Shown: positions 1 through 64,000 of the stretch, in pieces | How positions within the stretch are numbered: the first letter of the stretch is position 1 | Layout: the number at the start of each line of letters is the position of its first letter | NCBI GenBank assembly: GCA_002359315.1 | Contig: DEMS01000032.1 | Span: forward strand, 2,438-66,437 | Length of the DNA: 64,000 nucleotides | Source of the DNA: Bacteroidetes bacterium UBA2664 | GTDB taxonomy: Bacteria > Bacteroidota > Rhodothermia > Balneolales > Balneolaceae | Direction of reading: 5' to 3' | The notes under the pieces: generated by a model | What the model saw: the letters and a program-made list of their open reading frames with translations, nothing else | What the model was told of the DNA's origin: nothing | The model's database searches: none | Position numbers and translations under genes: made by a program

Positions 1-1
1 A

Positions 2-877
2 ACTTTTACCTATAATAATACATTCAGGCTCCTTGGGAATGAGCAAGATCATCGCTGGGAGCGATACACCGTTGAAGGAGATTATCCCGAAGTGTATGAT
101 CTGAATTTTATTGCCGGTCGTTCTTTTAGAGCAGATGTACCCGCTGATACAAACAATGTAATATTAAATGAACGTGCTGTTTTTGAACTTGGGTTTACAC
201 CGGAAGAAGCAATCAACCAGGTATTGGAAAACAGGTCGATGGGTACATCCGGTGAAATTGTAGGTGTTGTGGAAGATTTTCACTATCAATCATTGCATGA
301 AGATATCCAGCCATTTGTACTTATCAATCGCCCTGAGCAAGTTGATTTTATTTCAGTGAAAATAAACACCGGGCAAATTGCTTCAACAATTGAGTTTATG
401 GAACAAACCTGGAACGATGTGATTCCGGAGGCTTCATTTGGGTATTATTTCCTGGACAGTACCTTTGGTGCACTTTACGAACGGGAGGAAAAACTGGGTA
501 ATTCCATTACCGGATTTTCAATGGTAGCTATATTTCTGGCATGCCTTGGATTGTTCGGCCTGTCACTTTTTACGGCCGAACGGCGTACTAAAGAAATTGG
601 GGTCCGTAAAGTACTTGGAGCCTCTGTGTGGGATATTATCCAATTATTAGGGTTCGATTTTACCAAGTTGGTGATCATTGCACTTGTTGTTGCACTGCCC
701 GCATCTTATGTATTGATGAACCGCTGGTTGAATGACTTTGCATATCGAATTGATATTTCCATTGGCTTAATTATTGTAGGAGCAGTTACGGTCCTTATGG
801 CCTCATGGCTAACAATGAGCTGGCATTCTTTCCGTGCTGCAAATATGGATCCTGTAAAGAGTTTAAGAAGTAAATGA
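2..877 (+). CDS. MacB/FtsX-family ABC transporter permease, 5'-truncated by window edge
   Basis: Frame open from base 2 (TFTYNN...DYPEVYDL); GVVEDFHY.SL, RTKEIGVRKVLGA, WLNDFAYRI, ANMDPVKSLRS motifs. Confidence 0.93.
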   Translation, partial: TFTYNNTFRLLGNEQDHRWERYTVEGDYPEVYDLNFIAGRSFRADVPADTNNVILNERAVFELGFTPEEAINQVLENRSMGTSGEIVGVVEDFHYQSLHEDIQPFVLINRPEQVDFISVKINTGQIASTIEFMEQTWNDVIPEASFGYYFLDSTFGALYEREEKLGNSITGFSMVAIFLACLGLFGLSLFTAERRTKEIGVRKVLGASVWDIIQLLGFDFTKLVIIALVVALPASYVLMNRWLNDFAYRIDISIGLIIVGAVTVLMASWLTMSWHSFRAANMDPVKSLRSK

Positions 878-943
878 TAATAGCTGTCAGACTTCAGCTT
901 TTAGCCGTCAGGTTAGGCGGACTGAAAGCTGACGGCTGACAAC

Positions 944-1048
944 TGTTCAAAACCGTACACACGGTGTTTAAATACGCACAGATTTGGATGGATGAACAGC
1001 CTTTATAATGATTATCAGAGCTTTTCTTTAGTTTGGTATGATTATTGA
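944..1048 (+). promoter_or_regulatory. Putative sigma-54 promoter with two TGT-N10-ACA enhancer sites
   Basis: TGTTCAAAACCGTACA (944-959), TGTTTAAATACGCACA (965-980), and TGGTATGATTATTGA (1034-1048) as a -24/-12-like box upstream of the 1097 start. Confidence 0.6.
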
Positions 1049-1096
1049 AACCAGTTGTACAGTGGTCACTTCAATTTTCAATGATAGCTGAAAATC

Positions 1097-3529
1097 ATGC
1101 TAAAAAACTATTTTAAAATTGCATTTCGTAACCTGGGCCGGAACAAAGGTTTTACTGTCATCAATATCCTTGGATTATCTTTAGGAATATGCTTTTCGGT
1201 TCTTGTGTTATTGTTTATCCATGATGAATTAAATTTTGATCGGTTTCATGAAAATAGTGAAAATGTATATCGGCTTTACAGACAGTCTATCGTAGAGGGA
1301 ACTTCTTTTGATCCGGATATTTACATGCCTTTACCCACTGCAGAAGCCATGAAAAATGATTTCCCTGAAGTGGAAGAGACGGTCAGGCTTATTCCTTTCG
1401 GTACCAATATTATACGCATGGATGGCACTCTTTTTGAACAAGATAATTTTACTTTTGCGGACCCTTCTATTTTTGACATTTTTACACTTCCATTCAAATA
1501 CGGAAATGCTGCCTCAGCTTTAATAAATCCCGGTTCAGTTGTTATCACGGAGGAAACAGCAAACAAATATTTTTGGGATGGAAACCCAATTGGTAAAACT
1601 CTCTCCATTCGTCTTAATAGTATCTTCAGTGATTTTGTAGTCACTGGAGTACTCGAAAATCTTCCTGCAAACTCCACTATTCAATTTAGTGTTTTACTAT
1701 CAACAGAAGATTTACTAAACAGGTTTGATGTTTATTCAGGAGCAGAAAACAGATGGGATGCCACCCGAACAATTACCTACATATTGCTCCGAAAAGGATC
1801 CAATGTGGAATCACTGCGTGATAAGTTGCCCCAATTCATGAATACTCATATGGGTGACATTTTTAATGAAATGCGAGAAAATGGTAATCTGACTACAGCC
1901 GGCGCACCTATTGTCTATCAATTTCAGCCACTTTCTGATATTCACCTAAATCCTGAAATACCGGGAGGATTTTCAGAACCCAGTAATCCAACCTATTCTT
2001 ATATCCTTGGCGGAATTGCTTTAACTGTTTTACTTATAGCTTGTTTTAATTTCATGATACTTTCCATCAGTCAATCAACAAAAAGAGCAAAGGAGGTGGG
2101 CTTAAGGAAAGTTGCAGGAGCTGTTCGTAGTCAGCTTATGGCTCAATTTTGGGCCGAAGCTATTTTGGTGACATTTATCTCATTACTATTTGGACTATTC
2201 TTTGCTGAATTTTTCCTTCCTGTTTTTAATGAATTGTCTGGTAAAACCCTTTCCTTTTTTCCCGCGTTGAATAGTTTCAAAATGCTTTTTGTTACAGGAG
2301 GGTTATTAATTATTACCGGTTTGATTGCCGGCAGTTATCCTGCCTTGATTTTATCCAATTACAAACCCATAGATTCTTTAAAGAATAAGATCACTGTCGG
2401 TGGAGCTAATCCTCTTTCCAAATCACTGATAATGGTCCAATTTGCACTTTCAATATTTTTGGTGGCTGCGACTCTTGGAATGTCTAATCAGCTTAAATTT
2501 CTACAATCTAAAAGCCTTGGATTTTCAGGTGAACAGGTCGTTGTAATACCGGTTAACGGTGTAGACGGGCAACGAGCATTGAATCTTTACAGGGATGCTT
2601 TAGGTCGGGATACAGATATTGTTGATATGTCCGGAGCCAATGTCTCTTTTGCAACCGGTTTATGGCGAAGGGGATATCGATACGGCGGAGAACTTATTCA
2701 ATCTGCAGTGTTTCGAGTAGATCCGAACTACATCAATACATTGGAAATGAATATAGTGACAGGCCGGAATTTTAATCCCGAACTGGCATCTGATTCCACA
2801 CAAAGTATTATTGTGAACGAGACCTTCCTGGAACGGCACAGCCTTGATTATTCAGATGTAGGCCAAGTCTTTCCGATTGACTGGGGTTGGATGACCAATC
2901 CTGTAGTTATAGGAGTTGTTGAGGATTTCAATTACCAGTCGTTGCAAAATAATATCGAGCCCGCCATCATGTACATGAATCCAAGGGATCCGATTTTGAA
3001 TCTAATGGTGCGTATAAAACCGGATAACATACCTGAAACCATTGACAAACTTCAAGCAACCTGGGCTGCCATCACTAATGAAGTTCCATTTTCCTATAGT
3101 TTCCTGGATGAAGATATGGACAATTTGTACAGGGCTGAAGAACGCTGGAGTACCATCATCACCTACAGTTCTATCTTTGCTATTTTTGTTGCATGCCTTG
3201 GTTTGTTTGGGTTAACCGGAATCATTTCCATTCAACGCCAAAAAGAAATAGGCATCCGGAAAGTGCTTGGCGCAAGCATTCAAGGTATTATCCTTTTACT
3301 ATCCAAAGACTTTGCAAAGTTGATATTAATCTCCATTATAATTGCTTCACCACTTGCCTGGTTAGCACTGAATAAATGGCTTCAAAATTTTGCATACCGT
3401 ACAGATCCCGGAATTGGCATATTTCTGATAGCCGGGGGATTTGCCCTCGCAGTTGCATTGGCCACCGTAAGCTGGCAATCTTTAAAAGCTGCATTTATGA
3501 ACCCTGTAGAAAGTTTGAGAAGTGAATGA
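1097..3529 (+). CDS. MacB/FtsX-family ABC transporter permease (two-repeat, 810 aa)
   Basis: MLKNYFKIAFRNL start; KEVGLRK and KEIGIRKVLGA repeats; NPVESLRSE end. Confidence 0.95.
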   Translation: MLKNYFKIAFRNLGRNKGFTVINILGLSLGICFSVLVLLFIHDELNFDRFHENSENVYRLYRQSIVEGTSFDPDIYMPLPTAEAMKNDFPEVEETVRLIPFGTNIIRMDGTLFEQDNFTFADPSIFDIFTLPFKYGNAASALINPGSVVITEETANKYFWDGNPIGKTLSIRLNSIFSDFVVTGVLENLPANSTIQFSVLLSTEDLLNRFDVYSGAENRWDATRTITYILLRKGSNVESLRDKLPQFMNTHMGDIFNEMRENGNLTTAGAPIVYQFQPLSDIHLNPEIPGGFSEPSNPTYSYILGGIALTVLLIACFNFMILSISQSTKRAKEVGLRKVAGAVRSQLMAQFWAEAILVTFISLLFGLFFAEFFLPVFNELSGKTLSFFPALNSFKMLFVTGGLLIITGLIAGSYPALILSNYKPIDSLKNKITVGGANPLSKSLIMVQFALSIFLVAATLGMSNQLKFLQSKSLGFSGEQVVVIPVNGVDGQRALNLYRDALGRDTDIVDMSGANVSFATGLWRRGYRYGGELIQSAVFRVDPNYINTLEMNIVTGRNFNPELASDSTQSIIVNETFLERHSLDYSDVGQVFPIDWGWMTNPVVIGVVEDFNYQSLQNNIEPAIMYMNPRDPILNLMVRIKPDNIPETIDKLQATWAAITNEVPFSYSFLDEDMDNLYRAEERWSTIITYSSIFAIFVACLGLFGLTGIISIQRQKEIGIRKVLGASIQGIILLLSKDFAKLILISIIIASPLAWLALNKWLQNFAYRTDPGIGIFLIAGGFALAVALATVSWQSLKAAFMNPVESLRSE

Positions 3530-3611
3530 AAATAGCTGTCAGATCTCAGCTGTCAGTCGTCTGATTATGCGGACTGAAAGTTGACGACTGATCACTGAAA
3601 GCCTAGAAATC

Positions 3612-5963
3612 ATGATTAAAAACTATATAAAAATCGCATTCCGTCATTTGGCGAAAAATAAATCTTACACCATCATTAATACATTGGGTTTAGGAGTTGG
3701 TCTTGCTGCATGTATTATTATTGGCCTGTGGGTGATTTATGAACTGGGTTATGACGACTATCACAAAAATTCCGAACAGATCTATCGGGTTTTAAACGGT
3801 GATGTCGCAGCAATTCCTCCCACTTTGGCTCCCGCATTCAAGAGCGACTACCCCGACCTGGCCGAAGAAGTCATACGATTCTGGCCCATCAAGTCTCCTT
3901 CCGATATCGTATATGAAGACAAACAATTTGCTGAGCGGAATATCACATTTACCGATCCCGGAGTTTTTAACGTCTTCACACATCCGATGATTATGGGTGA
4001 TAAAGAAACAGCTCTTTCCTCCTCTCACCGTATTGTGATCAGTGAGTCGGTGGCTGAAAAATATTTTGGAGAGGAAACACCACTTGGTAAAACTCTAAAC
4101 ATGTGGGGTCAGGATCTGGAAGTGACCGGCGTTTTTGAAGATGTCCCTCTCAACTCACATCACCGATACGACTTTCTTGTTCCAATAGAGTTATTGCAAA
4201 CGTTCATGGGTAATATGATGGAAAACTGGACTTGGTCCGGTTTCTACACATACATGCTTTTGCCTGAAAACGTACATCCAACACAGGTTGAAACAGCTAT
4301 CGCCTCTACATTTGATAAATATACCGAAGAAGATTTTCCGGCTCCGCAGCTTCAGCCATTGAATGATATTTATTTTGGCTCCGCAGAAAAAGATATCGCA
4401 GTAACCGGTAATTTCAATTACGTTTTCATTTTAGCTAGTATTGCGATCATTGTTCTGGTAGTGGCTTGCGTGAATTTCATGAACTTATCTACGGCCTATT
4501 CAACGATGCGAAAAAAGGAAGTAGGGATGCGAAAAACATTGGGAGCGCAACGAAATCAGCTTATCGGACAGTTTTTGGGTGAGGCCATTCTGCTCAGCTT
4601 ACTGGGATTGTCTGTGGCACTTCTCCTGGTAGAGATTACTCTTCCATTCTTTAGTAATTTTACCGGAAACCCTTTAACTATGCCATATCAAAATAGCTGG
4701 GGTGCAATTTTAGGATTTATTGGACTGGCTCTTTTCGTAGGGATCTTGTCCGGAAGCTACCCGGCTTTTTTCTTGTCGCGGTTTCGTCCCATTCAAGCAT
4801 TAAAAGATACTTCGAAAATAAACTCATCAGGTGAGGGACTGCGAAAAGGCTTGGTGGTCTTCCAATTTGTGATCTCAACCTTCCTGATTGTTGCAGCATT
4901 AACCGTGTATTCTCAACTCAATTATATGCAGGAAAAGGATCTTGGTTTTAGTGATGAACAAGTACTGATTACCGGGGCTGAAAACTATCAAGCATTCAAA
5001 ACAGAACTCGAAAAAGCTCCCGGTGTTCAAAAAGTTTCGGCTGCACAAAGTGTTCCAGGAGTACGGTTCCCATATTATCCCATTCGTACTATAGACATGG
5101 CCCCGGACTCTCTGCCTACCATGCGAACATTGCGCATAAATCCCGGCTTCATTGAAACTTTGGGAATAGAGATGGTCATTGGCAGAAGCTTTGATGAACA
5201 GATCCCAACGGATGCTACCCAGGCATTTGTGATTAATCAGGCAGCTATGAATTATTTAGGCTGGGATGATCCCATAGGGAAAGAACTCTCCTGGTATGAT
5301 TTTAGTGAAGATGGATCCTCATTCGAGATCGCAAAGCAAGGTGAAGTGATTGGAGTAGTAGATGATTTCAATTATGCTTCACTGCACAATCCTGTTGAAC
5401 CGCTTGTCATCCATGTAAGCCATGATATAAATATGACGGTGATTAGATTACACACTGAAAATACCGGTGAAGCTATTGCTCAGATCAAAGAGACATGGAA
5501 TAGTGTGACACCCGGAAGTTATTTCTGGTATTATTTCCTTGATGATGAACTGGACAGACAATATGGAGCCGAACAGAAATTAGGGCAAGTGTTTGGTGGG
5601 CTGACCTTGCTTGCACTATTCATCGCTTGTCTGGGTCTTTTCGGACTTACCACATTTTCCACCCAGCAAAGAACCAAGGAGATTGGAATTAGAAAGGTGA
5701 TGGGAGCCGGTGTGCAACAGATTATTTTATTGCTAAATACCGAGGTTGTAAAAATGGTCGCTTTATCGTTGATCATTGCCATCCCCATCTCCTGGTACAC
5801 CATGAACCAGTGGCTGGCTGATTTTGCATTTAGAATTGAAATTGGCCCCGGGATTTTTGCCCTGTCAGGCGGTGTCGCTTTGGTGATAGCTTTGCTAACG
5901 GTAAGCTGGCAATCCATTAAAGCAGCAGTGGCGAATCCTGTGGATAGTTTAAGAAGTGAATAA
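3612..5963 (+). CDS. MacB/FtsX-family ABC transporter permease (783 aa)
   Basis: Same family motifs as upstream paralogs (ACVNFMNL, KEVGMRKTLGA, ANPVDSLRSE). Confidence 0.95.
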   Translation: MIKNYIKIAFRHLAKNKSYTIINTLGLGVGLAACIIIGLWVIYELGYDDYHKNSEQIYRVLNGDVAAIPPTLAPAFKSDYPDLAEEVIRFWPIKSPSDIVYEDKQFAERNITFTDPGVFNVFTHPMIMGDKETALSSSHRIVISESVAEKYFGEETPLGKTLNMWGQDLEVTGVFEDVPLNSHHRYDFLVPIELLQTFMGNMMENWTWSGFYTYMLLPENVHPTQVETAIASTFDKYTEEDFPAPQLQPLNDIYFGSAEKDIAVTGNFNYVFILASIAIIVLVVACVNFMNLSTAYSTMRKKEVGMRKTLGAQRNQLIGQFLGEAILLSLLGLSVALLLVEITLPFFSNFTGNPLTMPYQNSWGAILGFIGLALFVGILSGSYPAFFLSRFRPIQALKDTSKINSSGEGLRKGLVVFQFVISTFLIVAALTVYSQLNYMQEKDLGFSDEQVLITGAENYQAFKTELEKAPGVQKVSAAQSVPGVRFPYYPIRTIDMAPDSLPTMRTLRINPGFIETLGIEMVIGRSFDEQIPTDATQAFVINQAAMNYLGWDDPIGKELSWYDFSEDGSSFEIAKQGEVIGVVDDFNYASLHNPVEPLVIHVSHDINMTVIRLHTENTGEAIAQIKETWNSVTPGSYFWYYFLDDELDRQYGAEQKLGQVFGGLTLLALFIACLGLFGLTTFSTQQRTKEIGIRKVMGAGVQQIILLLNTEVVKMVALSLIIAIPISWYTMNQWLADFAFRIEIGPGIFALSGGVALVIALLTVSWQSIKAAVANPVDSLRSE

Positions 5964-6080
5964 ACAAACGTATAAACGTGTGAAAGTGCTAACGTGTTAA
6001 CGTTGGAATTTGCTTAATCACGTAAACATCTAAACACTTTCGCACGTAAGCACGTTTACACGTTTACACATAAACACATA
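5964..6080. repeat. Intergenic 8-nt-period degenerate repeats forming an inverted pair
   Basis: AAACGTAT/AAACGTGT/TAACGTGT run followed by ACGTAAAC/ACGTTTAC/ACATAAAC run. Confidence 0.6.
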
Positions 6081-6083
6081 TTT

Positions 6084-6758
6084 ATGATCCAACTAATAGA
6101 CATCGACAAATACATCGACAAACGGTTTCAGCGAACTTTTATCCTGAAAAGAATCAATCTTGAAGTGAAAGAGGGGGATTTTGTAACCATTATGGGGCCC
6201 AGCGGAGCGGGAAAATCCACGCTTCTGAACATAATCGGTTTCCTGGATGATGCTTCCGAAGGAGAGTATACTTTTCTGAGTAAACCGGCGCATAATCTGA
6301 CTGAAAAGCAAAAATCGGATTATCATAAATCACATATTGGATTTGTATTTCAGGCATATCATCTGATCGATGAACTTACCGTTTATGAAAACATTGAAAT
6401 GCCTTTGCTCTATCGCAAGGTGAAAAGTAAACAGCGTCAGGCTATGGTCGCTGAAATGCTCGACAAATTCAATATTGTAGCCAAGAAGGACCTTTTTCCG
6501 CAACAACTTTCGGGCGGACAGCAGCAGGTGGTGGGAGTAGCCCGTGCCATTATTGGCAGTCCAAAATTGCTGCTTGCCGATGAACCGACCGGCAACCTGC
6601 ACTCCGAACAAAGTGAACAGATCATGGAAATCTTTAAAAAACTGAATGAAGACGGTGTAACCATTATTCAGGTAACCCATTCAGAGAAAATGGTCTCGTA
6701 TGGCAACCGGATCATTAATTTAAAAGATGGCGTTTTGGTTGAGCAAGATCCGTATTAA
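6084..6758 (+). CDS. ABC transporter ATP-binding protein (LolD/MacB-like)
   Basis: GPSGAGKST, LSGGQQQ, LLADEPTGNL, VTH. Confidence 0.96.
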   Translation: MIQLIDIDKYIDKRFQRTFILKRINLEVKEGDFVTIMGPSGAGKSTLLNIIGFLDDASEGEYTFLSKPAHNLTEKQKSDYHKSHIGFVFQAYHLIDELTVYENIEMPLLYRKVKSKQRQAMVAEMLDKFNIVAKKDLFPQQLSGGQQQVVGVARAIIGSPKLLLADEPTGNLHSEQSEQIMEIFKKLNEDGVTIIQVTHSEKMVSYGNRIINLKDGVLVEQDPY

Positions 6759-6896
6759 TGGTCTTTGTGATTTTCGCTGGTATTGCTCTTTGGGATACGT
6801 ATGTGAATTAGTATCAATTAAATGTTTAGGCACTTCTTCAATTTTTGGTGTGTGGCTGGTTTTCAAAGTCGAGAGTGTATCAACCAGAGAGTTTGC

Positions 6897-7361
6897 TCAC
6901 CTGCTCGAAGCCAGCGCAACAAGGATTTTAGGAACCCTGGTGTGGATGAGCGCTCCTCCAATGATTGCAACCAAAATAGATGGCAATCCAACTGCGAAAT
7001 GAGTCGGTAAATTAGACGATATTGTTGCAAATTGGGCGATACCTGCCGCGACCAATCCAACATACGACCAGCTAATAAAATAGGCATGGAGATTAAGCCA
7101 TGATGAAATCGGGCGGCGCAGAAAGGCCGGAATGAATCCGCAAATAAGTGTGGCGAGACTAATTACCGCAAGAATATGGAATGGCCCGAAGCCGACTGAA
7201 TCTTCATAGACCGAAAGCGCACTGACATTCACTAAAAATAAGGATATGGTATAAAAATAGCCGAGTATTCGATGCCATCGGTCACCTTTTGGTCGAAACA
7301 CGACTGCCGCACCGGAAATCAAGGCTGCAAGTGCGAAGACGACATGGACTGTTCCGAACAT
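6897..7361 (-). CDS. Membrane protein, DUF2306-like
   Basis: KGDRWHRILG, FGPFHIL, H...SYVGL motifs; 4-5 TM segments. Confidence 0.75.
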   Translation of the reverse strand: MFGTVHVVFALAALISGAAVVFRPKGDRWHRILGYFYTISLFLVNVSALSVYEDSVGFGPFHILAVISLATLICGFIPAFLRRPISSWLNLHAYFISWSYVGLVAAGIAQFATISSNLPTHFAVGLPSILVAIIGGALIHTRVPKILVALASSR

Positions 7362-7658
7362 GGGATTGAAGTTGTTTTATTGATTCAACTGTTTATTGGT
7401 TTAGTGCAAATGCAACAAAAAATAATATAAGTTATTTTGTAGCAATTCTTTAGGGATAAAACATAGCAAAAACGACCAATTAAATGTTTTTGGACGTATT
7501 AAAACAATGTTTAATAGATTCTATACTGATTCGGATCAGTATAGAATCTAAAAGATATTAATTTACTTTTCTTTTCATTTGATAAATTGATTTTTTTCAA
7601 TAATATAAAGCATTGATTTTCATAGAAGTAAAACTTTAACAATCAAACCTATCGCACT

Positions 7659-8048
7659 ATGAAAAATCCGGTCAATTGGTTCGAAATCTACGTTCAGGAT
7701 ATGCAAAGAGCCAAATCATTCTACGAAGCTGTATTGAATGTGAAGCTCGAAAAACTTGATATACCTTCAGAAATGGAGGATGAAAACAGTTTTCAGATGG
7801 TCACATTTCCATTTGTCGAAAATGAGCCTAATGCAAGCGGTGCACTGGTAAAGGCTGAAGGAATGGAGCCCGGCGGAAACAGTGTTGTGATCTATTTTAC
7901 TTGTGATGATTGCAGTGTTGAAGAGAGTCGGGTTGAAAAGGCAGGCGGGAAAGTACTGAAAGAGAAGTTCTCGATCGGGGAGTTCGGATTTTGTTCGATC
8001 TGCCTGGATACGGAAGAAAATACATTTGGATTGCATTCAATGAGCTAA
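7659..8048 (+). CDS. VOC/glyoxalase family protein
   Basis: NPVNWFEI, RAKSFY, AGGKV, DTEENTFGLH. Confidence 0.9.
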   Translation: MKNPVNWFEIYVQDMQRAKSFYEAVLNVKLEKLDIPSEMEDENSFQMVTFPFVENEPNASGALVKAEGMEPGGNSVVIYFTCDDCSVEESRVEKAGGKVLKEKFSIGEFGFCSICLDTEENTFGLHSMS

Positions 8049-8067
8049 TCAAACAGAGGAACTGATT

Positions 8068-8544
8068 ATGAAAAAGTACAGAATTGAAATTAAATGGGCA
8101 CTCATTTTTGTGGGGATGATGCTTCTTTGGATGTTGATGGAAAGGCTATTAGGCTTTCATGATGCCCATATCGACAAACACGCCATCGTCACAAATCTGA
8201 TCGCCATACCGGCCATTGCGATTTATGTGTTTGCACTGCTCGATAAAAGAAAAAACTTTTATGACGGATTTATGAGTTACAAACAGGGATTCATCTCCGG
8301 GCTCATTATTACTCTGATCGTTACCCTGTTTACACCGCTTATTCAATACATCACATCTACCGTAATTACACCCGATTATTTCAGCAATATTATCGAATAC
8401 ACCGTAAACGAAGGCATGATGGAACGAGAAGATGCGGAAGCTTACTTCAATCTGAAAAGTTATATGATTCAGGCAACCATTGGTGCACCGATCATGGGAC
8501 TGCTCACTACGGCTGTTGTCGCATTTTTCACGAAGAAAAAATAA
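8068..8544 (+). CDS. DUF4199-like membrane protein
   Basis: EIKWAL, SYKQGFISG, ITPDYF, C-terminal TM then KKK. Confidence 0.75.
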   Translation: MKKYRIEIKWALIFVGMMLLWMLMERLLGFHDAHIDKHAIVTNLIAIPAIAIYVFALLDKRKNFYDGFMSYKQGFISGLIITLIVTLFTPLIQYITSTVITPDYFSNIIEYTVNEGMMEREDAEAYFNLKSYMIQATIGAPIMGLLTTAVVAFFTKKK

Positions 8545-8563
8545 TGAGCAGGGGTGTTCTGTT

Positions 8564-8980
8564 ATGAGTGATCTGAAAACGAAGCCAACCGATCAGGATG
8601 TTGAGAGTTTCTTGAATGCGATTGAAGATGAACAAAAAAGAGCCGACTGCTTTGAATTGCTGGAACTCATGACTGATATCACTGGCGAACCCCCTAAAAT
8701 GTGGGGAAAAAGTATGGTTGGATTTGGCAGCTATCATTATAAATATGATAGCGGAAGAGAAGGCGATTGGTTCTTGACCGGATTTTCACCGCGAAAACAG
8801 AACCTGTCGATTTATATCATGACTGGATTTGATAAGTATGAAGAGATAATGAGCCGGTTAGGTAAATATAAAACCGGCTCATCCTGTCTTTATGTAAAAA
8901 AATTGGCTGATATTGATACGGAACAATTGAAGCTGTTGGTCAAAAAATCTGAAGAGGTTATTAGGAAGAGGTATTCATAA
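8564..8980 (+). CDS. DUF1801 family protein
   Basis: Start re-placed at MSDLKTKPT; MWGKSMVGFGSYHY, GFSPRK, LGKYKTG.SCLY. Confidence 0.85.
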   Translation: MSDLKTKPTDQDVESFLNAIEDEQKRADCFELLELMTDITGEPPKMWGKSMVGFGSYHYKYDSGREGDWFLTGFSPRKQNLSIYIMTGFDKYEEIMSRLGKYKTGSSCLYVKKLADIDTEQLKLLVKKSEEVIRKRYS

Positions 8981-9113
8981 AAATTCGGGAGCAATCTACA
9001 CATTGAAACTATCAATGATGTTTATACAATAGATGGTCTATAATCCCAAGTAATCTAATTATGTTGTTATAGTCCTGTATTTAAACAGCTTAACAGTTTA
9101 CATGACAACTTTT

Positions 9114-10235
9114 TCAATTTGTTTCACTAAAACCCACGTTTCCATCAGACGAGTTTATAAGTTTATCGGTTGGCAACATATCGGCCATTCTCTCTAAAGC
9201 CCAGTCTCCATGTAAAATGATTTTATCCGGATTCATCAAATTACCATAGTTGTCAATAAGTAATACATTCAAAAAGGTAAATTGTATTTCTGACCTTAAT
9301 TGGTTTTGATAATATACGATCAAAGGGATCTCTCTTTTTGTTTCAACCAAAAAAACCAATTGCTCGGTTCTCAAGGTACCTCCATAAACAGCGGCTCGTC
9401 TTGTGTTCACATGTGTGATATCTCCATTTGCTATGTTAAAAACATCGGCCGCAGTTCCATCCACTAAACTTTTTAGAAAATGACTGAATGATCCGCTATA
9501 CGTAGTATTTCGGTTACGGTTCCAAATATCCTGTTGATTTGGATCGTCTGTCTCAAGTTCAACAAATCGAGTTCGGTGAAAATAAAAAATAAAATGATTG
9601 ATTGTATCAAATCTGAAAGTGTTTAATTCGGTAAACAGTTCATACCCCAACGACTGATTAACGATATGAAGTTCAGATGGAGCAGTTGCTATTAATTCAT
9701 TGGTGCTTCTATCGAAGGAAAATTCAAGAATTTCCGGATTCATAATTTCAGTTAACTTGGCATTCCTGGACTCTCCCAAAAAAGTTCGTTTGAAGAGGCT
9801 GTAATTATCCAGCCATTCCTGATCCCTCTTCGCTTCCACAATCACATCGTCCAGTACCAGGGGCTCAACACGCAAAAAGATATCACCGAAATTAATTGTT
9901 TCACCCGATTTTATTTCAAATTTCAAATTCTTTTGTTCGTAGCCAAGGTACCGAACTAAAAGTTCATAAATTCCCGGTGGAATGTTCCGAATCGTGAAAT
10001 CTCCCTTACTATTTGATGCAACTCCAATCGTGGTTCCGGACAGGTAAACAGCAGTTGATATGAGTGGGTCTTTGGTTGAATCGTCATAAACTGTTCCGGT
10101 GACAGTTCCCGGTATCTGCTGTGCCTGAAGTGATGTGTGTACAAATAGAATCAGCGTGAAGAGCAGTATCATCTGAAGACTCAATGGGTGGAGCCATTTC
10201 ATGTAATCAGAACAATATTTGAAATGTTTTACCAT
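9114..10235 (-). CDS. Secreted protein with N-terminal carboxypeptidase regulatory-like domain
   Basis: Signal peptide then GTVTGTVYD...GTTIG..SNSKGDF.I.NIPPG.Y.L..RYLGY. Confidence 0.8.
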   Translation of the reverse strand: MVKHFKYCSDYMKWLHPLSLQMILLFTLILFVHTSLQAQQIPGTVTGTVYDDSTKDPLISTAVYLSGTTIGVASNSKGDFTIRNIPPGIYELLVRYLGYEQKNLKFEIKSGETINFGDIFLRVEPLVLDDVIVEAKRDQEWLDNYSLFKRTFLGESRNAKLTEIMNPEILEFSFDRSTNELIATAPSELHIVNQSLGYELFTELNTFRFDTINHFIFYFHRTRFVELETDDPNQQDIWNRNRNTTYSGSFSHFLKSLVDGTAADVFNIANGDITHVNTRRAAVYGGTLRTEQLVFLVETKREIPLIVYYQNQLRSEIQFTFLNVLLIDNYGNLMNPDKIILHGDWALERMADMLPTDKLINSSDGNVGFSETN

Positions 10236-10383
10236 GTTGAAAGAGATAGTAAATTTGAACTACTACTTCCGGTTTAGCTAAATTAATTTAGAACATTGTG
10301 CAGGAGATTCTTGATGAATACAGGTTATTTTCTTCTTCTGAACACTGGGTAGCTTCATTAAGAATAGTTATTTATATGATATA

Positions 10384-10812
10384 ATGAAAAAAATTATTAA
10401 AAACTCACCCATTGATAAAACTGATACGAACACGATTCAAATAAACCGTTTTTCAACTCCATTGGGTCCCATGTTTATTTGTGCAACTGAAATTGGAGTT
10501 TGTCTGTTAGAATTTGCCGATAGAAAAATACTCGAAACGGAATTCAATGACTTACAAAGGCTATTTAAGGCAAATATAATAGCCGGTGTAAGCAACCACA
10601 TCAAGCAAACTGAGAAGGAGGGTATCATCAAGTCTGTTGTACCTGACAAGACTCAAAAAATTGTGGTGTACTGTGCAAATAGTGATTGCAATGCATCGCC
10701 CACTCTCGGTGGGAAATTAATGGACCTGAATTATAATAATGTGCGTGATTTTGATGCCGGTCTCGCAGGCTGGAAAAAAGCGAATTTCGAACTTACAGGT
10801 GCTCAGGTATAA
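10384..10812 (+). pseudogene. Chimeric ORF: Ada/Ogt methyltransferase fragment fused to rhodanese C-terminal part
   Basis: TPLGPMFICAT..GVCLLEF (Ogt/Ada N-terminal subdomain, no PCHR) then IVVYCANSDCNAS...NVRDFDAGLAGW (rhodanese). Confidence 0.6.
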
Positions 10813-10860
10813 CCGTTCGCACACTGTTCTATACTATAAATTGAGAGGGTAAATTATATA

Positions 10861-10891
10861 AAAGCAGAAGCTTTCCGGCTTCTGCTTTTTT
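10861..10891. terminator. Bidirectional intrinsic terminator
   Basis: AAAGCAGAAGC-tttccg-GCTTCTGCTTT with A/T tails between convergent genes. Confidence 0.8.
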
Positions 10892-10961
10892 ATTCCTGTA
10901 CAATTCAGCACTGGTTTTTAGCCAATTTAGCTATATCAATGGCAATATCTATGAAAGATTT

Positions 10962-11396
10962 TCAGGCTGTAAGAGTTGCATCCAGTTCTATATCTACACC
11001 GGCTAATGCTTTTGAAACCGGGCAGCCTTTTTTTGCAGCCTGTGCGATTTCCTGAAATTTATCGTTGCCGATCTTGGGTACATCTCCCTTCGTAATCAAT
11101 TTAATTGTAGTAATACCGCCTTTTTCTGCGTCGAGGGTCACTTCTGCATGAGTTTCCACGGAATTTGGGGTAAACCCGGCTTTATCCAATTCATTTGAAA
11201 AAGCCATTGAGTAACAGCCTGCATGTGCAGCACCGATCAACTCTTCCGGGTTTGTACCTGCTTTATCACCAAACCTTGTGGCAAAACTATATTCACCTTC
11301 ATATGAACCGCTCCCCAATTTCATGGTTCCTTTTCCCGATTTCAAATTTCCTTTCCAAATTGCTTCTGCTTTCTTTGTAGGCATAATTTCACTCAT
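10962..11396 (-). CDS. osmC: OsmC family peroxiredoxin
   Basis: TNPEELIGAAHAGC, AKKGCPVSKAL. Confidence 0.92.
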   Translation of the reverse strand: MSEIMPTKKAEAIWKGNLKSGKGTMKLGSGSYEGEYSFATRFGDKAGTNPEELIGAAHAGCYSMAFSNELDKAGFTPNSVETHAEVTLDAEKGGITTIKLITKGDVPKIGNDKFQEIAQAAKKGCPVSKALAGVDIELDATLTA

Positions 11397-11643
11397 TTAA
11401 ATTTTATGTTTTATACACTGTTAAAATAACAAAGCGGGTGTTAAATGCATTCCTTATTAAATAGATCAAAAAAATATATAAAAGGCGAATGATGTTTCGC
11501 ACAAGATGAAAAAAATAATTATTTGATTTTTCTAAATATTCTATTCAGTTTAGGAAAACGTATAACTAACTGTTTTTATTAGCAAACACATTGAACTTAA
11601 CCAAATTAACACCGGAAATAATGGTTAAGTAGATCGCCTCTAT

Positions 11644-12870
11644 ATGATGTATAAACATGTGATAATTACTTTATCAACGATTGGTATATTTGGTATATCA
11701 CTATATTTCTCTCCAATTTTATCCGCTCAAAATGCTGAGGATGAATCCTCCCTCCATATCGGTGGAGCTTTGCGATACAATGTGATCTTACAAAACTATG
11801 AAAGTGACATCGACGCAACCAGTTCTTCTTTCACAATGGACACATGGCGCATCAATGTTCTCTACGATAATCCGGGCGGGATCGGACTTAATTTTGAATA
11901 TCGATTTTATCCTACATTTGGAACTCATTTTATCAAACAGGGATGGCTTGATTATCATGCCAATGACCAAACCGAGTTGCAGTTAGGGGTCACTCAAGTT
12001 CCTTTTGGCAATATTCAGTACAACTCCAACAATTGGTGGTTCAGCCTGCCCTACTATGTTGGTCTGGAGGATGACCATGATATGGGCCTCAAACTGATAT
12101 ATCGAAGAGAGAACATCCGCTGGGATTTTGCCTATTTTTTTCAGCCCGAACCGGAAGGCCCGCCTGCAGCATTCGGAACGGGAGGCCCGGGGCGCTATTC
12201 ATATGATGTGATACCTGAAGGAAATGCCGCACTTACAGAAAGAAATCAATTTAATCTTCGTGCCGCATGGCTTACAGGTCCAAGTGAGTATGGACTTTCC
12301 CTGGAATATGGACAACTTTATAACACAGTCCTAAGCAGGTTTGACCATCGCTATGCGTTTGCTGCCCATGCCGACATTAACTCTGGTAACTTCAATATCA
12401 AACCTCAGATTCTCTATTACAAAATGAATGCTTTGGATGATGATGGCCAGAAACTTAGCACAGCTTTTATGGGCGCGTATGCGATACCCTATCAGGTTTC
12501 AACAGAAGCATGGATTGCTACATTGGGATTAGCTTACTCCCATGATGTAGAATGGGGGCCTGTAACCAATTTGCTTTTTTACAATGATTTCAGCTATATG
12601 AAGAATCGTGCAGGATCCGGAACAACTCGATTGGCGGATGGAAATACACTGACCCTTGATCAACATTTTCAGTATACCATTCAGAATATTACCGGCATTT
12701 TGGTCTCGGCCGGACCGGTTTATACCTACTTTGATATTGCACAAGGTGTAAACCATCCATGGCTAACGGATTCATTTGGAGTCGGTGTAGGGCCCGGCCA
12801 TGAGGATCTTGGGATTGGTAAATCCGAGTATAACATCCGATTTAATATAAATATCGGATTTTACTTTTGA
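11644..12870 (+). CDS. Outer-membrane beta-barrel (porin-like) protein
   Basis: Signal peptide, amphipathic strands, terminal INIGFYF; first gene of BCCT operon. Confidence 0.75.
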   Translation: MMYKHVIITLSTIGIFGISLYFSPILSAQNAEDESSLHIGGALRYNVILQNYESDIDATSSSFTMDTWRINVLYDNPGGIGLNFEYRFYPTFGTHFIKQGWLDYHANDQTELQLGVTQVPFGNIQYNSNNWWFSLPYYVGLEDDHDMGLKLIYRRENIRWDFAYFFQPEPEGPPAAFGTGGPGRYSYDVIPEGNAALTERNQFNLRAAWLTGPSEYGLSLEYGQLYNTVLSRFDHRYAFAAHADINSGNFNIKPQILYYKMNALDDDGQKLSTAFMGAYAIPYQVSTEAWIATLGLAYSHDVEWGPVTNLLFYNDFSYMKNRAGSGTTRLADGNTLTLDQHFQYTIQNITGILVSAGPVYTYFDIAQGVNHPWLTDSFGVGVGPGHEDLGIGKSEYNIRFNINIGFYF

Positions 12871-12926
12871 CTCATTTTAACTGTCTCAGTTACTATTAAA
12901 CATGTTAAATATTCAGTAAAGATAAT

Positions 12927-14546
12927 ATGAATCAAAAAAAAGAGAAGCAGCCACAAAACAGTTCCTCAAATTCAAAACCGGTTTTTGAAATTCATGGTCC
13001 TGTATTTTGGCCATCTGTTATTTTGATAACGTTGCTAATCGCCGGTACGATCATTATGGGGGATGCTGCCGAAGAATTATTTAATTCTGTAAGAATAGGG
13101 ATTACAGAATCAGCAACCTGGCTCTTTGTGATCGGCGTTAATATTTTTATTGGCTTCTCGCTCTTTTTTGCATTCAGTAAATTTGGATCGATACGCCTGG
13201 GCGGACAGGATTCAGAGCCTGAATTTAGTACCATGGCCTGGTTTGCTATGCTATTCAGTGCCGGTATGGGTATTGGTTTGATGTTTTTTGCCGTCGCTGA
13301 ACCGATGTGGCATCTGCTCTATCCACCGCATGCAGAAGTTGGATCCACAGGTGCTGTACGAGATGCAATGGGGATTACTTTTCTGCACTGGGGCCTTCAT
13401 GCCTGGGCGATTTATGCAGTTGTTGGACTTGCACTTGCGTTTTTTGCGTTCAACCGAAAATTACCACTCTCATTCCGATCCGTTTTTTATCCACTTCTTG
13501 GAGAACGAATCAACGGCTGGATGGGAGACGTGATCGACATCCTCGCTGTATTAGCTACTTTATTTGGGTTGGCTACATCTTTGGGTTTGGGTGCATCTCA
13601 GGCCGGCGCAGGCATTGAGTATGTGTTTGGGCTTGACAATAGTGTTAATCTGCAGGTAATCATTATTATTGTAGTAACCGCTATTGCCGTTGTGTCTGTT
13701 GTGTTAGGAATCGATAAAGGTGTAAAAGTTCTCAGCGAATTTAATATCCGGATTGCAGCACTCTTTTTGCTCTTCATACTTATTGTAGGCCCTACTCTAT
13801 ATATTCTCAGCAATTTTGTACAGAGCACCGGCCATTATATACAAAATTTTGCTTCCTACGCGACCTGGACTCAGACCTTCGAAGAAGGTGAATTCATGAC
13901 AACCTGGACCGTCTTCTATTGGGCCTGGTGGATCTCCTGGTCGCCTTACGTCGGTATGTTTATTGCAAGGATATCCAAGGGCAGAACTGTAAAGCAGTTT
14001 GTTCTCGGGGTATTGATTGTTCCTACATTGGTTACGTTTCTGTGGATGAGCGGATTTGGCGGCAGTGCACTTTATCTTGAAACCGGAGGAATTGCTGAAA
14101 TTGCAGCCGCTGTTGAAATGGATCAAACGACTTCATTATTTATACTGCTGGATCAATTTCCACTCTCTCTTGTGACATCAATTCTGGCTATTATTCTAAT
14201 TCTTAGTTTTTTTGTTACATCATCCGACTCAGGTTCATTGGTTATTGACGGACTCACCAGCGGTGGGAAAATGCACTCACCCGTTGGGGTTCGTATATTT
14301 TGGGCTTCAACAGAAGGTGTCGTCGCGGCAATTCTACTGCTTGGAGGTGGTTTGAGTGCGTTACAGGCCGGGGCTATCAGTACCGGCTTACCCTTTGTTC
14401 TGGTCCTGCTTTTTATGTGTTATAGCCTTCAAATTGGACTTGCAAGGGAATACAGAGAACATATGACCCAAACAAAAGAAAAAGAGCGGGAATCTTATCA
14501 GGAACTCGTTCAGCGTCTATTATCAAAAAGAAAAAAAGAAAATTAA
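12927..14546 (+). CDS. BCCT family (betaine/choline/carnitine) transporter
   Basis: WFAMLFSAGMGIG, HWGLHAW, WTVFYWAWWISWSP, TSSDSG. Confidence 0.95.
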   Translation: MNQKKEKQPQNSSSNSKPVFEIHGPVFWPSVILITLLIAGTIIMGDAAEELFNSVRIGITESATWLFVIGVNIFIGFSLFFAFSKFGSIRLGGQDSEPEFSTMAWFAMLFSAGMGIGLMFFAVAEPMWHLLYPPHAEVGSTGAVRDAMGITFLHWGLHAWAIYAVVGLALAFFAFNRKLPLSFRSVFYPLLGERINGWMGDVIDILAVLATLFGLATSLGLGASQAGAGIEYVFGLDNSVNLQVIIIIVVTAIAVVSVVLGIDKGVKVLSEFNIRIAALFLLFILIVGPTLYILSNFVQSTGHYIQNFASYATWTQTFEEGEFMTTWTVFYWAWWISWSPYVGMFIARISKGRTVKQFVLGVLIVPTLVTFLWMSGFGGSALYLETGGIAEIAAAVEMDQTTSLFILLDQFPLSLVTSILAIILILSFFVTSSDSGSLVIDGLTSGGKMHSPVGVRIFWASTEGVVAAILLLGGGLSALQAGAISTGLPFVLVLLFMCYSLQIGLAREYREHMTQTKEKERESYQELVQRLLSKRKKEN

Positions 14547-14556
14547 GGAGCTTGAT

Positions 14557-15468
14557 ATGATTAATTCTAAACATTGGATGGTATGCCTGGATCTGACTAA
14601 AATGGATTCCATTTTGATCGGATACGTTTCTTTTCTGGCAAAAATATCTCAACCCACTACGGTAACATTTTTACATGTTGTTGATTCCGGACCTCAGACA
14701 CTCGAAATCATTGAACAATTTCCGGAAATCGAATCAAAAGAGGAGTTCCTTGATCTTTTGAGAGCTGATATTCATGAAAAACTGGATGAGTCTTTCGATG
14801 AACCGGAAGCAGAATTACGTGTCATCATCAAAGAAGGCAAACCGACCAACACGATCATTGAAGTAAGTAAAAGCCTGGATTTCGATCTGTTGATTGTCGG
14901 TAAAAAAACAGGGTATGTCGGTGAAGGTATTTTGCCAAAACAGATTCTTAAGTATGTGGCAACCTCGATACTATTTGTACCTGAAAACAGTCGTTATCAG
15001 CTTGAAAATATCCTGGTCCCTATTGATTTTTCTGAACAGTCGGCAAGTGCAACGGCTGTTGCTTCAAAACTGGCAAAGATATCCGGTGGAGCCGTCACAG
15101 CTCAACATATCTATGAGTATAAAGCTCAATTTTTTCCCTATCTGATGTCGGAAGAGGAGATGAAAAGAGTGGATCAAAAAACAGAGGACAAAAAAAATGC
15201 ATTTTTGAATAGTTATCCTATTCCGGGAAATGTGAACATTTCACTATCTCGACACAATAAAGGGAAGCTGGCAGATACCGTTTATGATAAAGTGTTGAAC
15301 ACTCAGGCAGATATCATCATAGTAGCTTCAAAAGCGAAGCGATTTTCCGCCTTGATCAGTCATGATTTTACAGATAAAATGGTGAACTATGCATTTGGAG
15401 TACCCCTTTTGTTACTCAGAAATCAAAAAAAATATCAGGAATATCTGGATGATCTCTTTTCTGATTGA
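14557..15468 (+). CDS. Universal stress protein (two USP domains)
   Basis: ILVPIDFSEQS, DLLIVGKK, tandem USP layout. Confidence 0.85.
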   Translation: MINSKHWMVCLDLTKMDSILIGYVSFLAKISQPTTVTFLHVVDSGPQTLEIIEQFPEIESKEEFLDLLRADIHEKLDESFDEPEAELRVIIKEGKPTNTIIEVSKSLDFDLLIVGKKTGYVGEGILPKQILKYVATSILFVPENSRYQLENILVPIDFSEQSASATAVASKLAKISGGAVTAQHIYEYKAQFFPYLMSEEEMKRVDQKTEDKKNAFLNSYPIPGNVNISLSRHNKGKLADTVYDKVLNTQADIIIVASKAKRFSALISHDFTDKMVNYAFGVPLLLLRNQKKYQEYLDDLFSD

Positions 15469-15570
15469 AGAAAAGAAGAGGTAACATTTAGGAATGGAAT
15501 TGGCAATAATTCCTATTCGTTTCTGTTTTTGATTAAAAAATTTTAGACTGGTTCAGTTTTTCGGGGGCAA

Positions 15571-15601
15571 TAAAAAAAGCCGGGTTTGTTCACCCGGCTT
15601 A
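15571..15601 (-). terminator. Intrinsic terminator
   Basis: AAAAAAAGCCGGGT...ACCCGGCTT downstream of the minus-strand gene. Confidence 0.75.
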
Positions 15602-15627
15602 TGATTTTAATAATTGTTATTCTCTGA

Positions 15628-16212
15628 TCAAACGATCTCAGGCTCCGTGGTAAAGGCCTCAGGTTTCCAGGCAGCCTGTGTGTTTTCAAGTGCCATCTGA
15701 CCAATACTTTCCGCACGGTCCTCATCATCAATGATCTCAGTAGCTACTATGAGAGGCACAATCTTGCTGATCTCGGTGATTAATCCTGTGCAATTTGTCA
15801 TATGCTCAGAAGTAAGTTCTGTCAACATTGTATCCTCTGCCGCAAGTGCATAGGTGTGCAGCATTGTATAGCCGATTGTAATCATTGAAAGGGCGGTATA
15901 ATCATCTCTCATCATTTTTGAAACGGTATCATTACGCACGCTATCGATCAAGCCTGCTATTGAGCCGGTAAATGAGGCGATGGTTGTTTTGATATCGGAT
16001 TTTAACTCTCCGCCAAGCCTTTCAACTTGTTTTTCAAGTGAATGCACGTGTTCAGAGGTCATCTTGTCAAGTTCATGCAAGAGTTCCACAACGCGATGAT
16101 CTCTTACTTTATCAGATGCTTTCTGTTTTCTGATCGCATTCATAAAATGCTCTTCAAGTGCCAGCAGATCAGAGGTATATTTTTGAAGTCCTTTATTCTT
16201 ATCTGTACTCAT
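15628..16212 (-). CDS. Ferritin-like four-helix protein (DUF892-like)
   Basis: DLLALEEH, SKMMRDDYTAL, GYTMLH. Confidence 0.6.
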   Translation of the reverse strand: MSTDKNKGLQKYTSDLLALEEHFMNAIRKQKASDKVRDHRVVELLHELDKMTSEHVHSLEKQVERLGGELKSDIKTTIASFTGSIAGLIDSVRNDTVSKMMRDDYTALSMITIGYTMLHTYALAAEDTMLTELTSEHMTNCTGLITEISKIVPLIVATEIIDDEDRAESIGQMALENTQAAWKPEAFTTEPEIV

Positions 16213-16303
16213 GGGATTATGATATTTTTAATTATAAATTGTTCACTTTTTTAAACAAAATAATGCTCCAGTACGTTCAGGGATCGTTTTTTAGGTATAA
16301 AAA

Positions 16304-16703
16304 GTGGGTCCGGCGAGCTTGAACCGCGGAGCACTGCTCCGCAAGAACAACGGCTGGAGTAATTTTAAGGGATAATACTGAAGAAGAGATTCCAACTCTT
16401 TAGAAACACGAGTCTAAAATGTGGGCCCGGCAGGCTTGAACCCCGAAGCACTGCTTCGGAATAACAACGGCTTGAGTAAGTATATTGTTTATAAATGAAC
16501 GATAGGTCAGTTCTTAATAGAATATAGGTCTTGATTAAAGTGGGCCCGGCAGGCTTGAACCCCGAAGCACTGCTTCGGAATAACAACGGCTTGAGTAAGT
16601 ATATTGTTTATAAATAAACGATAGGTCAGTTCTTAATAGAATATAGGTCTTGATTAAAGTGGGCCCGGCAGGCTTGAACACCGAAGCACTACTTTGGAAT
16701 AAC
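16304..16703 (-). repeat. tRNA-linked tandem repeat, about 119-bp units starting with the tRNA-Ile 3' end
   Basis: Units start GTGGGCCCGGCAGGCTTGAAC at 16304 (diverged), 16421, 16540 and 16659 (partial); two central units near-identical. Confidence 0.9.
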
Positions 16704-16875
16704 TTCCGATTGTTTGGGGATGGACACCATATGCGATAATAAGTTAAAGCAATGCTTCAAAAAGGTAGTTATATTCGAATACTCTTTGAACTTACCGACG
16801 TTAAGCCTTTTTTGAAGATTCCATATTTCAAATATTAAGGGAATAATTACCAAAACCACCAATAAATAAAAGAAT

Positions 16876-17820
16876 ATGAAATTCCTGAAATTTTTAAAGT
16901 GGGTGTTTATTGTAATTCTTGGGTTAGTTGTCATTGTTATTACGGTTACCCTACTTACCCCCATTCCCAAGAATCCAACTCTTGACCTTGATACCATGAG
17001 GCAGGAGGTAAATCAGCCTTTTCATTTATTGGAAACCACAGATGAGGAGACACTTTTTATAAGAAGATGGGATCCGGTGGACAGCTTGGCAAAAGAAGAA
17101 ATTGCTGTCCTTATCCTCCATGGGATAACAGCTCATAGTAAGGCCTATGATTTTATGGCAGAGCCTTTATCAGAAGCCGGTTATACTACATTCGGATTGG
17201 ATTATAGAGGGCATGGACTCTCAGGGGGGAGTCGTGGTGATAGCCCAAGTAAAGAACGTTCCAAGTCGGATTATTTGGAGACTTTAAGATTTGTTAAGGA
17301 CCAGGGGTTCTCCAATGTTGTCGTTCTTGGACACAGCTTTGGAGTAGCTTCAGCAATATTTTTGGCAAAAGAGGCTCCGGATGAAACGGATGGACTTGTG
17401 TTACTTTCTGCGGCATATCAAGGAAAACTACCGCCGAGGGAGTTTGGTTGGTTCGAGATTTTGACCGCATACACAAACTCCATTATTCGTCCAAGTACTG
17501 CTGTCATTGAGTACAAAAGGGACGGAATGGAGAAAAGTAATGACCCCCTTTTCACTTATGCATATACCTTGCGTTTTGTAAGTATGTTGGATACTCAAAG
17601 TGAGTTGGAGTTTCAGGATGAACCACCCATGCCGATTTTGGTAGGGATAGGGGACCAAGATGAGCTTTTTTCAGTAGAGGCCGTGCGTGAATTATATGAT
17701 GGGATTCCAGGGGAAAATAAAGAGTTTTGGGTGATTGAGGATGCCTTGCACGCCACATTCCCATCTTCAAGTTGGGATGACTTAGTTGATTGGTTGGACA
17801 GACAAAATTTTGCATTGTAA
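16876..17820 (+). CDS. Alpha/beta hydrolase (lysophospholipase-like), N-terminal anchor
   Basis: LHG, DYRGHG, GHSFG nucleophile elbow, GDQD, H near C-terminus. Confidence 0.9.
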   Translation: MKFLKFLKWVFIVILGLVVIVITVTLLTPIPKNPTLDLDTMRQEVNQPFHLLETTDEETLFIRRWDPVDSLAKEEIAVLILHGITAHSKAYDFMAEPLSEAGYTTFGLDYRGHGLSGGSRGDSPSKERSKSDYLETLRFVKDQGFSNVVVLGHSFGVASAIFLAKEAPDETDGLVLLSAAYQGKLPPREFGWFEILTAYTNSIIRPSTAVIEYKRDGMEKSNDPLFTYAYTLRFVSMLDTQSELEFQDEPPMPILVGIGDQDELFSVEAVRELYDGIPGENKEFWVIEDALHATFPSSSWDDLVDWLDRQNFAL

Positions 17821-17931
17821 TTTTTCTCCAGTCATAAAAAAAAGCCACTGCTTTTTAGGCAGAGGCTTATGTTCTTAGCCTGATGAATCAAAGATTCAGG
17901 CATAAATATTTATCCGATCCGTGGTTTTCAA

Positions 17932-18933
17932 TTAATTAAAAACAGATGGATTGCCACGGTCCTTTGTGTCAACTCCACCGTCAACAATAGGCGATGCAAA
18001 ACCGCTTATACGATTACCTGTCAGTTTATTTCCTTCAGACCCAGGGTAGATGTAAATTCCTGCTCCTCCATCAGTGGCAGTTAAACGATTACCGGTTATA
18101 TCGTTATTTGCACCCAAAAGTAAGACTCCCCATGCAACAAAATCAAAAGAAGATTCGCTTACTACATCTGAACTGGTTTTGTTAGACTTGAATGAATTGT
18201 CATCACCAATGACAAAAGCACTAAATTCATTATCAGTAAAGGTGTTATTTGTTACAGAACTATTATCTGCTCCATTTAACATCACACCTGTAGAAGCCCA
18301 GTTGCTCTCTCCGTCCCACCAATGATCTGCAACATCATTGTTTGTGAAGTTAACTACAGCTCCCTGATCAACCTGAACACCATTTTCAGCCCAACCGGAT
18401 GTCTTGGCACCTGTTCCAATAATCTTGTTTCCACGGACTTTAACGTTAGTATCTCCCCCGCGAACAAGCAATCCTACCCGGTGTGCACCGGATAACTCAC
18501 TCTTGCTTAGGGTTCCGGATGCTCCATTAATGTAAGCTACTGAAATAAATTGATGTGGATAATCACCTACCACAGAAACTGATGTATTAGTAATTTTAAC
18601 ATCAGCTCCATCTATATAAATACCATATTGTACTGACTTGGCACCATCAACAGTTCCGTTAAGTGTCGCTCCTCTGATATTTCCATCCTCATTAAAGTAG
18701 ATACCTATATCACAGTTTACGTCGAATGACCCGTTTGGAGACTCGTTTATATAGTTTGCGGTCAGACCAACCCCGGTATCATGGCATTGACTTAGACTTA
18801 AGTTAGACGTTATCCCTTCACTGCTTTGTAAGGATTTATTCTCATCTGAGACGCTGTCAGTTAGGGAGTCACAGCCAACTACAAAAACCCCTGTTATTAC
18901 GATTACCCCAATTATTCTTTTGAATGTTCTCAT
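17932..18933 (-). CDS. Lipoprotein with right-handed parallel beta-helix repeats
   Basis: Lipobox VVGC; repeated N..I.GN/NN beta-helix turns. Confidence 0.75.
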   Translation of the reverse strand: MRTFKRIIGVIVITGVFVVGCDSLTDSVSDENKSLQSSEGITSNLSLSQCHDTGVGLTANYINESPNGSFDVNCDIGIYFNEDGNIRGATLNGTVDGAKSVQYGIYIDGADVKITNTSVSVVGDYPHQFISVAYINGASGTLSKSELSGAHRVGLLVRGGDTNVKVRGNKIIGTGAKTSGWAENGVQVDQGAVVNFTNNDVADHWWDGESNWASTGVMLNGADNSSVTNNTFTDNEFSAFVIGDDNSFKSNKTSSDVVSESSFDFVAWGVLLLGANNDITGNRLTATDGGAGIYIYPGSEGNKLTGNRISGFASPIVDGGVDTKDRGNPSVFN

Positions 18934-19107
18934 AATGTATATTTTTAGCTAAGATTTAATACGTATTTCTTTTGATCACCATCTAATCTGTCTCTTAATT
19001 ATTAGTTTTAAAATAGAAGAGATATGATAAAAATAAAGTACAAATTTAGGCTCAGTAGTCTAATTATAGATTTTAATCACGGTTGAAGAGGTTTTAGTAC
19101 ATATTTA

Positions 19108-19890
19108 TCATTGAAAAGAATATTGTTTAATCAAATCGATAAAGCCTGAAATCTTTTTGGTATCAGAATTTTCAAAAAGAAAAGGTCTTACATCATTTGC
19201 CATTTCTTCCATATTCATTTGGTCACATTTTTCAAGGATCTCTTTTTTTAAAGCATCTGCATTGGATATTGATATTTTCGCATCCAGGTAACTATAGTTG
19301 GGTTTAATATCATGGCTCATCAAAAATACCAAGTCAAAAAAATCTCTACCTTTATTTCGTTTTCGATTGATAATGGCATAAATCTTTTGAGCCATTAAAA
19401 GCGGTAACGGAGTTGTCAGAATGGTAGTAAACACATCAAACTTATTCAGAATGTGTCTGTCCGGATCGTAATCAAAATGCTGGGGTTCGGTATCCAGTTG
19501 GATGAGTATTTTCTCTTCGGTGTGGCCGGATAATCCTTCTTCAAACAGTATGCCCGGAAATTTAAAGTGGCAATGCCAGGCTCCCTTCATAACTGTCTTT
19601 AACTCAACTTCGTAGCCTTCTCTTACCAATTGTTTTTCAATATCATTTGCTATGCTCTGGAAATCATTTTCATTCAGATCAATGTTATCGAAGTCCAGGT
19701 CCTCTGAAAACCGATTGTTTCCATGGACAATTCGAAGGCAGGTGCCTCCCAGAAAACATAAATGAGTTGCATATCTGCTTTCAAAAATGATCTCCAAAAT
19801 TTTGTACTGCAGATATTCCCTGAGCAAGAATCTAGGGAATCGATGCAGGTTTTCCGGGTAAAACGGTTGTATCTCACGAAGTGTTAGCAT
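19108..19890 (-). CDS. abiEii: AbiEii-family nucleotidyltransferase toxin (type IV TA)
   Basis: FLGGTCLRI..G..RFSEDLDF, KIYA...R.KGRDFFD. Confidence 0.92.
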   Translation of the reverse strand: MLTLREIQPFYPENLHRFPRFLLREYLQYKILEIIFESRYATHLCFLGGTCLRIVHGNNRFSEDLDFDNIDLNENDFQSIANDIEKQLVREGYEVELKTVMKGAWHCHFKFPGILFEEGLSGHTEEKILIQLDTEPQHFDYDPDRHILNKFDVFTTILTTPLPLLMAQKIYAIINRKRNKGRDFFDLVFLMSHDIKPNYSYLDAKISISNADALKKEILEKCDQMNMEEMANDVRPFLFENSDTKKISGFIDLIKQYSFQ

Positions 19891-20497
19891 TCAAATACTC
19901 TTTAAATAATTTAATTCTTGTTCGTAATGCTTTTGAGTCGATATGCGATGCGTATTTATCGATTTTAACCATAGATAAACTGTTGTTCATCTCTGTTGAT
20001 TTCCAGCGCAACGATTCAAGATCATCCGGTTCACTAATTTTGTGATGTAGATAGAGGTAATCGATCACTGTTTTTTCCGGATCAGCGATTGCAAAATGGT
20101 AGTTGTTCCACTCCTCCAAGTGGTAGCCAAAAAAGAGTGCTGGTTTAATGTGCCGATAATTGAAGCCTCCCAAGGGAGTATCAAACGACTGTGTTTTTCG
20201 GGATGAACAAGAAGTAACCTGGAAAACGCCTTCGGGGATATAACCATACCAGGATAAAGCAGACTCTAATGAGATATAGGAGGGACTATATAGTTCATTT
20301 GCAGCAAAAAAAAGATAGCGTTCATTTACAGCATTACCCGAAAAGTAATAAAACCGATTTCTTAGTTTTTGAATATATCCTTTATCCTGCCATTCGACGA
20401 GTCGGCGGGAATCGAAGCCGGGAAAATGTTTTTCTATTTCCCTGATTGAAAAAACCGGGAAGGCATTCATTGCGTCATGGAATTGCCGATAATTCAT
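19874..20497 (-). CDS. abiEi: AbiEi-family antitoxin (type IV TA)
   Basis: PSYISLESALS.YG.IPE, ADPEKTVID; overlaps abiEii start. Confidence 0.88.
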   Translation of the reverse strand: MNYRQFHDAMNAFPVFSIREIEKHFPGFDSRRLVEWQDKGYIQKLRNRFYYFSGNAVNERYLFFAANELYSPSYISLESALSWYGYIPEGVFQVTSCSSRKTQSFDTPLGGFNYRHIKPALFFGYHLEEWNNYHFAIADPEKTVIDYLYLHHKISEPDDLESLRWKSTEMNNSLSMVKIDKYASHIDSKALRTRIKLFKEYLNANTS

Positions 20498-20827
20498 ATA
20501 TGTTTCTTTTTTTTGTTAAAAATAACAAAATTTAGAAATAAAATGAATTATTTAACCAAGTATTAATAAAGGCTTCCGATACTCCTCTCGACAACTTCAA
20601 TAGTAGCATTGAATATATTATCCGAATAAAGAGATACAACCTAATTTGTACGCCTTCGGAATAAGACTAAAGAGGGGGGCTGTATTGGAGGATATTTGGT
20701 GACTTTTATGAATGATTTACCTATACTTTTAAGATAAATTGTGTTGTTATTTCATTTACTCAATCAAATCATTTTTTTTAAAAAATATCTGTAAGCTTTG
20801 GTATAAGAGAATAAAAAATAATCAACT

Positions 20828-21406
20828 ATGACACATCTTACCCTGGTTCTTATGTTTTTGTTCACCCCCCAGTTAGGGGAATTGTCGGAGAGTACTATTG
20901 GTCTTGGCAAACCACAAATATCTATGGCTGAATCTTCTCAACTACAAAACAAAGCTGCCAAAGATTATACAGAATATTATTTCTTGCAGGGGATTCAGAT
21001 TAGTCAACGATTATGCAACATAAGTTCGGCTTGTGAACCCGGAGAGGTTATAGAAAGTGACACCCTAAACACGGCGTTTATTGTACGGTTGACCTTCAGC
21101 AGCGAAAAACCTGATTCAGTTTTATTTGATGGACTTGAGGGAGCCAATACGAAACCAAGAGAAATGATTTCAAGTGGGTTTAACGGGCTTGCCGCTGCGT
21201 ACCGGGAATGTAGCCCATCATCTGATTGTGGCCACGCCCGTAAAACCGGAAATAAACTGGAGTTTAACCTATCCTCACCAAGTGGAAGATATTTTGGAAA
21301 GGGAACTCTCGATAACGGCAGGCTGACATTGCAGACCCAGTACATTTACAGAGGTTCTGGTGCAGAATATATTTTAGAAGGCCAAAAAATCGTGGAGTAT
21401 GAATGA
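20828..21406 (+). CDS. Secreted hypothetical protein (paralog of next gene)
   Basis: Hydrophobic N-terminus; shares GLEGA and C-x5-C motifs with 21403..21927. Confidence 0.65.
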   Translation: MTHLTLVLMFLFTPQLGELSESTIGLGKPQISMAESSQLQNKAAKDYTEYYFLQGIQISQRLCNISSACEPGEVIESDTLNTAFIVRLTFSSEKPDSVLFDGLEGANTKPREMISSGFNGLAAAYRECSPSSDCGHARKTGNKLEFNLSSPSGRYFGKGTLDNGRLTLQTQYIYRGSGAEYILEGQKIVEYE

Positions 21407-21927
21407 AAGTGTTACACCAAAAGAGATGGGCCGGGGTTGTTCTATTATTGACATGTTTAGGCATGTTAGGTCTTTCCGGTTGTAAGGATCATTTTTCAGA
21501 CGTCGACATAGAAGATGACGAGATAATCGGTTTGTTTGCCTTGAGAGGCCAAGAAATTGTAACAAACTATTCTGATTGGCCGATTCCTGAAAATGATGTA
21601 CCCTCGGTGGACACCACGCGTATTAATTTTTTAATGCTGATTCGCTCTGTTGATGGAGAAAAAAACAGGGTGAGAATGTACGGCCTGGAGGGAGCTGATG
21701 TTGGCAAACGTGAACATTACCTTTACCCGGGTTGTAAAACCCCCGATGACTGCAAGATTATCGGCATGCTGGAAGGGGAAGATTTAGAGATCGATATCAA
21801 CAACAATGGCCGTTCTTATCTCGCTAATATTATGATTCGCAATAATTATGTAGAAATTACGGCTACCTATAATCATCAACAAACAACGATTCATTATGAA
21901 GTTGATGGTGGCGTAATGATAGAATAG
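21403..21927 (+). CDS. Hypothetical lipoprotein
   Basis: Lipobox LSGC; overlaps upstream stop (ATGA). Confidence 0.7.
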   Translation: MKVLHQKRWAGVVLLLTCLGMLGLSGCKDHFSDVDIEDDEIIGLFALRGQEIVTNYSDWPIPENDVPSVDTTRINFLMLIRSVDGEKNRVRMYGLEGADVGKREHYLYPGCKTPDDCKIIGMLEGEDLEIDINNNGRSYLANIMIRNNYVEITATYNHQQTTIHYEVDGGVMIE

Positions 21928-22025
21928 AACCCTGTTATTGGTTTACTTCATATGGACGCATATCTGAAATCAAAAACTCCAATCGAGATGTTTGCATCTG
22001 CTTGTTTGTGATCGAGTTTGAAGGA

Positions 22026-22145
22026 GTGGGCGCGACAGGCTTGAACCCCGAAGCACTGCTTCGGAAAAACAACGTCTGGAGTTAATAGAAAGGTAGAGAA
22101 TAATCGATAGGTCAGTTCTTTTTAGAATATAGGACTTAAAATAAG
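22026..22145 (-). repeat. Additional tRNA-linked repeat unit adjoining the att/tRNA copy
   Basis: GTGGGCGCGACAGGCTTGAACCCCGAAGCACTGCTTCGG...GATAGGTCAGTTC, 120 bp before the tRNA 3' end. Confidence 0.85.
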
Positions 22146-22146
22146 G

Positions 22147-22220
22147 TGGGCCCGGCAGGACTTGAACCTGCGACCAATCGATTATGAGTCGACTGCTCTA
22201 ACCAACTGAGCTACTGGTCC
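22147..22220 (-). tRNA. tRNA-Ile(CAT)-like copy at the left att junction, probably pseudo (acceptor mismatches)
   Basis: 74 nt, GGACCAGTAGCTCAG...CTCATAA...GGTTCAAGTCC...CGGGCCCA; 5' GGACCAG vs 3' CGGGCCC gives 2 mismatches. Confidence 0.75.
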
Positions 22221-22274
22221 AGTTACATTGTAAACTGCGATTTCCAACCTTATAAGCCAAAACTGAATCAAAAT

Positions 22275-22408
22275 TGTACATAGTATTGTACATAGCTCTA
22301 CTTTCTTTACCGATTGTACATAGTACATTGGCATTAGAATGAGGTTTTATGTTTTTAACTGTGTACAATTCTGTTCCTTTTCGTTCGCTTACATTGTGTA
22401 AGTAAATA
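22275..22408. promoter_or_regulatory. Left att arm: TGTACATAG repeats and CTTACA-N3-TGTAAG palindrome
   Basis: TGTACATAG at 22275, 22287, 22315; block 22361-22408 resembles 63829-63876. Confidence 0.7.
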
Positions 22409-22430
22409 TAGAAATAAAAAGCACCTTGGT

Positions 22431-22850
22431 TCAATCTAATTTTGAGTGTTTTTTGAGAAGCCGTAAAAGTGCCTCCGCAACTTTTATTTCAAGTTCCCTC
22501 GCTTCTGAAATTTCTTTCCGACTTTCACTAAAATCAAAATTCAGGAGAAGCGTTAAGGCGTTTTCCATTTTTTCTTTTTCAGAAATGGTCAAATCTGAAC
22601 TTGGCGATATGCTTCCATACATTTCTCCCTTTCCGGTAAGAAGCCAAGTCCCATCACATCCAGACCCAAGTACAATTTGCGCCAGTACTTCTGATCCCGG
22701 TTTTTTAATTCTTCCATATTTCAAATCAGTAATTAACGAATAATTGTTAATTCCACATTTCATAAGAAATTCTTTAGCCGAACCATATCTATTACTAATT
22801 AAAATAATTCTTTCGGCAATACTGTTTTTTTCGATTGTGCTTGATTGCAT
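22431..22850 (-). CDS. Phage-repressor-like XRE HTH protein
   Basis: IAERI...ITDLKYGRIKKPG.EVL.QI......WLLTGKGEM. Confidence 0.82.
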   Translation of the reverse strand: MQSSTIEKNSIAERIILISNRYGSAKEFLMKCGINNYSLITDLKYGRIKKPGSEVLAQIVLGSGCDGTWLLTGKGEMYGSISPSSDLTISEKEKMENALTLLLNFDFSESRKEISEARELEIKVAEALLRLLKKHSKLD

Positions 22851-22894
22851 TTAATCTGTAATTTCGTCTATTCGTTAATTAACTATAATTCATC

Positions 22895-22913
22895 TACTTA
22901 CATTGTGTAAGTA
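22895..22913. promoter_or_regulatory. Palindromic operator in the divergent repressor/early promoter
   Basis: TACTTACA-TTG-TGTAAGTA perfect 8-bp inverted repeat; core also at 22388 and 63856. Confidence 0.7.
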
Positions 22914-22926
22914 ACTAAATATAATT

Positions 22927-23205
22927 ATGTCTAACCAAATACCTAATACACATTCACAATTAAAATTTGCGTTGGGTATCAGTCAAAGAAGTTTAAAAGG
23001 TTTTGCTAACACTCTTACCAAGCCAGATGGTTCCATTGGAATTTCACATGCCGCTTTAATTCGGGTAGCGCAAGACACTGATAAAACCCCTTGGATACGT
23101 GAAGTAATTAATAGAACCATTAATCAAAGCAAAAGGAAGCACCCAAGCATTTGGGAAGAATTTTTGAAAGGAAATGACTCAGACAAAACAAAAACAAATA
23201 ATTAA
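22927..23205 (+). CDS. Small early protein, possible Cro-like DNA-binding protein
   Basis: First gene divergent from repressor; SLKGFA...GISHAALIRVA HTH-like pattern. Confidence 0.5.
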   Translation: MSNQIPNTHSQLKFALGISQRSLKGFANTLTKPDGSIGISHAALIRVAQDTDKTPWIREVINRTINQSKRKHPSIWEEFLKGNDSDKTKTNN

Positions 23206-23434
23206 TGCAATTGATGGCTTGTCTAATCAATTGGAGCTTATACGCTCACTGGTAAACGATACCCTCCTCCAAAACAAAGAATGGTTGAATTCAAAAGAAT
23301 TTGCGCTTTTAGCTAATGTCAAACCCAAATCAGTTTCAAATAATGTTGGAAAGGGTAAGTACAAAAAAACAATGAGAGATACCCACGGCAAGCATCTGAT
23401 ACATATTTCGGAGCTAAAGAGGCACCCATTATGA
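23174..23434 (+). CDS. Excisionase-like HTH protein
   Basis: EWLNSKEFALLANVKPKSVSN..GKG winged-HTH pattern. Confidence 0.6.
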   Translation: MTQTKQKQIINAIDGLSNQLELIRSLVNDTLLQNKEWLNSKEFALLANVKPKSVSNNVGKGKYKKTMRDTHGKHLIHISELKRHPL

Positions 23435-23619
23435 GTATGAAACCACTTACAAAAGATCTCAGAACTACCATTTGGGGACTTGCTGCATTCATAGAAAGCG
23501 AAGTAAATCTTAAAGACTTTTCCTTATTGATAAGGGATGCAAAGAACTCAGATATCAAACAAGTCGCAGTTATTCTGATTGAGGCTAAACAAAAACTTAA
23601 CCGAGTGATCTTGCAATAG
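23431..23619 (+). CDS. Hypothetical protein
   Basis: Translationally coupled within early operon. Confidence 0.5.
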   Translation: MSMKPLTKDLRTTIWGLAAFIESEVNLKDFSLLIRDAKNSDIKQVAVILIEAKQKLNRVILQ

Positions 23620-23630
23620 ATCAAACCTGA

Positions 23631-24395
23631 TTGACATTCTACGAAGCGATACCTCATGTGAGAGAAGCATCCAGAAATGATATTATCGAAATCATTTCTG
23701 AACGCATTCCTTTAAAAAAATCTGGGAGTTACTATAAAGCATGTTGTCCATTTCACTCTGAAAAGACAGCTTCATTTTATGTACATGAAGTAAAAGGAAC
23801 CTATAAATGCTACGGCTGTGAAGCATGGGGTGATGCGATTAGTTTTGTTGAGTTTTATGATGGGCTAACCTTCAATGAAGTCATTTATTTATTGGCCGAC
23901 CGGTATCACCTAACCATTTCAAAAAAAAGTAGGAAGAAATCCCAACAGGCTATAAAAAAAGAAGACGATATACTTCCAGGGTACTCCTCGGTAAAGTCTG
24001 AAATCCTCAAAACGAAGAAAGTTTATGTAGCATTTAAACAAGGCGACGCGCCATTCACACCTATTGTTTTCATAGATGGCAAGCTAAGCCTTGATGCAGC
24101 AAAACTTTTAAAAAAAAGAGCACAGAAAATCGTTTTTGTCGCTCAGGACACTTCTTGGGAGATACTTAAGCCTTCCTTTGAAGCCGCTTTAAAAGCGGAA
24201 CTGGAGGTATTCGCTATTCCAGATTATTCCAACGAATTCCAGGAAATAGACTGGGTGGACTATTGCTCCGCTCAGACTACCCAAAAAATTACAACCAAAG
24301 ATGTGATACAGCTTATTGCAGGAATTCCTGACAACATCACCCGGTCTGTGTACATCACTTATGCAACAGATAATTTCAAAGAACCCATCACATAA
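23631..24395 (+). CDS. CHC2 zinc-finger primase-like protein with degenerate TOPRIM
   Basis: CPFHSEKTASF...YKCYGC DnaG zinc-binding domain; short remainder lacking EG and DxD motifs. Confidence 0.8.
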   Translation: MTFYEAIPHVREASRNDIIEIISERIPLKKSGSYYKACCPFHSEKTASFYVHEVKGTYKCYGCEAWGDAISFVEFYDGLTFNEVIYLLADRYHLTISKKSRKKSQQAIKKEDDILPGYSSVKSEILKTKKVYVAFKQGDAPFTPIVFIDGKLSLDAAKLLKKRAQKIVFVAQDTSWEILKPSFEAALKAELEVFAIPDYSNEFQEIDWVDYCSAQTTQKITTKDVIQLIAGIPDNITRSVYITYATDNFKEPIT

Positions 24396-26710
24396 TGACA
24401 AACCCAATGTTCAACGCCGATTTTTGGCGTTGGTATCTGCGTAAAGAGTTTAAAGAATTTGCCCATTTAGCTGATACAACTATCCTTATTGAAAGAATTC
24501 GGAATGTTTTTTCCGAAAACAACCCCGATTCCTTACTCACCTTAAACCTCGACACAGAAATTTGCACTGATTCCGAGGGCAATGAATTCAATATGGTTGA
24601 ATTTATTGCAATAAAAGAGGACACCGAACGGCAGTACGCTGAAATGAACCTGGCCGTTGACTATGAGCGCTGGTTGGCCCAAAAATTTCAAGAAAACGCG
24701 GCCAAAGAATACGAACGGGACTTCGACAACTACCAATGGATACGTAAACGGGGTGGCGAAAAAGTGCCCGTAACCGATTTCGACCTGATCCTTGAATCCA
24801 TCATCGAAAAATGGAATCCGGAAAAGAAAGAATGGGAACGCACCTATGTTGGCCAGCTTCGCTACCTCCGTGGTGGCATTCCCATGTACAAGCCCTTCAA
24901 TTTTGAACCTGGCCAAACCCATAGCGTAGAAGAATTTTCCAAAAGCGTATGGAATAAAGACGTGCTCCAGGTAAAAAACATGAAAAATGAAGACATGCGA
25001 AGCTTTTGGCTGCATGTGAACATCGAATTTAAACCCCGTATAGTCCGGGAATTTGACCACTTTGGGATCATTTCTTTTGAAAAAACCCGGTATTTACTGG
25101 CTGGTAACGTGCTGGTAAGTTTCCCAAAGAAAGCATCTGGTCACATTAAACTGATCGCCCAACGTGACGGGGCTTTTCCTATTGGCGACAACAAGTTTTT
25201 AAAGCCCCCGGAGGACGCTATTCATCTTCCGCACTACGAATTAGGGCTTGCTAATTCGGACGGCTATTTCAAAAATGCGGAGGAAAGTCTGTACAACGAC
25301 CAGGAATTTTATAAAAAACTGGTGCATGTTGAACACCATTTCTGCGGTATGGTCGGTGGCAACTCGGAATTCAGGAACTGGGGAAAGATTATCATCGCCT
25401 ACGTGTTCTCTTTTGTGTTTTTCGACGAAATCTACGCCCTCCACAAACACATCATCTTCCTCTACTTGTATGGAGAGGGAAACGTGGGTAAAGGAGAAAT
25501 GGCCAAGCTTATTCAGGATTTTTTTGGAATAAATCACCTCGATAGTTTGAACACACCACCGGCCCGATCGGTGGACGAGGCGCTGGAGCAAAAATCCCAT
25601 ATCCCCCAATGGATAGATGAGCACGTTCCTCAAGTTCCTGGGAAAAAGGCCAAGATTGAAGACCAGATCTGGAACTCCTGGTTTGAACTCAAGCCACGTC
25701 CTACCAACATCAAAAAAGGCAACAAATGGGGCAAGGAGCATAAAGTAGTGCGAACCATGCCGCTTTTTTGTAGCAACTTTTTGCCGGCCACCGATCACCT
25801 GCTTAGCCGCTCACTAATCATTCATTACAGCAAAAAGACGCGCGGCCCAGAAGATCATGTAAAAGAGCTGCTCAACGAGAGGGTTACCCTTCAGCGGCTT
25901 ATGCTTTCTTTTCTAAAAAACTACCACCTGATTAATCGAAAGGACTTTATCAAGGACATGGAACGCATCCGGCTTAAGCTCAAAGATGCTGTCAAAACCG
26001 AACTGGGTGATAAAATGAAAGATGTGGTGCTTCAAGACCGGCAAATTAACCAGTTTGCCTCGTTGGTTACGGTTTCTTACTGGCTCAATCCTGATTACCG
26101 AAACCTGATATCGGGTTCACTGGACGAGCTGGAAGAGATCAAAGACAAAGCCATGTACGATGATTATTACCGCAATTTCACCAAGGAGCGTAATGAGGAA
26201 CGGCTTCTCTCGGTTACCGGGGAAGATCTTTTCCTATTTGCTCGCGATGAAGTCGTTAAAACAGCCATCCGGTACTCTTCCCAAGATCCACTTACCGAAT
26301 TTATTGAAACCATCGGTACACTTATCCAATCGTTGAAGGTTACCGTACATCATTTTAACTGGACCAAGGACGGTACACTCAAAATTTGGGCTAAGGCGAT
26401 CTGGGACATCTATGAATACGAAAAAAGAGGCACCGATGGCATGGTACGCCGTGATATCGTGGACGAGAAGCTTCGGGATTTAAGCGATTTGACTCCGGAA
26501 GGCGAACTTAAGGTGGTTAACTGGACGATTGTTGATAGTTACAGCAACCTAAAGACCGATACCATTCGTCAGCGGGGCTATTACATCCCAAATGCGGTAG
26601 AAAACGAGCTGTTTCGCAACGCCTTTAACTGGGACAAATTTAAGCCCACCGGAAGCCAGCCCTGGACAGAAAACACCGAACTGTTTAATGAAGAAATAGC
26701 TTCGGCGTGA
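24395..26710 (+). CDS. P-loop replicative helicase-like protein (771 aa)
   Basis: LYLYGEGNVGKG Walker A, WIDE Walker B, FCSN, SRS; coupled to the primase-like gene. Confidence 0.7.
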   Translation: MTNPMFNADFWRWYLRKEFKEFAHLADTTILIERIRNVFSENNPDSLLTLNLDTEICTDSEGNEFNMVEFIAIKEDTERQYAEMNLAVDYERWLAQKFQENAAKEYERDFDNYQWIRKRGGEKVPVTDFDLILESIIEKWNPEKKEWERTYVGQLRYLRGGIPMYKPFNFEPGQTHSVEEFSKSVWNKDVLQVKNMKNEDMRSFWLHVNIEFKPRIVREFDHFGIISFEKTRYLLAGNVLVSFPKKASGHIKLIAQRDGAFPIGDNKFLKPPEDAIHLPHYELGLANSDGYFKNAEESLYNDQEFYKKLVHVEHHFCGMVGGNSEFRNWGKIIIAYVFSFVFFDEIYALHKHIIFLYLYGEGNVGKGEMAKLIQDFFGINHLDSLNTPPARSVDEALEQKSHIPQWIDEHVPQVPGKKAKIEDQIWNSWFELKPRPTNIKKGNKWGKEHKVVRTMPLFCSNFLPATDHLLSRSLIIHYSKKTRGPEDHVKELLNERVTLQRLMLSFLKNYHLINRKDFIKDMERIRLKLKDAVKTELGDKMKDVVLQDRQINQFASLVTVSYWLNPDYRNLISGSLDELEEIKDKAMYDDYYRNFTKERNEERLLSVTGEDLFLFARDEVVKTAIRYSSQDPLTEFIETIGTLIQSLKVTVHHFNWTKDGTLKIWAKAIWDIYEYEKRGTDGMVRRDIVDEKLRDLSDLTPEGELKVVNWTIVDSYSNLKTDTIRQRGYYIPNAVENELFRNAFNWDKFKPTGSQPWTENTELFNEEIASA

Positions 26711-26760
26711 GCTATTTTTTTATCTAAAGAATAGAAAAGCCCGAAAAAGAAGAAAATCTA

Positions 26761-27043
26761 TGTTTCAATGTTTCAAAATACTAAAAACACACTTAATGAT
26801 ACTTTTAATACACTTTTTTATGAAACTTCTGCTGAAACATTTATGAAACACTATGAAACATTGGCTCTTTTTTCTGAAACAGGAATGTTTCATCTGTGTT
26901 TCACGGGCAATTCTTCTAAATCATTGAAATTATTTATCCAAAAAATGAACGCAATCCATCGTGAAACAGACATGTTTCAAGAAATGTTTCATAAAATTCG
27001 GCCTTTATATATACGTGAGGGCTATTTTCAGAGTTTTGAAACA
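26761..27043. repeat. Iteron cluster, putative replication origin
   Basis: 13 copies of TGAAAC(A)/TGTTTCA in both orientations just after the helicase. Confidence 0.75.
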
Positions 27044-27109
27044 TTTTTTTGGAATAAAATGAGTTTTACCGGAAAATCTGTAACCAACCATCACTATTGA
27101 GGAGACCTA

Positions 27110-27349
27110 ATGTTTTCAAAAAAAACCATGCAAGAAGTTATCGACCAGCAAGTAATGACCATCAAAGAAGCCCAGGTATATGTAGAGGAAAAAACGGGGA
27201 TGAAAAGCAGTCTTTTTTATGATTGCGTACGACCGGAACTGACGCCACGACCAATGGCCATGAACAAACGCACTAATAAACCGGCCCATTTTGTTGTAAC
27301 AAAAGAGCAAGTTGACCGGATTATCTACCAAATGAAGAAGAATTACTAA
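27110..27349 (+). CDS. Small HTH-like protein
   Basis: GAGGAG upstream; MTIKEA.......GM.SS.FY pattern. Confidence 0.5.
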   Translation: MFSKKTMQEVIDQQVMTIKEAQVYVEEKTGMKSSLFYDCVRPELTPRPMAMNKRTNKPAHFVVTKEQVDRIIYQMKKNY

Positions 27350-27478
27350 AAAAAGTGAATTCCATTTAACTCAATTAATTCCGGCAAATTTTACGATTTA
27401 TTTAAAAATATTTAGGTATTTCGGGTTACTCATACCGCTCTAACGGTCGTTTAAAGCGGTTTTTTTATTTCCTAAACT

Positions 27479-28213
27479 GTGTTCGAACCAAACAGAACAC
27501 AGATGGCAGAATCAATAGATCCAGTTACCGAGTCTTCTACTGAGCCCGATAAAGGTGGAGCTACCAAAGCTACACGTGGGCGTCCACCTGCTGAATTTTA
27601 TTTGCAGGAATATGGGCAAAGTTACCGACCACAAGTTGATGACAACTATTATCAGCATCGTTGTCTAATGCTCGAAAGAGAACTGAGTGATGTGCAAAAT
27701 AAGAACCATCAGTTAAGTGATGAGCTTTTTAAAACAAGGAAAGAGCTATCCGAGGATAGAACTGAATTGTTGATTAAACATCAGAATGAAGTAGCTCAAC
27801 TCAAAGAAGATTTCAGAGAGAGATTAGATTCCCACAAAGAAGTTCAGCACAAAAGAGAGCGGGATCTTGTAAAAGAGATTGACAGCTTAGAGAAGGAACT
27901 CTATAAAAAAGAGATAGAGTATAAAAATGGAGAGTTATCGTTAAAAGGAGTAGTTAAAGATTTTGCTGATGCTTTAGTTCCCATGATCGTTGGGAATAAT
28001 AGACCAGACCTCTCTGGGCTTATTCAAAAACAAATACCAGAGACGGCCCCACAAAATCCAAATGCCTCACAAATAACTCAGGAAAAAACAGTTCAGAGTA
28101 ATACTACTTTTGAACATCATCCTGAATCCACACTTAGAAAAGAGCCTGATGAGGAACTAAGCACTTTACTCGAAAAGGAATTAAACAAACAGTCAGTTGA
28201 GGAGGAAGTGTGA
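27479..28213 (+). CDS. Coiled-coil hypothetical protein
   Basis: Long charged heptad region; start uncertain (may be 27503). Confidence 0.6.
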   Translation: MFEPNRTQMAESIDPVTESSTEPDKGGATKATRGRPPAEFYLQEYGQSYRPQVDDNYYQHRCLMLERELSDVQNKNHQLSDELFKTRKELSEDRTELLIKHQNEVAQLKEDFRERLDSHKEVQHKRERDLVKEIDSLEKELYKKEIEYKNGELSLKGVVKDFADALVPMIVGNNRPDLSGLIQKQIPETAPQNPNASQITQEKTVQSNTTFEHHPESTLRKEPDEELSTLLEKELNKQSVEEEV

Positions 28214-28623
28214 GCACATCTCCCAGAGAAGAGCTGTTAAAATTTGCCCTCGGCTACATGGTGAGCAAAAACCATAGCGTGGAGCGGTACATCAAATACG
28301 CAAAACTTATACGGTCGCAAGTTGAACTGATTCAGAAAATTGAAAACCGGCCTATTGCGGTTAGCGACTGGATACAAATGGCTATTGAATTAGGTCGGCA
28401 GGCCTTGGTGAGAGAAATCGGAGCGAAACGAATTGCAGAAAGCATATATCCCCTTGTGGATGGATCAGGGCAATTGAAACCATACGTCTCATTTCCGGCT
28501 GGGCCTGCCACTAATTTACTGCTGGGATTCACCGGTACCTACAACTCCCTGACCAATCGGGAGAGACGATTTTTAGTGCAGATCATCAGTGAGCTGCAAA
28601 ACCTTCACCGCAAAAACCACTGA
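28210..28623 (+). CDS. Hypothetical protein
   Basis: Overlapping start/stop within operon. Confidence 0.6.
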   Translation: MSTSPREELLKFALGYMVSKNHSVERYIKYAKLIRSQVELIQKIENRPIAVSDWIQMAIELGRQALVREIGAKRIAESIYPLVDGSGQLKPYVSFPAGPATNLLLGFTGTYNSLTNRERRFLVQIISELQNLHRKNH

Positions 28624-28626
28624 CTC

Positions 28627-28848
28627 ATGCCCAAGGTAGAAACTAAGTCTATATCCCAAGTTCGTAAAGATAATTACTCCCAAGCCGTTGGTGAAGGCAT
28701 TACGGCAATTACCCTGAACGGGGAATTTGTAGGTGTTTTAATCACCTGTGGAAATTCATCACAGGAATTGGCATCCCTTCGCCACAAAAGACTGTTAGAC
28801 AATCCGGTTCACACCATTACCGAACTCACCAAGCAGGTGCTTCAGTAA
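28627..28848 (+). CDS. Small protein, weak Phd/YefM-like pattern
   Basis: SISQVRKD...AITLNGEFVGVLI. Confidence 0.4.
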   Translation: MPKVETKSISQVRKDNYSQAVGEGITAITLNGEFVGVLITCGNSSQELASLRHKRLLDNPVHTITELTKQVLQ

Positions 28849-29861
28849 TGCAGAGCGGTTACGTAAACATATTACCAGATACCCAGCAGCAATACACCAG
28901 AGCACGGGCTGTGGATGCTTCTTTGGGAGCATCCACAGTACCTCTTTCTACTCGACGCCAGGCGTACCCCGGTGTGGAAGGCGTGCTTTCGGCAGCCAGT
29001 AGGCTGGTTACCAAATATACTGGCGACGAGCGCATTCGCTCACTTGCCCTCAAAATTACAAGCACGATTCGGCGACACCGGCTTACAGGACAACCCGACC
29101 TGCGAAACATTGACGCTATTGCCTCTGCCATATACAAGTGGATGGTGCGCAACGTGAATTATGTGCGCGATCCGTGGGATGTCGAGCGTATTCAGTCGCC
29201 CTTTGTCACCATAACCCAACGGGCTGGTGACTGCGACGATCATGCTATTTTAGGTGCAGCCTTATTACAAAGTCTCGGTATTCAAACGGGCTTTCGCATT
29301 GTCTCGCGAACCGGACGCCACTTTGACCATATTTACGCGGTGTACCAATCACCTACCGGTTGGAAATCATTCGATACCACCGTACTGAAATATCCCGGTT
29401 ACGTATTTGACGAGCGGCTCATTAAAAAATCCAGGCACGTCACCAACCAGATGCCTGAAGGCTTGGGGCTTGATCCCATTACGCTACTCACCACGGCTAC
29501 CACAATGGCCAGTACCGGGATGACGCTTAAAAATACCTTGTCCAATATATTTGGAGCCAAAGATAAAGATGAGCGTCAAATGCGCGGAGCCCTGCGAGAC
29601 TATCTCATGCAGCGGGGCGTGCAATCCGAAGTGATCAGTCTTTCCCAAAAAGACAATGCCACCCTTCAGCGCTACGCACAGATTATAGATGAACTTGGAG
29701 CCCCGGCGGTTCAGCAACTGAATCGCTACGGGCAACTTTCCCCGGTTTGGGTTACTCAACAACAAGTAGCAAATAAAAACAAAAAAATGGGGCTCTATGC
29801 CGGTCTTGCCATTGGAACACTGGTTCTGATTGGTGGCGGGTATATGCTTCTAAACAAATAG
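28848..29861 (+). CDS. Transglutaminase-like (papain-fold) protein with C-terminal TM anchor, putative maturation protease
   Basis: YVRDP, GDCDD, HIY, WKSFD give a Cys-His-Asp triad; internal EGLG; C-terminal TM. Confidence 0.8.
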   Translation: MQSGYVNILPDTQQQYTRARAVDASLGASTVPLSTRRQAYPGVEGVLSAASRLVTKYTGDERIRSLALKITSTIRRHRLTGQPDLRNIDAIASAIYKWMVRNVNYVRDPWDVERIQSPFVTITQRAGDCDDHAILGAALLQSLGIQTGFRIVSRTGRHFDHIYAVYQSPTGWKSFDTTVLKYPGYVFDERLIKKSRHVTNQMPEGLGLDPITLLTTATTMASTGMTLKNTLSNIFGAKDKDERQMRGALRDYLMQRGVQSEVISLSQKDNATLQRYAQIIDELGAPAVQQLNRYGQLSPVWVTQQQVANKNKKMGLYAGLAIGTLVLIGGGYMLLNK

Positions 29862-29864
29862 ACC

Positions 29865-30287
29865 ATGAGTAAAAGTGGATTTATCATTCCCTTAGAGGAT
29901 ACTGTCATTGGAGAGGAAGACGCGGTGATTGCCGTAGCCATCAGTCCGGGACTCGGCAACTGGGAAGAAACCGACCCGTGCCGGTATGCCAATCAAAGTT
30001 GTAAAGGCAAAATGTTTGGCAAGCTGAAAAGCTGCCGACGTCAACGCGAGAAAAGTCAGGCGCTATGCAAAGCGCACGAAGCTTCCCTTCAAAAGAAAGC
30101 CCAGTGGGAAGGCCAGCGCGAGGAAATGATGCAGGCGCTCCAGACCAATCTTACCACCACCGCCTCCCAACAGAAAACAGCCAATTCGACCATGAAGTCG
30201 GGTATCGCTGTGGGGGGAGTCGCCCTTACCGGTGCCATTGCTTTGGCGGTTTTAATGCTGAAACGAAAAAAGAAATCTTCTAAATAA
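29865..30287 (+). CDS. Tail-anchored, Cys-containing putative virion membrane protein
   Basis: SGF...PGLG N-terminus; C-terminal TM plus KRKKK. Confidence 0.65.
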   Translation: MSKSGFIIPLEDTVIGEEDAVIAVAISPGLGNWEETDPCRYANQSCKGKMFGKLKSCRRQREKSQALCKAHEASLQKKAQWEGQREEMMQALQTNLTTTASQQKTANSTMKSGIAVGGVALTGAIALAVLMLKRKKKSSK

Positions 30288-30300
30288 GCAGGCCTGTCCC

Positions 30301-30624
30301 ATGACCAAACAACCCAGCGGTTACACCAGTTTTGATCTTCTCAACCAACGAGCAGCTACTGTTACCCAGCCTACCCAAACCAAATTTGGCTCGGCTTTAA
30401 CCTCTATTAGTGACCTCCTAAAGACCGCGACCGATACCGTGGTGACCATAGATGGGGTCGTCAACAAAGGCGGTAACAAGTCTGGAGGCGGGCAACCGGC
30501 GATGCTTTACCCAGGCCAAGGAGCACCTGCTCCCAGCGGCTCGGGAGAGTTGATCAAGTATGCGGGCATAGCCGGAATCGCCATTGGCGGTGGAATCATT
30601 CTACTCAAAGTGCTGAAGAAGTAA
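30301..30624 (+). CDS. Tail-anchored putative virion membrane protein
   Basis: PSGY N-terminus; Gly-rich C-terminal TM plus KK. Confidence 0.65.
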   Translation: MTKQPSGYTSFDLLNQRAATVTQPTQTKFGSALTSISDLLKTATDTVVTIDGVVNKGGNKSGGGQPAMLYPGQGAPAPSGSGELIKYAGIAGIAIGGGIILLKVLKK

Positions 30625-30626
30625 GT

Positions 30627-30896
30627 ATGCAAGCAGGACGAATTTCAACATTTCTGGATGGAGGCGTTCCAGGTGGCCATGCTCCTATGGTATTGCCAGA
30701 GGTAGAAGACACTTCCTACGAACAGCCTGATATGCAGGTCATCGAAATGGGCGAAGGCGAAGAGCCTACGGCCAAAAAACTATGCCAGCGACTTCAGGAG
30801 CAGCCGATTTCACTTTCGCAGTGGATTCGGGATAACCAGAACACCTTAATGATTGCGGGCGGCCTTTATGTGGGCTATCGCTTGCTAAGGAGGTAA
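30627..30896 (+). CDS. Tail-anchored putative virion membrane protein
   Basis: C-terminal LMIAGGLYVGY-RLLRR. Confidence 0.6.
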   Translation: MQAGRISTFLDGGVPGGHAPMVLPEVEDTSYEQPDMQVIEMGEGEEPTAKKLCQRLQEQPISLSQWIRDNQNTLMIAGGLYVGYRLLRR

Positions 30897-30897
30897 A

Positions 30898-31581
30898 ATG
30901 AACGCGCAATCAGGATATATCGACACCGGACTCGGGCAGCTCAACCTGTCCAGCAATATCATAAGCTCGGAGGCGGTAGAACTTCGCATCATCGGACGAA
31001 ACCCCGCCTCGGGGAACCCGCCCAGTGGGGTTCCGTTTTCCCTCGATCTTGAAATTGAAACTTTCCGAAACTGGGCTAAAGTGATTTTTGTGCCGTTTAT
31101 GGCCAGATGGGGGCAATGCCCCGACGCCCTGGTGGTGGTTCGCTCGGAGCAGACTGGATCGGTGTTAGGCTTCCAGCGTTTCCAAACCTCGATGATGGAC
31201 GGATGCCGCGCACAGGGACGAGTTCTCTTTGACCGCTCGTTTGTTCCCACCTCAGCCCATAAAGTAATTTTTGAAGTGTATCCCGTTGATGTGGAAATGA
31301 GCAGTATTTCCGCTTCCGATCTCATTGCAAAATCCACGCCTATTTCTCTCGACCTTGACCAGAAAACCGGCGAGCAGTCGGGGGTGTATTCTCCCCCCAC
31401 AGAGTCGTGGTACAAAATGCCCGAACTTGGGCCAGGTAATGCCCTTGGGGAAGTTAACACGCTACTCAAACGGGTAATCATTATATCATTTGCTGGCGCG
31501 GGGCTTTATTTCTTAGCCCCCATGCTCCCCGGACTTCGGGCAGGCATCAAAGCTTTAGCCCCAAAAGTAGGTTCCGAATGA
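30898..31581 (+). CDS. Beta-rich protein with C-terminal TM
   Basis: QSGYIDTGLG N-terminus; VIIISFAGAGLYFL TM. Confidence 0.65.
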   Translation: MNAQSGYIDTGLGQLNLSSNIISSEAVELRIIGRNPASGNPPSGVPFSLDLEIETFRNWAKVIFVPFMARWGQCPDALVVVRSEQTGSVLGFQRFQTSMMDGCRAQGRVLFDRSFVPTSAHKVIFEVYPVDVEMSSISASDLIAKSTPISLDLDQKTGEQSGVYSPPTESWYKMPELGPGNALGEVNTLLKRVIIISFAGAGLYFLAPMLPGLRAGIKALAPKVGSE

Positions 31582-31973
31582 GATCTGGGTATGTACCACA
31601 TACCGGCTCCGGCCTACACGGCATGGACGATTACCTGCAGCGCACCTCTCAGAACGCTTTCAAACTGTTTGCGGGCAAACTTCAGAGCGCCACAAGCGGT
31701 CGCCGTGGCCAGCTTGCAACGATGGGACTCAACCTGGCCAACCTAACCACCAGTAAAGCAGGCATCAACAAGGTATATGAGCAAAACGCCGGAGTCATTG
31801 ACGACTACTTCGAGTATGTGGATCTGGTGGCACTATCAGAAAAACTGGGCGTGGAAGAGGCGGTCTCGACGGGCGTGTCTCGCTCGCTGCTCAAAACCGG
31901 ATCAATGATTCTAATTGGCATGGCCATCGGGATGGCAGGACAACGAATATTTACAGGAAAAAGGAACCAATGA
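31578..31973 (+). CDS. Tail-anchored putative virion membrane protein
   Basis: MRSGYV...SGLHG; C-terminal TM. Confidence 0.6.
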   Translation: MRSGYVPHTGSGLHGMDDYLQRTSQNAFKLFAGKLQSATSGRRGQLATMGLNLANLTTSKAGINKVYEQNAGVIDDYFEYVDLVALSEKLGVEEAVSTGVSRSLLKTGSMILIGMAIGMAGQRIFTGKRNQ

Positions 31974-32281
31974 CATTAAAGAAAGGCGACTCAGGACAAC
32001 AGGTACTCCGGCTGCAAGCAGGACTGCAAAAAGCGGGCTTCGCGCTCCCTCAATACGGTATTGACGGCAAGTTTGGCCCCGAAACCCAGTCGGCGGTCAT
32101 GCAGGCCCAGCGCCGATTTTCCCTTCCGGTAACCGGAGTAGCTGGCCCGGACTTGCTGGCTAAATTAGGCGCTACCGGTCTTCCTTCCACCCAAAATTCA
32201 GCGGTTTTGAAAAAGACCGTGCTTGCTGGCATTGCTATCGGAGTGCTGTTTGTAATCGCCAAGAAAATGAGGAAACATTGA
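31970..32281 (+). CDS. Peptidoglycan-binding domain protein with C-terminal TM
   Basis: LKKGDSG.QV.RLQ..L...G...DGKFGPET..AV...Q.....VTGVAG. Confidence 0.88.
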   Translation: MTLKKGDSGQQVLRLQAGLQKAGFALPQYGIDGKFGPETQSAVMQAQRRFSLPVTGVAGPDLLAKLGATGLPSTQNSAVLKKTVLAGIAIGVLFVIAKKMRKH

Positions 32282-32282
32282 G

Positions 32283-33536
32283 ATGGATAGCCAGAACACC
32301 ATGAGCGCCAAAGAGCTGGCAACCCTCAACATCAAAGGCATTAAAATAGCAAGCCCATACGGGGCACTTCTTGGAGAGCCAGAGAAAAATGCGGTCATTT
32401 TTATTTGGGGCGAAAAAGGAGCCGGAAAATCCACCTTCAGTTTGGGTCTGGCCAACGCGTTAGCCCAACACGGAAGAGTGGAATACATCCCCGCCGAAGA
32501 GCATTTCGGAAAAACCTTGGTGGATCGGGTAAAACGCTTAAACGCTACCCACTCGAACCTCAATTTCACCAAATGGAAATCCCTTACCAGCCTCAAAGAA
32601 ATTCTACTTAAAAATGGATCGGCATTCTGCGTGCTTGACTCCATCACTGTGATCGAAGCCAACGATAAAATGACGGTCGAACTGGCCCAGTGGTGCCGGG
32701 AGCAAGGTATTGGGTTCATCATGGTGGCTCACGCAACTAAGGACGGCAAGTACAAAGGCAATACCAGTATTGCCCACGAGTGCGACATCGAAATCAAGGT
32801 CACCAAAGAGGGCCTCGCCGAAACCGAAAAGAACCGCTATCAGGTGCTCAGCTCCATCGAGGTTCCCTTTACCTCCACCCGAAACAATGAATATGAAAAA
32901 GTAAAAACGGCTCCCGTGAAACGAGAAAACCCTGTTGACCTGCCCTTTAGCATTTCACTCAAAGAAATCGACAAACTCCACAAACTTCGCTCATGGAAAC
33001 GGGTGAATTCCCTGCTCGGCTCAAAGATGCCGTGTTACTCCAAACAGCATTCCGGGGAGTCCGAGCGGGCAACGCTGAGCATTCGCTACGTGCCGGACTA
33101 CTACAACAAACGCTATATCGTAGAGCTGCTCATTGACGGGGAGCTCAAAACCCAGATTTGCACCGAAGGAGCTAAAGGCGGGTTTGCCGCTTCCTGGGCC
33201 CAGCTGGTGAAAAAGCACGGCAACCTGGAAGTGCAGATTCTCGCCCAGGATCACGCGAAGAAAGTGTTGGGGGCACGAGAATACCGAAGGCAGGAAAAGC
33301 TTCAGAGTAAGAATTCAGATTGTCCGCCAGCAAGAAAATCAAACACAAAGAAGAAGCCAAAGCGAAAGCCTACTCCACCCACCAAGAAAACGGCCAAGAA
33401 AAAACCGGCGGTAAAGAAAACCAAACCGGTACCTAAGCCTAAAGAGCTGGCAACTCCAAAGCAGTCCGTGGATCTGGAAGCCGCTCGAAAAAGCCAAGCC
33501 AAACTCGACGCCTTTTTAGAAAAAGTACTTAGCTAA
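32283..33536 (+). CDS. RadA/Sms-like RecA-fold ATPase with Lys/Pro-rich C-terminal tail
   Basis: GEKGAGKST, AEE, VLDSI, HATKDG, HECD, KNRY; KKPKRKPTPPTKK tail. Confidence 0.75.
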   Translation: MDSQNTMSAKELATLNIKGIKIASPYGALLGEPEKNAVIFIWGEKGAGKSTFSLGLANALAQHGRVEYIPAEEHFGKTLVDRVKRLNATHSNLNFTKWKSLTSLKEILLKNGSAFCVLDSITVIEANDKMTVELAQWCREQGIGFIMVAHATKDGKYKGNTSIAHECDIEIKVTKEGLAETEKNRYQVLSSIEVPFTSTRNNEYEKVKTAPVKRENPVDLPFSISLKEIDKLHKLRSWKRVNSLLGSKMPCYSKQHSGESERATLSIRYVPDYYNKRYIVELLIDGELKTQICTEGAKGGFAASWAQLVKKHGNLEVQILAQDHAKKVLGAREYRRQEKLQSKNSDCPPARKSNTKKKPKRKPTPPTKKTAKKKPAVKKTKPVPKPKELATPKQSVDLEAARKSQAKLDAFLEKVLS

Positions 33537-33539
33537 GCG

Positions 33540-36500
33540 ATGCCAGTAGTTAAAACAAATATCGACCAGATTACGCACCTGTCCACCGGCGACTTTGATC
33601 ACTGGCTGGGCGACTGGGACTCCGATGGAATCGTCAATATTGATGATCCCAACCCGCTTACTCCGGGCGATACTGCCCCTGTGTCTGAGGCCGAACTGGC
33701 CCCGCAGATCAAGGCGGTGATTGAGACGAAGAACAACTACATCCCAGCCCTGAAGAAAGTCATGAAAGGCCTAATCGGGATGAATTTGGCGCTGGTCGTC
33801 AAGGGTCGCATTAAAGAAGTGTATTCCACTTTAGGGAAACTTATTCGCAAGCGGTTTCCGTTTACGGAAAAGATTGCCACCAAGTCTGGAGAAAAATACA
33901 CAACCGGCCTGACCGATGTGGCAGGCTGTATGGCGATTGCCGAAACGCAGGCGCAGGTGGATCAGATTGTGGAGCGTATCCAGTCGGGCGAGCTGGGTGA
34001 GGTGTGGGAACACGAAGACAAATATAAACATCCTGCAAACGGCTACCGCGCCCATCATTTTATCCTCGTAGTGGACAAGCTGTACCCGGTCGAAATCCAG
34101 GTAAAAACCAAACGGATGTCCATGATCTCGGCGGCCTCACACCAGCCCTATAAAGTGGGCCAGCTTAACGGAGCGCTGCTGGAAGAATTGACCCAGCTCG
34201 CGTGGAAAGCTGACAAGGGCGACACCGAATCGACAGAAAAATTGGAGCCGTACTTAGCAGATCTGGACGCTCTTGAAACTCAGCTTACTCTTCGATCTAA
34301 TCCAAGTGGAGAACTTCAGCAACTTCAGGCAGATTTTGAGCAGACCATAGGCAAACTGGCACTGGCGTTTCAGCTGGATAAGTTTCCAGCTGAGTACAAG
34401 CAGGAAGCCCTGGAGCTTTTCAGGGCACACGGGCGCATCATCGGCGTCGATTTTGATGGGGTATTTAAACAAGCCTCTACCAAAGAATCTAAGCCGATCA
34501 AGGAGCCCAAAAAGAAATCAGGCCAATCAATTTTTAGGTTTAGTGACACCGAATTGTCGGAATTTGCGCCCATCAAACTAACGGCCTCCGAGCGTCGCAA
34601 GGCCAACGAAGCGGCTATCGCCGTACTTCAAAAGGAAGACCGCGCGATTACCAAATCCGATATTGAAGTACTTCGTACGTACACCGGGGCGGGTGGTTTA
34701 GGATACACCGAATCCACCGAACATTCCAAGCGGGGTTTGTTGAATGAGCACTACACGTCCTACCCCGTGGTCAAACTCATCTGGGACAAACTTCAACAGA
34801 TGGGTGTTACGGGCGGCAATATTTTAGAGCCAGGTTCCGGCGTGGGTAACTTTGCCGGATTCCTTCCCGACCGCGAGAAATTCCGCATGGTCATGATCGA
34901 ACGCTCGGCCATTAGCTCCCGCATAGCACGTCTTTTGTACCCGATGCAGACCGTGCGCCACGAGAACTTTGCGGGCACCGATCTATCCCTGTATAACCTG
35001 ACCGGCGTGGTTGGAAACGTGCCCTTTGGGGACCTGAAAATTCATACCTCCCGCGACCCGCTGGCCCCGCTTAGCCCACGCATTCACGACTATTTTATTC
35101 TGAAATCACTGGACGCATTGAAGCCCGGTGGTTTCTTGGCCGTAATTACCTCAACCGGCACGATGGACAAAAAAGACCCGTCCATTCGGCAGGCTATGAT
35201 ACAACGTGCCCGCTTTGTCGGGGCCTACCGGTTGCCTTCAACGGCGTTTAAAGACAACGCCGATACCACGGTAACCACCGATATTCTGTTTTTCCAGAAG
35301 TATGGGGAGCACCAGGGAGCAATCCATCCGGATGTGGACTCCAAGCTCAACCGACTTTTTGCACAGGAAGATCTGATTGAAAGTCAGGTATCCTATAATG
35401 GTGAAACCTATACCGCTTTTTACAATCCCTTCTTCAAAGAGCATCCCGAGCATGTGTTAGGCGAACATATTCAGGGGCACCATGTACAGTTTTATTCCCG
35501 CATGGGCGTTAAAGGCGAGCTTTCCGAAGGCCTCATTCAAAGGGTGCTTTCTGACGGACTAACTTTTCCTTACGCGCTTCCGGGCAAGATGCCATTGTAC
35601 AACATACCCGATGACGGGATTATGCTCGACCTTCCAAGATCATACCATCCGGGGAATATCGTTTTCCACGAGAACCATTTTTACGAGAAACAGCGACGGT
35701 TTTTCAAGCGGCTTACGCTCAAAGGCGGCTCGGGGCTGGAGACCCGCATCGGCTCGGCTTGCCAGCTACTCGATAAATACGACGACTATATTACCGCACT
35801 GGCACAGGAAACCAGCGAAAAGGACGCCCTCCGCGCTGAGTTCAAGCAGTTGCTTGCGGGTCACATAAAGCAGTATGGTATTCCCGATGAAGACGAGGAC
35901 ATCCGCAAGGTGTTCAAGTTCGACAACCGGCTCTACAAGCTCACAACGCTCGTGAAGCGAGATCCGCTTAACGAGGAACTCGTGTATGCGGACATCATCG
36001 ACGCCGATTCCATGTTCAACCGAAACTACGTGCCTGCGGTCAAAGACTCCGATGATCTGGCTGAGCTGGCCATGTTCGGGCGCAGTATTGGTGAGACCTT
36101 AGATATTGACTTCTACCAGTCGGTGTACAAAGGGGGAACGGCGAGCAAAGAGGATCTGGAAAAAGCATTGGAAGATCACCCTGACTTTTACTGGAATCCG
36201 GCCACCGGAAACCACGAATTTCGCTACCAGTACCTGTCTGGTAACGTGCGCGAGAAACTGCAACTGGCCCAGGAGCACGAGCTGGAAAAGAATATTAAGG
36301 CACTCGGGGAAGTCGTGCCCGAATGGATCGACGTGTATAACATCACCGTGGACCCGCAGCACGTGTTCACCTATTTGCCCGCCAAAGCCATTGAAGAGTG
36401 GATTAAAGATGAAATGAATTACGATAAGGTGGAAATCGGCCTGGTCAAAGACAAAGCCGATCTGGGTAACCGGTTCTACATGAAGCTTCGAAAATGGGGC

Positions 36501-39500
36501 CGGTACATTTCTACGGGCGATGAGACCCCCGACGACGACAACCTCGGCTGGGGCGAGACGCCGTTTACGAAAATCATTACCTCTTACATTCAGGACAGCA
36601 CGTTTCCACTGAAGTTCTATGATGAGGACGATACCCTGATGCCGTCGATGACGCTCAAAGAGGCGCAATCCATGAAGGGCGAACGGGGCCAAATGCTCAT
36701 CGAGCGAGCGCGAAAAATACAGCGCCAAAACAACAACCGGATGCTCACGCACGTGCCCAAAAAGTTCAACAACTGGGTGCGCACCAAAGCTTCGTCCGAA
36801 GTCCGGAGCCTGATCGAATCCGCCTACAACCAGACCTATAACGCCGTAATCAACCCGCCCTTTGACGGGCGCACCCTTCGCGTTCGCGGCATGAGCGATA
36901 CCTTCTACGGGGTGAAAGACTTTACCGTGTACAAGCACAATCGCGCTATTGCCGAAAAGTTGGTCTGGAACGGTAAGGGTGCCAACTGCCACGATGTGGG
37001 GGCAGGGAAAACACTCGCTTCCATTATCACCTCCCAAGTGCTGCTCCAGCAGGGAGCCGCCCGAAAACCCATGTTTGTCGTGCCTGGAAAAGTGCAGGAA
37101 AAATGGGTGGAAGAATACCTGATGCTCTTTCCTGACGCCAAAGTCCTCAACATGAAAATGGCCTCTGGCGACAAGCACAAAGAACTTACGATGGCCCAGC
37201 TCTACAACTGGGACGCTATCTTTATCGCTGACCACGCTTTTAAATCGCTTCCGCTATCCCCAGCCGAACAGGCTCGTATTTTTCAAGAGCGCATCGACTA
37301 CTTCAACCAGATGTTGGAGAATTTCGAGGATCTGCTTGAGGAAGACGAGGCGATCTCGAAAGCGGTCAAGACCTCCATGATGAAACGCATGGAAAAGCAG
37401 ATGGAAGAATGGGAAACCAAACTCCGCAATGTGGCCCATGCCAAACGACTCGAAACCGATATTTTCTTTGACGAGCTGGGCGTGGACTGCCTGTTCTTTG
37501 ACGAGGCGCATTTCTACAAAAACGCCCTTGGTTCAGCCAAAGCCGCCAAGCTGGGAATCTCGGCAAACAAGCCTTCCCAGCGCGCCGAAGACGCCCTGCA
37601 AAAAACACGGTGGCTGTTCAGCAAAGTGGGCCATAAAAACGTGTTTGTCCTTACAGCGACTCCGGTAGTCAACTCTCCGGTGGAGGTATGGCACATGCTC
37701 AACCTGTGCGCCCCGGATTTGCTGACCAAATACGAAATTGAAAACCTCGACAACTTCATCAACCTGTTTGTCCGGGAAGAAGAAAAGATCGTCAAAAAGA
37801 CCAACGGGGAATACCGCTCCGAGCGCGTCGTGGCCGGGTACTACAACCTGCCGGAAATGCGTAAGATCATTGACGAGGTGATGGACATCAAGAGCTACGA
37901 TCAGCTCATCGGGTTTTACAAAGAGTTTCCCGATTACATTCAGGATGAATCCGGAAATACGATTAAAGGAAAAGACGGAAAGCCCAAGGTGCTCGAACCC
38001 AAATTCAAGCGCCCCAAGGCCAGCACCCGCAACGTGATTATTGAACCCAGCGAGCTGCATAAGCTTCTTTTTGATGACATTATCCTCCGAGCCAACGAGG
38101 TCATTGCCTGTATGAAAGACCGGCAGTGTGAGACCCGCGACAACTTCCTGGTAATTACCGGCGATGGTAGTAAGATTGCCACCGATCTGCGGGTGTACGA
38201 CAAAGATTTTGAAGGTATTGATCGCTCATACCTCAAGCTTGGAGCGATGGTGGAAAACGTGGCAGCTTCCTATGGTGCCCGTTCCAATCCGGCTCCCGAA
38301 ATGGTGCCCGAAGACCTATACGGCGACTACTTTCACCGGCCTGGCAGAGGACAATTGGCCGTCACTCCTCCGCACTTGCGAGAGAATCCTTCTCATATTG
38401 AAGTCATCACCAGCAAGGGCGTGGTAAAAGAAAAAAGTGGCTACTGGGTGGTGTGGGATGAAAAGAAAGAGGTTTATGAGCCCTTGCATATACTGGAGCC
38501 CAAAAAGGCCGAACACACGTGGAGCGAAGGCATCTTTGGCAACGAAAAAGAAGCTACCGAGCGCGCTAAAAAGCTAAACGCGGAGTGGGAGCAGATCAAA
38601 GCCAGTCGATCCAATCCAACCAGCCCAGCCATTCGCAACCAGATTATTTTCTGCGACTGGATCAGTCTTCATCAGTCACAGGGAGGTAGCTTCCATCAAC
38701 TCATCAAATCCGAGCTGGTCAAAGCTGGAATCCCCAAAGAACAGATTGCGATCATCAACGGGTCCATCATTGGCACGAGCAAAAACGGGGATGATTATTC
38801 CGTCAGTAGCAAAGACGATAAGGAAGCATTAAAGAAAGAAGTGCAGGATGATTTTAACCAGGGCAAGTACCGCGTGGTGATTGGTAACCAGTCGATTGCC
38901 GAGGGGATGAACCTTCAGAAGTGGACCACCGACATGCACCATATGGATGTGCCCTACACACCTTCGCAAATCCAGCAGCGCAATGGGCGCGGGCTTCGTC
39001 AAGGCAATCAGTACTCAGAAGTACAAATCCATTACTACCTGATGCAGGACTCTTTTGATCAGTACCGGCTGGAACTCGTCTCCAAGAAACAGAGCTGGAT
39101 TGATGACCTCTTCTTTGGCACCGGGCGTGAAGTCTCCACCGGTGGCGACTCGGAGTCGCTGGAATACGAGCAAATGGTTGCTGCTACCAACTCCGATCCA
39201 CGTGTAAAACAATTCTTTGAGGCTTTAGCGCAAAAGAATGTGCTCGACGACCGGATTGATAACCTTGAATCCGAGGTTCAGCGACTCCAGGCCAGCCAAG
39301 TGCAGGCAACTACTGATATCCAGGGAAAACAGGATCGCATGAAAAGCGTGGTAGAGCGCGAAACCGCCCTGCAAAACTCGAAGCTTCCCGATAACGCTGA
39401 AATCGCACTAAAGGAGAACCTGTTTGAGGCGCAGTACGGGTGGAACGGCGAGCCGTACCAACTCGATATCCAGTTGAGCTCCGACGCAAAACGCATCTCC

Positions 39501-40769
39501 GGCTACCGCATGAAAACCGTGCTCGATGTGCCCGATAACAACGCCAACGGGCGGGTGTGGTTTCACCTGATCCCAGACAGCAATATCCCTGACCGCTCGT
39601 TCTACAACAAACAGACGTGGGGTTCCATCAAACGCATGGCCTCCAAAGAGCTGGCCACCACCTTTGGGTGGACGCTGGAAGAAAAGACGGGGCAAGGAAA
39701 ATCCATCTCCGGCAACCTGGGCAACATCATTGCCACTGAGGAAGATTTTTACAATGAATACGGCATCGACATTGAAGTCGAGAAAGCTAAAAAAGACGAG
39801 GCCGGAAACGAGCAAAGCTTCAAGGCCATCAAAGAGTCCGCCGGGATGTTTACCATCAAAAAGTGGCAGCCGATTATCACCCGAAAACTGGCGGAGCTGT
39901 TTCTGGAACTCGAAAAAGCATGGATCAGAACTTCGGAATCACGAATGGAAATTCTAAGCAGTGAGCTGAAGCAAACTGAGAAAACACTGGCCGAACTTCA
40001 AAAGGTGCTGGCGTCCACAAAGGGCGAACTGGAAGCGGCCAAAACCGCTCGGGAGAACAACCAGAAGACCGTGATCGAACTCAACGATGTGGTCAACCAG
40101 CTGGTGGCGGTGAGCTACGACGACCGGAACGAACTGTATGAAGAGATCAACCGGATCGCCCCGAAATACAAGATCCGCAAGACCATTACCGTCCGTGATG
40201 TTGGGGCGCTGAAAGGCAATACCCCCAAAGGCGCGCCCCAGCTTCGTGAGAACAAAGCCCACAATATGCCTGGAAAAACATCCAAACGGCATGGCGTACT
40301 AAAAACCCTCTACGAAGAACCGCTGGTGTATTCCGGCATCGTCAAGGAACTGGAGTACATCGACGCCAAAGGCTACATGCAGCGCATGGAAGCTGAAAAG
40401 GATGATCTGGCAATGATCATTAACGCCAAGGGCACCACTATTTATGTGTTTCCAACAAACTTAATGAGGCTCTCAAAGGGAGCCTACAATGACCCGAAAG
40501 CCGCCGAAATGTTTGAGGAGTTTCATCATTTCCCGGCAGACGACTACGACTATGAGCTGTTTCCGCCTGCGGGCGAGAAACTGATCAGTGCCGGTTACGC
40601 CGACCGCATTATGTACGTGAGCGATAAGATTATCTACGCCGATGACGAAAAAGGCAAGGACAATCACTATTTCCACTACTTCGATGCGGGCAAGCGACCG
40701 GTGTTTAAATACGGTGATGTGTACATCATCGCTAACGTCAACATAGACGGCAGGGGCATTCTTAATTGA
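33540..40769 (+). CDS. 2409-aa multidomain protein: RelA/SpoT-like synthetase, N6-adenine methyltransferase and SNF2 helicase (DarB-like)
   Basis: GRIK, DVAG, GYRAHH, EIQVKT; LEPGSGVG, GNVPF; HDVGAGKT, DEAH.YKN, TATP, EGMNLQ, QRNGRG.RQG. Confidence 0.88.
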   Translation: MPVVKTNIDQITHLSTGDFDHWLGDWDSDGIVNIDDPNPLTPGDTAPVSEAELAPQIKAVIETKNNYIPALKKVMKGLIGMNLALVVKGRIKEVYSTLGKLIRKRFPFTEKIATKSGEKYTTGLTDVAGCMAIAETQAQVDQIVERIQSGELGEVWEHEDKYKHPANGYRAHHFILVVDKLYPVEIQVKTKRMSMISAASHQPYKVGQLNGALLEELTQLAWKADKGDTESTEKLEPYLADLDALETQLTLRSNPSGELQQLQADFEQTIGKLALAFQLDKFPAEYKQEALELFRAHGRIIGVDFDGVFKQASTKESKPIKEPKKKSGQSIFRFSDTELSEFAPIKLTASERRKANEAAIAVLQKEDRAITKSDIEVLRTYTGAGGLGYTESTEHSKRGLLNEHYTSYPVVKLIWDKLQQMGVTGGNILEPGSGVGNFAGFLPDREKFRMVMIERSAISSRIARLLYPMQTVRHENFAGTDLSLYNLTGVVGNVPFGDLKIHTSRDPLAPLSPRIHDYFILKSLDALKPGGFLAVITSTGTMDKKDPSIRQAMIQRARFVGAYRLPSTAFKDNADTTVTTDILFFQKYGEHQGAIHPDVDSKLNRLFAQEDLIESQVSYNGETYTAFYNPFFKEHPEHVLGEHIQGHHVQFYSRMGVKGELSEGLIQRVLSDGLTFPYALPGKMPLYNIPDDGIMLDLPRSYHPGNIVFHENHFYEKQRRFFKRLTLKGGSGLETRIGSACQLLDKYDDYITALAQETSEKDALRAEFKQLLAGHIKQYGIPDEDEDIRKVFKFDNRLYKLTTLVKRDPLNEELVYADIIDADSMFNRNYVPAVKDSDDLAELAMFGRSIGETLDIDFYQSVYKGGTASKEDLEKALEDHPDFYWNPATGNHEFRYQYLSGNVREKLQLAQEHELEKNIKALGEVVPEWIDVYNITVDPQHVFTYLPAKAIEEWIKDEMNYDKVEIGLVKDKADLGNRFYMKLRKWGRYISTGDETPDDDNLGWGETPFTKIITSYIQDSTFPLKFYDEDDTLMPSMTLKEAQSMKGERGQMLIERARKIQRQNNNRMLTHVPKKFNNWVRTKASSEVRSLIESAYNQTYNAVINPPFDGRTLRVRGMSDTFYGVKDFTVYKHNRAIAEKLVWNGKGANCHDVGAGKTLASIITSQVLLQQGAARKPMFVVPGKVQEKWVEEYLMLFPDAKVLNMKMASGDKHKELTMAQLYNWDAIFIADHAFKSLPLSPAEQARIFQERIDYFNQMLENFEDLLEEDEAISKAVKTSMMKRMEKQMEEWETKLRNVAHAKRLETDIFFDELGVDCLFFDEAHFYKNALGSAKAAKLGISANKPSQRAEDALQKTRWLFSKVGHKNVFVLTATPVVNSPVEVWHMLNLCAPDLLTKYEIENLDNFINLFVREEEKIVKKTNGEYRSERVVAGYYNLPEMRKIIDEVMDIKSYDQLIGFYKEFPDYIQDESGNTIKGKDGKPKVLEPKFKRPKASTRNVIIEPSELHKLLFDDIILRANEVIACMKDRQCETRDNFLVITGDGSKIATDLRVYDKDFEGIDRSYLKLGAMVENVAASYGARSNPAPEMVPEDLYGDYFHRPGRGQLAVTPPHLRENPSHIEVITSKGVVKEKSGYWVVWDEKKEVYEPLHILEPKKAEHTWSEGIFGNEKEATERAKKLNAEWEQIKASRSNPTSPAIRNQIIFCDWISLHQSQGGSFHQLIKSELVKAGIPKEQIAIINGSIIGTSKNGDDYSVSSKDDKEALKKEVQDDFNQGKYRVVIGNQSIAEGMNLQKWTTDMHHMDVPYTPSQIQQRNGRGLRQGNQYSEVQIHYYLMQDSFDQYRLELVSKKQSWIDDLFFGTGREVSTGGDSESLEYEQMVAATNSDPRVKQFFEALAQKNVLDDRIDNLESEVQRLQASQVQATTDIQGKQDRMKSVVERETALQNSKLPDNAEIALKENLFEAQYGWNGEPYQLDIQLSSDAKRISGYRMKTVLDVPDNNANGRVWFHLIPDSNIPDRSFYNKQTWGSIKRMASKELATTFGWTLEEKTGQGKSISGNLGNIIATEEDFYNEYGIDIEVEKAKKDEAGNEQSFKAIKESAGMFTIKKWQPIITRKLAELFLELEKAWIRTSESRMEILSSELKQTEKTLAELQKVLASTKGELEAAKTARENNQKTVIELNDVVNQLVAVSYDDRNELYEEINRIAPKYKIRKTITVRDVGALKGNTPKGAPQLRENKAHNMPGKTSKRHGVLKTLYEEPLVYSGIVKELEYIDAKGYMQRMEAEKDDLAMIINAKGTTIYVFPTNLMRLSKGAYNDPKAAEMFEEFHHFPADDYDYELFPPAGEKLISAGYADRIMYVSDKIIYADDEKGKDNHYFHYFDAGKRPVFKYGDVYIIANVNIDGRGILN

Positions 40770-40797
40770 ACCACCCGCCAGAACAACGAAGGCACCT

Positions 40798-41301
40798 ATG
40801 AAAGAACGCGTGTTCGCCAAGAACCCTTCCGAGCTACAAATCATCGAAAACCCAAACAAACGACGCAGTAACATGGCAAAACAAAGCAAAATCACTACCG
40901 AGAAGGCGGTCTCTGAATTCAAGCAGCAGGCTATCACCGCCGGATACATTCTTGGTGGGCAGGCTGTAGCAGCGCAGGTTAATGCCCTGGCCGTCCCCAT
41001 GCTGACAGGCAACGCATCTGCTACCATTCAACAAGCAACACGAGCGGGTATTCCACTTACCGCCGGTGTGCTCCTAACCCTTGTGACCAAGAACAAACAT
41101 CTTCGCGGTCTGGCAATGGGTATGGGCGTGCAAGGCGTAATGGAAGCCATCAAATTTATCATGCCCGACTGGACGCCCCAGCAAGGCCTGATGGATGGTT
41201 CCGGGTACGTGTATGACGGGGTCCCTCAGATTCCGGAAACCACCCATCATGTAGATGATGTGGAAACTTCAATGGAAGTGAGTAACACCATCGAAGTATA
41301 A
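40798..41301 (+). CDS. Membrane protein preceding the putative capsid genes
   Basis: Basic N-terminus with KNP/ENP, Gly/Ala-rich hydrophobic helices, GLMDGSGY. Confidence 0.65.
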   Translation: MKERVFAKNPSELQIIENPNKRRSNMAKQSKITTEKAVSEFKQQAITAGYILGGQAVAAQVNALAVPMLTGNASATIQQATRAGIPLTAGVLLTLVTKNKHLRGLAMGMGVQGVMEAIKFIMPDWTPQQGLMDGSGYVYDGVPQIPETTHHVDDVETSMEVSNTIEV

Positions 41302-41391
41302 AAATATCGACTCATAGCTCTGATTGCAGAGGGGGTACTGGTAATACCGAAACGGCTAACAGCCAACTTCTAAACCCTTAAAAACACAGTT

Positions 41392-42003
41392 ATGAGCAAC
41401 AAAATTAGCAAAAAGGCTTTAGTGCCTGCAACCGCACGCATCAAGACCTACTACGACACCAAGCAGGTCGTACAGAACGACAATGTTATCAACTTTTTCC
41501 CGGCCAATGCCACCCGTAAAGTCACCCGTGACAACTACGTGAACAACCCGTTTCCGGGTTCCATGAAGCGCCGAATTTTAGGCTTGTCCTTTGAACTCAC
41601 CAAGCAGTTCATCGAAGACGACGCGGCCAACGGCATCGACGCGCGAGCCATTGTGAACGGCCTCAAAGATGCGGCCATCTTACTTCAGGCCGACAACGAC
41701 AACAAGGAATTCCTCCGCGCCCCAATGAGTGAATTCTCCAATTTTGCTGGCACCGGTATCCAGCTTGCTTCGGCAACGGACAATACCGTGGACGCCGTGG
41801 CTTCTTTCAAGAGAGTAGCCACCATCAAGAGCGCGGGTGAATACCGCTTGGCCGATCCGTTTGATCTGGCTGTAAACCAGACGGTTTCCCTTGCCGTGCA
41901 CTTTGACGACGCTTCGGTTTTCCCTTCGATTGAAAACTGGACGCAATCAGGTCAAGGACAACTTTGGCTCCGGGCTTCTCTGGTAGTCGCAGAAGTTGAG
42001 TAA
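41392..42003 (+). CDS. Putative single jelly-roll major capsid protein
   Basis: Beta-strand pattern YYDT..NFF..N..P..ILGLSF...PFDLAVNQTVSLAVHF...LRASLV; followed by terminator; fold inferred only. Confidence 0.5.
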   Translation: MSNKISKKALVPATARIKTYYDTKQVVQNDNVINFFPANATRKVTRDNYVNNPFPGSMKRRILGLSFELTKQFIEDDAANGIDARAIVNGLKDAAILLQADNDNKEFLRAPMSEFSNFAGTGIQLASATDNTVDAVASFKRVATIKSAGEYRLADPFDLAVNQTVSLAVHFDDASVFPSIENWTQSGQGQLWLRASLVVAEVE

Positions 42004-42012
42004 TCCATCCCG

Positions 42013-42055
42013 TCCCGCCGGTTTCGGTTCGCCGGTTCCGGCGGGATTCTTTTTT
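42013..42055 (+). terminator. Intrinsic terminator after the putative capsid gene
   Basis: TCCCGCCGG...CCGGCGGGA followed by TTCTTTTTT. Confidence 0.75.
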
Positions 42056-42087
42056 CCAATCAACCCTGACTACCTCAAAGCAACGCC

Positions 42088-42864
42088 ATGAAGATTATCT
42101 CCAATTTTTTACCTCCTAAAGAAAGTTCGGCCTACAATCCGGCCAAGTCGGTTGAGGTGCAACCGGGAGCAACGGCTCACCTTACCATGAACGGCATGGG
42201 TGGAGAGCGCTACGGCATCCGAAAGATCCTCCCGTTCAGCGCCAACATGAATGCCATTTTGATCTCGGCCCGCCTGAATGAAGACCTCTACCTGTTTCGC
42301 GATGTGCAGCTATCGGTGGTGCACAACCTGTTCAAATCCATTGACGGGCTTTTTGCGCCCTTCATCATTCAGAAGAACAACCACATCGTTTTTGAACTCA
42401 CCAATACCGGTGCCGCTAAACAGACCGTCAACATTCAGCTTGTCGGTTATGACCAGTTTGCCCTATCTAAACTCAGCGCGGCCTACCAGCAAATTGGAGC
42501 TTCGGTTCCCGTACCCCGGTTTCTGTATGGACATAGCACGGTTCCGGCAAGCGGGCTCAACATTGATCTGGGCGTGAAAAGCAAAAGCGTGGACGTGCAG
42601 GTTCGGCGCATGGCCATGAGCAGCAACCAGCCCGGAACAATTACCGCCTCGATGAAAGTGTACAACACCACGGTTCGCGATGAAGTATTCCTGGAGCAGG
42701 TGAACGATGAGTTCAACGACAAGTACATCAATGTGCCTTTTGTGGTGGGATCGAACGTTCCCTTTGATGTGTACGCTTCCAACTACGGTGCCCAGCCTGC
42801 AGAGGTAAGTTTCCTCTGCGAAAGCTACGTGCAGGCAAAAACCGGATTCATCCCAGCGGAGTAA
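42088..42864 (+). CDS. Putative double jelly-roll-like capsid protein (internal duplication)
   Basis: Two halves end PFIIQKNNHIVFELTN..TVNIQLVGY and PFVVGSNVPFDVYASN..EVSFLCESY. Confidence 0.5.
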   Translation: MKIISNFLPPKESSAYNPAKSVEVQPGATAHLTMNGMGGERYGIRKILPFSANMNAILISARLNEDLYLFRDVQLSVVHNLFKSIDGLFAPFIIQKNNHIVFELTNTGAAKQTVNIQLVGYDQFALSKLSAAYQQIGASVPVPRFLYGHSTVPASGLNIDLGVKSKSVDVQVRRMAMSSNQPGTITASMKVYNTTVRDEVFLEQVNDEFNDKYINVPFVVGSNVPFDVYASNYGAQPAEVSFLCESYVQAKTGFIPAE

Positions 42865-42866
42865 TC

Positions 42867-43280
42867 ATGCTAAACGATCTGATTAAAGTACTCTGCGAGC
42901 TGGCGGCCAACGTGGAAGCATTGGTTAAAAACCTGCAAAAAACTGAAGGCAGCCAGCCCAGTCAGGCCCGGATTGCCTCCTCCATATCCCCGGTGATGAA
43001 ACATGGCGAGCAGCCTGTTCGCCTGGTCAACGAAAACCCGCATCGTTTGGGAGTTATTATTCAAAACAACAGCGAAGGCGAGCTTATGATTGCCCTGGAC
43101 AGCCAGCGGATCTCCGACAAGTACTACACCTTCAAACTGCGAGCGGGTGAAACCCTGCACTTTGACCTACGCCGGTTTGGTGAGCTCTACAAAGGCGGTT
43201 TTATGGGTCTGTGGGATGAGGCGACCAATCCCGGAGCCGAGTCCAAAGCCCTGGTAACCGAAATCTTTTGGACAAGCTAA
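42867..43280 (+). CDS. Putative vertex/penton-like beta protein
   Basis: N-terminal helix then LVNENPHRLGVIIQNNS..LMI...L.AGETL. Confidence 0.45.
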   Translation: MLNDLIKVLCELAANVEALVKNLQKTEGSQPSQARIASSISPVMKHGEQPVRLVNENPHRLGVIIQNNSEGELMIALDSQRISDKYYTFKLRAGETLHFDLRRFGELYKGGFMGLWDEATNPGAESKALVTEIFWTS

Positions 43281-43281
43281 G

Positions 43282-43860
43282 ATGAGCAAGATTAGCGGGC
43301 AGGAATTTGGTCTAAACGAGGTCTTCAAGATGCGGGTGGTCAGCGGAATGCTTGTGGACGGCTCCATTCTGATTTCATGGGCCACCGGGGAACCGGCATC
43401 GAGCCAAATTGACTGGGGCTGGGACGATTCGGTTCCGTTTCAAACTCCGGAAGTACACATCGAGCCGGAGGAGATGGTACGATACCACCAACTCTACCTG
43501 CCTCAAACTCTGGTCGATCAGCGGCATTATTTCCGCGTGCGCTCGCGAACCGAGCACGGAAAATCGGGAATCTCGGACATCTACATGGTGGTCGTTCCTC
43601 CGGATCTGGCCATTAAAAACCGTGGGCGAATGGCCACTGAGATTGAATTGGAACTTGTGCTGGTCAAAACCACCCGCATCGACTGCACGAACTTTCCGGC
43701 TACTTTTTTGTCGGGCTACCGCACCGAACCCATTTCCTCCGATCAGCCTGCCTTGATTGAACATGAAAACACAGAGCCTGCTGCCTTGGATAAAGTCGCC
43801 ACAGTGAATCCGGATACGAACAGCTCGCTGTCCACCAGAATCACCTATACCATTACATAA
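43282..43860 (+). CDS. Fibronectin type III-like domain protein
   Basis: ISWATGEPASSQIDWG...H.L.L..........YFRVRS...G. Confidence 0.65.
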   Translation: MSKISGQEFGLNEVFKMRVVSGMLVDGSILISWATGEPASSQIDWGWDDSVPFQTPEVHIEPEEMVRYHQLYLPQTLVDQRHYFRVRSRTEHGKSGISDIYMVVVPPDLAIKNRGRMATEIELELVLVKTTRIDCTNFPATFLSGYRTEPISSDQPALIEHENTEPAALDKVATVNPDTNSSLSTRITYTIT

Positions 43861-43886
43861 ACCCATATTTGAATAATTAATACTCC

Positions 43887-45290
43887 ATGAAAACCATCAC
43901 AACGGATTTAAACGTCGGAAGAACAGCAAGCGGTCTCGATATGTACTGCGACCTGTCCCTGGAACAGCGGCACCTGTATCGCATGAAATGCGAGAGCTTT
44001 GTTGGAAATCTGCTCAAATGGATGCGCATCCAAATGGGCAAAACCAATCAGGATGAGTACTGGGATGGCTATAACACCCGAAAAAATATCACCAATATTA
44101 TTAGCATCGTCGAGTCCGGTGATGATCTCATCGTTGAAGTGGCAGACTACCACGAATACAACACCGTAGAGCACGACCTGATTACCATTCAGGGCGTCAT
44201 TGGTCTGGAGGGATTAAACGGGGTGTATTACCACGACAACACCAAAGGACAATTTCCGCTTGACCGCCATAGCCGCTACAAGTATTACATTCGCGGTATT
44301 GTGCCACATCTGACCGGGGTGTGGGATGGAAATTCAGGGGTTTCGATTGCGGCCAAATACCGAAACCAGTGGGCGTCCAATGACTATCACTTGCCCCTGA
44401 ACTGGAACCCCATTATCGGGATGAGTGATCAGGTCGTAAAGGCCTCAGATTTGTGCCTGCCGGGGTATTTCAAGCGGGGGTGCACGCAAGGGGCTGTGTC
44501 CATTACCTCTCTTATCACCGACCAGGAAAGCTCCAAGTTTACCCTTTCCCGACCCTTTACGAATATGTCGGGCGCTATCCGGGATATCAAGGAAATTGGG
44601 ATCATGTCTGGGGATTACCGCAGCGCCTATATGCTCATGGCACGAGACGTGCTGGGGGCACCTATTAGCCTTGGAGACACGTCCACCTTGTCGCTGGATT
44701 ACGAAATCATTTCCATGATCGAAAACTTCAATCAGGACACCGATGCTGGCGGCACTAACGGCGGGTGGACAGAGAACTTTATGTACATCCTGCACCGGAT
44801 TGCCAACCCAAGCGCCCAGTACAACTGGGAAAACGAGTTCCACTTTACCGCCGGATTAGGTGGCGGAGGCACCGGCGTAAACTTCAGCTATGACCGCAAT
44901 TTGAACGGCTGGCAATTTGGCGTTCGTATAGGCGAATCCAACAAGTTTGTTTCCATGACTGACCAATCACTGACTCCGGAAAATGCAGAAGTGAACGGTG
45001 TTCCACATGGCTATGGAGACGGTGAACTCGTACATCACGGCACGCATATCGGCGAGCTTGTCGTTGATGACGTAGCCAATGAAGTCTATTTCCCAGTTGA
45101 ACGCATCTTTGAAAATCGGGGTACTACTCCTCTCACAATTCGCGAAATAGGTCTGTTTGGTAACAAAAATAATTCAAATCAGATCTCACCACATCTTCTC
45201 GCACGAAAAGCCTTGGCCCCAGTCGATCAGTTTACTATTGGAGCGGGTGAAACAGCCAAGGTAACTTTCAACTGCAAGGCGATTGTATAA
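43887..45290 (+). CDS. Putative spike/receptor-binding protein with duplicated domain
   Basis: SRPFTN.SG..DIKEIGI..LMARDVL and ERIFEN.G..TIREIGL..LLARKAL repeats. Confidence 0.5.
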   Translation: MKTITTDLNVGRTASGLDMYCDLSLEQRHLYRMKCESFVGNLLKWMRIQMGKTNQDEYWDGYNTRKNITNIISIVESGDDLIVEVADYHEYNTVEHDLITIQGVIGLEGLNGVYYHDNTKGQFPLDRHSRYKYYIRGIVPHLTGVWDGNSGVSIAAKYRNQWASNDYHLPLNWNPIIGMSDQVVKASDLCLPGYFKRGCTQGAVSITSLITDQESSKFTLSRPFTNMSGAIRDIKEIGIMSGDYRSAYMLMARDVLGAPISLGDTSTLSLDYEIISMIENFNQDTDAGGTNGGWTENFMYILHRIANPSAQYNWENEFHFTAGLGGGGTGVNFSYDRNLNGWQFGVRIGESNKFVSMTDQSLTPENAEVNGVPHGYGDGELVHHGTHIGELVVDDVANEVYFPVERIFENRGTTPLTIREIGLFGNKNNSNQISPHLLARKALAPVDQFTIGAGETAKVTFNCKAIV

Positions 45291-45845
45291 GTGAGTAGCG
45301 CCCTGTCCATATCCTCCCAGCTCAGCTACCTTCGGGTGAAGGGCATTATGGGGCACTTCTATGAGGCTTCTCGGGCAAATAATGTGCCGGTTTCCCTGCT
45401 TTTGGCCATCGCCTCCAGGGAAAGTCATATGGGATTGGCGTTGGACAGCAACTGGACGGGCGACAACGGAAACGGCATCGGCATCATGCAAATTGACCGC
45501 CGGTATCACTCGGACTTTACGAGCTCCCATGCCAACAGCGACCACCGCGCCAATATCCACTATGGCAGCAAGTTTCTGGCAGACCTGATCAGAAAGTTTG
45601 GAGGTAAGTTTACCCCAGCTGTGGCCGCATACAATGCCGGATACACTAAAGTTAGGAATACCATCAGTGCTGGCATTGATCCCAATCTGGTTACCACCGG
45701 GCAAAATTACGCCACCGATGTGCTCCGCCGAAAAGAAATCGTGGAATCGGTTATGGGTATTTCCAAAGCGTCCACGGCCAGCATGGTAATTCTGCCACTA
45801 ATCATCACAGGATTTATTTCCTACCAAATCTTTAACACTCAATAA
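45291..45845 (+). CDS. Lytic transglycosylase (SLT/goose-lysozyme-like) with C-terminal TM
   Basis: AIASRES, GIMQID, AAYNAG, NYA.DV. Confidence 0.88.
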   Translation: MSSALSISSQLSYLRVKGIMGHFYEASRANNVPVSLLLAIASRESHMGLALDSNWTGDNGNGIGIMQIDRRYHSDFTSSHANSDHRANIHYGSKFLADLIRKFGGKFTPAVAAYNAGYTKVRNTISAGIDPNLVTTGQNYATDVLRRKEIVESVMGISKASTASMVILPLIITGFISYQIFNTQ

Positions 45846-45851
45846 ACAAAT

Positions 45852-46238
45852 ATGAAATCATCTTCCGGATATATCTACAGCGAGGAAAGCTCCCCCGGTT
45901 TGGGGCGCATGATGCTCGACCCGACGCTACCCACCGAGTTGAATACGGCTATCCAACCGGTCTCTTCAATCGGTACAATTCGACCAACCATACCCATTTC
46001 TCGGGGGCTTTCTCCCAGAATCAGGAAACCGGTTCTGCCAAGGTTGCCCAAGATCAAACCACCCAAAGTGACTCCGGTGGTACGAGATTTGGCCAAAAAA
46101 CCAACAGCAGCTGTCCAACCCGCAACAACTAAAAGCGAGCCGGTGGCCACCCAGAAAAAACCGATGAACAAGAAGATGATCGCACTTGCCGGGGCCGGTA
46201 TTGTTGGAGCCGGAATCCTCTTTAAAATCTTACGCTAA
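45852..46238 (+). CDS. Pro/Lys-rich tail-anchored protein
   Basis: SSGYIY...PGLG; C-terminal TM. Confidence 0.65.
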   Translation: MKSSSGYIYSEESSPGLGRMMLDPTLPTELNTAIQPVSSIGTIRPTIPISRGLSPRIRKPVLPRLPKIKPPKVTPVVRDLAKKPTAAVQPATTKSEPVATQKKPMNKKMIALAGAGIVGAGILFKILR

Positions 46239-46254
46239 CCTAACCTGAAAACCC

Positions 46255-46488
46255 ATGAGTAAATCAAGCTATACCTCTGATAACGGCCTTGGATGTGGCT
46301 GCGGATGCAACGGAGCCGGAATCGGTTCTTCCCCCGTCGTGGACGTTAAAAACGCCGAAGCCGAAAACACCAAAATGGACTTGGTGGATACGGCCAAAAA
46401 GTACATCAATGGCGACGTGCCGATGAAGTACAAAGCCGCTGCCATTGCCCTCGGTGCTGGCTTTTTGTGGCTAAAGTTCAAGAAATAG
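46255..46488 (+). CDS. Small tail-anchored protein with CGCGC
   Basis: SSY..NGLGCGCGC; C-terminal TM plus KFKK. Confidence 0.65.
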   Translation: MSKSSYTSDNGLGCGCGCNGAGIGSSPVVDVKNAEAENTKMDLVDTAKKYINGDVPMKYKAAAIALGAGFLWLKFKK

Positions 46489-46492
46489 TCCT

Positions 46493-47068
46493 ATGAAACG
46501 AGCCGACTACATTGCCCTTATAGAAAGCTATGGGGGCAATTTTTCCTTGTCTGACTTTGAAATCCAGGGGAACATCTCCCAAATGGATATGGATTTTTTG
46601 CGGTCATTTTTAGCTTGGAGAGATTGGACGGGAACCAAAACCCTGATCACGTCTGCTTGGCGAGAAGGTGACGCGAAATCCCACGGCAAAGGTCTGGCCA
46701 TTGACTGTCTTTTGTTTACCGAATGGCTTGCCAAACAGGCAAGTCCGCTTCAGCACTGGCTGTTTGCAACCACCTGGCCTTTTCAAGGAGTGGGGCTGTA
46801 TTTCGACTGGAATTTTACTCATAAGATAAGTGGGGAAAAGTTGCCCGCTATTGGTCTTCATGTGGACGGGTGGAGTGGCAAGCAGATCAACGAGCGGCCA
46901 CTGCGCTGGCTCCGGATTGATGGCCATTACTACTACCAATCGACGAAAACCGGACGGTTTTACTGCCGGGAAAACAAACAAACCATAACGCTTCCAGAAG
47001 CCATTCAGGACTACGAGCAACGCTATGAGCAAATCACCAAAGCCCGAGCATTACCTCAGCAAGTATAA
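46493..47068 (+). CDS. Peptidase M15-like endolysin
   Basis: ITSAWR, H-x6-D (HGKGLAID), GLHVD zinc motifs. Confidence 0.72.
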   Translation: MKRADYIALIESYGGNFSLSDFEIQGNISQMDMDFLRSFLAWRDWTGTKTLITSAWREGDAKSHGKGLAIDCLLFTEWLAKQASPLQHWLFATTWPFQGVGLYFDWNFTHKISGEKLPAIGLHVDGWSGKQINERPLRWLRIDGHYYYQSTKTGRFYCRENKQTITLPEAIQDYEQRYEQITKARALPQQV

Positions 47069-47312
47069 AGAGCTGATCATTACGACCATTATTTGCCTGT
47101 TTTTGACTGGCATTTACGACTCGATAAACAACCAGACCGCTGAAATCAAACGGTGGTATGAGCTGATGATCAACATCCGGGCCGAGCAGAAGATTCAGGG
47201 CGTTGACCTGGAATCATTGAAGCAGTCCATCGAGACCTACCAAAGTAAAACCGACCAGGAACTAACCAATCACGAACAACGCATTCAGTCCCTTGAACGA
47301 GGGAGTGAATAA
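47025..47312 (+). CDS. Single-TM coiled-coil protein (holin-like)
   Basis: N-terminal TM, HEQRIQSLE end; adjacent to endolysin. Confidence 0.5.
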   Translation: MSKSPKPEHYLSKYKELIITTIICLFLTGIYDSINNQTAEIKRWYELMINIRAEQKIQGVDLESLKQSIETYQSKTDQELTNHEQRIQSLERGSE

Positions 47313-47343
47313 GCTTTATTAACCTAATTTAGCCTAATTACCC

Positions 47344-47643
47344 ATGAAAAAACTACTTAGAAACGTCATCAAATCCGTACCAACACTTATCACATTATTC
47401 AGAAAAGAAACTCCGCAGGAAGGAAAAGACATTGCCAAAAGTGGGCTTACAAGTTTGGGAATATCCGGTTTGATTACAACCGGACGAATTAATGCCGGGG
47501 AATTGGATGAGACAGTACTGATTATCCTGGCAATCGTTGAAGCAATTGGATATGTGTATGGAGTGATTGCACTGTTAGTAGGTAGATCTCAAGTTAATTC
47601 AGAAGTAAGTTTTGAAAAACATTTCACTGGGAAGGCAGAATAA
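47344..47643 (+). CDS. Small membrane protein (holin-like)
   Basis: One to two TM segments; last gene of the late operon. Confidence 0.45.
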   Translation: MKKLLRNVIKSVPTLITLFRKETPQEGKDIAKSGLTSLGISGLITTGRINAGELDETVLIILAIVEAIGYVYGVIALLVGRSQVNSEVSFEKHFTGKAE

Positions 47644-47674
47644 CTGTTTTCATTTATGAATCTTGCTACACTGT

Positions 47675-47732
47675 TCATTTAAACATTTGCTTAAATGATG
47701 TATTCACTCTACATTTAAGTAATCACTTAAAT
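47675..47732. promoter_or_regulatory. Twin ArsR-type operators upstream of mer operon
   Basis: TCATTTAA-N8-TTAAATGA (47675-47698) and ATTTAAGT-N4-ACTTAAAT (47713-47732). Confidence 0.65.
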
Positions 47733-47742
47733 AAAAATTCCT

Positions 47743-48123
47743 ATGAGCAAACAATCCTGTATTCGTGATGTAGCCGATCTGAACCAGATCAACCGCTGTA
47801 TTGATTCTATCCATGCGGTAGAATCATCCATCTTAAAACTCTCGGACATACTGAAACTGGCCGGGAATGATGTGCGCCTGAAAATTCTGTTCTTGTTGAG
47901 CACGGAGAAAGATTTATGCCCGTGCGATTTGAGCGATATTTTAGATATGACCGTACCGGCGGTATCACAACACCTGCGAAAATTGAAAGACGCCGGACTT
48001 TTAGATTCAAGAAGAGAGGGAAAGCTCATTTTCTATTCCCTGCAAAAACCTTATGACGATCTTTTGAAACCACTTTTCAACCAAATTGAAAACAATACCA
48101 TTATGGAGGTATTAGCCGCATGA
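47743..48123 (+). CDS. ArsR/SmtB family metal-responsive repressor
   Basis: RLKIL, LCPCDL, AVSQHLRKLK. Confidence 0.92.
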   Translation: MSKQSCIRDVADLNQINRCIDSIHAVESSILKLSDILKLAGNDVRLKILFLLSTEKDLCPCDLSDILDMTVPAVSQHLRKLKDAGLLDSRREGKLIFYSLQKPYDDLLKPLFNQIENNTIMEVLAA

Positions 48124-48746
48124 ACAAGCAACAGAAAAATAATTCTGATACCAAATGGCTGGGTGCGGGACTCGGAGTTGCATTTATCGCCTCCCTTTGC
48201 TGCATCACTCCGGTGCTGGCTATTCTGGCAGGCACAAGTGGTATCGCCTCTACGTTTTCATTCATGGACCCATTTCGACCTTATTTAATTGGGTTGACTG
48301 TTCTTTTACTTGGGTTTGCATGGTACCAAAAACTGAAGCCCTCAAAAGAGATCGACTGTGAATGTGATCCTGAAGAAGCCCGTTTCACCCAGTCTAAATC
48401 GTTTCTTGGCATCGTAACCGTAGTGGCGGCACTTTTGTTGGCTTTTCCAAACTACTCTCATTGGTTTTTCTCTGACGCTCAACCCACTCAAGTACAATAT
48501 GTTTCCGAGGCAGATGTAGAACATGTAACCTTTAATGTGGAGGGCATGACCTGCGCTGGGTGTGAAGCCAGTGTAAAAAATGAGTTGGGTAAACTGGATG
48601 GAATTGTTGAGTCCGAGGTATCCTACGACAGCGGAACGGCTACTATTTCGTATTTGAAAACGAAGCTCACGGAAAAAGAACTTCAGGATGCGATCAATAA
48701 GACCGGATTTACAGCCAACCTTCAACAAGAGCAAGAAAACGAATAA
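48120..48746 (+). CDS. merTP: MerT-MerP(HMA) fusion mercury transporter
   Basis: SLCCITP in TM1, CEC loop, GMTCAGC HMA domain. Confidence 0.85.
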   Translation: MNKQQKNNSDTKWLGAGLGVAFIASLCCITPVLAILAGTSGIASTFSFMDPFRPYLIGLTVLLLGFAWYQKLKPSKEIDCECDPEEARFTQSKSFLGIVTVVAALLLAFPNYSHWFFSDAQPTQVQYVSEADVEHVTFNVEGMTCAGCEASVKNELGKLDGIVESEVSYDSGTATISYLKTKLTEKELQDAINKTGFTANLQQEQENE

Positions 48747-48750
48747 TAGG

Positions 48751-50388
48751 ATGAAAGAACTGGAACTGGACATAGCGGGCATGACGTGTGATCATTGCGC
48801 CGTGTCTATTGAAAATAATCTATCCAAACTAAACGGAATACAGAAGGCGGATGTAAGCTACCCCAACGGAACGGCTACGGTATCATTTGATGAATCCACC
48901 CTTGATAAAGCTTCAGTGATTGAAGCCGTAAATGAGACGGGTAAGTATCAGGTAGTTGGCGAAACCGGAAAAGAGCAGTCTGGTGAACACCGTTACTCGT
49001 TGATTATTATCGGGGGCGGTTCGGCTGCTTTTGCTGCGGCTATCCGAACCAGTGAATTGGGAGGAACCGCACTGATTATCAATAAAGGTCTGCCAACCGG
49101 TGGAACCTGTGTAAATGTGGGGTGCGTGCCTTCCAAAACACTGATCCGAACAGCAGAAGCCTTTCACAATGCTTCCCATCCGAGATTTGAAGGGATTGAA
49201 ACCACGGCAACCATTAGTGATTTCAAAAAAGTGATTGAGCAAAAACGGGAGATGGTTCGTGATCTTCGCCAGGAAAAATATGTGAATGTGATAAAGGATG
49301 ATCCAAGCATCACCCTTATTGAGGGGTACGGAAAGTTAATTCAAACAAATCAGGTTCAGGTAAATAATTCAACCTATACCGCCGAAAACATTTTGATTGC
49401 CACAGGAGCTTCCCCGTTTATTCCTGAAATACCAGGACTGAAAGGAGCGGGATATCTGACCAATGAGTCGGCCTATGAACTTGAGGAACTTCCGGAAGAG
49501 CTCGTCATACTTGGCGGCGGATATATTGCTCTTGAAAATGCTCAACTCTTTAGTCGGCTTGGAAGCAAGGTGACTGTATTACAGCGATCAGAACATGTAT
49601 TAAGTGATCAACCCAAAGAGCTTGCAACAGCCTTAACGGGATATTTGGAAGAGGAAGGATTAACCATTTTGACGAATACAGACATTCTGGAAGTAACGAA
49701 AACAGATAAAAATAGAAGCATCCGTTTTACGGTAAATGGAGAGGAAAAAAAACTTGAAGCTGATCAGATATTGGTCGCTACCGGCAGGCAGGGAAATACA
49801 GGGAACCTGAATCTTGAATCCGCAGGGATTGACACCGAAGGTCGCGGCTATATTCCAGTGGATGAAACCATGCGAACCAATACATCCAACATCTTTGCCG
49901 CCGGCGATGTACTTGGCGAACGGCAGTTTGTATATACGGCTGCTTATGAAGGAAAAATCGCTGCTGAAAATGCGATGAGAGATAGTCATGGAAAAGCCGA
50001 TTTTTCAGTCTTACCATGGGTTATTTTCACTGATCCACAGGTGGCCGGAGTGGGTATGGACGAACAGCAAGCGGAAGAAGCGGGACTTAACTATCAAGCA
50101 ACTAAACTTACGCTGGATAATGTACCCCGATCCATTGCTGCGAGAGATACACGTGGTTTTATCAAGTTAATCCGAAACAAAGATAATGACCACTTGATTG
50201 GAGCTCGCATTTTGGCACCGGAGGGCTCGGAACTATTGATGGAACTGGCTCTGGCTATGAGGCATGGGGTAACCATTCAGTCGCTCAAGTCAGAATTTCA
50301 TCCCTATCTGACCCTTTCTGAAGGAATTAAACTTGCGGCTCTCACTTTCGACAAAGACGTGAAGAAATTGAGCTGCTGTGCGGTTTAA
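48751..50388 (+). CDS. merA: Mercuric reductase
   Basis: GMTCDHC N-terminal HMA, GGTCVNVGCVPSK, C-terminal CCAV; start placed at MKELEL. Confidence 0.95.
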   Translation: MKELELDIAGMTCDHCAVSIENNLSKLNGIQKADVSYPNGTATVSFDESTLDKASVIEAVNETGKYQVVGETGKEQSGEHRYSLIIIGGGSAAFAAAIRTSELGGTALIINKGLPTGGTCVNVGCVPSKTLIRTAEAFHNASHPRFEGIETTATISDFKKVIEQKREMVRDLRQEKYVNVIKDDPSITLIEGYGKLIQTNQVQVNNSTYTAENILIATGASPFIPEIPGLKGAGYLTNESAYELEELPEELVILGGGYIALENAQLFSRLGSKVTVLQRSEHVLSDQPKELATALTGYLEEEGLTILTNTDILEVTKTDKNRSIRFTVNGEEKKLEADQILVATGRQGNTGNLNLESAGIDTEGRGYIPVDETMRTNTSNIFAAGDVLGERQFVYTAAYEGKIAAENAMRDSHGKADFSVLPWVIFTDPQVAGVGMDEQQAEEAGLNYQATKLTLDNVPRSIAARDTRGFIKLIRNKDNDHLIGARILAPEGSELLMELALAMRHGVTIQSLKSEFHPYLTLSEGIKLAALTFDKDVKKLSCCAV

Positions 50389-50407
50389 AAGAGTATCAAT
50401 AACCGTT

Positions 50408-51286
50408 TCACTCAATCAAAGATGAAGTTCCCTCATCCAGCTCCACTTCAATCGTGCTGTGGCTGAAGTTGTAAGGTTTAAGAATATCACGAATTTTCTT
50501 TTTGGCTTCCAGAATGTCTGAATAGCTTTCTACATTTTTAAGAATGAGGTGAGCAGTAAACACATGCTTTTCTCCATCCAGCGACCATAAGTGCAGGTGA
50601 TTGGTATCGGCCACTATATCTTGCTCGAGGAATTTTTCTCGCAGTTCATCAATGCTTATATCATCCGGAGTTCCCTGTAAGAAAATGTGTAGGGTTTCCT
50701 TCAATCGTTTTACCACATTCCAAAGTACATAGGCAGTAATAAAGAGAGACAGTGCAGGATCTAAATAATGAATGTCTTTGAAAAGTAATACAATAGACAC
50801 TACAAGAACGGCGGCCCAACCCAATACATCTTCCAACAGGTGCCAGGAAATAACTCGTTCATTAAGGGTTTTGCCATGACTCACCTTCCATGCAGCGTAC
50901 CCATTCACTGCCACCCCCACGATGGCAAAAAGAAGCATTCCCTGAGCATCGGTATGTTCCGGCGATAAAATTCTGGCAACCGCTTCATTGATCACAAAGA
51001 CAGATCCAGCGATCAGTACCAAGCTGTTAATCAAAGCACCAAGCAGCGAGAACCGGGTATAACCAAAGGTGAAGGATGAATTTGCTCCTTCTTTAGATTT
51101 ATGATCCAAAAACCAGGAGAGTCCTAAGGATAGACTATCTCCCAAATCGTGCAGGGCATCGGAGATAATGGCCACACTGTTTACATACATACCTCCAAAA
51201 AATTCAAGAATGGTGAATCCAAAATTGAGAAAAAAGGCGAGTTTGATGTTTCCATGCTCGTGTTCGTGTGAATGATCGTGTGACAT
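50408..51286 (-). CDS. Cation diffusion facilitator (CzcD-like)
   Basis: His-rich N-terminus, SDALHD, HLLED, HSTIE. Confidence 0.92.
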   Translation of the reverse strand: MSHDHSHEHEHGNIKLAFFLNFGFTILEFFGGMYVNSVAIISDALHDLGDSLSLGLSWFLDHKSKEGANSSFTFGYTRFSLLGALINSLVLIAGSVFVINEAVARILSPEHTDAQGMLLFAIVGVAVNGYAAWKVSHGKTLNERVISWHLLEDVLGWAAVLVVSIVLLFKDIHYLDPALSLFITAYVLWNVVKRLKETLHIFLQGTPDDISIDELREKFLEQDIVADTNHLHLWSLDGEKHVFTAHLILKNVESYSDILEAKKKIRDILKPYNFSHSTIEVELDEGTSSLIE

Positions 51287-51322
51287 GTTGGTTGGGGTTT
51301 ATTTTTTGTCAATAAGAATTTT

Positions 51323-52302
51323 TCATGATTTTGTGATTTCCGAAACTCTGCTATCTCTGATTTTCAGTAATAATTGAGATATCAAAGCCAGCACCGGTAA
51401 TTCTATCAAAGGCCCAACGATTAAAGCCAGAGCTACCAGCGGACTGTTGGGGAAAGCCGTAAGAGCTATCGCTAATGCAATGGGTGAATTTCTTGCAAGT
51501 GTGGTAAGGTTCAAGCTGACTGAATCTTCATAATCAAAATGGAGCAGATAACTTGTAAAGCGACTCACCAGGAAATTTATGGCGAAAAATATCATTAGGG
51601 GGATCAGCAGAATAAGAACAGTTTCGATGTTTTGAAGAAGGTAATCACCCTGAGATGCAAACATAGCCATGATCGCTAACCCAAGAAATAGTACCTGAGA
51701 TAGCTAAAAAAAAGGCAGCAGCTTGGTTTCAAGAAATACGGATTGCTTGAACCTGTGGAGCAGATATTTTGTGACTTGCGCTGCAACAAAGGGTACGATC
51801 AACACAAGGCCGATACTTTCAAACAGAAATGCCGGGTTCACCGAACCGGATGCACCAAAAAAGAGTAGTAAAAACACGGGTAATAAAATCACCTGTAAAA
51901 TCAGGTTCAGAGGAAGCACAGAGGCACTAAGCGTCGTATTTCCTTTTGCAATACCGGTAAAAATCAGGTACCAATCCGTACAGGGGGGGTTATCATCAAC
52001 ATGACAAAACCTATCCAAAGGCTTAGGTGATCCTGAAGAAACAGGTAGCCCAGTACCCAGGCAAAAAAGGGTGTCCAGAGAAAATTGATGGCCAGGTTTG
52101 CTGAAAAGAATTTTAAATTGGAAAAGCTCTTCAGCAGATCGTTGATCGGGATGTTAAGAAATAGCCCAAATAGCATGAGCATTAAAAAAGGGACGATCAC
52201 ATATCCGGCAACCGATGCCACTGTTTCCACCTGCCCAGCCAGCAAACCTGCAATGACTGCCAGCGCTATAATAAGTGACTGATATCTGTTAATCGAATTC
52301 AT
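51323..52302 (-). pseudogene. acr3: Disrupted Acr3-like arsenite/bile-acid-family transporter
   Basis: Three pieces (PCTDWY, ARNSP, GPLIELP); frameshift at G7 run 51983-51989 and in-frame TAG at 51704-51706. Confidence 0.8.
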
Positions 52303-52416
52303 ACTAATATACTCCGCTCATTTCCAGAAGTCCTGTCGTGAGAACGCCGAAATTGATCGAAAAGATAAAAGATGGTTTTTCATCGTCTTTTGTCGTTAAT
52401 TTAGTCTCATAATCTT

Positions 52417-53211
52417 TTATTTCGAGAGTTTCAAAATTCTTACTGCTCCTCTCATGACAAAACTAAACACAATAGCTCCGATGAGCAGATCCGGCCACCT
52501 GCTATCCAGTGCATAAACAAGAATTCCGGCCAAAATTACACCACCATTTACAATAATATCATTGGAGGTAAAAATTGTGCTTGCCTGCATGTGTGCTTCT
52601 TTGCTTTTCGCTTTATTGATAAGCCATAAGCAAAAAACATTTGCAACAAGAGCCGTTGAAGCAATAATGATCATCCAATGAAAGTCGGGCATTTCACCCA
52701 CTCCAAGAAACCTCCGCAGTACTTCAAGAAATCCCAGTGATGCCAGACCCATCTGAAGATAGCCGCTAATTTTTGCTACTTTCTTTTTTCTTGCTACCGC
52801 TGCTCCAACAGCAAAAAGGCTGAGCGCATATACGGATGAATCTGCCAGCATATCTAGTGAGTCTGCAATCAGCCCCATAGAATTGATAATCCATCCGGCT
52901 GTCATTTCAATGATAAAGAAGAGAAAGTTGATCCCTAAAACCCACCATAGAATGTTCTTTTGTTGCTGCTCATCAGAAGCGAAAGGCGACATTTGAGCCT
53001 CTTTTGTTGAATTCAATTTAGAACCCAAACTCAGGGAGTCAAGGGCTTTCTCAATCTCATTAAGCCTATTTTCGTGATACACTTCTAATGTACGATTCGG
53101 GATATCAAAGTTTAGAGATTTAATATCTTCAAACTCTTCCAACCTCATTCGAATCATTTGCTCTTCGGCTGAGCAGTCCATTTGTGGAATATTAAATGTG
53201 GATTTTTTCAT
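52417..53211 (-). CDS. CDF-family cation transporter with N-terminal HMA-like domain
   Basis: MDCSAEE, ADSLDMLAD, ND..VN, PDL. Confidence 0.85.
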   Translation of the reverse strand: MKKSTFNIPQMDCSAEEQMIRMRLEEFEDIKSLNFDIPNRTLEVYHENRLNEIEKALDSLSLGSKLNSTKEAQMSPFASDEQQQKNILWWVLGINFLFFIIEMTAGWIINSMGLIADSLDMLADSSVYALSLFAVGAAVARKKKVAKISGYLQMGLASLGFLEVLRRFLGVGEMPDFHWMIIIASTALVANVFCLWLINKAKSKEAHMQASTIFTSNDIIVNGGVILAGILVYALDSRWPDLLIGAIVFSFVMRGAVRILKLSK

Positions 53212-53272
53212 GGTTGAATATATGGGATTATTTTCATCTTCAACTTAACTGTGACAAAGAATCACCTGTTCC

Positions 53273-53602
53273 TTACCCCTCAAAAGGCTCACAGGTTTTA
53301 ATCCTAAACGCTTTTTGAATATCTGTAACGTAAATGATGCCGTCACCGCGTTCCGGTGTTTTGGCATTGGCGCAGATAAGTTGAACAACGTTATCGGATT
53401 CTTTGCATTGACATACCAGCTCTAATTTTACGACTGGACTGTCCGTAAAGTGAAAATCCAATGATGGAGAAGCATCTTTTTGTTTGTATGCACCGGTACC
53501 TTCACCTTTGGAAAGCGTAACACTTTCATGGCCTGCTTCTTGGAGTGCTGCAACTACTTTTTCTACTCTGCCTGGTTTTATAAAGGCTTTTATTTCTTTC
53601 AT
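53273..53602 (-). CDS. P-II-like protein associated with metal efflux
   Basis: MKEIKAFIKP, KLELV, GDGIIYV. Confidence 0.85.
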   Translation of the reverse strand: MKEIKAFIKPGRVEKVVAALQEAGHESVTLSKGEGTGAYKQKDASPSLDFHFTDSPVVKLELVCQCKESDNVVQLICANAKTPERGDGIIYVTDIQKAFRIKTCEPFEG

Positions 53603-53674
53603 AATACTGTGGTTTATGTATTAATCCTGCAAAGAGAAGAATATGTAAATATGGCTTTGCAGGAATAGTTTTTG

Positions 53675-54874
53675 TTAATCATCGTCCGAAGTCTGGCTTT
53701 TCTTCATTTCAGAAATCAGGTAATAGGCATTGTTCCAAGCTACTTGTGCTCCATCCGGCAATGGTTCTAACAACTTCACTTCAACCCAACCATCTTCCTC
53801 AATGCCGGTCATAATTTCTACCGGAGTGAAAGACCATTCGGTATTTCCGTTTTCCTCTTGTTGTTCTGCGGTGAATAGGTAGGTTTTACCCTCGTCCTCA
53901 ACAATGGCATTCTCAGGCAAAGCAAAGGCTTTAGTCTCTGAAGTGTGAATCGTGCCGTTGATATACATCCCGGGAATCAGGAAACTTGCCTTCTGATCAA
54001 TTTCGGCGTGCACATGCACTGCCCTTGGATTTTGTTCGAATTGTTTGCCTACAGAGTAAATGGTAGCTGTAAGTATTTGATCCGGTACTGACTGTACAGT
54101 AAAAGAGATGGATTGGCCCCTTTTAACTTTGTGCACATCTTTTTCAAAGACCATCAAATCGGCATGAACATGTTCGTTATCCACAATTTCAAACATGATT
54201 GTTTGGGGATCAACGTACTGACCGATTTGAATCTGAACCTTTTCGATGTACCCATCAATAGGGCTTACTACCGGCACCGACGAATAAATATCGCCGTCTT
54301 GTATTTGTTCAACGTCCAGGTTAAGCTGATTCAGCTGAGCCTCATAACCTTTGACCTCCGCCTTAACTGATTCGTATTCGGCTTTAGTTTGTTGGTAAGT
54401 TTGGCCGGAGCCTACCTTTTCATCATATAACCTTGCTTGTCGCTTAAATTCATGATCTAAATACAACATGCGCTGATACAACCGTACGTATTCAGTTTGG
54501 ACTTTGGTTAAATTAGGATGGGAAAGGAAGGCAATAGTCTGATTTTTTGACACCTGATCTCCCTCAATAACTTCTATGGAACCAATATTACCTCCCAAAA
54601 CCGCAGTTACGCTTGCCTCATGCTGCGGGGGAACTTCCAGCTGACCATTTGCTTCTACGCTCTCTGAGAGAAAGCGCAGGGACAAAGTATCCAGTTTCAT
54701 TCCAAGGCTGTTGAACTTCAGTTCCGACAGATGAACCATGTTTTCTTCTGCCTCAGCCACACCGGCAAGTTCTGTTGCTTCTTGTTCTTTTTCATCGCTA
54801 TTGATCTCGCCGCAGGCTGTAAAAACAGATGCAAGGACAGCCAATAAAATTATATATAAATTAGATTTATTCAT
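53675..54874 (-). CDS. czcB: RND periplasmic adaptor (CzcB/CusB-like) lipoprotein
   Basis: Lipobox FTAC; SPIDG, VFEKD, PGMY. Confidence 0.88.
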   Translation of the reverse strand: MNKSNLYIILLAVLASVFTACGEINSDEKEQEATELAGVAEAEENMVHLSELKFNSLGMKLDTLSLRFLSESVEANGQLEVPPQHEASVTAVLGGNIGSIEVIEGDQVSKNQTIAFLSHPNLTKVQTEYVRLYQRMLYLDHEFKRQARLYDEKVGSGQTYQQTKAEYESVKAEVKGYEAQLNQLNLDVEQIQDGDIYSSVPVVSPIDGYIEKVQIQIGQYVDPQTIMFEIVDNEHVHADLMVFEKDVHKVKRGQSISFTVQSVPDQILTATIYSVGKQFEQNPRAVHVHAEIDQKASFLIPGMYINGTIHTSETKAFALPENAIVEDEGKTYLFTAEQQEENGNTEWSFTPVEIMTGIEEDGWVEVKLLEPLPDGAQVAWNNAYYLISEMKKSQTSDDD

Positions 54875-54896
54875 TTTTTTGTTGATTTAAAATCTG

Positions 54897-57800
54897 TTAT
54901 TGAGTTTTGTTGAGGTAGTATTCTAATTGGAAATGGCTATTCAGATAATTGCCAAATGCATTCCATGAGTCGATTTCAATGCGAATGGCATCTCTGATGC
55001 TTTGAAAGAAAGCCACATAGTCTATGGCTCCTTCTTCATAAGAGGTGATGGCACCTTGCTGTTGTTCTTTGGCAAGAGGGAGTGCTTCCTGTCGATAATA
55101 TTCCCACGAGCGCAACCATTTCTGATAATTTTCCCGGATACTGTTATAGGTACTGTTGAATTCTCTCTGAGCCTGGTCTAGGTTTTGACGGGCAATATTT
55201 CGTTCAATCCGGGCGGATTGAGTTTTCCCGGCCTTAGACCAGAAGAATACCGGAAGTCTGATCCCGATCTCATAGGAATTAAAGCCACCTTGCCCAGCTA
55301 TTTCCTGCCAGCCATAACTGGCTTGAAAACTTGGTAAAAACTGACTTCTTTGTTCTTTAATCGATGCTTCCGCCACGTCAATTTTTTGTTGATATAAAGC
55401 AATCAGCGGGTGGCCGAATGTAGAATCTGCCTGTAAAGGCTGTACAAGCTGTTCGGCTGAAACACTTTGAACCGTGTATAACGAGTCCCCCTCAAACCAT
55501 TTGTTAAAAGCTCGAACAGCAGCCCCATAATCGCGGAAGGCTTGTTCTGTTTGTATGGTAATTTGGTTGGCCTGATTCATGATATTAAGATATCCCAGCC
55601 GGGAAATTTCCTCCGTTTCAAATTTTATTTCCGCAGCCCTAGCAATATCCCTGAATTGCTGGTTCAGGCGATTATAGATCTCATATTGTTGTTTAGCGAT
55701 GAAAACCGTTGACCAGTCCTGCTTTACCCGGAGCCTGAGCTCTAACTCAGACAATTCATAGTTCAGCCTGGCAAGTTCTGTTTGTTCATTCCGATGATTT
55801 AGCCTTGGCAAAACACCGAACAGATCAAACTGCTGCTGAATGCCAAATTTTGTAGTAACACCGTCCGAACCGTTGCCGAACTCTTCACCTCCGGTAAAGA
55901 GGTTCGTATCGCCAAAGTCCCAGGCTGTTTTTTGAAGAGCCTTCCTGTTGTCAATTCCAAGCCTGGCTGCCTCAAGAGAAGGATAATTTGCTATCGCTTT
56001 TTGAACGGCCTGATCCAGCGCAATTTGCGGGAGGGTATCATTCAGCACCTGTTCCTGAGCCTGTACAGAATCGGGAGAAAGCAGCAGGCTTCCACCAATA
56101 ATCAGCAACACAACGGAGGCCATAGAAGTACTACCCGGCTTGTGTTTTCTCATTTTACGCTTTTCTATGTACGCATAAAGGATGGGCAGCACGACCAACG
56201 TAAGCAGCGTGGCGCTAATCAACCCGCCGATTACAACAGTGGCCAGCGGCCGCTGTACTTCAGCACCGGCTGTTGTTGAAAACGCCATCGGAAGAAAACC
56301 CATAATAGCCGCCGTAGCGGTCAATAAAATGGGGCGAAGTCGCTCTTTGGTACCTGTCAAAATTCGTTCTTGTAAATCCATAACACCTTCGATTTTTAAT
56401 GAATTAAACCGGCTGACGAGCACAAGGCCGTTTAGCACAGCCACTCCGAACAATACAATGAAACCAACTCCGGCAGAAATACTGAAGTCCATTCCACGTA
56501 AAGCCAGGAAGAAGACACCTCCAATAGAAGCCAGGGGAATAGCCAGATAGATCATTACCGACTGTGAGAACGATTTTAGTGCGAAGTACAGCAGCACAAA
56601 GATAAGAAACAGGGCTATAGGCACTACAATAGCCAATCGGTTCTTGGCCCGTTGCAGATTCTCAAATTCACCCCCATAAGTAATGTAATAACCCGGCGGC
56701 AGATTCAATTCGGCCTCCAGTTTTTCTTGAATATCCAAAACCACCGATTCCACATCCCGCCCGCGTGTATTCACACCAACATAGCTCCTGCGAAAGGTGT
56801 TATCTCGCGAGATCTGCATAGGCCCCGGCTGATAACTGATATCCGCCACTTCTTTAACCGGCACCTGTGCACCGTTTTCCAGATCTACATACAGATTGCG
56901 AATATCCTCAATGCCAGTACGATGAGCTTCATCAAAGCGGATCACAAGATCAAATCGTCTTTCGCCTTCGAATACAACTCCAGCAACACCTCCGGCAAAA
57001 GCTGAACTTACGTATTGATTGAGCTTCGTGATATCCAGTCCATATTGAGCCACTTTTTGCCGGTCATACCTAACGGTCATTTGAGGTAGTCCAGCCGTAC
57101 GTTCGGGACTCACATCACCCACCCCTGGAATAGTTTGAATAATTTGAGCCATTTCCTGAACTTTCTCCGCCAATACATCTATGTCGTCTCCGTATAGCTT
57201 TACGGCGATATCTTCTCGTACACCTTCCAAAAGTTCGTTAAACCTAAGCTCTACCGGCTGGGTAAAAACGAAATTCACACCTATCATGGTCTGATCGAGT
57301 TTACTCTTTATTTTTTCTATCAGCTCCTCTTTAGATTCGGCAGAGATCCAGTTTTCTTTATTCTTGTCCAGAATGATGTACATGTCGGCAATGTCCATGG
57401 GCATAGGATCAGTGGGAATATCAGCTACCCCAATTCGAGCTGTTACTGTTTCTATCTCTGGAAATTCTTCCAGCAGTGTCGTCTCAATTTTCTTGGATTG
57501 ATCGATCGCCTCTGATAATCCACTGCCCGGACGGAATAGGGCTTGCATGGCAATATCTCCCTCATCCAGTTGTGGAATAAATTCACCTCCCATTCTCGAA
57601 AAGGTGAACATCGCACCGCCAAAAAGCAGTATGGCAGCTACAATCACAACAGGTTTTCGCTTTAACGACCATTGGATAACCGGATCGTAGCCCTTCTGAA
57701 TAAAGGATATAAGTTTGTTGCTGACCCGATCGAGGCCTCGCTCGAACCGGGCAAACCATCCCTTTCTATTTTGTGAGGGTTTCATAAACAGTGCCGAGAC

Positions 57801-59297
57801 CATTGGTACATAGGTAAGACATAAAATAATAGCACCTAATACAGCAAACCCAAAGGTGAATGCCATAGGACGGAACATCTTACCTTCTACTCCTTCCAGA
57901 AACAGGATAGGGGCAAATACAATAAGGATGATCAACTGTCCAAAGAAGGCAGCATTCATCATGGTGCTGCTTGCCTTGTAGGCAATTTCATTCATCTGTG
58001 TTTTACTAAAAGCACGTTTTCCGGATTTCACCCTTTTTTCAATTTCATGAACCGTGCCTTCCACTATAATTACGGCTCCATCAACAATAATACCGAAGTC
58101 GATGGCTCCAAGGCTCATTAGATTGGCCCACACCCCGGTGGCCTTCATCATTATAAAAGCAAAAAGAAGGGAAAGCGGAATAAGTGAGGCGGTTATTAAC
58201 CCTCCGCGTAAACTTCCTAAGAGTATTACCAAAACGAAAACTACAATCAATGCACCTTCCACCAGGTTTGTGGTAACTGTACTGGTGGTTCGTTCAATAA
58301 GAGCACTTCGATCAAGGAAAGGCTCAATCTTTAAACCTTCAGGCAGTGACTTTTGAATTTCAGCAATTCTATCCTGAACGTTTTGAATGGTTGCATTCGG
58401 GTTTGAGCCTTTCAGCATCATAATAATGCCACCTACTGCTTCCTCACCATCCTGAGTAAAAGCTCCATAACGAATTTGAGTTCCAAAGGTAACCTCTTCT
58501 GCTACATCTCTGATTAGGATGGGTAGTCCGTTTTCGTTCTTGACTACAATGTTTTCTATATCTTCAAGGCTGCGTATCAATCCTTCGCCACGAATAAAAT
58601 TAGCCATCTTGTTTTTCTCGATATAGGCCCCGCCGGTATTTACATTATTCCTGGACATTGCCTCATATACTTCTGAAATACTAACTCCCATTGCATTTAG
58701 TTTATCAGGACTTATGGCTACTTCATATTGTTTGATGCCTCCACCGAAGGAGTTGACCTCTATAACCCCCTCCAGGAGCACCATTTGGCGCTTAATAATC
58801 CAATCTTGTATTGTGCGCAATTCATCAGGCGTATATTCATCTTCATATGCAGGGTCCACCTGAATGGAGTACTCGTAAATTTGGCCTAATCCACTTGAAA
58901 TGGGACCCATGGATGGACTTCCAAAATTCTCGGGGATCGTTTCGCCCAGTTCACTGAGTTTTTCCTGTACCAGTTGCCGGGGTAAATAGGTACCCATATC
59001 ATCTTCGAAAACGATGGTAACCACGGATAACCCGAATCGGGATACCGAACGGATTTCAGTTACTCCTGGCAGGTTACCCATGGCAAGCTCCACGGGATAC
59101 GTTACAAATTGTTCAATGTCTTCGGTAGATAGATTTTCCGATACCGTAATCACCTGTACCTGATTATTTGTAATATCAGGAACCGAACCTAGATTAATGG
59201 TCATCATAGAATATAATCCTACTCCTATTAGAGACAGGATAAACAAGCCGATGATAAACTTGTTCTTAATCGAAAAGGCAATAATTTTGTTGATCAT
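54897..59297 (-). CDS. czcA: CzcA/CusA heavy-metal RND pump fused to a TolC-like domain
   Basis: PDITNNQVQ, GAIDFGIIVD, RLRPILLT, then ~400-aa outer-membrane-factor extension; start placed at MINKII. Confidence 0.93.
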   Translation of the reverse strand: MINKIIAFSIKNKFIIGLFILSLIGVGLYSMMTINLGSVPDITNNQVQVITVSENLSTEDIEQFVTYPVELAMGNLPGVTEIRSVSRFGLSVVTIVFEDDMGTYLPRQLVQEKLSELGETIPENFGSPSMGPISSGLGQIYEYSIQVDPAYEDEYTPDELRTIQDWIIKRQMVLLEGVIEVNSFGGGIKQYEVAISPDKLNAMGVSISEVYEAMSRNNVNTGGAYIEKNKMANFIRGEGLIRSLEDIENIVVKNENGLPILIRDVAEEVTFGTQIRYGAFTQDGEEAVGGIIMMLKGSNPNATIQNVQDRIAEIQKSLPEGLKIEPFLDRSALIERTTSTVTTNLVEGALIVVFVLVILLGSLRGGLITASLIPLSLLFAFIMMKATGVWANLMSLGAIDFGIIVDGAVIIVEGTVHEIEKRVKSGKRAFSKTQMNEIAYKASSTMMNAAFFGQLIILIVFAPILFLEGVEGKMFRPMAFTFGFAVLGAIILCLTYVPMVSALFMKPSQNRKGWFARFERGLDRVSNKLISFIQKGYDPVIQWSLKRKPVVIVAAILLFGGAMFTFSRMGGEFIPQLDEGDIAMQALFRPGSGLSEAIDQSKKIETTLLEEFPEIETVTARIGVADIPTDPMPMDIADMYIILDKNKENWISAESKEELIEKIKSKLDQTMIGVNFVFTQPVELRFNELLEGVREDIAVKLYGDDIDVLAEKVQEMAQIIQTIPGVGDVSPERTAGLPQMTVRYDRQKVAQYGLDITKLNQYVSSAFAGGVAGVVFEGERRFDLVIRFDEAHRTGIEDIRNLYVDLENGAQVPVKEVADISYQPGPMQISRDNTFRRSYVGVNTRGRDVESVVLDIQEKLEAELNLPPGYYITYGGEFENLQRAKNRLAIVVPIALFLIFVLLYFALKSFSQSVMIYLAIPLASIGGVFFLALRGMDFSISAGVGFIVLFGVAVLNGLVLVSRFNSLKIEGVMDLQERILTGTKERLRPILLTATAAIMGFLPMAFSTTAGAEVQRPLATVVIGGLISATLLTLVVLPILYAYIEKRKMRKHKPGSTSMASVVLLIIGGSLLLSPDSVQAQEQVLNDTLPQIALDQAVQKAIANYPSLEAARLGIDNRKALQKTAWDFGDTNLFTGGEEFGNGSDGVTTKFGIQQQFDLFGVLPRLNHRNEQTELARLNYELSELELRLRVKQDWSTVFIAKQQYEIYNRLNQQFRDIARAAEIKFETEEISRLGYLNIMNQANQITIQTEQAFRDYGAAVRAFNKWFEGDSLYTVQSVSAEQLVQPLQADSTFGHPLIALYQQKIDVAEASIKEQRSQFLPSFQASYGWQEIAGQGGFNSYEIGIRLPVFFWSKAGKTQSARIERNIARQNLDQAQREFNSTYNSIRENYQKWLRSWEYYRQEALPLAKEQQQGAITSYEEGAIDYVAFFQSIRDAIRIEIDSWNAFGNYLNSHFQLEYYLNKTQ

Positions 59298-59447
59298 GTT
59301 GACAGCTGTGTGAATATAGATTAGTCTTTGATGCCGATCTTTTTCAAATACTTTGGCTGAAACCACAGAATGACCAGAGGTTAAACAGCTCGTTGAAAAA
59401 AATGGATGGGGCAGAATTTGTTTCTGCTAAATAGAGAAAGGCAGGTA

Positions 59448-59879
59448 TTAAATCAGAAGTTGCGTGACTTTAATAACCTTAAGAGTTATTGGAGGGGATA
59501 AATTGTCTTTTAGATATACAGGTAACGTAATTTGAACAACAGGGTCACCATAGTTCCCAAACAAATAAGGAATGATTGGAAACATAAACTTACAGTCCGG
59601 GCACTCATTTCTTAACAGTGCATCATCATAGCAGCACTGATTTTGAAATTGATGGTGCTTTTTTTCAACTGTTTTGTACTCAGAATTAGTCTCTTCTGAA
59701 TGTTGTAATACAATTTCAAAACAGCCTTTATCTAAGTTATAGGTAGAGGAAACATCATGAGTACTTGCTAATACAGAAACACTTAAGGGTAGAAAAAAGA
59801 AAAACCCTGCCCATGAAAAAAGAAAAGATGCGATTGTCGCAACATTCAGATTACGTAAGTATGCTCTGAAAAAATACAA
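59448..59879 (-). CDS. Hypothetical His/Cys-containing protein upstream of czcA (paralog of 61952..62392)
   Basis: Shared LP.S/K...GCFE.V..H, CC.DD, PP...T.LLI pattern. Confidence 0.55.
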   Translation of the reverse strand: MYFFRAYLRNLNVATIASFLFSWAGFFFFLPLSVSVLASTHDVSSTYNLDKGCFEIVLQHSEETNSEYKTVEKKHHQFQNQCCYDDALLRNECPDCKFMFPIIPYLFGNYGDPVVQITLPVYLKDNLSPPITLKVIKVTQLLI

Positions 59880-59956
59880 TTCTTTAAGGGGAAATATTGT
59901 GATTAAGTAGAATGCTGATGATAAGGATTATTTGTAATGCAACTCAATTGCAAAGA

Positions 59957-60370
59957 TCAGGAAGAACAGGAAGGACAACTCCCGGTTATCACAAAATTGC
60001 CGTTGGATGGAGTAAAATTTTCGGGCAGATCGTAGTTAGGAATGCCAAGATGTGGAAAACAAAATGTTTGTTCACAGGAGAAACAATAAAAATGAACGTG
60101 CACATCATCCGGGTACGAACAGGTACAGTTTTCAGAACAAAGGGCATATTTAGTTATCCCACTTGCATCGTTTATTTGATGCACCAAACCATGTTCTAAG
60201 AATGTTTTTAAGGTACGATAAAGCGTTGTCCGATCTGCATGGGTAAACTTTTCTTCAAGATCTGATAGGCTTATTACCGACTTAGTTTCAGCCATGAAAA
60301 GAAGAATCCGCATGCGCATAGCGGTCGGTTGTATATCTCTGCTCTGCAATCTTTTTTCATGAATAGTCAT
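59957..60370 (-). CDS. Fur-family regulator
   Basis: TLYRTLK.F, HVHFYC..C, CPSC. Confidence 0.9.
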   Translation of the reverse strand: MTIHEKRLQSRDIQPTAMRMRILLFMAETKSVISLSDLEEKFTHADRTTLYRTLKTFLEHGLVHQINDASGITKYALCSENCTCSYPDDVHVHFYCFSCEQTFCFPHLGIPNYDLPENFTPSNGNFVITGSCPSCSS

Positions 60371-60574
60371 CTTTATTGAAATAATATTCGTTGATTAATG
60401 TGTACAAGTAATATTTATACAAAGGGCGAATCGCCGGTATAAATCATATCAATTCTATGATAAACTACCACTAAAATCTTTGAAACTCATATTTGGTAAT
60501 TTTGACATAAATATATGGGTTCGGGGCAGTTATCTTTCGTTTCCAAAATTCTAAATAAGTGAAAGATTGGCAAG

Positions 60575-61500
60575 CTATAACACATTGACCATTTCCTGAT
60601 TTACTGATTCGGATTGCTTTTTAATACTCCGAAATCCCAACAAAAAAAGAAGAGGCAAAATTGCAGAGGGGATCTGTTGAGGAATAAATGACCAGCTTAG
60701 GAGAAAGAGCAGAAAAATAGCTGCATATAGTACCAAAAACACTTTATAATTTTCTGAAAGTCGTTTTCTGCCCATAAAAGAAAATATAAAGGCCGACAAA
60801 GCCGGGGCAGACCACACTATATTCCAATTCCATTTGGTTGAGGGATACGAAGAAAAAAACCACAAAAAAATGATCAACACTCCAATCAACCCAATTATCC
60901 CGAATAACAGACGGTCGAACCAAAACCAGAATGTGTGATTAGTTCTATAGAAAAACCCGGCAAGCAGGCTTGTAATCAGCAAAAACCAAAAGCTTAAAGT
61001 GGGGCTTACTCTCGCAGGACTAATGACAGACCGTTTCTGAGGAGCATAAAATCTCTGCTCTGAAACCAAGGCAAGACTTGTATCAGCTTGCTGTATCCGA
61101 GCGTGTGAAAATCCCTCTTTTAACAGGTCGGGTAAGAACAGCGTTTCCGACTCGGGTGGGTTGCGGTCGGCGGGAGTACCCAACAGCAAGTTAATCCCAA
61201 ATTTTACCCAGGAAACGGATTTCACGTAGGGATTAATAAACTGCCGAAAACTATTCTTTGCCGAATTTTGCGGCTCTTGAAAATGGATTGAATCCCCAGC
61301 TACTGCCTTGACAGCCTCATAGATCCGGGTGGTACAGTTATCATAGAAGAACTCATAGGAATAATATCGATTTTCGGGCCGGGCGTTATTCTCCAAAAAA
61401 TCATACAAGCGTTTGGTTTGATTCTCTGTTAGATTTAATCGCTGTTCAGTAATAATGCGGCCGTCATTCAAATATGCTTTTTTTGCATTCTCAAACTTGT
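60575..61500 (-). pseudogene. C-terminal fragment of Lnb/DUF4105-like membrane protein
   Basis: EQRLNL, Y.YEFFYDNCTTR, FLPD; N-terminus missing, frame runs into the czcA fragment. Confidence 0.7.
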
Positions 61501-61830
61501 TCCCAGCTGCCGGGGCAGGTAGGTTCCCATGTTTTCCTCAAAAACAATGGTTACAATGGAAAGCCCAAGTTTGGACACCGATCGCATCTCCACCACACCG
61601 GGGAGGTTGGCCATAGCCAGTTCCACCGGAAATGTGATGAATTGTTCGACTTCCTGCGTAGCCAAATTTGGTGAAGTGGTGATGACACGAACCTGATTGT
61701 TGGTAATATCCGGCACGGCATCAATCGAAACTTGTGTAAGTGAATAGGTACCCCACGCAGCTAAAGCGATCGTCAATAGACCAATGATCAGCTTATTACG
61801 CACAGAGTAGCGAATGATTTTATTAATCAT
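61468..61830 (-). pseudogene. Truncated second czcA (first ~110 aa only)
   Basis: DAVPDITNNQV...TYLPRQL then unrelated sequence. Confidence 0.85.
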
Positions 61831-61951
61831 ATCTGAGTGATATAGAAATTGTGAGTTTGATAGATGAAATAAATTAAATCAGGCGTAGGTTTCCCTGAGA
61901 TCAATTTTTTATATAAGAGAGGGACAGATAAAGCTCTGCCAAAAAGGGTAT

Positions 61952-62392
61952 TTAAATGAGGAGGCGGGTAATTTGGAGCGATTGATGCATTACCGGAGGT
62001 GGTAAAGGATGCTCCTGAAGAGTAACAGTACTCTGTTTTTGTTTAGAAAGGAGATTGAATTCGAATCCTTCATTTTCGTAGCTCAGCGGAAGATCAAAAT
62101 CGGTATCCTGCTTTTTATAAGTCAGCGCCAGATCATCAAAACAGCATGAATTGTGAAAAGAATGGGCATCGTTCTCCTCATCCATCAGGTGAAATCCATC
62201 GGCATCTTCATGGTGATCAACCACCAATTCAAAGCACCCTTCATCTGCATTGAACACGGAGTAGATGGAATGGGAATCTGCAAAACCCAGAATTTTAACC
62301 GGAAGCACAATTGCCATCAGCAGCCATGAAAGGATAAACCCTCCTGTGGAGAATACGTAAAATACAGAGATGTATTTGCGGATAAAATTCAT
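61952..62392 (-). CDS. Hypothetical His-rich protein upstream of truncated czcA
   Basis: Paralog of 59448..59879. Confidence 0.55.
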   Translation of the reverse strand: MNFIRKYISVFYVFSTGGFILSWLLMAIVLPVKILGFADSHSIYSVFNADEGCFELVVDHHEDADGFHLMDEENDAHSFHNSCCFDDLALTYKKQDTDFDLPLSYENEGFEFNLLSKQKQSTVTLQEHPLPPPVMHQSLQITRLLI

Positions 62393-62530
62393 TGAGAGAA
62401 ATAATATCTATTATTTATCATTCAATCAATGATATATATAAAATGTGAAAATAAAATCAATCTAAAAATTTCCAACTTTTTTACAATAAGCGAATTGGAA
62501 TTATTTGAATCTAACCCCCGTACTTAAGAA

Positions 62531-63706
62531 TCACCGTAAGTTTGTCATCTTCATTTTTAATTTTCTTACAGTAAGATGAGTATATTTTTCCGTCACTTTT
62601 TGGCTTGAATGTCCAGCCATATAGCTTGCTTCAGCTGTATGAAATCCTTTCTCAATCCAAGTAGTAACTGCTTGGTGTCTCATTCCATGTAAAGTACGAG
62701 AGGTAGGAATACCTGCTTCTTTGCAGTAACGCTTAAATTCCCGATACACTCTCATACCACGAACCGGTTGGCCTTTTGTATTTCCACCGGTATAAATAAA
62801 CACATAATCACTGGGGATTATCTTACCACGAATCTTTAAGTACCCATTCAGTTCATTTTTTAATTCATTAATGATGGGGATCAGCCGTTCTTTTCGGCCT
62901 TTGGTGGGTGGTAGGGAAATGTAGCTTAATTCTCCATCTTCATAGATCAGGTTTTCACCTTTCAGTCCGGAGTAGGAAAGTTCAGGATCATAAGCCGCTT
63001 CATGTTTTCGGAGTCCACCATAGAAGTACAATGCCACAATAGGTTTGAACCAATGCTGAACCAATTTAGGGTCAAATTCGGGCAAATCTTTCTTTCTGGA
63101 TAGCTCTTCATCGAATTTCTTAAAAAGAATTCCAAGTTCTTCCTCAGAAATCATTTTAGGCCGGGTATTTTCTCTAATTCGGGGTAGATCCTGTTTCAGC
63201 GCAGGAAAGTAGTCCTTCTCCACAATGTTCTTTTTCAGCAAAAACTTCCACCAAGACCGGAAATGTCGGAAGTAGTAATGCCTTGTAGCTGAAGTAATGC
63301 CCTTTTTGAAGATCACATTCTCAAAATGGTAGCTTAAAACATTGGTTGGGTGTACATCCGATAACTCATTTAATTCCACAAAATGATCTAAAGCTCGCTG
63401 GTAGGCTCCAATGGTTGCCGGAGAGAGGTGGTTTTTTGATTTGTAGAAAAGCTCGATAGATTCGCTCACCGTGTTGCTGTCAGTGGTGTCATCACTGGTG
63501 TTCCTTTGCAAAACCTTCTTAGGATTGAATCCTTTTGAAAAGGGATTGATCTTGCCTAACGAATCCAGTTTTTCGAGTTCGGTTACCATTTTCTGAGCAA
63601 CATCCTTGTGTCGGGTGCCCAATGATTTTCGAACATTCTTTTTACCCAGTTCTTCAGAGTAAAAATTTACATAGTAGTATTTACCGCGCTTGATAAGAAA
63701 TGCCAT
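62531..63706 (-). CDS. int: Tyrosine recombinase (integrase)
   Basis: GLRK.E, TKG, HGMRH, GHSS, KYTH catalytic set; N-terminal arm-binding-like SLGT. Confidence 0.95.
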   Translation of the reverse strand: MAFLIKRGKYYYVNFYSEELGKKNVRKSLGTRHKDVAQKMVTELEKLDSLGKINPFSKGFNPKKVLQRNTSDDTTDSNTVSESIELFYKSKNHLSPATIGAYQRALDHFVELNELSDVHPTNVLSYHFENVIFKKGITSATRHYYFRHFRSWWKFLLKKNIVEKDYFPALKQDLPRIRENTRPKMISEEELGILFKKFDEELSRKKDLPEFDPKLVQHWFKPIVALYFYGGLRKHEAAYDPELSYSGLKGENLIYEDGELSYISLPPTKGRKERLIPIINELKNELNGYLKIRGKIIPSDYVFIYTGGNTKGQPVRGMRVYREFKRYCKEAGIPTSRTLHGMRHQAVTTWIEKGFHTAEASYMAGHSSQKVTEKYTHLTVRKLKMKMTNLR

Positions 63707-63782
63707 AGTAGGTGCCTTCTGAATTAAAGTTCGGTAAGCGAATTCTTAATTCAGTAGCCTTTGCGAGCGCCCATCCCAAAAT

Positions 63783-63876
63783 TGTACATAGTAGTGTACA
63801 TAGTAGTTGGGAAAGTAGGGGAATGAAAGTGTACACTTTCGTTCCTTTGCGTTCGCTTACTTAGTGTAAGTAAATA
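63783..63876. promoter_or_regulatory. Right att arm: TGTACATAG repeats and operator-like palindrome
   Basis: TGTACATAG at 63783 and 63795; CTTACTTAGTGTAAG at 63856-63870. Confidence 0.7.
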
Positions 63877-63900
63877 GGCTTTTTTTTGGCTTAGAAGGGA

Positions 63901-63928
63901 ATTGAGAGGGTTTTTACACCCTCTCAAT
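63901..63928 (-). terminator. Hairpin immediately 3' of the restored tRNA
   Basis: ATTGAGAGGGT-N6-ACCCTCTCAAT perfect 11-bp stem; weak U-tract. Confidence 0.5.
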
Positions 63929-63933
63929 AATTG

Positions 63934-64000
63934 TGGGCCCGGCAGGACTTGAACCTGCGACCAATCGATTATGAGTCGACTGCTCTAACCAACTGAGCTA
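63934..64000 (-). tRNA. tRNA-Ile(CAT, lysidine type), 5' end beyond window; integration site
   Basis: TAGCTCAGTTGGTTAGAGCAGTCGACTCATAATCGATTGGTCGCAGGTTCAAGTCCTGCCGGGCCCA; Ile2 rather than Met inferred from likeness to ileX-type sequences. Confidence 0.85.

Follow-up and report, generated by a model that had tools for sequence, protein, structure and literature searches.

As far as we know, SSIP-1 has stood alone of its kind since 2012, and our literature searches found no published account of SSIP-1-like prophages. Two papers describe it as an icosahedral virus that has a membrane and no tail (PMC6356626, PMC6260650), with T=49 and an inner membrane in a table of the latter. Reviews group it with viruses having two single-barrel major capsid proteins (MCPs; PMC5332951, PMC4958249), with which its gp45/gp46 pair agrees. 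The Helvetiavirae of realm Singelaviria (Sphaerolipoviridae, Simuloviridae, Matshushitaviridae) have two single-jelly-roll (SJR) MCPs and an FtsK-like ATPase, and Sulfolobus polyhedral virus 1 (Portogloboviridae), with one SJR MCP, is a proposed pre-duplication state (both in PMC8812541). In 2025, ICTV separated Singelaviria from Varidnaviria on the view that SJR and double-jelly-roll (DJR) capsids arose separately (PMC12714852, PMC8812541).

We describe here a variant provirus of this known orphan virus type: a complete 42-kb virus genome integrated into a tRNA gene in a marine bacterium, found in a window of 64,000 nucleotides (the whole stretch of DNA analysed). We consider it probable that the element is an SSIP-1-related phage genome, likely to form icosahedral particles that lack a tail and enclose an inner membrane, with the single jelly roll as predicted MCP. 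The analysis shows where the element begins and ends, which genes it has, its synteny with SSIP-1, the predicted folds and purifying selection; the steps of the mechanism proposed below are inferred.

Boundaries and early genes

The exact att repeats, integrase, repressor switch and replication module of the original prediction all hold. Within the window the repeats are 68 bp long, and the genome extends them to 69 bp (22146-22214 = 63933-64001). Their core corresponds to the 3' portion of a tRNA(CAT) on the minus strand, and the predicted circle is 41,787 bp. By sequence reading, the acceptor stem is fully paired in the right tRNA(CAT) copy (63933-64008, past the window edge) and has two mismatches in the left copy. 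Like temperate tRNA-integrating phages, the element has direct repeats, a repressor switch and an integrase next to an intact tRNA.

22146..22214, minus strand: left att core, 3' 69 nt of tRNA(CAT), imperfect acceptor stem
22269..22408, no strand: TGTACA repeats, candidate integrase arm sites, and an operator-like palindrome (repeat families D4, D6, D9; also at the right end)
22431..22850, minus strand: CI-like repressor (PHROG 4/8/3037, E 2.5e-6)
22896..22912, no strand: candidate operator, the palindrome ACTTAC-N5-GTAAGT, which separates the repressor from the early genes
22927..23619, plus strand: three small early genes, with an excisionase-like ORF at 23174-23434 (PHROG 9834, E 1.4e-3)
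23631..24395, plus strand: CHC2 (DnaG-type) zinc-finger primase-like protein (PF01807, 5e-30)
24395..26710, plus strand: 771-aa P-loop protein (Walker A at residue 360; Atlas neighbours DUF927 at 0.92)
62531..63706, minus strand: tyrosine integrase (Pfam 1.2e-16, PHROG 8e-42, NCBIfam)
63777..63876, no strand: right-end copies of the arm-like and operator-like repeats
63933..64000, minus strand: right att core, in the intact tRNA(CAT) ending at 64008

The repressor gene diverges from the small early genes, the excisionase-like ORF among them. The 771-aa protein, which has no Pfam match, is likely the replicative helicase. A single 39,091-bp unitig covers 23696-62786 in all three source-sample runs, which ties the primase physically to the capsid operon, the cargo and the integrase end. 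Neither excision nor replication was seen. Unitig depth is 21/87/100 within the element versus 23/82/102 in the host flank, with no excess; no attP join is listed in the unitigs, the 69-bp core being longer than these contigs resolve.

The late operon and its match to SSIP-1

Positions 27479-47643 hold 24 ORFs, all co-oriented. Of the 24, 9 pass the hydrophobic-segment rule, and a C-terminal anchor score of at least 1.5 at under 350 aa is likewise reached by 9/24. In the ~20-kb operon of the original prediction, 7.2 kb is one DarB-like methylase-helicase gene.

27479..28623, plus strand: two ORFs, a split form of SSIP-1 ORF33 (28210, family HMM versus ORF33 2e-14; 27479 weak, E 0.013)
28848..29861, plus strand: tail-anchored transglutaminase-fold protein, homologous to virion protein gp34 (PF01841 5e-8; 40% to gp34, 2e-32)
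29865..32281, plus strand: six small proteins, mostly tail-anchored, including homologs of SSIP-1 ORF35 and ORF36 and a PG-binding protein
32283..33536, plus strand: ATPase resembling RadA/Sms (RecA superfamily) and homologous to virion protein gp40 (35%, 3e-28)
33540..40769, plus strand: 2,409-aa polyvalent DarB-like protein (RelA/SpoT-like, adenine methylase, SNF2 helicase; DarB-like 9e-171)
40798..41301, plus strand: 167-aa homolog of virion protein gp44 (1.4e-9; HMM 3e-16)
41392..42003, plus strand: 203-aa protein with a predicted single jelly roll, homologous to gp45 and gp46 (AlphaFold model, pLDDT 85)
42012..42055, plus strand: terminator-like hairpin and T run between the two jelly-roll genes
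42088..42864, plus strand: 258-aa double jelly-roll protein, gp47 homolog (AlphaFold model, pLDDT 90)
42867..43280, plus strand: 137-aa homolog of virion protein gp48 (family HMM versus gp48 1.9e-8)
43282..45290, plus strand: two variable proteins, 192 and 467 aa, without family match; distant relatives carry other genes there
45291..45845, plus strand: tail-anchored lytic transglycosylase, SSIP-1 ORF54 homolog (PF01464 4e-13; 38%, 3e-26)
45852..46488, plus strand: two small proteins with hydrophobic tails
46493..47643, plus strand: candidate endolysin bearing an HxxxxAxD-type motif, and two membrane proteins resembling holins, assigned solely from position and motif

Twelve of the 57 SSIP-1 genes have collinear homologs here at 21-40% identity (ORF33, gp34, ORF35, ORF36, gp40, gp43, gp44-gp48 and ORF54, with gp43 counted on its C-terminus only), and these include 8 of the 13 structural proteins annotated in SSIP-1. 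Compared with 50,697 phage records, both capsid proteins match SSIP-1 alone (one genome in two records), and neither has a Pfam or PHROG family. SSIP-1 is the closest isolated virus. Both have a transglutaminase-fold protein, a RadA-like ATPase, a tail-anchored transglycosylase and a giant protein with the same C-terminal domain; genome size (41.8 kb here versus 43.8 kb) and the broad host group also agree. Unlike SSIP-1, with gp45 and gp46, the element has one SJR gene, a DarB-like middle in the giant protein and metal cargo, is found integrated in a tRNA, and has integrase, repressor, replication, spike and lysis genes without matches there in sequence searches. The twelve collinear genes and the adjacent SJR and DJR genes point to what is likely an unclassified family of tailless temperate phages with the hallmark folds of two realms; the predicted poorly described lineage is supported in its tailless type, and one isolated phage, SSIP-1, anchors it.

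The Cys-His-Asp triad of the transglutaminase-fold protein is intact, as in 13/13 aligned homologs, and the protein is a candidate maturation protease. The 167-aa protein is likely an inner-membrane or DNA-side component, the 137-aa protein, with no sequence match in PDB, a putative penton, and the 192- and 467-aa proteins candidate vertex or spike proteins. The 2,409-aa protein, overlooked in the original prediction, shares its C-terminal domain with virion protein gp43 (1.9e-7) and is fused to the ATPase in three relatives. The proposed endolysin (46493) and holins have no significant family match.

The two jelly-roll proteins

The AlphaFold models give one single and one double jelly roll, in favour of the original prediction. 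The 203-aa model matches an HHIV-2 chain (Z 8.1), SPV1 (Z 7.9; the best high-probability viral Foldseek match, E 2.4e-3), HCIV-1 (6.7) and VP17 (6.3); a Z of about 8 is close to the common beta-sandwich level and tied with unrelated sandwiches. The 258-aa model aligns with the STIV MCP over 230 residues (Z 10.4, rmsd 4.7) and with PM2 P2 (Foldseek 1.6e-5), matches that the cellular enzymes PHM and GH172 tie. It has the DJR fold of the prokaryotic Varidnaviria, and its two halves are still homologous in sequence.

Which of the two is the MCP? The conserved terminator-like hairpin separating their genes suggests that it is the single jelly roll, the likely MCP. A hairpin of -21 to -28 kcal/mol with a T-rich tail follows the last SJR gene in 10/10 gaps (folds without shuffle control), reaches -39 kcal/mol in the SSIP-1 gp46/47 gap, and is absent between the two SJR paralogs of one relative, L024. 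Two of the gaps have only a weak T tail, a weak stem with a T run is present at SSIP-1 gp45/46 too, and an operon-wide terminator scan returned 35 sites versus 26.6 +/- 5.3 in shuffles. One SJR copy is present in the element (six-frame HMM scan), in 11/11 fetched relatives and at 24/25 loci, and two in L024, the gene having duplicated at least twice (SSIP-1, L024).

Could the 258-aa protein of the same virus instead be a trimeric, PM2/STIV-like MCP, and the 203-aa protein a penton or minor protein? We think this unlikely. Its structural match to the STIV, PM2 and PRD1 MCPs is full length but modest in score (rmsd 4.7-4.9, Z 8.5-10.4); it is 97% identical to close relatives, and single jelly rolls are the minor partners in described DJR viruses (PMC5894146), yet its gene lies downstream of the hairpin in all ten gaps, the gene duplicated in SSIP-1 and L024 is the single jelly roll, and the reviews cited above assign SSIP-1 two single-barrel MCPs.

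Comparison with other viruses

The original PRD1/PM2/Sphaerolipoviridae label does not hold in its strict sense and fits poorly, because the ATPase is RadA/Sms-like (best match RadA, PDB 1.6e-7, NCBIfam 4e-13) and not FtsK/A32-like, and one single- plus one double-jelly-roll gene are present. No FtsK/A32-type ATPase was found among the element's ORFs in Pfam, PDB or NCBIfam (Pox_A32, E 5.5e-4, is under the cut-off). An FtsK-HerA/A32 ATPase is also missing in the Odin and FLiP groups of DJR viruses. The MCPs of Helvetiavirae are vertical single jelly rolls (VP4/VP7/VP16/VP17). With them the element shares a predicted SJR shell protein and the habit of tRNA-associated proviruses (PMC5332951), the internal membrane being SSIP-1's feature; it differs in its one SJR, additional DJR and RadA-like ATPase, with structural matches of Z 6-8. 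Prokaryotic DJR viruses (STIV, PM2, PRD1) likewise have a tandem jelly roll over 200-230 residues, numerous small membrane proteins and a transglycosylase, whereas the DJR here is likely minor, has sequence-homologous halves and lacks an FtsK/A32 partner, in a genome twice the <20 kb given for that group (PMC8812541). The likeness to Sulfolobus polyhedral virus 1, in one SJR MCP, is one of predicted fold; that virus has an archaeal host and no ATPase, the element a bacterial host and an ATPase. Polyvalent DarB-like proteins, packaged into the virion in P1, share with the giant protein the methylase and SNF2 helicase, RelA/SpoT-like domain and late-gene position; the main text of the paper on them (PMC5512222) has no mention of 'Salisaeta'. 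The present protein differs in belonging to a tailless virus and in its family-specific C-terminal domain.

Cargo, relatives and selection

About 15 kb of metal-resistance genes (47.7-62.4 kb), overlooked in the original prediction, follow the operon.

47743..50388, plus strand: ArsR regulator, MerTP and MerA (NCBIfam MerTP, MerA above cut-off)
50408..62392, minus strand: two CDF exporters, Cus/Czc RND system, Fur-like protein, and fragmented symporter and RND pieces (Pfam)

The expected syntenic elements do exist: relatives occur in 9/61 family genomes and are collinear. Complete ones at tRNA genes measure 35-46 kb, a range spanning the 43.8 kb of SSIP-1, and 6/9 same-site relatives measure 77-109 kb between att copies, far above it. 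The genome also has a sister element that retains the repressor, the primase start and a 93%-identical integrase but for which the assembly shows no capsid gene.

A grounded provirus, or a genomic island of virus ancestry with capsid genes, maintained chiefly because it confers mercury and zinc/cadmium resistance and having lost the ability to form infectious particles, would suit the mer/czc cargo common to the 77-109-kb relatives, the sister element, the broken cargo genes and a depth not above the host flank. We hold it improbable, given that every viral ORF is full length compared with relatives, that the att cores are 100% identical, that 41.8 kb is within SSIP-1 size, and that the relatives' viral genes are under purifying selection, with dN/dS of 0.03-0.17 wherever dS is measurable (10 genes, 3-5 relatives each). 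Moreover, dS versus close relatives is saturated for capsid and spike genes and not for their neighbours, which matches the expectation of exchange among active viruses.

A further reading is a tailed prophage or an integrative conjugative element whose genes escape recognition, its jelly rolls being cellular-type carbohydrate enzymes. It might draw on DarB-like proteins known from conjugative elements and tailed phages (PMC5512222), the PHM and GH172 ties and the mostly Uroviricota labels of the 203-aa protein's Atlas clusters, but is largely refuted and highly improbable: in line with the original observation, the element's ORFs matched no terminase, portal, HK97 capsid, tail, relaxase, coupling-protein or T4SS family (Pfam 54 ORFs, PHROGs 49, NCBIfam 23), PF03237 and PF02534 are absent from the 81%-complete genome (controls positive in 5/14 each), and homology and synteny link the element to a tailless phage's virion proteins. 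In PHROGs, tail/head rows are confined to weak coiled-coil matches (E 0.003-0.008) and transglycosylase/PG-binding domains.

Proposed life cycle and wider context

How might an SSIP-1-like provirus make particles? The repressor would keep it silent; after induction, integrase and excisionase would join the tRNA cores into a 41.8-kb circle, replicated by its own primase and helicase. The late operon could then supply many tail-anchored proteins marking a patch of host membrane, with the 167-aa protein bridging DNA, vesicle and shell. The single jelly roll, upstream of the terminator, may be overproduced to form hexamers, and the double jelly roll, 137-aa protein and spikes may be read-through products serving as lower-copy shell or vertex parts. 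The membrane-anchored Cys-His-Asp enzyme might cleave anchored proteins near a shared N-terminal tag, whose statistics are post hoc and whose letters differ in distant relatives. The RadA-like ATPase and DarB-like giant would be packed in the particle like SSIP-1 gp40 and gp43, the former perhaps aiding DNA loading or release and the latter protecting incoming DNA against restriction; the anchored transglycosylase could breach the cell wall during entry. Metal resistance would be payment for residence, and ties a tailless phage to mercury and metals.

Tentatively, and with less likelihood than not, SSIP-1-like viruses may form a separate high-rank lineage, common as Balneolaceae proviruses, with an SJR hexon, a DJR duplicated in-lineage, RadA-type packaging and their own maturation cysteine protease. 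Such a lineage would straddle the Singelaviria/Varidnaviria split, and Helvetiavirae's proposed single- to two-gene capsid step would have been replayed at least two times independently. In this family both folds are adjacent and the DJR duplication is still visible in sequence. Common resources miss or misname it (Pfam, PHROG, Atlas; in IMG/VR the patterns used found no relative). Proviruses reside in the cultured strains Gracilimonas tropica DSM 19535, G. amylolytica LA399 and Rhodohalobacter halophilus JZ3C29, which would make induction, proteomics and cryo-EM direct.

Relationship to phage SSIP-1

What kind of virus does the element (22146–64000) encode? Among 50,697 phage records, both of its capsid proteins, the 203-aa single jelly roll (SJR; 41392–42003) and the 258-aa double jelly roll (DJR; 42088–42864), match the isolated phage SSIP-1 alone. 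BLASTP and family HMMs identify collinear homologs in the element for 12 of the 57 SSIP-1 genes: ORF33, gp34 (40%, 2e-32), ORF35, ORF36, gp40 (35%, 3e-28), gp43 (homology confined to the last 100 residues), gp44, gp45 (4e-19), gp46 (7e-10), gp47 (HMM, 7e-30), gp48 (HMM, 2e-8) and ORF54 (3e-26). Eight of these are among the 13 SSIP-1 proteins marked structural in its record. Published reviews portray SSIP-1 as a tailless, membrane-containing, unclassified phage with a T=49 capsid, a 44 kb circular genome and two single-barrel major capsid protein (MCP) types (PMC6356626, PMC6260650, PMC5332951, PMC4958249). Sequence comparison thereby supports SSIP-1 as the precise relative; its type is a known orphan virus type, of which the element is a variant.

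The original prediction of a tailless, membrane-containing temperate virus is supported by the collinear genes and the predicted jelly rolls. In its working the virus resembles a tailless membrane phage, yet tests that define Helvetiavirae and tests that define classical DJR viruses came out negative. In 2025, ICTV separated Singelaviria from Varidnaviria on the ground that the two folds arose independently (PMC12714852). Our literature search turned up no report of SSIP-1-like proviruses; related elements may be described in subscription journals, in ICTV proposal files or in supplements (e.g., of PMC5894146 and PMC5512222).

Gene content and boundaries

The element is organized as follows.

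22146–22214 (-): att core, left copy, 69 bp, 3' part of tRNA(CAT), exact repeat
Left part of the element: repressor, small early genes, zinc-finger primase, 771-aa P-loop protein
27479–47643: late operon, 24 co-oriented ORFs
47743–62392: ArsR-MerTP-MerA, CDF exporters, Cus/Czc RND system, gene fragments
62531–63706: integrase
63933–64001 (-): att core, right copy, 69 bp, 3' part of tRNA(CAT), exact repeat

The integrase, repressor switch, replication module and operon named originally are all present; the metal-resistance cargo at 47743–62392 had gone unmentioned. The absence of recognizable terminase, portal, HK97, relaxase and T4SS genes was borne out in scans of Pfam (54 ORFs), PHROGs (49 ORFs) and NCBIfam (23 ORFs), and PF03237 and PF02534 were not found in the window's own genome (81% complete). 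Weak matches to profiles for head scaffolding, tape measure and xenorhabdolysin were dismissed as coiled-coil noise. No plasmid match was found, and a PDB sequence search with the candidate endolysin gave nothing significant. Some cargo genes are in pieces, with a bile-acid/arsenite-type symporter split over three ORFs and truncated RND and Lnb genes (51323–52302, 60575–61830); the viral genes, in contrast, are whole.

Excision between the two exact tRNA(CAT) copies would yield a circle of 41,787 bp. The right copy belongs to an intact tRNA gene adjoining the integrase, which is the usual layout; ARAGORN types this tRNA as Met, though it may be Ile2. As candidate arm and operator sites, short TGTACA repeats and a palindrome occur at both element ends and ahead of the early genes. 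GC content rises from ~0.39 in the host flank to 0.51–0.52 in the late operon, and a single 39,091-bp unitig spans 23696–62786 in all three runs of one source-like sample. Read depth within the element equals host depth, which we count against activity, the depth and join data coming from assembled contigs of one sample in which attL/attR are not separable from attP/attB. Named homologs point to Balneolaceae as the host.

Five ~118-bp units at 16301–16712 and 22023–22141 each open with the tRNA 3' end and bear a palindrome (GAAGCACTGCTTC-like). Copies 4 and 5 are separated by an AbiEii toxin-antitoxin pair and by lipoprotein-like genes; the set looks like an integration-scar or cassette array at tRNA(CAT). 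Directly past the right att site (contig G000:C37 of the same genome, beyond 64008), a sister element begins with a repressor, small genes and a primase; where the contig ends, the primase is interrupted by a short sequence, perhaps an IS, that recurs at other contig ends. Another contig (G000:C42:1-66927) has a further intact tRNA copy, accompanied by an integrase with 93% identity and by ~65 kb of cargo (metal, metabolic and restriction genes), and no capsid gene was found there. The two contigs possibly represent a tandem, capsid-less derivative.

Capsid proteins

The search for a jelly-roll fold by structure prediction and comparison returned two. The DJR model (pLDDT 90, from 28 rows) comprises two tandem beta-barrels and aligns lengthwise with the STIV MCP (Z 10.4, rmsd 4.7, 230 residues), PM2 P2 (Z 8.5) and PRD1 P3 (Z 7.7); two cellular double jelly rolls, PHM and GH172, match it as well as viral MCPs do (Z 10.0–10.5). 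Its halves align with each other in a profile comparison (hhalign probability 91.4%, E 9e-7, 98 columns, 17% identity); such similarity is not usually known from viral DJR barrels. The SJR model (pLDDT 85, from 23 rows) is one barrel, and its top matches, a 135-residue HHIV-2 chain (Z 8.1), satellite panicum mosaic virus (8.0) and SPV1 (7.9), lie at a level also attained by common sandwiches. In BFVD, one 211-aa entry stands well ahead of the others (E 9e-12, TM 0.77); from length and identity, we infer that it is SSIP-1 gp46. Neither the two capsid alignments nor the 137-aa family (gp48 homologs) found a significant match in PDB sequence searches. Profile comparison detects no kinship of the SJR with either DJR half (hhalign probability ~2%), and none of the 137-aa protein with them, and so gives no evidence that the DJR derives from this SJR.

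Which of the two builds the hexons? In all 10 gaps folded, a hairpin followed by a T-rich tail separates the last SJR gene from the DJR gene despite divergent sequences; the hairpins were assessed by eye and had no shuffle controls, and the tail is weak in genome G324 and locus L026. SSIP-1 has a -39 kcal/mol hairpin in the matching position, and at locus L024, which carries two SJR paralogs, it follows the second and not the first. An operon-wide terminator scan showed little enrichment (35 sites versus 26.6 +/- 5.3 by chance). Hairpin placement, together with the reviews' statement that SSIP-1 has two single-barrel MCPs, favours the SJR as hexon.

The SJR is single-copy in the element, in 11 of 11 fetched relatives and in 24 of 25 loci, two samples that may share genomes and are not summed. 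The exception is a second provirus in a Gracilimonas genome (L024:9992-11333). In a midpoint-rooted tree of 40 rows chosen from 158 sequences, the gp45 and gp46 lineages form one group (100/98), and the two L024 copies both sit inside the window's clade (100/99). AU tests, with groups named after a first tree, reject placing either L024 copy with the gp46 group (p 6e-5, 0.001) and the two copies as sisters (p 0.005). Tree and tests therefore indicate at least two SJR duplications, that in L024 being independent of the gp45/gp46 duplication. The lone SJR copy in the window may be ancestral or may reflect a loss.

A putative packaged cassette and shared tags

The 417-aa ATPase best matches RadA/Sms (PDB 1.6e-7; TIGR00416 4e-13), its Pox_A32 match being below cut-off. 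It differs from the FtsK-type motors that both jelly-roll realms use (PMC8812541, PMC5894146). Its SSIP-1 homolog is the virion protein gp40, and we infer a role in packaging. The 2,409-aa DarB-like giant protein (33540–40769) combines RelA/SpoT-like, methylase and SNF2 domains, as do the phage polyvalent proteins described in PMC5512222. The RelA/SpoT-like domain opens the protein (33540–34160), and is possibly a packaged alarmone synthetase-like effector. In three compared genomes (G324, G158, G031), the ATPase forms one protein with another middle part and with the C-terminal domain of the giant protein; the pair therefore resembles a packaged cassette with exchangeable cargo.

Of the nine tail-anchored proteins, five begin with SG[YF][IV] (0.13 expected), frequently with G[LM]G after it. 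RxNP appears five times across the ATPase, giant and 167-aa (gp44 homolog) proteins (0.33 expected) and four times in their SSIP-1 counterparts (0.36 expected); these motifs were picked by eye, so p-values are overstated. Variants such as SGFLSD or FLG[ED] are seen in distant relatives, and the giant protein of genome G057 lacks RxNP. The transglutaminase-fold protein has its Cys, His and Asp conserved across all 13 homologs. We hypothesize that the shared tags might be a maturation code like that of the adenovirus protease.

Distribution and possible allele exchange

The SJR family comprises 105 clusters at 50% identity, and occurs in 9 of 61 family genomes, in two genomes from other families of the order and, besides the window's own genome, as one doubtful match among 400 phylum genomes. 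A match in genome G333 (E 2.9e-4, 832-aa frame) was dismissed as likely chance. The DJR is found in 7 of 60 relatives, own genome counted. IMG/VR scans with the patterns used found no relative of either capsid protein; a transglutaminase scan yielded two loci, with no capsid-family match save one weak match to the 137-aa family. Metagenome contigs L028, L030 and L034 (34–39 kb) showed no integrase or att core in the parts examined. Identical-looking element stretches were binned to Verrucomicrobiota and Saprospiraceae MAGs (L022, L023), and are likely mis-binned Balneolaceae-type virus contigs.

Complete relatives with repeats at other tRNAs measure 35.4, 36.3 and 37.8 kb. At the same tRNA, spans of 39.5, 46.0, 46.4, 76.9, 79.8, 86.0, 86.2, 96.5 and 108.9 kb were found in 9 of 10 genomes searched, the tenth being fragmented. 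Those with 77–109 kb between att copies (G218:C1, G190:C14, G138:C7, G447–G449) hold mer/czc and restriction-modification cargo between the lysis genes and the integrase, and may be unpackageable. In another family of the order, a contig (G057:C25:1-37773) corresponds from end to end to a complete element whose termini share a 49-bp tRNA repeat; it was not counted as a free circle, since an assembler break at the repeat yields an identical picture.

dN/dS is 0.03–0.17 wherever measurable. Against close relatives, dS is saturated in the SJR gene (41392–42003) and 0.4–0.7 in its neighbours, and the spike candidate (43887–45290) is likewise saturated in two of three relatives beside close neighbours. 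Saturation of the capsid gene next to closer genes is a sign that surface-protein alleles, of the SJR and the spike, have been exchanged.

Follow-up and report, generated by a model that had tools for sequence, protein, structure and literature searches.

The stretch of DNA analysed here (the window; 64,000 nucleotides) carries a provirus whose tail-anchored proteins share conserved leaders. Judging from sequence comparisons, the transglutaminase-fold enzyme encoded at 28848 may well be a maturation protease that cuts these leaders at a G-[LM]-(x)-G tag. More tentatively, the SSIP-1-like viruses, a large and barely studied group, might have evolved proteolytic maturation in the style of adenoviruses and poxviruses independently. 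They would use a transglutaminase-fold protease and a two-address code. Cutting of the Leu-Gly leaders on membrane proteins would release the shell and lay bare membrane-active helices, and a basic-Asn-Pro tag would mark core and cargo proteins. Genes are named below by their first position in the window (Table 1).

The region 28848..46488 is, by its gene content, the virion module of a provirus akin to the Salisaeta phage SSIP-1, which is described as a tailless, membrane-containing phage with T=49 and a circular genome of 44 kb (PMC6260650, PMC6356626). Homologs of SSIP-1 gp34, ORF35, ORF36, gp40, gp43, gp44, gp45/46, gp47 and ORF54 occur in conserved order; they include the capsid genes (gp45/46 and gp47) and the syntenic gp34-gp40-gp43-gp44-capsid-lysozyme module. 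From this homology and the ten tail-anchored ORFs we infer that the particle of this SSIP-1-like tailless virus is icosahedral and has an internal membrane. Unlike SSIP-1, the provirus sits integrated at a tRNA gene, bears metal-resistance genes and has one gp45/46 homolog instead of two; a second single jelly-roll capsid gene was found neither in the window nor in the whole assembly. Two such genes are present in a related provirus in genome G060, and the extra capsid-gene copies in G060 and G061 belong to further proviruses, each with its own enzyme. SSIP-1 is the only isolate found in this virus group, and a scan of viral contigs with the capsid profile found no relative.

Table 1. Features of the provirus, in positions of the 64,000-nucleotide window
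Feature	Position	Strand	Remarks
tRNA gene, CAT anticodon, left attachment site	22146..22220	-	
Regulatory and replication genes (repressor-like, excisionase-like, primase, helicase-like)	22431..27349	.	all roles except primase putative
Transglutaminase-fold (papain-like) enzyme with C-terminal membrane anchor, SSIP-1 gp34 homolog	28848..29861	+	SGY at 28854-28862; Cys129 at 29232, His161 at 29328, Asp176 at 29373
M-P-E-G-L-G linker after catalytic domain	29451..29468	+	likely leader of fused tail-anchored module
Tail-anchored protein	29865..30287	+	SGF at 29874, GLG at 29949
Tail-anchored protein	30301..30624	+	SGY at 30316, without GLG
Weakly anchored protein	30627..30896	+	compact S-x-[YF]-L-D-G at 30645-30662
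Tail-anchored protein, SSIP-1 ORF35 homolog	30898..31581	+	SGY at 30910, GLG at 30928
Tail-anchored protein, SSIP-1 ORF36 homolog	31578..31973	+	SGY at 31584, GLHG at 31611
Peptidoglycan-binding domain (PF01471) with tail anchor	31970..32281	+	neither tag; internal control
RadA/Sms-like P-loop ATPase, SSIP-1 gp40 homolog	32283..33536	+	RENP at 32922-32933
2409-aa multidomain protein (RelA/SpoT-like, methylase-like, SNF2 helicase), SSIP-1 gp43 homolog	33540..40769	+	R[ES]NP at 34293, 38280, 38379, 38607
SSIP-1 gp44 homolog	40798..41301	+	ENP near N-terminus (40846), GLMDGSGY at 41185-41208
Predicted single jelly-roll capsid protein, SSIP-1 gp45 and gp46 homolog	41392..42003	+	
Predicted double jelly-roll protein, SSIP-1 gp47 homolog	42088..42864	+	
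Tail-anchored lytic transglycosylase (PF01464), SSIP-1 ORF54 homolog	45291..45845	+	neither tag; internal control
Tail-anchored protein	45852..46238	+	SGY at 45864, GLG at 45897
Small Cys-rich tail-anchored protein	46255..46488	+	SSY at 46264, GLG at 46285
Tyrosine integrase, probably of this provirus	62531..63706	-	position and strand relative to virion module match two related proviruses
tRNA second copy, right attachment site	63933..64000	-	75 bp, 97% identical, end at 64007 past window

The protein at 41392 is 27.6% identical to gp45 (E 1e-13), and the top fold match of its model (pLDDT 83) is an HHIV-2 chain (Z 8.0, rmsd 3.2, 110 residues aligned). The model of 42088 (pLDDT 83) matches the major capsid protein of STIV (Z 10.7, rmsd 4.5, 231 aligned). 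Chains of both HHIV-2 and HCIV-1 are among the fold matches of the jelly-roll models. The capsid of these sphaerolipoviruses consists of vertical single jelly-rolls on membrane-proximal proteins (PMC6414509). The Sphaerolipoviridae and related single jelly-roll viruses have two single jelly-roll major capsid proteins and a packaging ATPase of the A32/FtsK type. One single and one double jelly-roll are predicted for the provirus, and its ATPase is nearer to RadA/Sms (E 4e-13) than to A32 (Pox_A32, 19.9 bits against a cut-off of 22.8), both matches being under cut-off. A further difference is that neither a protease nor a shared leader tag is seen in the consulted part of the HCIV-1/HHIV-2 account (PMC6414509).

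The enzyme at 28848 is 39.6% identical to SSIP-1 gp34, which is annotated in GenBank as a structural protein. It belongs to the PF01841 superfamily by its profile score (33.5 bits, cut-off 23) and its Cys-His-Asp triad; the order of these residues, followed by E204-G-L-G207, is as the original prediction had read it. Across 150 distant relatives the triad is nearly invariant: all 150 have the Cys, 149 the His and 149 an Asp or Glu. Two solved relatives have E values below 1e-3, 3isr and 4u65, and both are labelled putative cysteine proteases. When viral records were retrieved through an unrelated marker, the enzyme was present in 31 of 33, including all 22 that are at least 90% complete. The two records without it are only 41% and 52% complete, and no complete relative lacking the enzyme was found in this search, which did not depend on the enzyme. 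By this distribution the enzyme is a core gene of the virus group. A total of 3869 cluster representatives are hit by its profile at E 1e-10, though cellular proteins may be among them. In a quick-mode tree, which is poorly resolved, the enzyme groups loosely with relatives from Balneolota and Bacteroidota.

Ten ORFs (28848, 29865, 30301, 30627, 30898, 31578, 31970, 45291, 45852 and 46255) end in a hydrophobic segment. They had been described as Gly-rich membrane anchors, usually with a basic tail, which holds except for 30627, whose anchor is weak (mean hydropathy 1.24), and for 45291, whose anchor contains a single Gly and lacks a basic tail. Judged by hydropathy, signal peptides appear to be missing, as had been claimed: none of the ten combines a basic N-terminal region with a hydrophobic core, and the one hydrophobic patch of 29865 is preceded by acidic residues.

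All the N-termini listed earlier with SGY and GLG motifs are present. S[GS][YF] occurs within residues 1-10 in seven of the ten anchored ORFs and in none of the eight other ORFs of the module, compared to 16 of 2288 host ORFs and one of 78 host tail-anchored ORFs. Both tags together are found in five of the ten anchored ORFs and in no host ORF (0/2288), the 78 tail-anchored ones included; the best of 2000 shuffles reached 1. The motifs are real, but the patterns were picked from the data post hoc, so that orthologs and distant relatives are the fairer test. Nor do all the anchored proteins share both signals, because 30301 lacks GLG and 31970 and 45291 lack both motifs.

Comparison of orthologs, after frameshifted or mis-started rows (L037, L036, L101, L051 and L113) had been removed family by family, loosened the consensus to S-x-[YF] and G-[LM]-(x)-G. 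S-x-[YF] is retained in all 13 orthologs of 29865 and all nine of 30898, whereas the middle Gly of SGY is found in only three of each. The exact G[LM]G occurs in 8/13 and 8/9 of them, respectively, with GLEG, GLAG and GLQG as variants. G-[LMF] is present in 13/13 orthologs of 29865, behind a variable spacer, and in 14/14 of 31578, of which only four have S-x-[YF]. Both tags are kept in all four orthologs of 45852, which are less than 30% identical in places. In 46255 a second G[IL]G (residues 22-24) is retained in 9/9 orthologs and S-x-[YF] in 3/9. The earlier list had missed 30627, which carries a compact S-x-[YF]-[LI]-D-G variant whose S, D and G are retained in 11/11 orthologs. In 40798, whose internal GLMDGSGY had been noticed, the two membrane-protein tags stand in reversed order, and GLM[DE]GS-x-Y is found in all 14 distinct ortholog rows. 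The codons beneath both tags vary freely. The tags are shown by these alignments to be constrained at the protein level, and a signal in the DNA itself was rejected because of this codon variation.

G-[LM]-[GA] tags are also present in gp34, ORF35, ORF36, gp37, ORF39, ORF52 and gp53 of SSIP-1, whereas the SSIP-1 homologs show no S-x-Y/F leaders at their N-termini. From these alignments, the Leu-Gly tag is family-wide and the Ser-aromatic tag is mainly specific to Balneolota. In a survey that counted two archaeal loci judged to be cellular (L065 and L074), G[LM]G lies in the first 40 residues of 33 of 134 anchored ORFs (33 lineages). These loci were excluded from the counts of leader similarity, Asn-Pro tags, tandem tags and hydrophobicity. 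Leaders within one virus resemble each other more than leaders of different viruses (p 0.009; the pairs are not independent). The Leu-Gly tag is conserved even though the spacer before it varies, and the conserved part of the protein begins directly behind the tag. Fused proteins retain the tag at their internal module junctions, frequently in tandem: 110 enzyme tails hold 44 tandem tags where shuffles give 6.3, and 124 anchored proteins hold 33 where shuffles give 4.9. The sequence past the tag is more hydrophobic than the sequence before it, with p 5e-14 in enzyme tails and 4e-5 in anchored proteins, although the rows are not independent. An amphipathic helix starts immediately past the tag in 28 of 110 enzyme tails, all of one related subgroup.

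In the enzyme itself the L-G of the linker is conserved in 10/10 orthologs and the Met in 6/10. Among distant relatives the tag directly follows the soluble enzyme domain in 103 of 115, compared to 62 in shuffles, and the next two windows of sequence have no excess. An in-frame Met precedes the linker L[GS] in 49 of these 115, compared to 9.8 in shuffles, so that the GLG of the enzyme itself resembles the beginning of a tail-anchored gene that has become fused to it. The original prediction had pointed to this EGLG; given the explanation by fusion, it is weak evidence of self-cleavage. Where the enzyme appears fused to the marker domain (L062, L064, L067, L068 and L176), the linkers are short or apparent frame artefacts. 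A complex predicted for enzyme residues 36-198 and the 30898 leader (residues 1-30) scored 0.00 with unfolded controls and was given no weight.

A mechanism can be proposed. The proteins would insert by their C-terminal anchors without a signal peptide, which would place the leaders and the catalytic domain of the enzyme on one side of the viral membrane, the side that faces the capsid. During assembly the aromatic tag, here S-x-Y/F, may help to keep the leader against the jelly-roll shell. A cut by the enzyme at the Leu-Gly tag, or immediately behind it, would then loosen the link between membrane and shell, release the enzyme from its own anchor and uncover new N-termini, often hydrophobic, that would serve in entry. 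Sequence does not reveal which bond exactly would be cut. Cleavage is suggested by the conserved triad, the protease-labelled solved relatives, the precedent of LapG, the universality of the enzyme and the structural status of gp34. It is also suggested by the tag at the end of the spacer, the tandem junction tags, the hydrophobic step, the helix of one subgroup and the likeness of leaders within a virus, together with the known cleavage at Gly motifs in adenovirus and the processing of a membrane protein in vaccinia. The earlier idea of a virion maturation code is partly supported by the SSIP-1 homologs, the jelly-roll folds, the conservation of the tags in protein and the intact core enzyme, but its motifs are looser than written and its SGY is largely a Balneolota trait.

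Several observations speak against cleavage. The tag is short and loose, and G[LM]G marks just the quarter of anchored ORFs counted above. In many relatives it lies 2-6 residues from a Met, so that a cut would remove almost nothing. Small relatives of 16-19 kb keep the enzyme, yet several of their anchored ORFs are tagless in the 62 residues inspected (about three of five, by eye, in L268). The enzyme's own GLG is explicable by fusion. Neither the six window proteins (p 0.15-0.87) nor the anchored set showed an excess of amphipathicity past the tag.

The main rival explanation is that the two tags serve for docking or sorting and stay uncut, and that the enzyme acts on some other target. The aromatic and Leu-Gly residues would fit into a pocket beneath the capsid protein, or pack together, and thereby gather the membrane proteins into the particle. 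This is rather unlikely, though it agrees with the frequent position of the tag a few residues from the start Met, with the resemblance of the tandem repeats to multivalent binding motifs and with the reversed order near the C-terminus of 40798. Related membrane viruses, moreover, build their shell on membrane-proximal proteins, and processing is not seen in the consulted part of their description (PMC6414509). The tags right after the soluble enzyme domain and the hydrophobic step fit a cut site at least equally well, however, and docking alone leaves a universally retained enzyme without a substrate.

A second tag, overlooked in the original prediction, marks the non-anchored proteins. [RK][RKES]NP occurs 69 times in 313 non-anchored ORFs compared to 4.7 in shuffles, and three times in 130 anchored ORFs compared to 0.8. 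Two window proteins (32283 and 33540) hold five R[ES]NP, a motif with a host rate of 0.016 per 1000 residues. The tag is also found in the SSIP-1 structural proteins gp40 (as RENG), gp41 and gp43, as RENP in the latter two. Being more sharply enriched, it is a candidate substrate that competes with the Leu-Gly tag. The enzyme would then be a maturation protease acting on core and cargo (the ATPase, the 2409-aa protein, whose C-terminus is a family marker domain of about 95 residues without a Pfam match, and the gp44 homolog), and Leu-Gly would serve for docking. The 2409-aa protein might indeed need splitting. Most proteases disfavor Pro past the scissile bond, however, the basic context is compatible with plain DNA binding, and the enzyme is mostly membrane-anchored, joined to its anchor by a Leu-Gly rather than an Asn-Pro tag; we consider this reading quite improbable.

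The transglutaminase fold comprises transglutaminases and acyltransferases as well (PF01841), and the two tags divide neatly between two protein classes. The enzyme could accordingly be imagined as a ligase or acyltransferase that cross-links or acylates tagged proteins and welds the membrane to the shell, for example by joining a tag-derived N-terminal Gly or Leu to capsid or Asn-Pro-tagged core proteins. The nearest solved relatives are labelled proteases, however, and the tags have no conserved Gln or Lys, which makes such an activity very doubtful. It is hardly credible that the tags signal membrane insertion or the start of translation, or arise as a by-product of composition, and are unrelated to assembly: they do lie near the N-termini of proteins without signal peptides, and G[LM]G has a two-fold excess in non-anchored ORFs too (21 compared to 9.6 in shuffles, of 331), but the codons vary fully, the anchored 31970 and 45291 of the same operon are tagless (on which ground insertion was disfavored), the tag pair is absent from host tail-anchored proteins, and shuffles preserving composition fall short of the counts.

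GlyGly-CTERM and LPXTG systems combine an N-terminal signal peptide with a sorting motif just ahead of a C-terminal anchor. They do not match the motifs here, which are N-terminal on proteins without a signal peptide by hydropathy.

Proteolytic maturation at the Leu-Gly tag would have partial parallels in known systems. Adenovirus-type maturation proteases have the clan CE fold and the catalytic order His-Asp/Glu-Cys. The provirus enzyme differs in both, having the order Cys-His-Asp and matching only transglutaminase-like families. The two are alike in being virus-encoded Cys enzymes that cut, here by prediction, several virion precursors at Gly motifs; the adenovirus enzyme cuts at (M/I/L)XGG↓X or (M/I/L)XGX↓G (PMC4246237). 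None of the five GLG sites of the window has Met, Ile or Leu at the required position, and Leu is found there in 13 of 41 tag sites of relatives. Among the adenovirus precursors are pVI and pVII. Adenovirus has no internal membrane, whereas one is predicted for the provirus. Protein VI carries a lytic peptide and occupies the hexon cavity, where core protein VII is its competitor (bioRxiv 10.1101/857581).

The vaccinia protease I7 is unrelated to the transglutaminase-fold enzyme. Vaccinia A17 recruits the double jelly-roll scaffold D13 through a Phe-rich pocket, and proteolysis of A17 releases the scaffold (PMC8971458). Vaccinia is a eukaryotic virus whose scaffold is transient, and its protease has a single main substrate in the membrane, where the provirus has a series of small tail-anchored proteins. 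The fold and the Cys-His-Asp triad are shared with LapG and the BTLCP family, whose entry 4u65 matches the enzyme profile at E 3e-4. LapG is a bacterial enzyme with a transglutaminase-like fold that makes a single-site cut in the N-terminal region of its substrate and needs its Cys (PMC3032545). Unlike the provirus enzyme, it is a cellular protein of the periplasm; its cut falls between two alanines in an adhesin, under the control of LapD.

In the literature searched, neither the tags nor gp34 as a protease were described for SSIP-1 (the original SSIP-1 paper, Aalto 2012, lay outside the search), and no link between a transglutaminase-like enzyme and jelly-roll virus maturation was found; the words 'transglutaminase' and 'protease' are both absent from the searched part of Yutin 2018 (PMC5894146). 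In a current evolutionary model a PRD1-like phage ancestor of the eukaryotic jelly-roll viruses gained its maturation protease from a eukaryotic element (PMC6260650). If the cleavage reading is correct, bacterial jelly-roll viruses would have arrived at the same solution convergently, with a distinct phage-encoded protease, and a core gene of a wide virus group would have a function. Cleavage can be tested directly, since SSIP-1 is available as an isolated phage and the genomes of named Gracilimonas, Rhodohalobacter and Fodinibius strains contain close copies of the provirus.

The element in the window is a provirus and a new member of the SSIP-1 (Salisaeta icosahedral phage 1) kind. Nine of its ORFs, named here by their window start, match SSIP-1 gp34, ORF35, ORF36, gp40, gp43, gp44, gp45/46, gp47 and ORF54 collinearly, and among 50,697 phage records SSIP-1 is the sole strong match to both the transglutaminase-fold enzyme 28848 and ORF 41392. 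Structure models and fold searches gave ORF 42088 a predicted double jelly roll that matches the STIV capsid protein (Z 10.7, 231 aligned), and ORF 41392 a predicted single jelly roll, whose best Z of 8.0 is at a level possible for a common fold arrangement. According to the available text of reviews (PMC6260650, PMC6356626), SSIP-1 is a phage that has no tail and contains an internal membrane. The gene order, the predicted jelly rolls and the nature of SSIP-1 thus give good support to the virus-particle context that the original prediction had presumed. The element has a GC content of ~51%, compared to ~40% in the host, and its close relatives are found mostly in genomes of Gracilimonas, Balneola, Rhodohalobacter and Fodinibius.

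As predicted, ten ORFs (28848, 29865, 30301, 30627, 30898, 31578, 31970, 45291, 45852 and 46255) end in a hydrophobic segment, which is followed by at least two basic residues in eight of them; the N-termini quoted for the shared leader are all present in the sequence. The Ser-aromatic tag, as S[GS][YF] within residues 1-10, is carried by 7 of these 10 anchored ORFs, compared to 16 of 2288 host ORFs. It is combined with the Gly motif in five of the ten and in none of the 2288 (at most 1 in 2000 shuffles). The codons beneath both motifs are variable, so the constraint acts on the protein. Because the patterns were derived from the same proteins in which they were counted, tests on relatives weigh more.

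In orthologue sets thinned to less than 85% identity, the SGY and GLG motifs are kept in a looser form. S-x-[YF] is fully kept in four families (13/13 orthologues of 29865, 9/9 of 30898, 10/10 of 28848 and 4/4 of 45852), but in just 4/14 for 31578 and 3/9 for 46255, and in most cases another residue stands in place of the middle Gly of SGY. All orthologues retain G-[LMF] for 29865 (13/13), 30898 (9/9) and 31578 (14/14), but the next residue varies (GLG, GLEG, GLAG, GLHG). In the orthologue alignments the two tags are separated by a spacer of variable length and sequence, and the conserved body starts right after the second tag. More distant Balneolota proviruses have tag dialects of their own, SG[FY]...ELG in a second provirus of genome G060 and SGFL[SHA]D in genome G057. 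Leaders are modestly more similar within one virus than between viruses (p 0.009; the pairs are not independent).

Across 33 lineages, 33 of 134 anchored ORFs have G[LM]G within residues 1-40 (5.9 in shuffles), compared to 21 of 331 other ORFs (9.6 in shuffles). SG[YF] occurs in 15 of the 134 (shuffles 2.8), mostly in Balneolota lineages including that of the window, and residues 2-7 include an aromatic one slightly more often than expected (66/130 anchored ORFs, 44.8 expected). Leu-(x)-Gly units in tandem show ~7-fold enrichment both in enzyme tails and in anchored proteins, compared to 2-fold elsewhere. Not every anchored protein carries the Gly tag: its exact form is missing from most anchored ORFs, and several in small 16-19 kb relatives have no tag. 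SSIP-1 has the Gly tag on seven module proteins and Ser-aromatic leaders on none. No published description of the shared tags or of a transglutaminase-fold maturation enzyme was found in literature searches covering mainly openly accessible text and not the original SSIP-1 publication.

ORF 28848 belongs to a known superfamily and scores above the cut-off for Pfam Transglut_core. The Cys-His-Asp domain followed by its own EGLG was located as predicted (Cys129, His161, Asp176; EGLG at 204-207). Among the 150 best representatives the catalytic Cys is invariant (150/150), and the His and the Asp/Glu are each kept in 149. Of 33 viral records retrieved by an unrelated marker domain, 31 contain the enzyme, as do 22/22 of those at least 90% complete; its SSIP-1 homologue, gp34, is annotated as structural in GenBank. 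A weak match (E 1e-4) lies at 7818-8078 of BK065156.1, Geoglobus acetivorans pleomorphic virus 1.

A hydrophobic tail is found on 107 of 118 long enzyme forms. Of 115 long forms, 103 have [LM][GS] after the catalytic domain (62 in shuffles), with no enrichment farther along, and in 49 of 115 an in-frame Met precedes it (9.8 in shuffles). Given this excess, and the existence of standalone short forms, the simplest reading of the enzyme's own Gly tag is that it began as the leader of an anchored gene now fused to the enzyme. That the tag was kept after the fusion is compatible with cutting there and also with docking by a motif that can work at an internal position. One subgroup (28 of 110 enzyme tails) has a second tandem tag with an amphipathic helix immediately behind it; this helix may resemble the lytic one released from adenovirus protein VI. 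Six window proteins had no excess amphipathicity after the tag.

The enzyme is tentatively regarded as a putative maturation protease whose cut site would be the Leu-Gly tag, a reading with slightly less than an even chance. It is favored because the enzyme is universally present and intact, the closest relatives with solved structures carry protease labels, and LapG, a site-specific protease demonstrated in the available text of PMC3032545, has the same fold. Module junctions are marked by the tags, and the enzyme would be on the same side of the membrane as the leaders. Adenovirus (PMC4246237, bioRxiv 10.1101/857581) and vaccinia (PMC8971458) are, as far as the accessible text of these sources goes, working precedents for maturation proteolysis, although their enzymes are unrelated. 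That the tags are instead docking motifs, without cleavage, is doubtful but deserves serious consideration, as docking accounts better than cutting for the very short leaders and the tandem repeats.

The non-anchored proteins have a tag of their own. Family-wide, [RK][RKES]NP occurs 69 times in non-anchored ORFs, compared to 4.7 expected, and is nearly missing from anchored ORFs. The Asn-Pro and Gly tags are therefore nearly exclusive, one per protein class. Cutting by the enzyme at the Asn-Pro tag instead is unlikely, ligation of tagged proteins by it is improbable, and an insertion or compositional signal is the least probable account of the tags.

Features in the window (nucleotide positions)
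Feature	Position	Remarks
~119-bp repeats, four to five	16301-16712, 22023-22159	each starts with tRNA 3' end
AbiEii nucleotidyltransferase gene	19108-20497	left of tRNA; with partner gene upstream
tRNA	22146-22220	repeated at 63933-64007
ATPase	32283-33536	RadA/Sms-like, not clearly A32-like
R[ES]NP	32922	ATPase 32283, one site
2409-aa protein	33540-40769	RelA/SpoT-like, methylase-like and SNF2 domains
R[ES]NP	34293, 38280, 38379, 38607	2409-aa protein 33540, four sites
~95-aa C-terminal domain	40482-40766	no Pfam match
ENP	40846, 43032	ORFs 40798 and 42867
Cys-Gly-Cys-rich stretches	46285-46310	immediately after Leu-Gly tags
Mercury-resistance (ArsR, MerT, MerA-like) and cation-efflux genes	47743-62392	~15 kb between virion module and integrase
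Tyrosine integrase		immediately inside right tRNA copy

SSIP-1 gp43, the homologue of the 2409-aa protein, is annotated as structural, so the latter may be carried in the particle. A pattern search found the ~95-aa domain in 36 of 78 related loci, joined to very different N-terminal parts; it is a good family marker with a possible cargo-targeting role. No RadA/Sms-like ATPase was noticed among the ORF lists of small relatives. The Cys-Gly-Cys-rich stretches, also seen in the G031, G057 and G061 proviruses, are possible metal or lipid attachment sites.

The match to relatives ends at ~47.6 kb, and relatives lack the metal-resistance genes at the corresponding site; in two related proviruses the integrase has the same position as here but this cargo is missing. 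Right of position 64000, to the end of the contig, a diverged second copy of the provirus left end directly follows the second tRNA copy, so the proviruses stand in tandem. The ~119-bp repeats are probably scars of repeated integration at the same tRNA. In Rhodohalobacter and Fodinibius copies (L034, L044, L047, G003), restriction or defence-like genes replace the primase module in the 10 kb upstream of the virion module.

Follow-up and report, generated by a model that had tools for sequence, protein, structure and literature searches.

Polyvalent proteins of phages and conjugative elements, which include DarB, DdrB and DarA of phage P1, string unrelated conflict domains together in single chains of mobile-element origin, and Iyer et al. 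(2017; PMC5512222) propose that they are packaged and then released by proteolysis; for P1 DdrB and DarA, processing is reported to precede packaging or to accompany it. Most phage examples given there are tied to portal-terminase phages, and the proposed cutter is a zincin, MPTase, which is common in the class and not universal. Short cleavage codes are best known from prohead proteases: gp245 of SPN3US cuts after A-x-E, and the T4 internal proteins, which possess capsid-targeting sequences, are also cleaved (T4 gp21), so that a motif of three informative residues is common to unrelated, host-delivered internal virion proteins (available sections of PMC7411985). In these systems, the sites lie only after propeptides. 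Finally, a conserved Asn-Pro can itself be the scissile bond, as described in the accessible part of PMC10328401 for the periplasmic domain of RsgI and for reovirus mu1/VP5, each with a single site in a dedicated fold.

Little is known of how tailless phages with a membrane load their anti-host proteins and release them. One of them, Salisaeta phage SSIP-1, has already been grown and purified, and its gp40, gp43, gp44 and RENP-bearing gp41 are virion proteins according to their GenBank annotation, with gp43 labelled 'structural protein'. The accessible parts of the SSIP-1 reviews mention neither a motif nor processing, 'Salisaeta' is absent from the main text of PMC5512222, and our literature coverage, which lay mostly outside subscription journals, yielded no description of an R-x-N-P motif or of maturation motifs in tailless viruses.

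Here we describe such a motif in a 64-kb stretch of Balneolaceae DNA, in the following referred to as the window, which is present in one piece in a sequencing run that may be its source; the runs were contigs throughout, mostly of DNA, and yielded no evidence of expression. The window contains a 41.9-kb provirus integrated at a tRNA, whose particle genes match those of SSIP-1:

22146..22214 (-): left attachment repeat, 69 bp of tRNA-Met
63933..64000 (-): right attachment repeat, the identical 69 bp, with its final base just beyond the window
62531..63706 (-): tyrosine integrase of the provirus (PF00589, E 1.2e-16)
40798..41301 (+): predicted membrane-associated core protein, homolog of SSIP-1 gp44 (E 5.6e-11)
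41392..42003 (+): likely major capsid protein, homolog of SSIP-1 gp45 (E 6e-19) and gp46 (E 2.4e-10), no R-x-N-P
42088..42864 (+): predicted double jelly-roll protein, homolog of SSIP-1 gp47, pLDDT 91, no R-x-N-P

The capsid assignment of 41392 is its homology to gp45/46, its single-sequence fold prediction having a pLDDT of 30. The model of 42088 resembles the STIV MCP (Z 10.6, rmsd 4.6, 227 aligned), a match tied with cellular double-sandwich enzymes, and compares to PM2 P2 with an E-value of 2.7e-5. Gp34, orf35, orf36, gp40, the gp43 C-terminus, gp44, gp45/46, gp47 and orf54 of SSIP-1 match window proteins in synteny, with phmmer E-values of 6.6e-32 to 2.6e-10 for gp34, gp40, gp44, gp45, gp46, gp47 and orf54 (the lytic transglycosylase being part of the shared module) and a tblastn E-value of 2e-5 for gp43. 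Among the ORFs of 22431-47643, several of which have no assignment, no Pfam or PHROG family of terminase, portal, HK97 capsid or tail genes is matched, apart from weak hits to coiled-coil and lysozyme domains. With its homologous syntenic particle module, jelly-roll capsid and lack of terminase, portal and tail, the element belongs to the SSIP-1-like tailless viruses; judged by its genes, it is a relative of the tailless, membrane-containing SSIP-1. Its particle would be icosahedral with an internal lipid membrane, and the element encodes many predicted tail-anchored membrane proteins. Unlike SSIP-1, it is integrated as a provirus in a Balneolaceae-like host, has one gp45/46 homolog and carries DarB-like and RelA/SpoT-like cargo, whereas gp43 of SSIP-1 carries other cargo.

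The motif was first noted from the sequence alone, as a recurrent R-[S/E]-N-P at domain boundaries of soluble proteins. It occurs in the two genes preceding the core protein:

32283..33536 (+): RadA/Sms-like ATPase with a C-terminal module, 417 aa, homolog of SSIP-1 structural gp40 (phrog_6891, E 2e-30; gp40, E 6e-29)
32922..32933 (+): RENP, aa 214-217 of the ATPase protein, directly after the RadA/Sms-like ATPase domain
33540..40769 (+): 2,409-aa polyvalent protein, counterpart of SSIP-1 gp43 (Pfam, PHROG and C-terminal gp43 match)
34293..34304 (+): RSNP, aa 252-255 of this giant protein, at the junction of RelA/SpoT-like module and DarB-like core
38280..38291 (+): RSNP (aa 1581), start of an insert in the second RecA-like lobe of the helicase, adjoining the QIIFCD strand on its upstream side
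38379..38390 (+): RENP (aa 1614), separating insert a from insert b of the helicase
38607..38618 (+): RSNP (aa 1690), end of the helicase insert
40245..40256 (+): RENK (aa 2236), variant site that precedes the C-terminal domain
40314..40766 (+): the C-terminal domain itself, roughly 150 aa long and closing with GRGILN; Y-x-S-x-K and Y-x-H-x-F are invariant
40816..40854 (+): AKNP (KNP at aa 8) and IENP (ENP at aa 17), start of the 40798 protein, NP pairs without Arg

The ATPase matches TIGR00416 over aa 35-199, far under the cut-off. In the giant protein, the RelA/SpoT-like module is followed by a DarB-like N6-methyltransferase and SNF2 helicase with its insert, a coiled region and the C-terminal domain. 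The DarB-like part, identified by phrog_10089 (E 8.8e-171) and phrog_11801 (E 1.2e-172), with SNF2 and Helicase_C recognized by Pfam, has methyltransferase and helicase in one chain, as is characteristic of its class, and the whole chain shares the architecture of polyvalent proteins. In contrast to these, the window element is tailless, adds a defined joint motif and has no HExxH zinc protease of the MPTase kind among its genes; such proteases are present only as ArdC-linked cargo in some relatives.

Translation of the ORFs places all five R[S/E]NP sites and RENK where the sequence-only reading had put them. The RSNP at aa 252, which in that reading ends the RelA domain, sits after the domain's C-terminal extension, the Pfam RelA/SpoT match stopping at aa 206. 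The sequence-only reading had further grouped the KNP and ENP of 40798 with the motif, which we do not follow, as they read A-K-N-P and I-E-N-P; the NP pairs are kept across homologs and the Arg is absent, and by this pattern they are a related feature, distinct from R-x-N-P. In several distant homologs of 40798, a basic arm bears R-x-N-P at its end.

Could the motif have arisen by chance or from a biased composition, or be the mere translation of a DNA recombination site? In the 8,814 aa of element proteins, R[SE]NP occurs five times against 0.11 expected from composition, and these five are also all the R-x-N-P sites, of which 0.82 are expected. R.NP is the top-ranked gapped three-residue pattern in the three window proteins, and 11 of 300 shuffles have a best pattern as strong (p ~0.04, with look-elsewhere correction over all such patterns), a value that leaves some room for chance, as do the five R-x-N-P against 1.45 expected in SSIP-1 overall. 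In a host control of 1,655 ORFs of at least 200 aa (736,439 aa, 90 R-x-N-P), only the giant protein has four sites, and two others have two. The window by itself is modest evidence for the motif.

The decisive evidence, as we see it, is conservation. The sequence-only reading had called for an alignment of homologs, and in this the motif is retained at linkers: R, N and P are invariant at the four giant-protein sites in all 27 long homologs (62-98% identical), whereas only 13% of columns in the motif flanks are invariant, compared with 47% overall. At the fifth site (aa 2236), R and N are invariant in 27/27, while the fourth residue is K, R, S or Q, and P or G in distant relatives. The ATPase class has the motif in 35 of 36 ORFs. 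Per 1000 aa, its density is 2.4 in the ATPase class and 1.8 in the giant-protein class, as opposed to about zero in capsid and tail-anchored membrane classes (1 in 7,741 aa and 0 in 9,263 aa for two capsid classes). The consensus is R-x-N-P with x free (observed as S, E, A, P, Q, K, D, N, G or V), and in the core lineage Lys does not stand in for Arg (15 K seen, 24 expected). These densities, together with the retention at module borders, support the earlier proposal that a second peptide code exists besides GLG, one restricted to the soluble virion-cargo proteins.

The same holds at greater distance. In 85 representatives clustered at 50% identity, all ending in the same C-terminal domain, we counted 198 R-x-N-P against 11.2 expected, an 18-fold enrichment, although these homologs are related by descent and the counts are not independent events. 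In 69 of the 85, the motif lies no more than 70 aa ahead of the C-terminal domain; eight more have RxNG or KxNP there and eight none. None of 88 sites falls into domains recognized by Pfam or profiles, which cover 21% of the 23 proteins concerned, compared with 18 of 93 other NP pairs in the same proteins. Moreover, 166 sites are encoded by 87 different 12-mers, with all six Arg and all four Pro codons in use, so the constraint is not at the DNA level; a DNA repeat or recombination site is ruled out, there being no repeat family at the sites. Given the enrichment, the invariance amid drifting flanks, the exclusion from domains and the free codons, chance is largely refuted, and we give it hardly any credence.

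The modules between the motifs are exchangeable, which directly supports the 'mobile mini-domain boundary' suggested earlier. Helicase insert a has about 30 aa with a conserved D-[LI]-Y-G-D-[FY]-F; insert b, of 73 aa, is unrelated between two lineages (phmmer E 0.86), with both R-x-N-P borders kept. Neither matches a Pfam family. The same loop holds multi-motif inserts in P0123, P0127, P0131, P0146 and P0158, that of P0146 containing an entire methyltransferase domain; a seeming R-x-N-P inside a methyltransferase motif of P0123 proved to be in a linker. Likewise, R-x-N-P stands at both ends of the ATPase inserts of L046 and L018 and of the N-terminal module of L047, and the modules of L046 and L047, though homologs of each other (E 7e-10), are housed in different proteins. 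Distant elements have single-chain fusions of ATPase, R-x-N-P, cargo, R-x-N-P and C-terminal domain, the ATPase being fused to the cargo polyprotein in L032, L034, L067 and L071. Conflict domains in the polyproteins comprise DarB-like methyltransferase and SNF2, RelA/SpoT-like, ArdC, ddrB-ParB, LPD1, LPD3, ART-PolyVal and PBECR. SSIP-1 has RENP in gp41 (aa 2 and 254) and in gp43, where the site at aa 2153 precedes the shared C-terminal domain; its gp40 ATPase is followed by RENG.

With a confidence little above even, we propose that R-x-N-P is a maturation cut site, predicted after the Asn, in what are probably virion-cargo polyproteins. A virus-encoded protease would cut there during maturation and thereby release the cargo enzymes from the modules that may carry them into the particle (ATPase, membrane anchor, C-terminal domain); at infection, the DarB-like and RelA/SpoT-like products would then be delivered. 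The giant protein would yield pieces of about 28, 152, 4, 9, 62 and 20 kDa, with the helicase ending as two chains nicked in a surface loop. Strict conservation with drifting flanks, exclusion from domains, bracketing of modules at both ends and the fusions favour cleavage, and the layout of SSIP-1 gp41 (RENP-domain-RENP-hydrophobic tail) fits release from a membrane anchor. Precedents are the AxE sites of SPN3US, the cleaved internal proteins of T4 and the processing of P1 DdrB and DarA.

Over a loading tag, however, cleavage is favoured only by inference. The motif may instead be a docking or capsid-targeting tag bound by a particle component, such as the capsid inner face, the ATPase, a scaffold or the C-terminal domain, with multiple copies adding avidity and tethering uncut modules. 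This is the main rival and a possible, if rather doubtful, reading, which gains from the M-R-x-N-P at residue 2 in 14/14 distinct long homologs (loci L049-L064) and at the N-terminus of SSIP-1 gp41 and P0141, where a cut would remove four residues only; T4 internal proteins, too, have short N-terminal capsid-targeting sequences (accessible sections of PMC7411985). Six of 120 spacings between successive sites are just 5-10 aa, and as tags the sites in the helicase loop would need no repair. Yet one tag per chain would be enough, whereas new modules are bracketed on both sides, with borders kept after moves between proteins, and the motif stands right between cargo and anchor (the gp41 membrane tail; the C-terminal domain in 69/85). 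Further points weigh against cleavage: double bracketing is not universal (the L018 module has only the downstream motif in L036-L039, L042, L045 and L065), the motif is missing at many domain junctions, as in ArdC-MPTase-ParB runs, and from the whole of P0129, the 2,319 aa of SSIP-1 gp43 contain a single copy, the helicase would be nicked, and neither a prohead-protease family nor an HExxH zinc protease was found in the element. Pro at P1' blocks most known proteases, which also counts against a cut.

As for the cutting enzyme, no prohead-protease family is found in the element by Pfam or PHROG. Prohead codes resemble R-x-N-P as a short motif common to unrelated predicted cargo proteins, here at module borders, but R-x-N-P has different residues, is absent from the capsid proteins and marks internal joints, on both module sides. 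If the cut-site reading holds, there are two candidates, the C-terminal GRGILN domain itself, which could alternatively be an anchor, and the following protein:

28848..29861 (+): tail-anchored transglutaminase-like protein with Cys129/His161/Asp176 (PF01841, E 5e-8), homolog of SSIP-1 structural gp34 (E 6.6e-32)

The triad is invariant in 10/10, and an intact-triad protein is present in all nine distinct elements with unbroken coverage of the position, SSIP-1 gp34 included. This presence and the structural annotation of gp34 also suit a covalent modification or transpeptidation at R-x-N-P, for instance a linking of the Asn to a particle component in place of simple hydrolysis. We consider this very unlikely: no acceptor is evident, 28848 is tail-anchored and carries the GLG motif, so that it may serve the membrane-protein code instead, and the upstream 10 kb in L095 did not yield such a protein (in L094, the sequence ends early there).

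The C-terminal domain has no informative match in the PDB, PHROG or ESM Atlas (where a stand-alone homolog was also tried). Co-folding of this domain (A6) with the two-motif segment aa 1570-1630 (A9) scored 0.00, which counts neither way. In a PDB sequence search with capsid and C-terminal profiles, the sole match below 1e-3 was a designed repeat protein, which we discounted; IMG/VR scans with 41392, the ATPase, A3 and P0190 gave no matches, and A4 led to one locus.

With no classical maturation protease found in the element, the Asn side chain might attack the Asn-Pro bond itself, helped by the Arg, as is established for RsgI and reovirus mu1 (accessible part of PMC10328401). Those proteins cleave within a defined fold with conserved neighbours, whereas R-x-N-P occupies many variable linkers between unrelated modules, requires an Arg two residues before the Asn and at aa 2236 loses the Pro while R and N are retained. 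FlhB, with its NPTH, is a further case of such autoproteolysis. For R-x-N-P, we regard self-cleavage as highly improbable.

A more far-reaching version of the cut-site reading, which we consider unlikely, is that the GRGILN domain, with its invariant Ser-x-Lys and His, is a new Asn-specific peptidase or ligase that would read R-x-N|P and excise cargo cassettes, possibly rejoining R-S-N to P-T-S-P in the helicase loop. If true, this would amount to enzyme-driven protein splicing and would give tailless viruses of a large lineage, so far hardly described, a plug-in system for their cargo.

The present work adds a phage in culture, together with host strains known by name, in which the motif can be studied: cultured Balneolaceae strains that have names carry related elements. 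A strict four-residue joint code makes exact predictions, namely new N-termini at Pro and fragment masses, in SSIP-1 and in these strains. As a cut site, R-x-N-P would call for an enzyme of uncommon specificity, Arg-x-Asn|Pro, for which either the transglutaminase-like protein or some uncharacterized domain would have to account; if it is a tag, it constitutes a short capsid-loading signal. Under either reading, it flags module borders in otherwise unannotated giant proteins.

The tetrapeptide Arg-x-Asn-Pro (RxNP) is a selected peptide signal at the joints between modules in the proteins of this element. The sequence-only reading had reported R[SE]NP and RENK sites in two neighboring proteins and shorter forms in a third (40798, named by its start in the window), and upon translation all of these sites lie where they had been claimed:

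RENP: aa 214 of the 417-aa ATPase protein (32283-33536, forward strand)
RSNP: aa 252 of the 2,409-aa giant polyvalent protein (33540-40769, forward strand)
RSNP: aa 1581 of the giant protein
RENP: aa 1614 of the giant protein
RSNP: aa 1690 of the giant protein
RENK: aa 2236 of the giant protein
KNP: aa 8 of 40798
ENP: aa 17 of 40798

The 8,814 aa of element proteins contain five R[SE]NP, compared with 0.11 expected, and R.NP tops the enrichment ranking of gapped three-residue patterns across the three motif-bearing proteins (equalled in 11 of 300 shuffles). The host rate of RxNP is 0.12 per 1000 aa (1,655 ORFs of at least 200 aa), and four copies are found only in the giant protein. The window lies on one contig, with zero differences, in a sequencing run from which it may come.

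The giant protein is DarB-like (phrog_10089, E 8.8e-171) with an N-terminal RelA/SpoT-like module, a layout common to 27 of 29 distinct long homologs (62-98% identical, the window sequence counted in). Retention of the motif is complete in these 27: sites 252, 1581, 1614 and 1690 always have R, N and P, and site 2236 always has R and N, with K, R, S or Q in fourth position; of the flanking columns, 13% are invariant, against 47% protein-wide. The remaining two of the 29 homologs (L068 and L069) lack the RelA module, the helicase insert and their sites, but have their C-terminal domain (in the window's protein the last ~150 aa, 40314-40766, ending in GRGILN) preceded by RKNP or RSNG. The giant protein begins with a D-x-D-x-D-G-like acidic stretch kept in homologs (33600-33660; GDWDSDGIVNIDDPNP), which resembles a calcium-binding repeat.

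In 40798, AKNP and IENP are kept across the homologs listed, as far as gp44 of SSIP-1 (Salisaeta icosahedral phage 1; AQNP and HENP), and several distant homologs have a true RxNP in addition, after a basic arm. The pairs in the window lack the Arg, so here we class them as related NP features and not as part of the RxNP code.

Among the related loci L036-L074, whose sequences are kin, so that class counts are not independent, RxNP reaches 2.41 per 1000 aa in the ATPases (35/36 ORFs), 1.84 in the giant class (34/44 ORFs, fragments included) and 0.47 in 40798 homologs (3/36). In the capsid and membrane classes it ranges from 0 to 0.16; the tail-anchored membrane proteins instead carry the GLG motif, which bears out the earlier view of two separate codes. 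Judged from codon use, selection on RxNP acts at the protein level, because 166 sites are encoded by 87 different 12-mers, which between them use every codon for Arg (six) and for Pro (four).

A profile of the C-terminal domain matched 204 proteins in a 50%-identity library. The 85 distant homologs analysed, from 150 listed, are the stronger matches in which the domain is largely present; short fragments and the weakest matches were set aside. They contain 198 RxNP against 11.2 expected. This speaks against amino acid composition as the cause of the motif's frequency, and a chance origin has next to no probability. In 69 of the 85, RxNP lies at most 70 aa upstream of the C-terminal domain; eight have RxNG or KxNP there and eight neither. 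Across P0072-P0162 (91 proteins), Arg occupies the second position before NP in 197 cases (24.5 expected) and Lys in 15 (24 expected), while Pro follows R-x-N 197 times (12 expected). The cargo of 23 long members varies (Pfam ArdC, MPTase, ddrB-ParB, LPD1, ART-PolyVal, zeta toxin, SNF2); here, none of 88 RxNP sites falls inside a matched domain stretch (21% of the sequence), compared with 18 of 93 other NP pairs. A further 58 weak, mostly stand-alone homologs are enriched in NP (102 vs 33 expected) and less so in RxNP (10 vs 2). Such stand-alone forms (~150 aa, in P0163-P0221) show invariant G..Y-x-S and Y-x-H, an RGI-G end and an apparent internal duplication.

The suggestion of a mobile-module boundary is corroborated by an 88-aa module in the ATPase protein of L046, bracketed by RSNP and RANP, and its homolog (E 7e-10) of 91 aa at the start of the L047 giant protein, bracketed by RYNP and RKNP. 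Similarly, helicase insert b retains both RxNP borders even though its sequence (73 aa here, 81 aa in L054) is unrelated in the two lineages (E 0.86). The same helicase loop holds multi-RxNP inserts in five distant proteins, among them an insert of ~500 aa with a methyltransferase domain in P0146, and a single RxNP in a sixth (P0116); in P0121, P0164 and P0129 the loop has none. P0123, P0131 and P0146 also contain LAGLIDADG domains within the SNF2 region, besides the RxNP-bracketed inserts, which suggests ordinary inteins in some of these helicases. In distant elements, ATPase, cargo and C-terminal domain are fused into a single chain that carries RxNP behind the ATPase and again ahead of the last domain. 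SSIP-1 as a whole has five RxNP (1.45 expected): gp41 carries RENP at aa 2 and, directly ahead of a hydrophobic tail, at aa 254, gp43 carries RENP at 2153, and orf42 and orf10 each have RVNP. In gp40, RENG follows the ATPase. Many junctions between cargo domains are without RxNP, and a module with RxNP on either side in L018 shows just the downstream motif in several close relatives. In an orf36-like membrane protein (L094:1745-2170), RQNP immediately follows the C-terminal helix and precedes a short acidic tail.

As to the use of these joints, we lean narrowly towards cleavage by a viral enzyme. RxNP would mark maturation cut sites, which fits because modules are bracketed on two sides and the motif separates cargo from anchor-like modules (ATPase, membrane tail, C-terminal domain); the cut would fall after Asn, because only R and N are invariant at all five sites of the giant protein. 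Parallels exist in SPN3US with its AxE code, in T4 with its cleaved internal proteins (PMC7411985) and in P1, where DdrB and DarA are processed (PMC5512222). A docking tag would better suit M-R-x-N-P at residue 2 (14/14 long homologs of one lineage, and gp41), the few sites only 5-10 aa apart and the helicase, which cutting would nick; it is unlikely, if well worth considering, given the bracketing that fits a maturation cut. Covalent modification at these joints is very improbable, and so is Asn-Pro self-cleavage, which needs a dedicated fold (PMC10328401) absent from RxNP linkers.

For enzymatic cleavage, two candidate enzymes emerge from residue conservation. One is 28848, a homolog of gp34, with Cys129, His161 and Asp176 invariant in 10/10 aligned homologs; it also bears the GLG motif. 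The other is the C-terminal domain, which belongs to no known family and has invariant Y-x-S and Y-x-H and a near-invariant Lys, in stand-alone homologs too. No HExxH protein is encoded in the element. The tail-anchored membrane proteins (28848-32281, 45852-46490) have SG[YF] near the N-terminus and GLG or GMG further on, as do SSIP-1 gp34, gp37, gp53, orf36 and orf52.

The element is a provirus of ~41.9 kb, delimited by a 69-bp tRNA-Met repeat, because this recurs beside a tyrosine integrase:

19108-20497: AbiEii-type nucleotidyltransferase gene and upstream partner, directly outside the left attachment site
22146-22214: left attachment repeat, 69-bp piece of the tRNA-Met gene
left part of the provirus: repressor and primase genes
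~27.5-47.6 kb: particle operon
47.7-62.4 kb: metal-resistance genes
63933-64001: right attachment repeat, 69 bp, adjoining the tyrosine integrase

The block of mercury and heavy-metal resistance genes (47743-62392; ArsR, MerT, MerA-like reductase, cation efflux, CusA/CzcA-type RND) is flanked by lysis genes and integrase within the repeats, and close relatives have other genes there. A third near-identical repeat copy with similar flanks, on another contig (G000:C42:66853-66921), suggests either another element in this site or a split in the assembly. Small genes at 27110 (excisionase-like), 28627 (73 aa) and 46255 (GLG-bearing membrane protein), missed by an 80-aa cut-off, are kept in related elements. 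Such elements occur in 13 of 149 other genomes searched, and 38 related loci in GTDB genomes are mostly titled Gracilimonas, Balneola, Fodinibius, Aliifodinibius or Rhodohalobacter.

Queried against a phage collection, the C-terminal domain matched only SSIP-1 (2 records), and nine proteins of the window have matches to ten proteins of SSIP-1, among them gp34, gp40, gp44, gp45/46 and gp47, labeled structural proteins in GenBank. According to reviews, SSIP-1 has no tail, contains a membrane and has two types of capsid protein (PMC6356626, PMC6260650, PMC5332951); reviews also group it with viruses of two single jelly-roll capsid proteins. By contrast, 42088-42864, the homolog of gp47 (L075:36043-36813), has a predicted double jelly-roll fold: its model is a confident double beta-sandwich (pLDDT 91) with the STIV major capsid protein as top structural match (Z 10.6, rmsd 4.6, 227 aligned), level with cellular double-sandwich enzymes; PM2 P2 scores Z 8.8. 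Because the element has one gp45/46 homolog plus this protein, its capsid make-up may be unlike both known subgroups.

We found no description of RxNP in phage proteins in the literature, judged partly from listings, nor in that on tailless-virus maturation and SSIP-1, where the original SSIP-1 description, beyond our reach, may bear on processing; a term search of Yutin 2018 (PMC5894146) gave no passage on protease or transglutaminase. RxNP is thus real as a motif, apparently unpublished and akin to known virion site codes, with the cut mechanism as a proposal. Its main interest is that a cultured phage makes this reading directly testable.

Follow-up and report, generated by a model that had tools for sequence, protein, structure and literature searches.

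A modular cargo gene joining a RelA/SpoT-type synthetase to a DarB-like methyltransferase-helicase in an SSIP-1-like provirus

The provirus and its giant gene

The window (the whole stretch of 64,000 nucleotides that we analyzed) holds an element bounded by 69-bp tRNA-Met repeats and made up of a viral core of ~25 kb and ~15 kb of metal-resistance cargo. Using phmmer, we found homologs of gp33, gp34, gp35, gp36, gp40, gp44, gp45/46, gp47, and gp54 of Salisaeta phage SSIP-1, to which tblastn added gp43, and the SSIP-1 gene order (gp33-36, 40, 43-47, 54) is preserved; by sequence, the element is a provirus related to SSIP-1. An initial annotation had described a small, tailless provirus. The first adjective does not fit, the distance between the repeats being 41.8 kb; the second agrees with the syntenic SSIP-1 homologs and with a comparison of the 31 other element proteins to PHROGs, in which no terminase, portal, HK97 capsid, or tail gene was found and just lytic-domain matches and coiled-coil matches at E ≥ 0.003 were returned. 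Among the small proteins of the element, many have a hydrophobic stretch at the C-terminus. The model of the gp47 homolog (pLDDT 57) best matched HHIV-2 6h82_b (Z 8.6, rmsd 6.8, 110 residues aligned), tied with non-viral beta-sandwiches. Scans of IMG/VR with this protein and with the C-terminal domain of the giant protein, which reach close relatives only, gave no confirmed relative. Among six relatives analyzed for attachment repeats, a complete element was found only in G466 (~46 kb, integrase 95% identical); no second attachment site was found in the other five (four 60-kb stretches and one stretch at a contig end).

Table 1 Features of the provirus and of the giant gene, in window coordinates.
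Feature	Position	Strand	Comment
Left attachment repeat in tRNA-Met, 69 bp	22146..22214	.	
Transglutaminase-fold Cys-His-Asp enzyme	28848..29861	+	SSIP-1 gp34 homolog; candidate maturation protease
RadA/Sms-like ATPase	32283..33536	+	SSIP-1 gp40 homolog; own RENP at aa 214
Giant cargo gene, 2409 aa	33540..40769	+	SSIP-1 gp43 positional counterpart
Module 1 (aa 1-251), small alarmone synthetase	33540..34292	+	RelA/SpoT fold
DxDxDGxxNxDDP motif, aa 25-39	33612..33656	+	
RxNP tag 1, RSNP, aa 252-255	34293..34304	+	closes the synthetase module
DarB-type adenine methyltransferase, ~aa 331-640	34530..35459	+	LEPGSG and GNVPF
Middle region, aa 641-1130	35460..36929	+	partial DarB-like PHROG alignment; no Pfam match
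SNF2 ATPase lobe 1 and beginning of lobe 2, aa 1131-1580	36930..38279	+	
Lobe 2 insert	38280..38618	+	three RxNP tags (aa 1581, 1614, 1690)
Remaining SNF2 lobe 2	38619..39239	+	motifs IV-VI
Coiled coils either side of an unassigned region, aa 1901-2235	39240..40244	+	weak coiled-coil families only
Degenerate tag RENK, aa 2236-2239	40245..40256	+	
Constant C-terminal domain, aa 2253-2409	40296..40766	+	ends GRGILN; candidate virion anchor
gp44-like protein	40798..41301	+	conserved N-terminal Asn-Pro motifs
SSIP-1 gp45/gp46 homolog	41392..42003	+	likely major capsid protein; E 6e-19, 2e-10
SSIP-1 gp47 homolog	42088..42864	+	likely vertex protein; low-confidence model, two beta-sandwich domains
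Tyrosine integrase	62531..63706	-	
Right attachment repeat, second tRNA-Met copy	63933..64000	.	runs beyond the window end

The giant gene is a single open reading frame free of internal stops, embedded in a co-directional virion operon with spacings of 3 and 28 bp to its neighbors, and it is under purifying selection (dN/dS of 0.05-0.09 for the synthetase over 9 relatives). Its proposed content of a RelA/SpoT synthetase, a methyltransferase, and an SNF2 helicase was confirmed by Pfam, PHROG, and motif analyses. The methyltransferase carries motif I at aa 429 and motif IV at aa 492. The helicase, whose SNF2 and Helicase_C domains both exceed the Pfam cut-off, has its Walker A motif at aa 1152, DEAH at 1321, and motifs III-VI at 1372, 1702, 1787, and 1813. 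The resemblance to DarB is strong (PHROG 10089, 'DarB-like antirestriction', E 8.8e-171), and across the aligned rows GNVPF is kept in 39/40, and Walker A and LTATP in 40/40. The helicase had been described as split; the split is due to a ~110-aa insert (aa 1581-1693) within lobe 2 that leaves the ATPase motifs intact, and the tags of this insert surround an optional 72-aa passenger domain, a site filled by ART-PolyVal in homolog P0036. Since a single chain encoded by a mobile element combines several unrelated enzymatic domains, the protein deserves the name polyvalent, and the linkage of polyvalent proteins to virion genes is seen here in the virion operon. The Ca-binding-like start fared less well: DWDSDG is present at aa 25-30 and DxDxDGxxNxDDP is kept in all synthetase-bearing members, but the segment has no TSP_3 match in Pfam and homolog L036 scores below the cut-off (13.4 versus 25 bits), so that a TSP3-like Ca site is putative.

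The synthetase module

The Pfam domain RelA_SpoT (PF04607) matches aa 89-206 with 43.3 bits against a gathering cut-off of 27, and the motifs RIK (aa 90), DVAG (126), GYRAHH (168), EIQVKT (185), and HQPYK (201) are in place. Alignment of 32 synthetase members showed conservation of RxK..S..K..RK, D126, GYRAHH, E185, and HxPYK. The motif set had been called complete, which holds for the presence of syn1 to syn5 and the catalytic Asp and Glu, but not for their details: the syn2 Arg is missing in 32/32 members (Met in 30), every one of the 32 has AHH rather than SxH at syn3, and D[K/F]Y stands in the G-loop. Profile searches of solved chains ranked RelP/RelQ first (E 2.5e-10) with CapRel at merely 0.035, and none of the 24 rows at E ≤ 10 was recognizable as Tas1 or FaRel2. 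A protein search of phage records gave nothing better than E ≥ 0.04.

The enzyme is very probably catalytically active. The sequence leans toward (p)ppGpp as its product over (p)ppApp or tRNA modification; the syn3 His and syn4 VK resemble the guanosine-type signature, unlike the GxN/YH of Apk2. Such signatures nevertheless predict the product poorly, because motif swaps failed to convert the specificity of Apk2 (PMC12226406).

Synthetases of this type occur in 25/400 genomes of the class, and in relatives zeta kinase (P0035) or ART (L059) may take the place of the synthetase, or the slot may be empty. Seven matches of 141-450 aa appeared to be stand-alone relatives; for the three inspected in full, the names suggest fragments or broken copies of the giant protein. 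As a check for a toxSAS antitoxin, we inspected the neighbors of the synthetase-bearing gene, which are the RadA-like ATPase and the gp44-like gene. A Pfam scan of the element proteins found no hydrolase gene inside the element, and the sole HD_4 match of the genome (81% complete, with a contiguous element) lies on a different contig, in a frame of 751 aa.

The constant C-terminal domain, exchangeable cargo, and the border tag

When the last 179 aa were compared with 50,697 phage records by tblastn, SSIP-1 gp43 was the sole match, and the last ~160 aa are the only sequence that gp43 and the giant protein have in common. We retrieved 245 homologous clusters at E ≤ 0.001; among the 150 of these that were listed, 94 scored at least 60 bits, and the domain stops within 15 aa of the C-terminus in 90/94. 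It occurs in 36/400 genomes of the class and, in distant relatives, as a stand-alone protein of 150-170 aa. The domain is beta-rich, with conserved Y-x-S-D-K and Y-x-H-x-F motifs (Tyr2359 and His2379 in 72 of 72 rows, Ser2361 in 71, Lys2363 in 70, Asp2362 in 64). As the initial annotation had proposed for a region of ~170 aa, it could not be assigned to a family: the model is confident (pLDDT 93, pTM 0.88), and the best of 48,161 chains (VIA) was PilZ 4rt0_A (Z 4.3, rmsd 3.1, 84 aligned), none reaching Z ≥ 5. Foldseek gave no match at E ≤ 0.001 in BFVD or the PDB, Atlas gave no usable match, the best PDB sequence profile had E 0.039, and no Pfam, PHROG, or NCBIfam model matched; these results do not prove that the fold is new. 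For a complex with aa 1-125 of the gp44-like protein (over 18 rows, N9 is invariant and P10 and P19 reach at least 90%), the prediction, made without folded controls, scored 0.01 where the mark was 0.32, and we draw nothing from it.

Upstream of this domain, the cargo is swapped among relatives: ArdC-N with MPTase, ddrB-ParB, LPD1/3/29, ART-PolyVal, zeta kinase, PBECR1, MTase-SNF2, and RelA were all found, the LPD, ArdC, MPTase, and ParB domains being missing from the window's own copy. Many relatives have the RadA/Sms-like ATPase itself joined in frame with cargo and the C-terminal domain. The giant gene is followed immediately by gp44-like and/or capsid genes at 13/13 loci with downstream DNA in a first set, 6/7 in a second (the remaining one at a contig edge), and 13/15 in a third. 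The presence of such a protein had been called unusual for this provirus, but given the genome counts above a large cargo protein is the rule for this slot in the virus group. GenBank labels SSIP-1 gp43, gp40, gp34, and gp44-48 'structural protein'. Since the ortholog gp43, which shares the C-terminal domain, is annotated as structural (a status given by the GenBank note alone), the giant protein is very probably packaged in the virion, as had been proposed, and the C-terminal domain is a fairly likely virion anchor. By analogy with P1 DarB, adenine methylation by the giant protein probably serves antirestriction.

The modules are bordered by a four-residue tag, R-x-N-P. Among the matches listed, the tag occurs 125 times upstream of the C-terminal domain versus 8.9 expected (6-8 in permuted controls), although the homologs behind the counts are related, so that P-values are overstated. 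In 16 proteins with less than 50% identity, there are 47 tags versus 3.1 expected, and the density is 1.70 per 1000 aa versus 0.115 in 1156 host ORFs. None of 96 tags lies within a Pfam domain versus 18.2 expected, the count outside Pfam domains being inflated by Pro-rich linkers. Tags occur only in ATPase, cargo, gp33-like, and gp44-like proteins; none was found in 15 TGase, 15 gp47-like, and 11 SLT proteins. Segments from tag to tag reappear as complete units in different proteins. The tag is a border mark at the protein level, written with each of the six Arg, two Asn, and four Pro codons; because the codons are free to vary, a DNA recombination site or target duplication is ruled out. RxQP (25) and RxNA (27) are also raised among the matches listed, and therefore the motif is looser than four letters. 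At the place equivalent to RENK, more distant relatives have RxNP. We somewhat favor the tag as a cleavage site on these sequence patterns, with the TGase-fold enzyme (Cys motif in 14/15 homologs, His in 15/15) as the first-choice candidate protease.

Interpretation and comparison with known systems

There is, in our estimation, an even chance that the giant gene of this SSIP-1-like provirus encodes a modular, virion-packed cargo polyprotein, cut at its tags, that protects DNA and likely makes (p)ppGpp. The constant C-terminal domain would load the polyprotein into the particle, and a viral protease would cut it at the Arg-x-Asn-Pro tags. Infection would then release the synthetase together with the DarB-like methylase-translocase, whose predicted role is to shield the entering DNA. 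A brief alarmone pulse at entry could slow host growth functions before being cleared; the element may lack a hydrolase because the host's own Rel would clear so short a pulse. Several observations count against this explanation: the tag is missing from 3/64 long members among the matches listed, the ART-MTase junction of L059 has none, the window's own tag before the C-terminal domain is degenerate, gp43 carries different cargo and a single tag, the syn2 Arg and syn3 Ser are replaced in every member, and the SG[YF] leader of membrane proteins is an alternative candidate substrate for the TGase-fold enzyme.

The giant protein might instead be delivered intact, with the tag as an uncut docking or sorting motif for the ATPase, scaffold, or membrane and the activities tethered to the entering DNA. 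We consider this rather unlikely, although the three tags inside helicase lobe 2 speak for it, as cleavage there would nick the ATPase; so do P1 DarB, found in virions as a 250-kDa protein with a short targeting signal (PMC9024508), the unprocessed delivery of N4 vRNAP, ArdC, and TraC1 described in PMC5512222, and the repeated NP motifs of gp44-like N-termini. One sorting signal per chain would be enough, yet tags stand on both sides of nearly every inserted module, and some frames start at or just ahead of a tag (P0009-P0021, P0031, P0034, SSIP-1 gp41). It is improbable that the C-terminal domain is itself the protease that frees the upstream modules, leaving the TGase-fold enzyme to serve the membrane proteins. 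Its enzyme-like conservation, its stand-alone forms, and its invariably C-terminal position where fused would suit such a role, but a consecutive Ser-Asp-Lys is to our knowledge no familiar protease signature, and a binding domain explains the conserved surface patch equally well.

With the same packaging, the synthetase could modify another acceptor (the CCA end of tRNA, ATP/ADP, or a signaling nucleotide of host immunity) as a host-directed toxin or anti-defense enzyme, which we hold to be possible but unlikely. The invariant syn2, syn3, and G-loop changes, the zeta kinase or ART in the same slot, and the virion-linked MuF-Apk2, which makes (p)ppApp (PMC12226406), argue for it; the profile preference for RelP/RelQ/Rel, with CapRel weak and no Tas1 or FaRel2 recognized among the 24 rows, and the missing Apk2 signatures argue against it, as does the lack of a hydrolase gene in the element, whereas the immunity genes iapK and aph1 come after apk2 genes. 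Finally, the gene could act in the lysogen as a defense, with the MTase-SNF2 as sensor of a rival element and the synthetase halting the cell. Prophage synthetases such as CapRel do function in defense (PMC12691689), and weak NCBIfam matches to DISARM DrmD and DpdE helicases were seen far under the cut-off, but the gapless position in the virion operon, the C-terminal domain common to a structural protein, and the antirestriction domains in the slot of relatives make this very improbable.

If virion-packed, tag-cut cargo is the correct reading, SSIP-1-like membrane viruses may possess their own effector delivery, a broader proposal that we make tentatively: domains between tags would be loaded via the C-terminal anchor and freed by a viral protease. 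Antirestriction enzymes, kinases, ADP-ribosyltransferases, and an alarmone synthetase would be exchanged like cartridges, and a stringent-response enzyme, likely delivered from the particle, would arrive ready-made alongside the viral DNA. How enzymes are loaded and delivered with the genome is poorly known for tailless membrane-containing phages, and SSIP-1 gp43 has so far been without a mechanism. The constant domain, the border tag, and the candidate protease form a testable code, shared by a cultured phage and by proviruses from named strains of Gracilimonas and Fodinibius, that predicts exact fragment ends in virion proteomics. With it, the DarB/ArdC/DdrB antirestriction toolkit would reach jelly-roll-type viruses as well, and the unassigned tag-bounded modules provide a list of anti-defense protein candidates.

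Compared with RelP/RelQ, the top solved matches, the synthetase retains syn1, the catalytic Asp and Glu, and the syn3 His, but differs in the syn2 and syn3 replacements, a shifted G-loop Tyr, an N-terminal acidic loop, and fusion to 2150 further residues. MuF toxins such as Apk2 likewise join a constant virion-linked domain to a variable effector, including a RelA-fold enzyme; their constant domain is the N-terminal MuF, whereas here it is C-terminal, the synthetase opens the protein, and neither Pfam nor PHROG found a MuF domain. Apk2 has GxN, RYT, and YH at syn3, syn2, and syn4 (PMC12226406) where the window has AHH, GCM, and VK, and an adjacent aph1 hydrolase gene where the element has none. 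P1 DarB shares the MTase-SNF2 architecture and motifs, but its packaging signal is N-terminal (PMC9024508), and the C-terminal anchor, without precedent there, is in this respect disfavored.

Polyvalent proteins, as described in PMC5512222, also carry several unrelated enzymes per chain, and their pool, found in this slot, includes the MTase-SWI2/SNF2 dyad, RelA/SpoT, SMS/RadA of Bacteroidetes, ArdC-N, MPTase, ddrB-ParB, ART, and LPDs. RelA/SpoT in polyvalent phage proteins, noted in the initial annotation, is indeed published there, assigned to Spirochaete and epsilonproteobacterial phages. That text deals mostly with portal-terminase phages and conjugative elements, and 'tailless', 'jelly', 'Salisaeta', and 'Balneola' are absent from its main text; likewise, the accessible part of Yutin 2018 (PMC5894146) does not describe an SSIP-1-like group. 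As in SSIP-1, the giant gene sits between the RadA-like ATPase and gp44-47, although SSIP-1 has two gp45/46 paralogs and the window one. SSIP-1 gp43 resembles the giant protein in its C-terminal domain behind RENP, its adenine methyltransferase, and its structural annotation, and differs in having ParB, another methyltransferase type, and one tag, without SNF2 or synthetase. Neither the tag nor the C-terminal domain turned up as already reported in our literature searches and look-ups; three things are new here, namely the R-x-N-P tag, cargo that can be swapped, and a C-terminal domain that stays constant.

Kinship of the provirus with SSIP-1

The element spans 41.8 kb between two 69-bp tRNA-Met repeats and comprises a repressor and replication genes, a co-directional gene block, ~15 kb of mer/czc-type cargo and a tyrosine integrase. 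Gene order is kept among its close relatives, which by record title lie within the Balneolaceae (Gracilimonas, Balneola, Rhodohalobacter and Fodinibius). A search of 50,697 phage records with the C-terminal domain of the giant protein matched only the tailless SSIP-1 (Salisaeta icosahedral phage 1), which was also the best match of the gene for the transglutaminase-fold (TGase-fold) enzyme. Window genes match SSIP-1 gp33, 34, 35, 36, 40, 44, 45/46, 47 and 54 in identical order. The giant's place is occupied in SSIP-1 by gp43 (2319 aa; 'structural protein' in GenBank), which has only the last ~160 aa in common with it.

According to reviews (PMC6356626, PMC5332951), SSIP-1 contains a membrane and two types of capsid protein. 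A single gp45/46-type capsid gene is present in the window, against two paralogues in SSIP-1; two are also found in the related loci L057 and L066, and one- and two-protein capsids may coexist within this virus group. The stretch from the last viral gene to the integrase holds variable cargo (also in L072-L088), with mer and czc-type genes in the window and other genes (19 kb) in G466, a relative with a complete element. Several relatives continue for more than 31 kb past the last viral gene without a second attachment site, and some element copies may exceed particle capacity.

Seven small window proteins carry an S-x-[YF] leader at their N-terminus, in many cases with GLG behind it, and most have a C-terminal hydrophobic stretch; this leader is a second tag in the same virus, distinct from the R-x-N-P (RxNP) motif. 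Four to five direct repeats, spaced by 117-119 nt and resembling at their start the 3' end of the tRNA-Met copy, are possibly relics of earlier integrations. Short repeats that are common to both inner element ends and not in register with the tRNA repeat are candidate integrase arm or repressor sites. Three ~70% identical copies (L011, L013 and L014), on contigs labelled Pleurocapsales, Chthoniobacteraceae and Saprospiraceae, are probably misbinned. Locus L012, with its ATPase gene broken into two frames, and the homologues P0130 and P0133, which end early in out-of-family sequence, are decaying or misassembled copies.

Features of the window and of related loci (L numbers)
Feature	Position	Strand
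tRNA-Met repeats	22146; 63933	
Direct repeats	16301-16712; 22023-22141	
Inner-end repeats	22269-22408; 22897-22917; 63777-63876	
S-x-[YF]-leader proteins	28848-31973; 45852-46488	
TGase-fold enzyme	28848-29861	+
RadA-like ATPase	32283-33536	+
ATPase, R-x-N-P	aa 214	
Giant	33540-40769	+
Giant, RelA_SpoT	aa 89-206	
Giant, R-x-N-P	aa 252, 1581, 1614, 1690	
Giant, RENK	aa 2236	
gp45/46-type capsid gene	41392-42003	+
End of co-directional block	47643	
Variable cargo	47743-62392	
L012, broken ATPase gene	8230-9997	
L057, gp45/46-type paralogues	14672-16013	
L066, gp45/46-type paralogues	3745-5069	
L066, shortened cargo gene	5892-8405	

Constant end, swappable cargo and the R-x-N-P tag

The giant ORF was confirmed (2409 aa), and RelA_SpoT, SNF2 and Helicase_C exceeded the Pfam cut-off, while in PHROGs the greater part of the chain aligned to families of DarB-like proteins and DNA methyltransferases. 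All motifs named in the initial annotation were found; for these we use the labels syn1-5, G-loop and SNF2 motifs I-VI. When the giant is aligned with its 39 best homologues, hardly any variation is seen in the methyltransferase (MTase) and helicase motifs. Comparison with 9-10 relatives shows purifying selection on all regions, with dN/dS values of 0.05-0.09 (synthetase), 0.01-0.11 (other domains) and 0.12-0.21 (linker, aa 256-330).

The C-terminal domain, a beta-rich unit in the predicted structure (pLDDT 93), has the motifs Y-x-S-D-K and Y-x-H-x-F, which are conserved in 64-72 of 72 rows. Its profile matches 36/400 genomes of the class, 12/401 of the phylum sample and 245 protein clusters (50% identity); among the best 150 of these 245, 94 reach 60 bits or more, and 90 of these 94 have the domain at the end of the protein. 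Many distant matches (P0224-P0281) are stand-alone domains of 145-175 aa with a T-x-R-G-I-x-G-like motif at the end.

Upstream of the domain the content varies and includes ArdC-N with MPTase, ddrB-ParB, LPD1, LPD3, LPD29, ART-PolyVal, PBECR1, MTases and SNF2; the proteins surveyed include 69 of the 150 listed clusters, picked for length. The RadA-like ATPase is joined in front of the cargo protein in many loci. Of 39 homologues in the MTase-SNF2 lineage, 31 carry the synthetase in the N-terminal slot and one, P0035, carries a zeta kinase; P0031, P0034 and P0036-39 have no recognisable domain there, and P0032 is a fragment. ART fills the slot in L059. This synthetase occurs in 25/400 genomes, of which 24 belong to the 36 that have the C-terminal domain. 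Three cargo proteins of 3,177-4,086 aa (P0187, P0192 and P0204) carry a LAGLIDADG domain within the helicase region, which suggests inteins; one L066 gene, with the MTase start directly joined to helicase lobe 2 and ~1,200 aa missing between them, looks like an internal deletion.

R-x-N-P is 14- to 15-fold over expectation in two protein sets, with no enrichment of permuted motifs; RxQP (25) and RxNA (27) are raised too, to a lesser degree. R, N and P are constant at the giant's first four sites, where most neighbouring residues are variable. The codons used for the tag are free to vary, which places the signal at the protein level. Tags fall inside Pfam domains in 0/96 cases vs 18.2 expected (44 proteins with Pfam matches), border on both sides the insertions found in the ATPase and at the N-terminus of the giant, and delimit segments that reappear over their full length at different positions and in different proteins. 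Across 17 loci the tag is present in ATPase, cargo, gp33-like and gp44-like proteins and was not found in the TGase, gp47-like, SLT or larger membrane-protein families. A strict border rule is contradicted by 3/64 long members without a tag, by some untagged domain borders and by three giant copies within helicase lobe 2.

Synthetase product, proposed delivery and known systems

The synthetase motif set had been called apparently complete; the named motifs are there, but syn2 Arg and syn3 Ser are replaced across the whole family. The family profile places RelP, RelQ and long Rel enzymes (E 2.5e-10 to 1e-3) ahead of CapRel (0.035). Unlike Apk2, the giant has syn3 His and syn4 VK, a guanosine-type signature (PMC12226406), although such motifs alone are described there as not setting specificity. 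No hydrolase was found within the element, the genome's single HD_4 match being a 751-aa frame elsewhere. Weighing the limits of the motifs, we slightly favour (p)ppGpp as the product because of the profile preference, the syn3/syn4 signature and the lack of a hydrolase in the element; the rival is that the synthetase uses another acceptor.

Gene position suggests that the giant is made late, together with the particle genes, and it is likely loaded into the particle via its C-terminal domain; as a rival, the giant could be a defence in the lysogen. Under particle loading, the chain would probably be cleaved at RxNP, with the TGase-fold enzyme as first protease candidate; the SSIP-1 homologue of this enzyme carries a structural annotation. 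Alternatively, the C-terminal domain may itself be the protease, or the giant may be delivered intact, with RxNP as a docking motif. If cleavage occurs, the MTase-SNF2 core would stay nicked yet folded and methylate incoming DNA, a role proposed for DarB-type dyads (PMC5512222), and the released synthetase would produce a transient alarmone pulse.

In listings of the open-access literature, we found no published account of the tag, the C-terminal domain or SSIP-1-like viruses with polyvalent cargo. The occurrence of RelA/SpoT, SMS/RadA and MTase-SNF2 in polyvalent proteins has already been published (PMC5512222), tailed phages are known to have DarB-like proteins (PMC9024508, PMC11437467), and both virion-linked and exported synthetases have been described (PMC12691689, PMC12226406).
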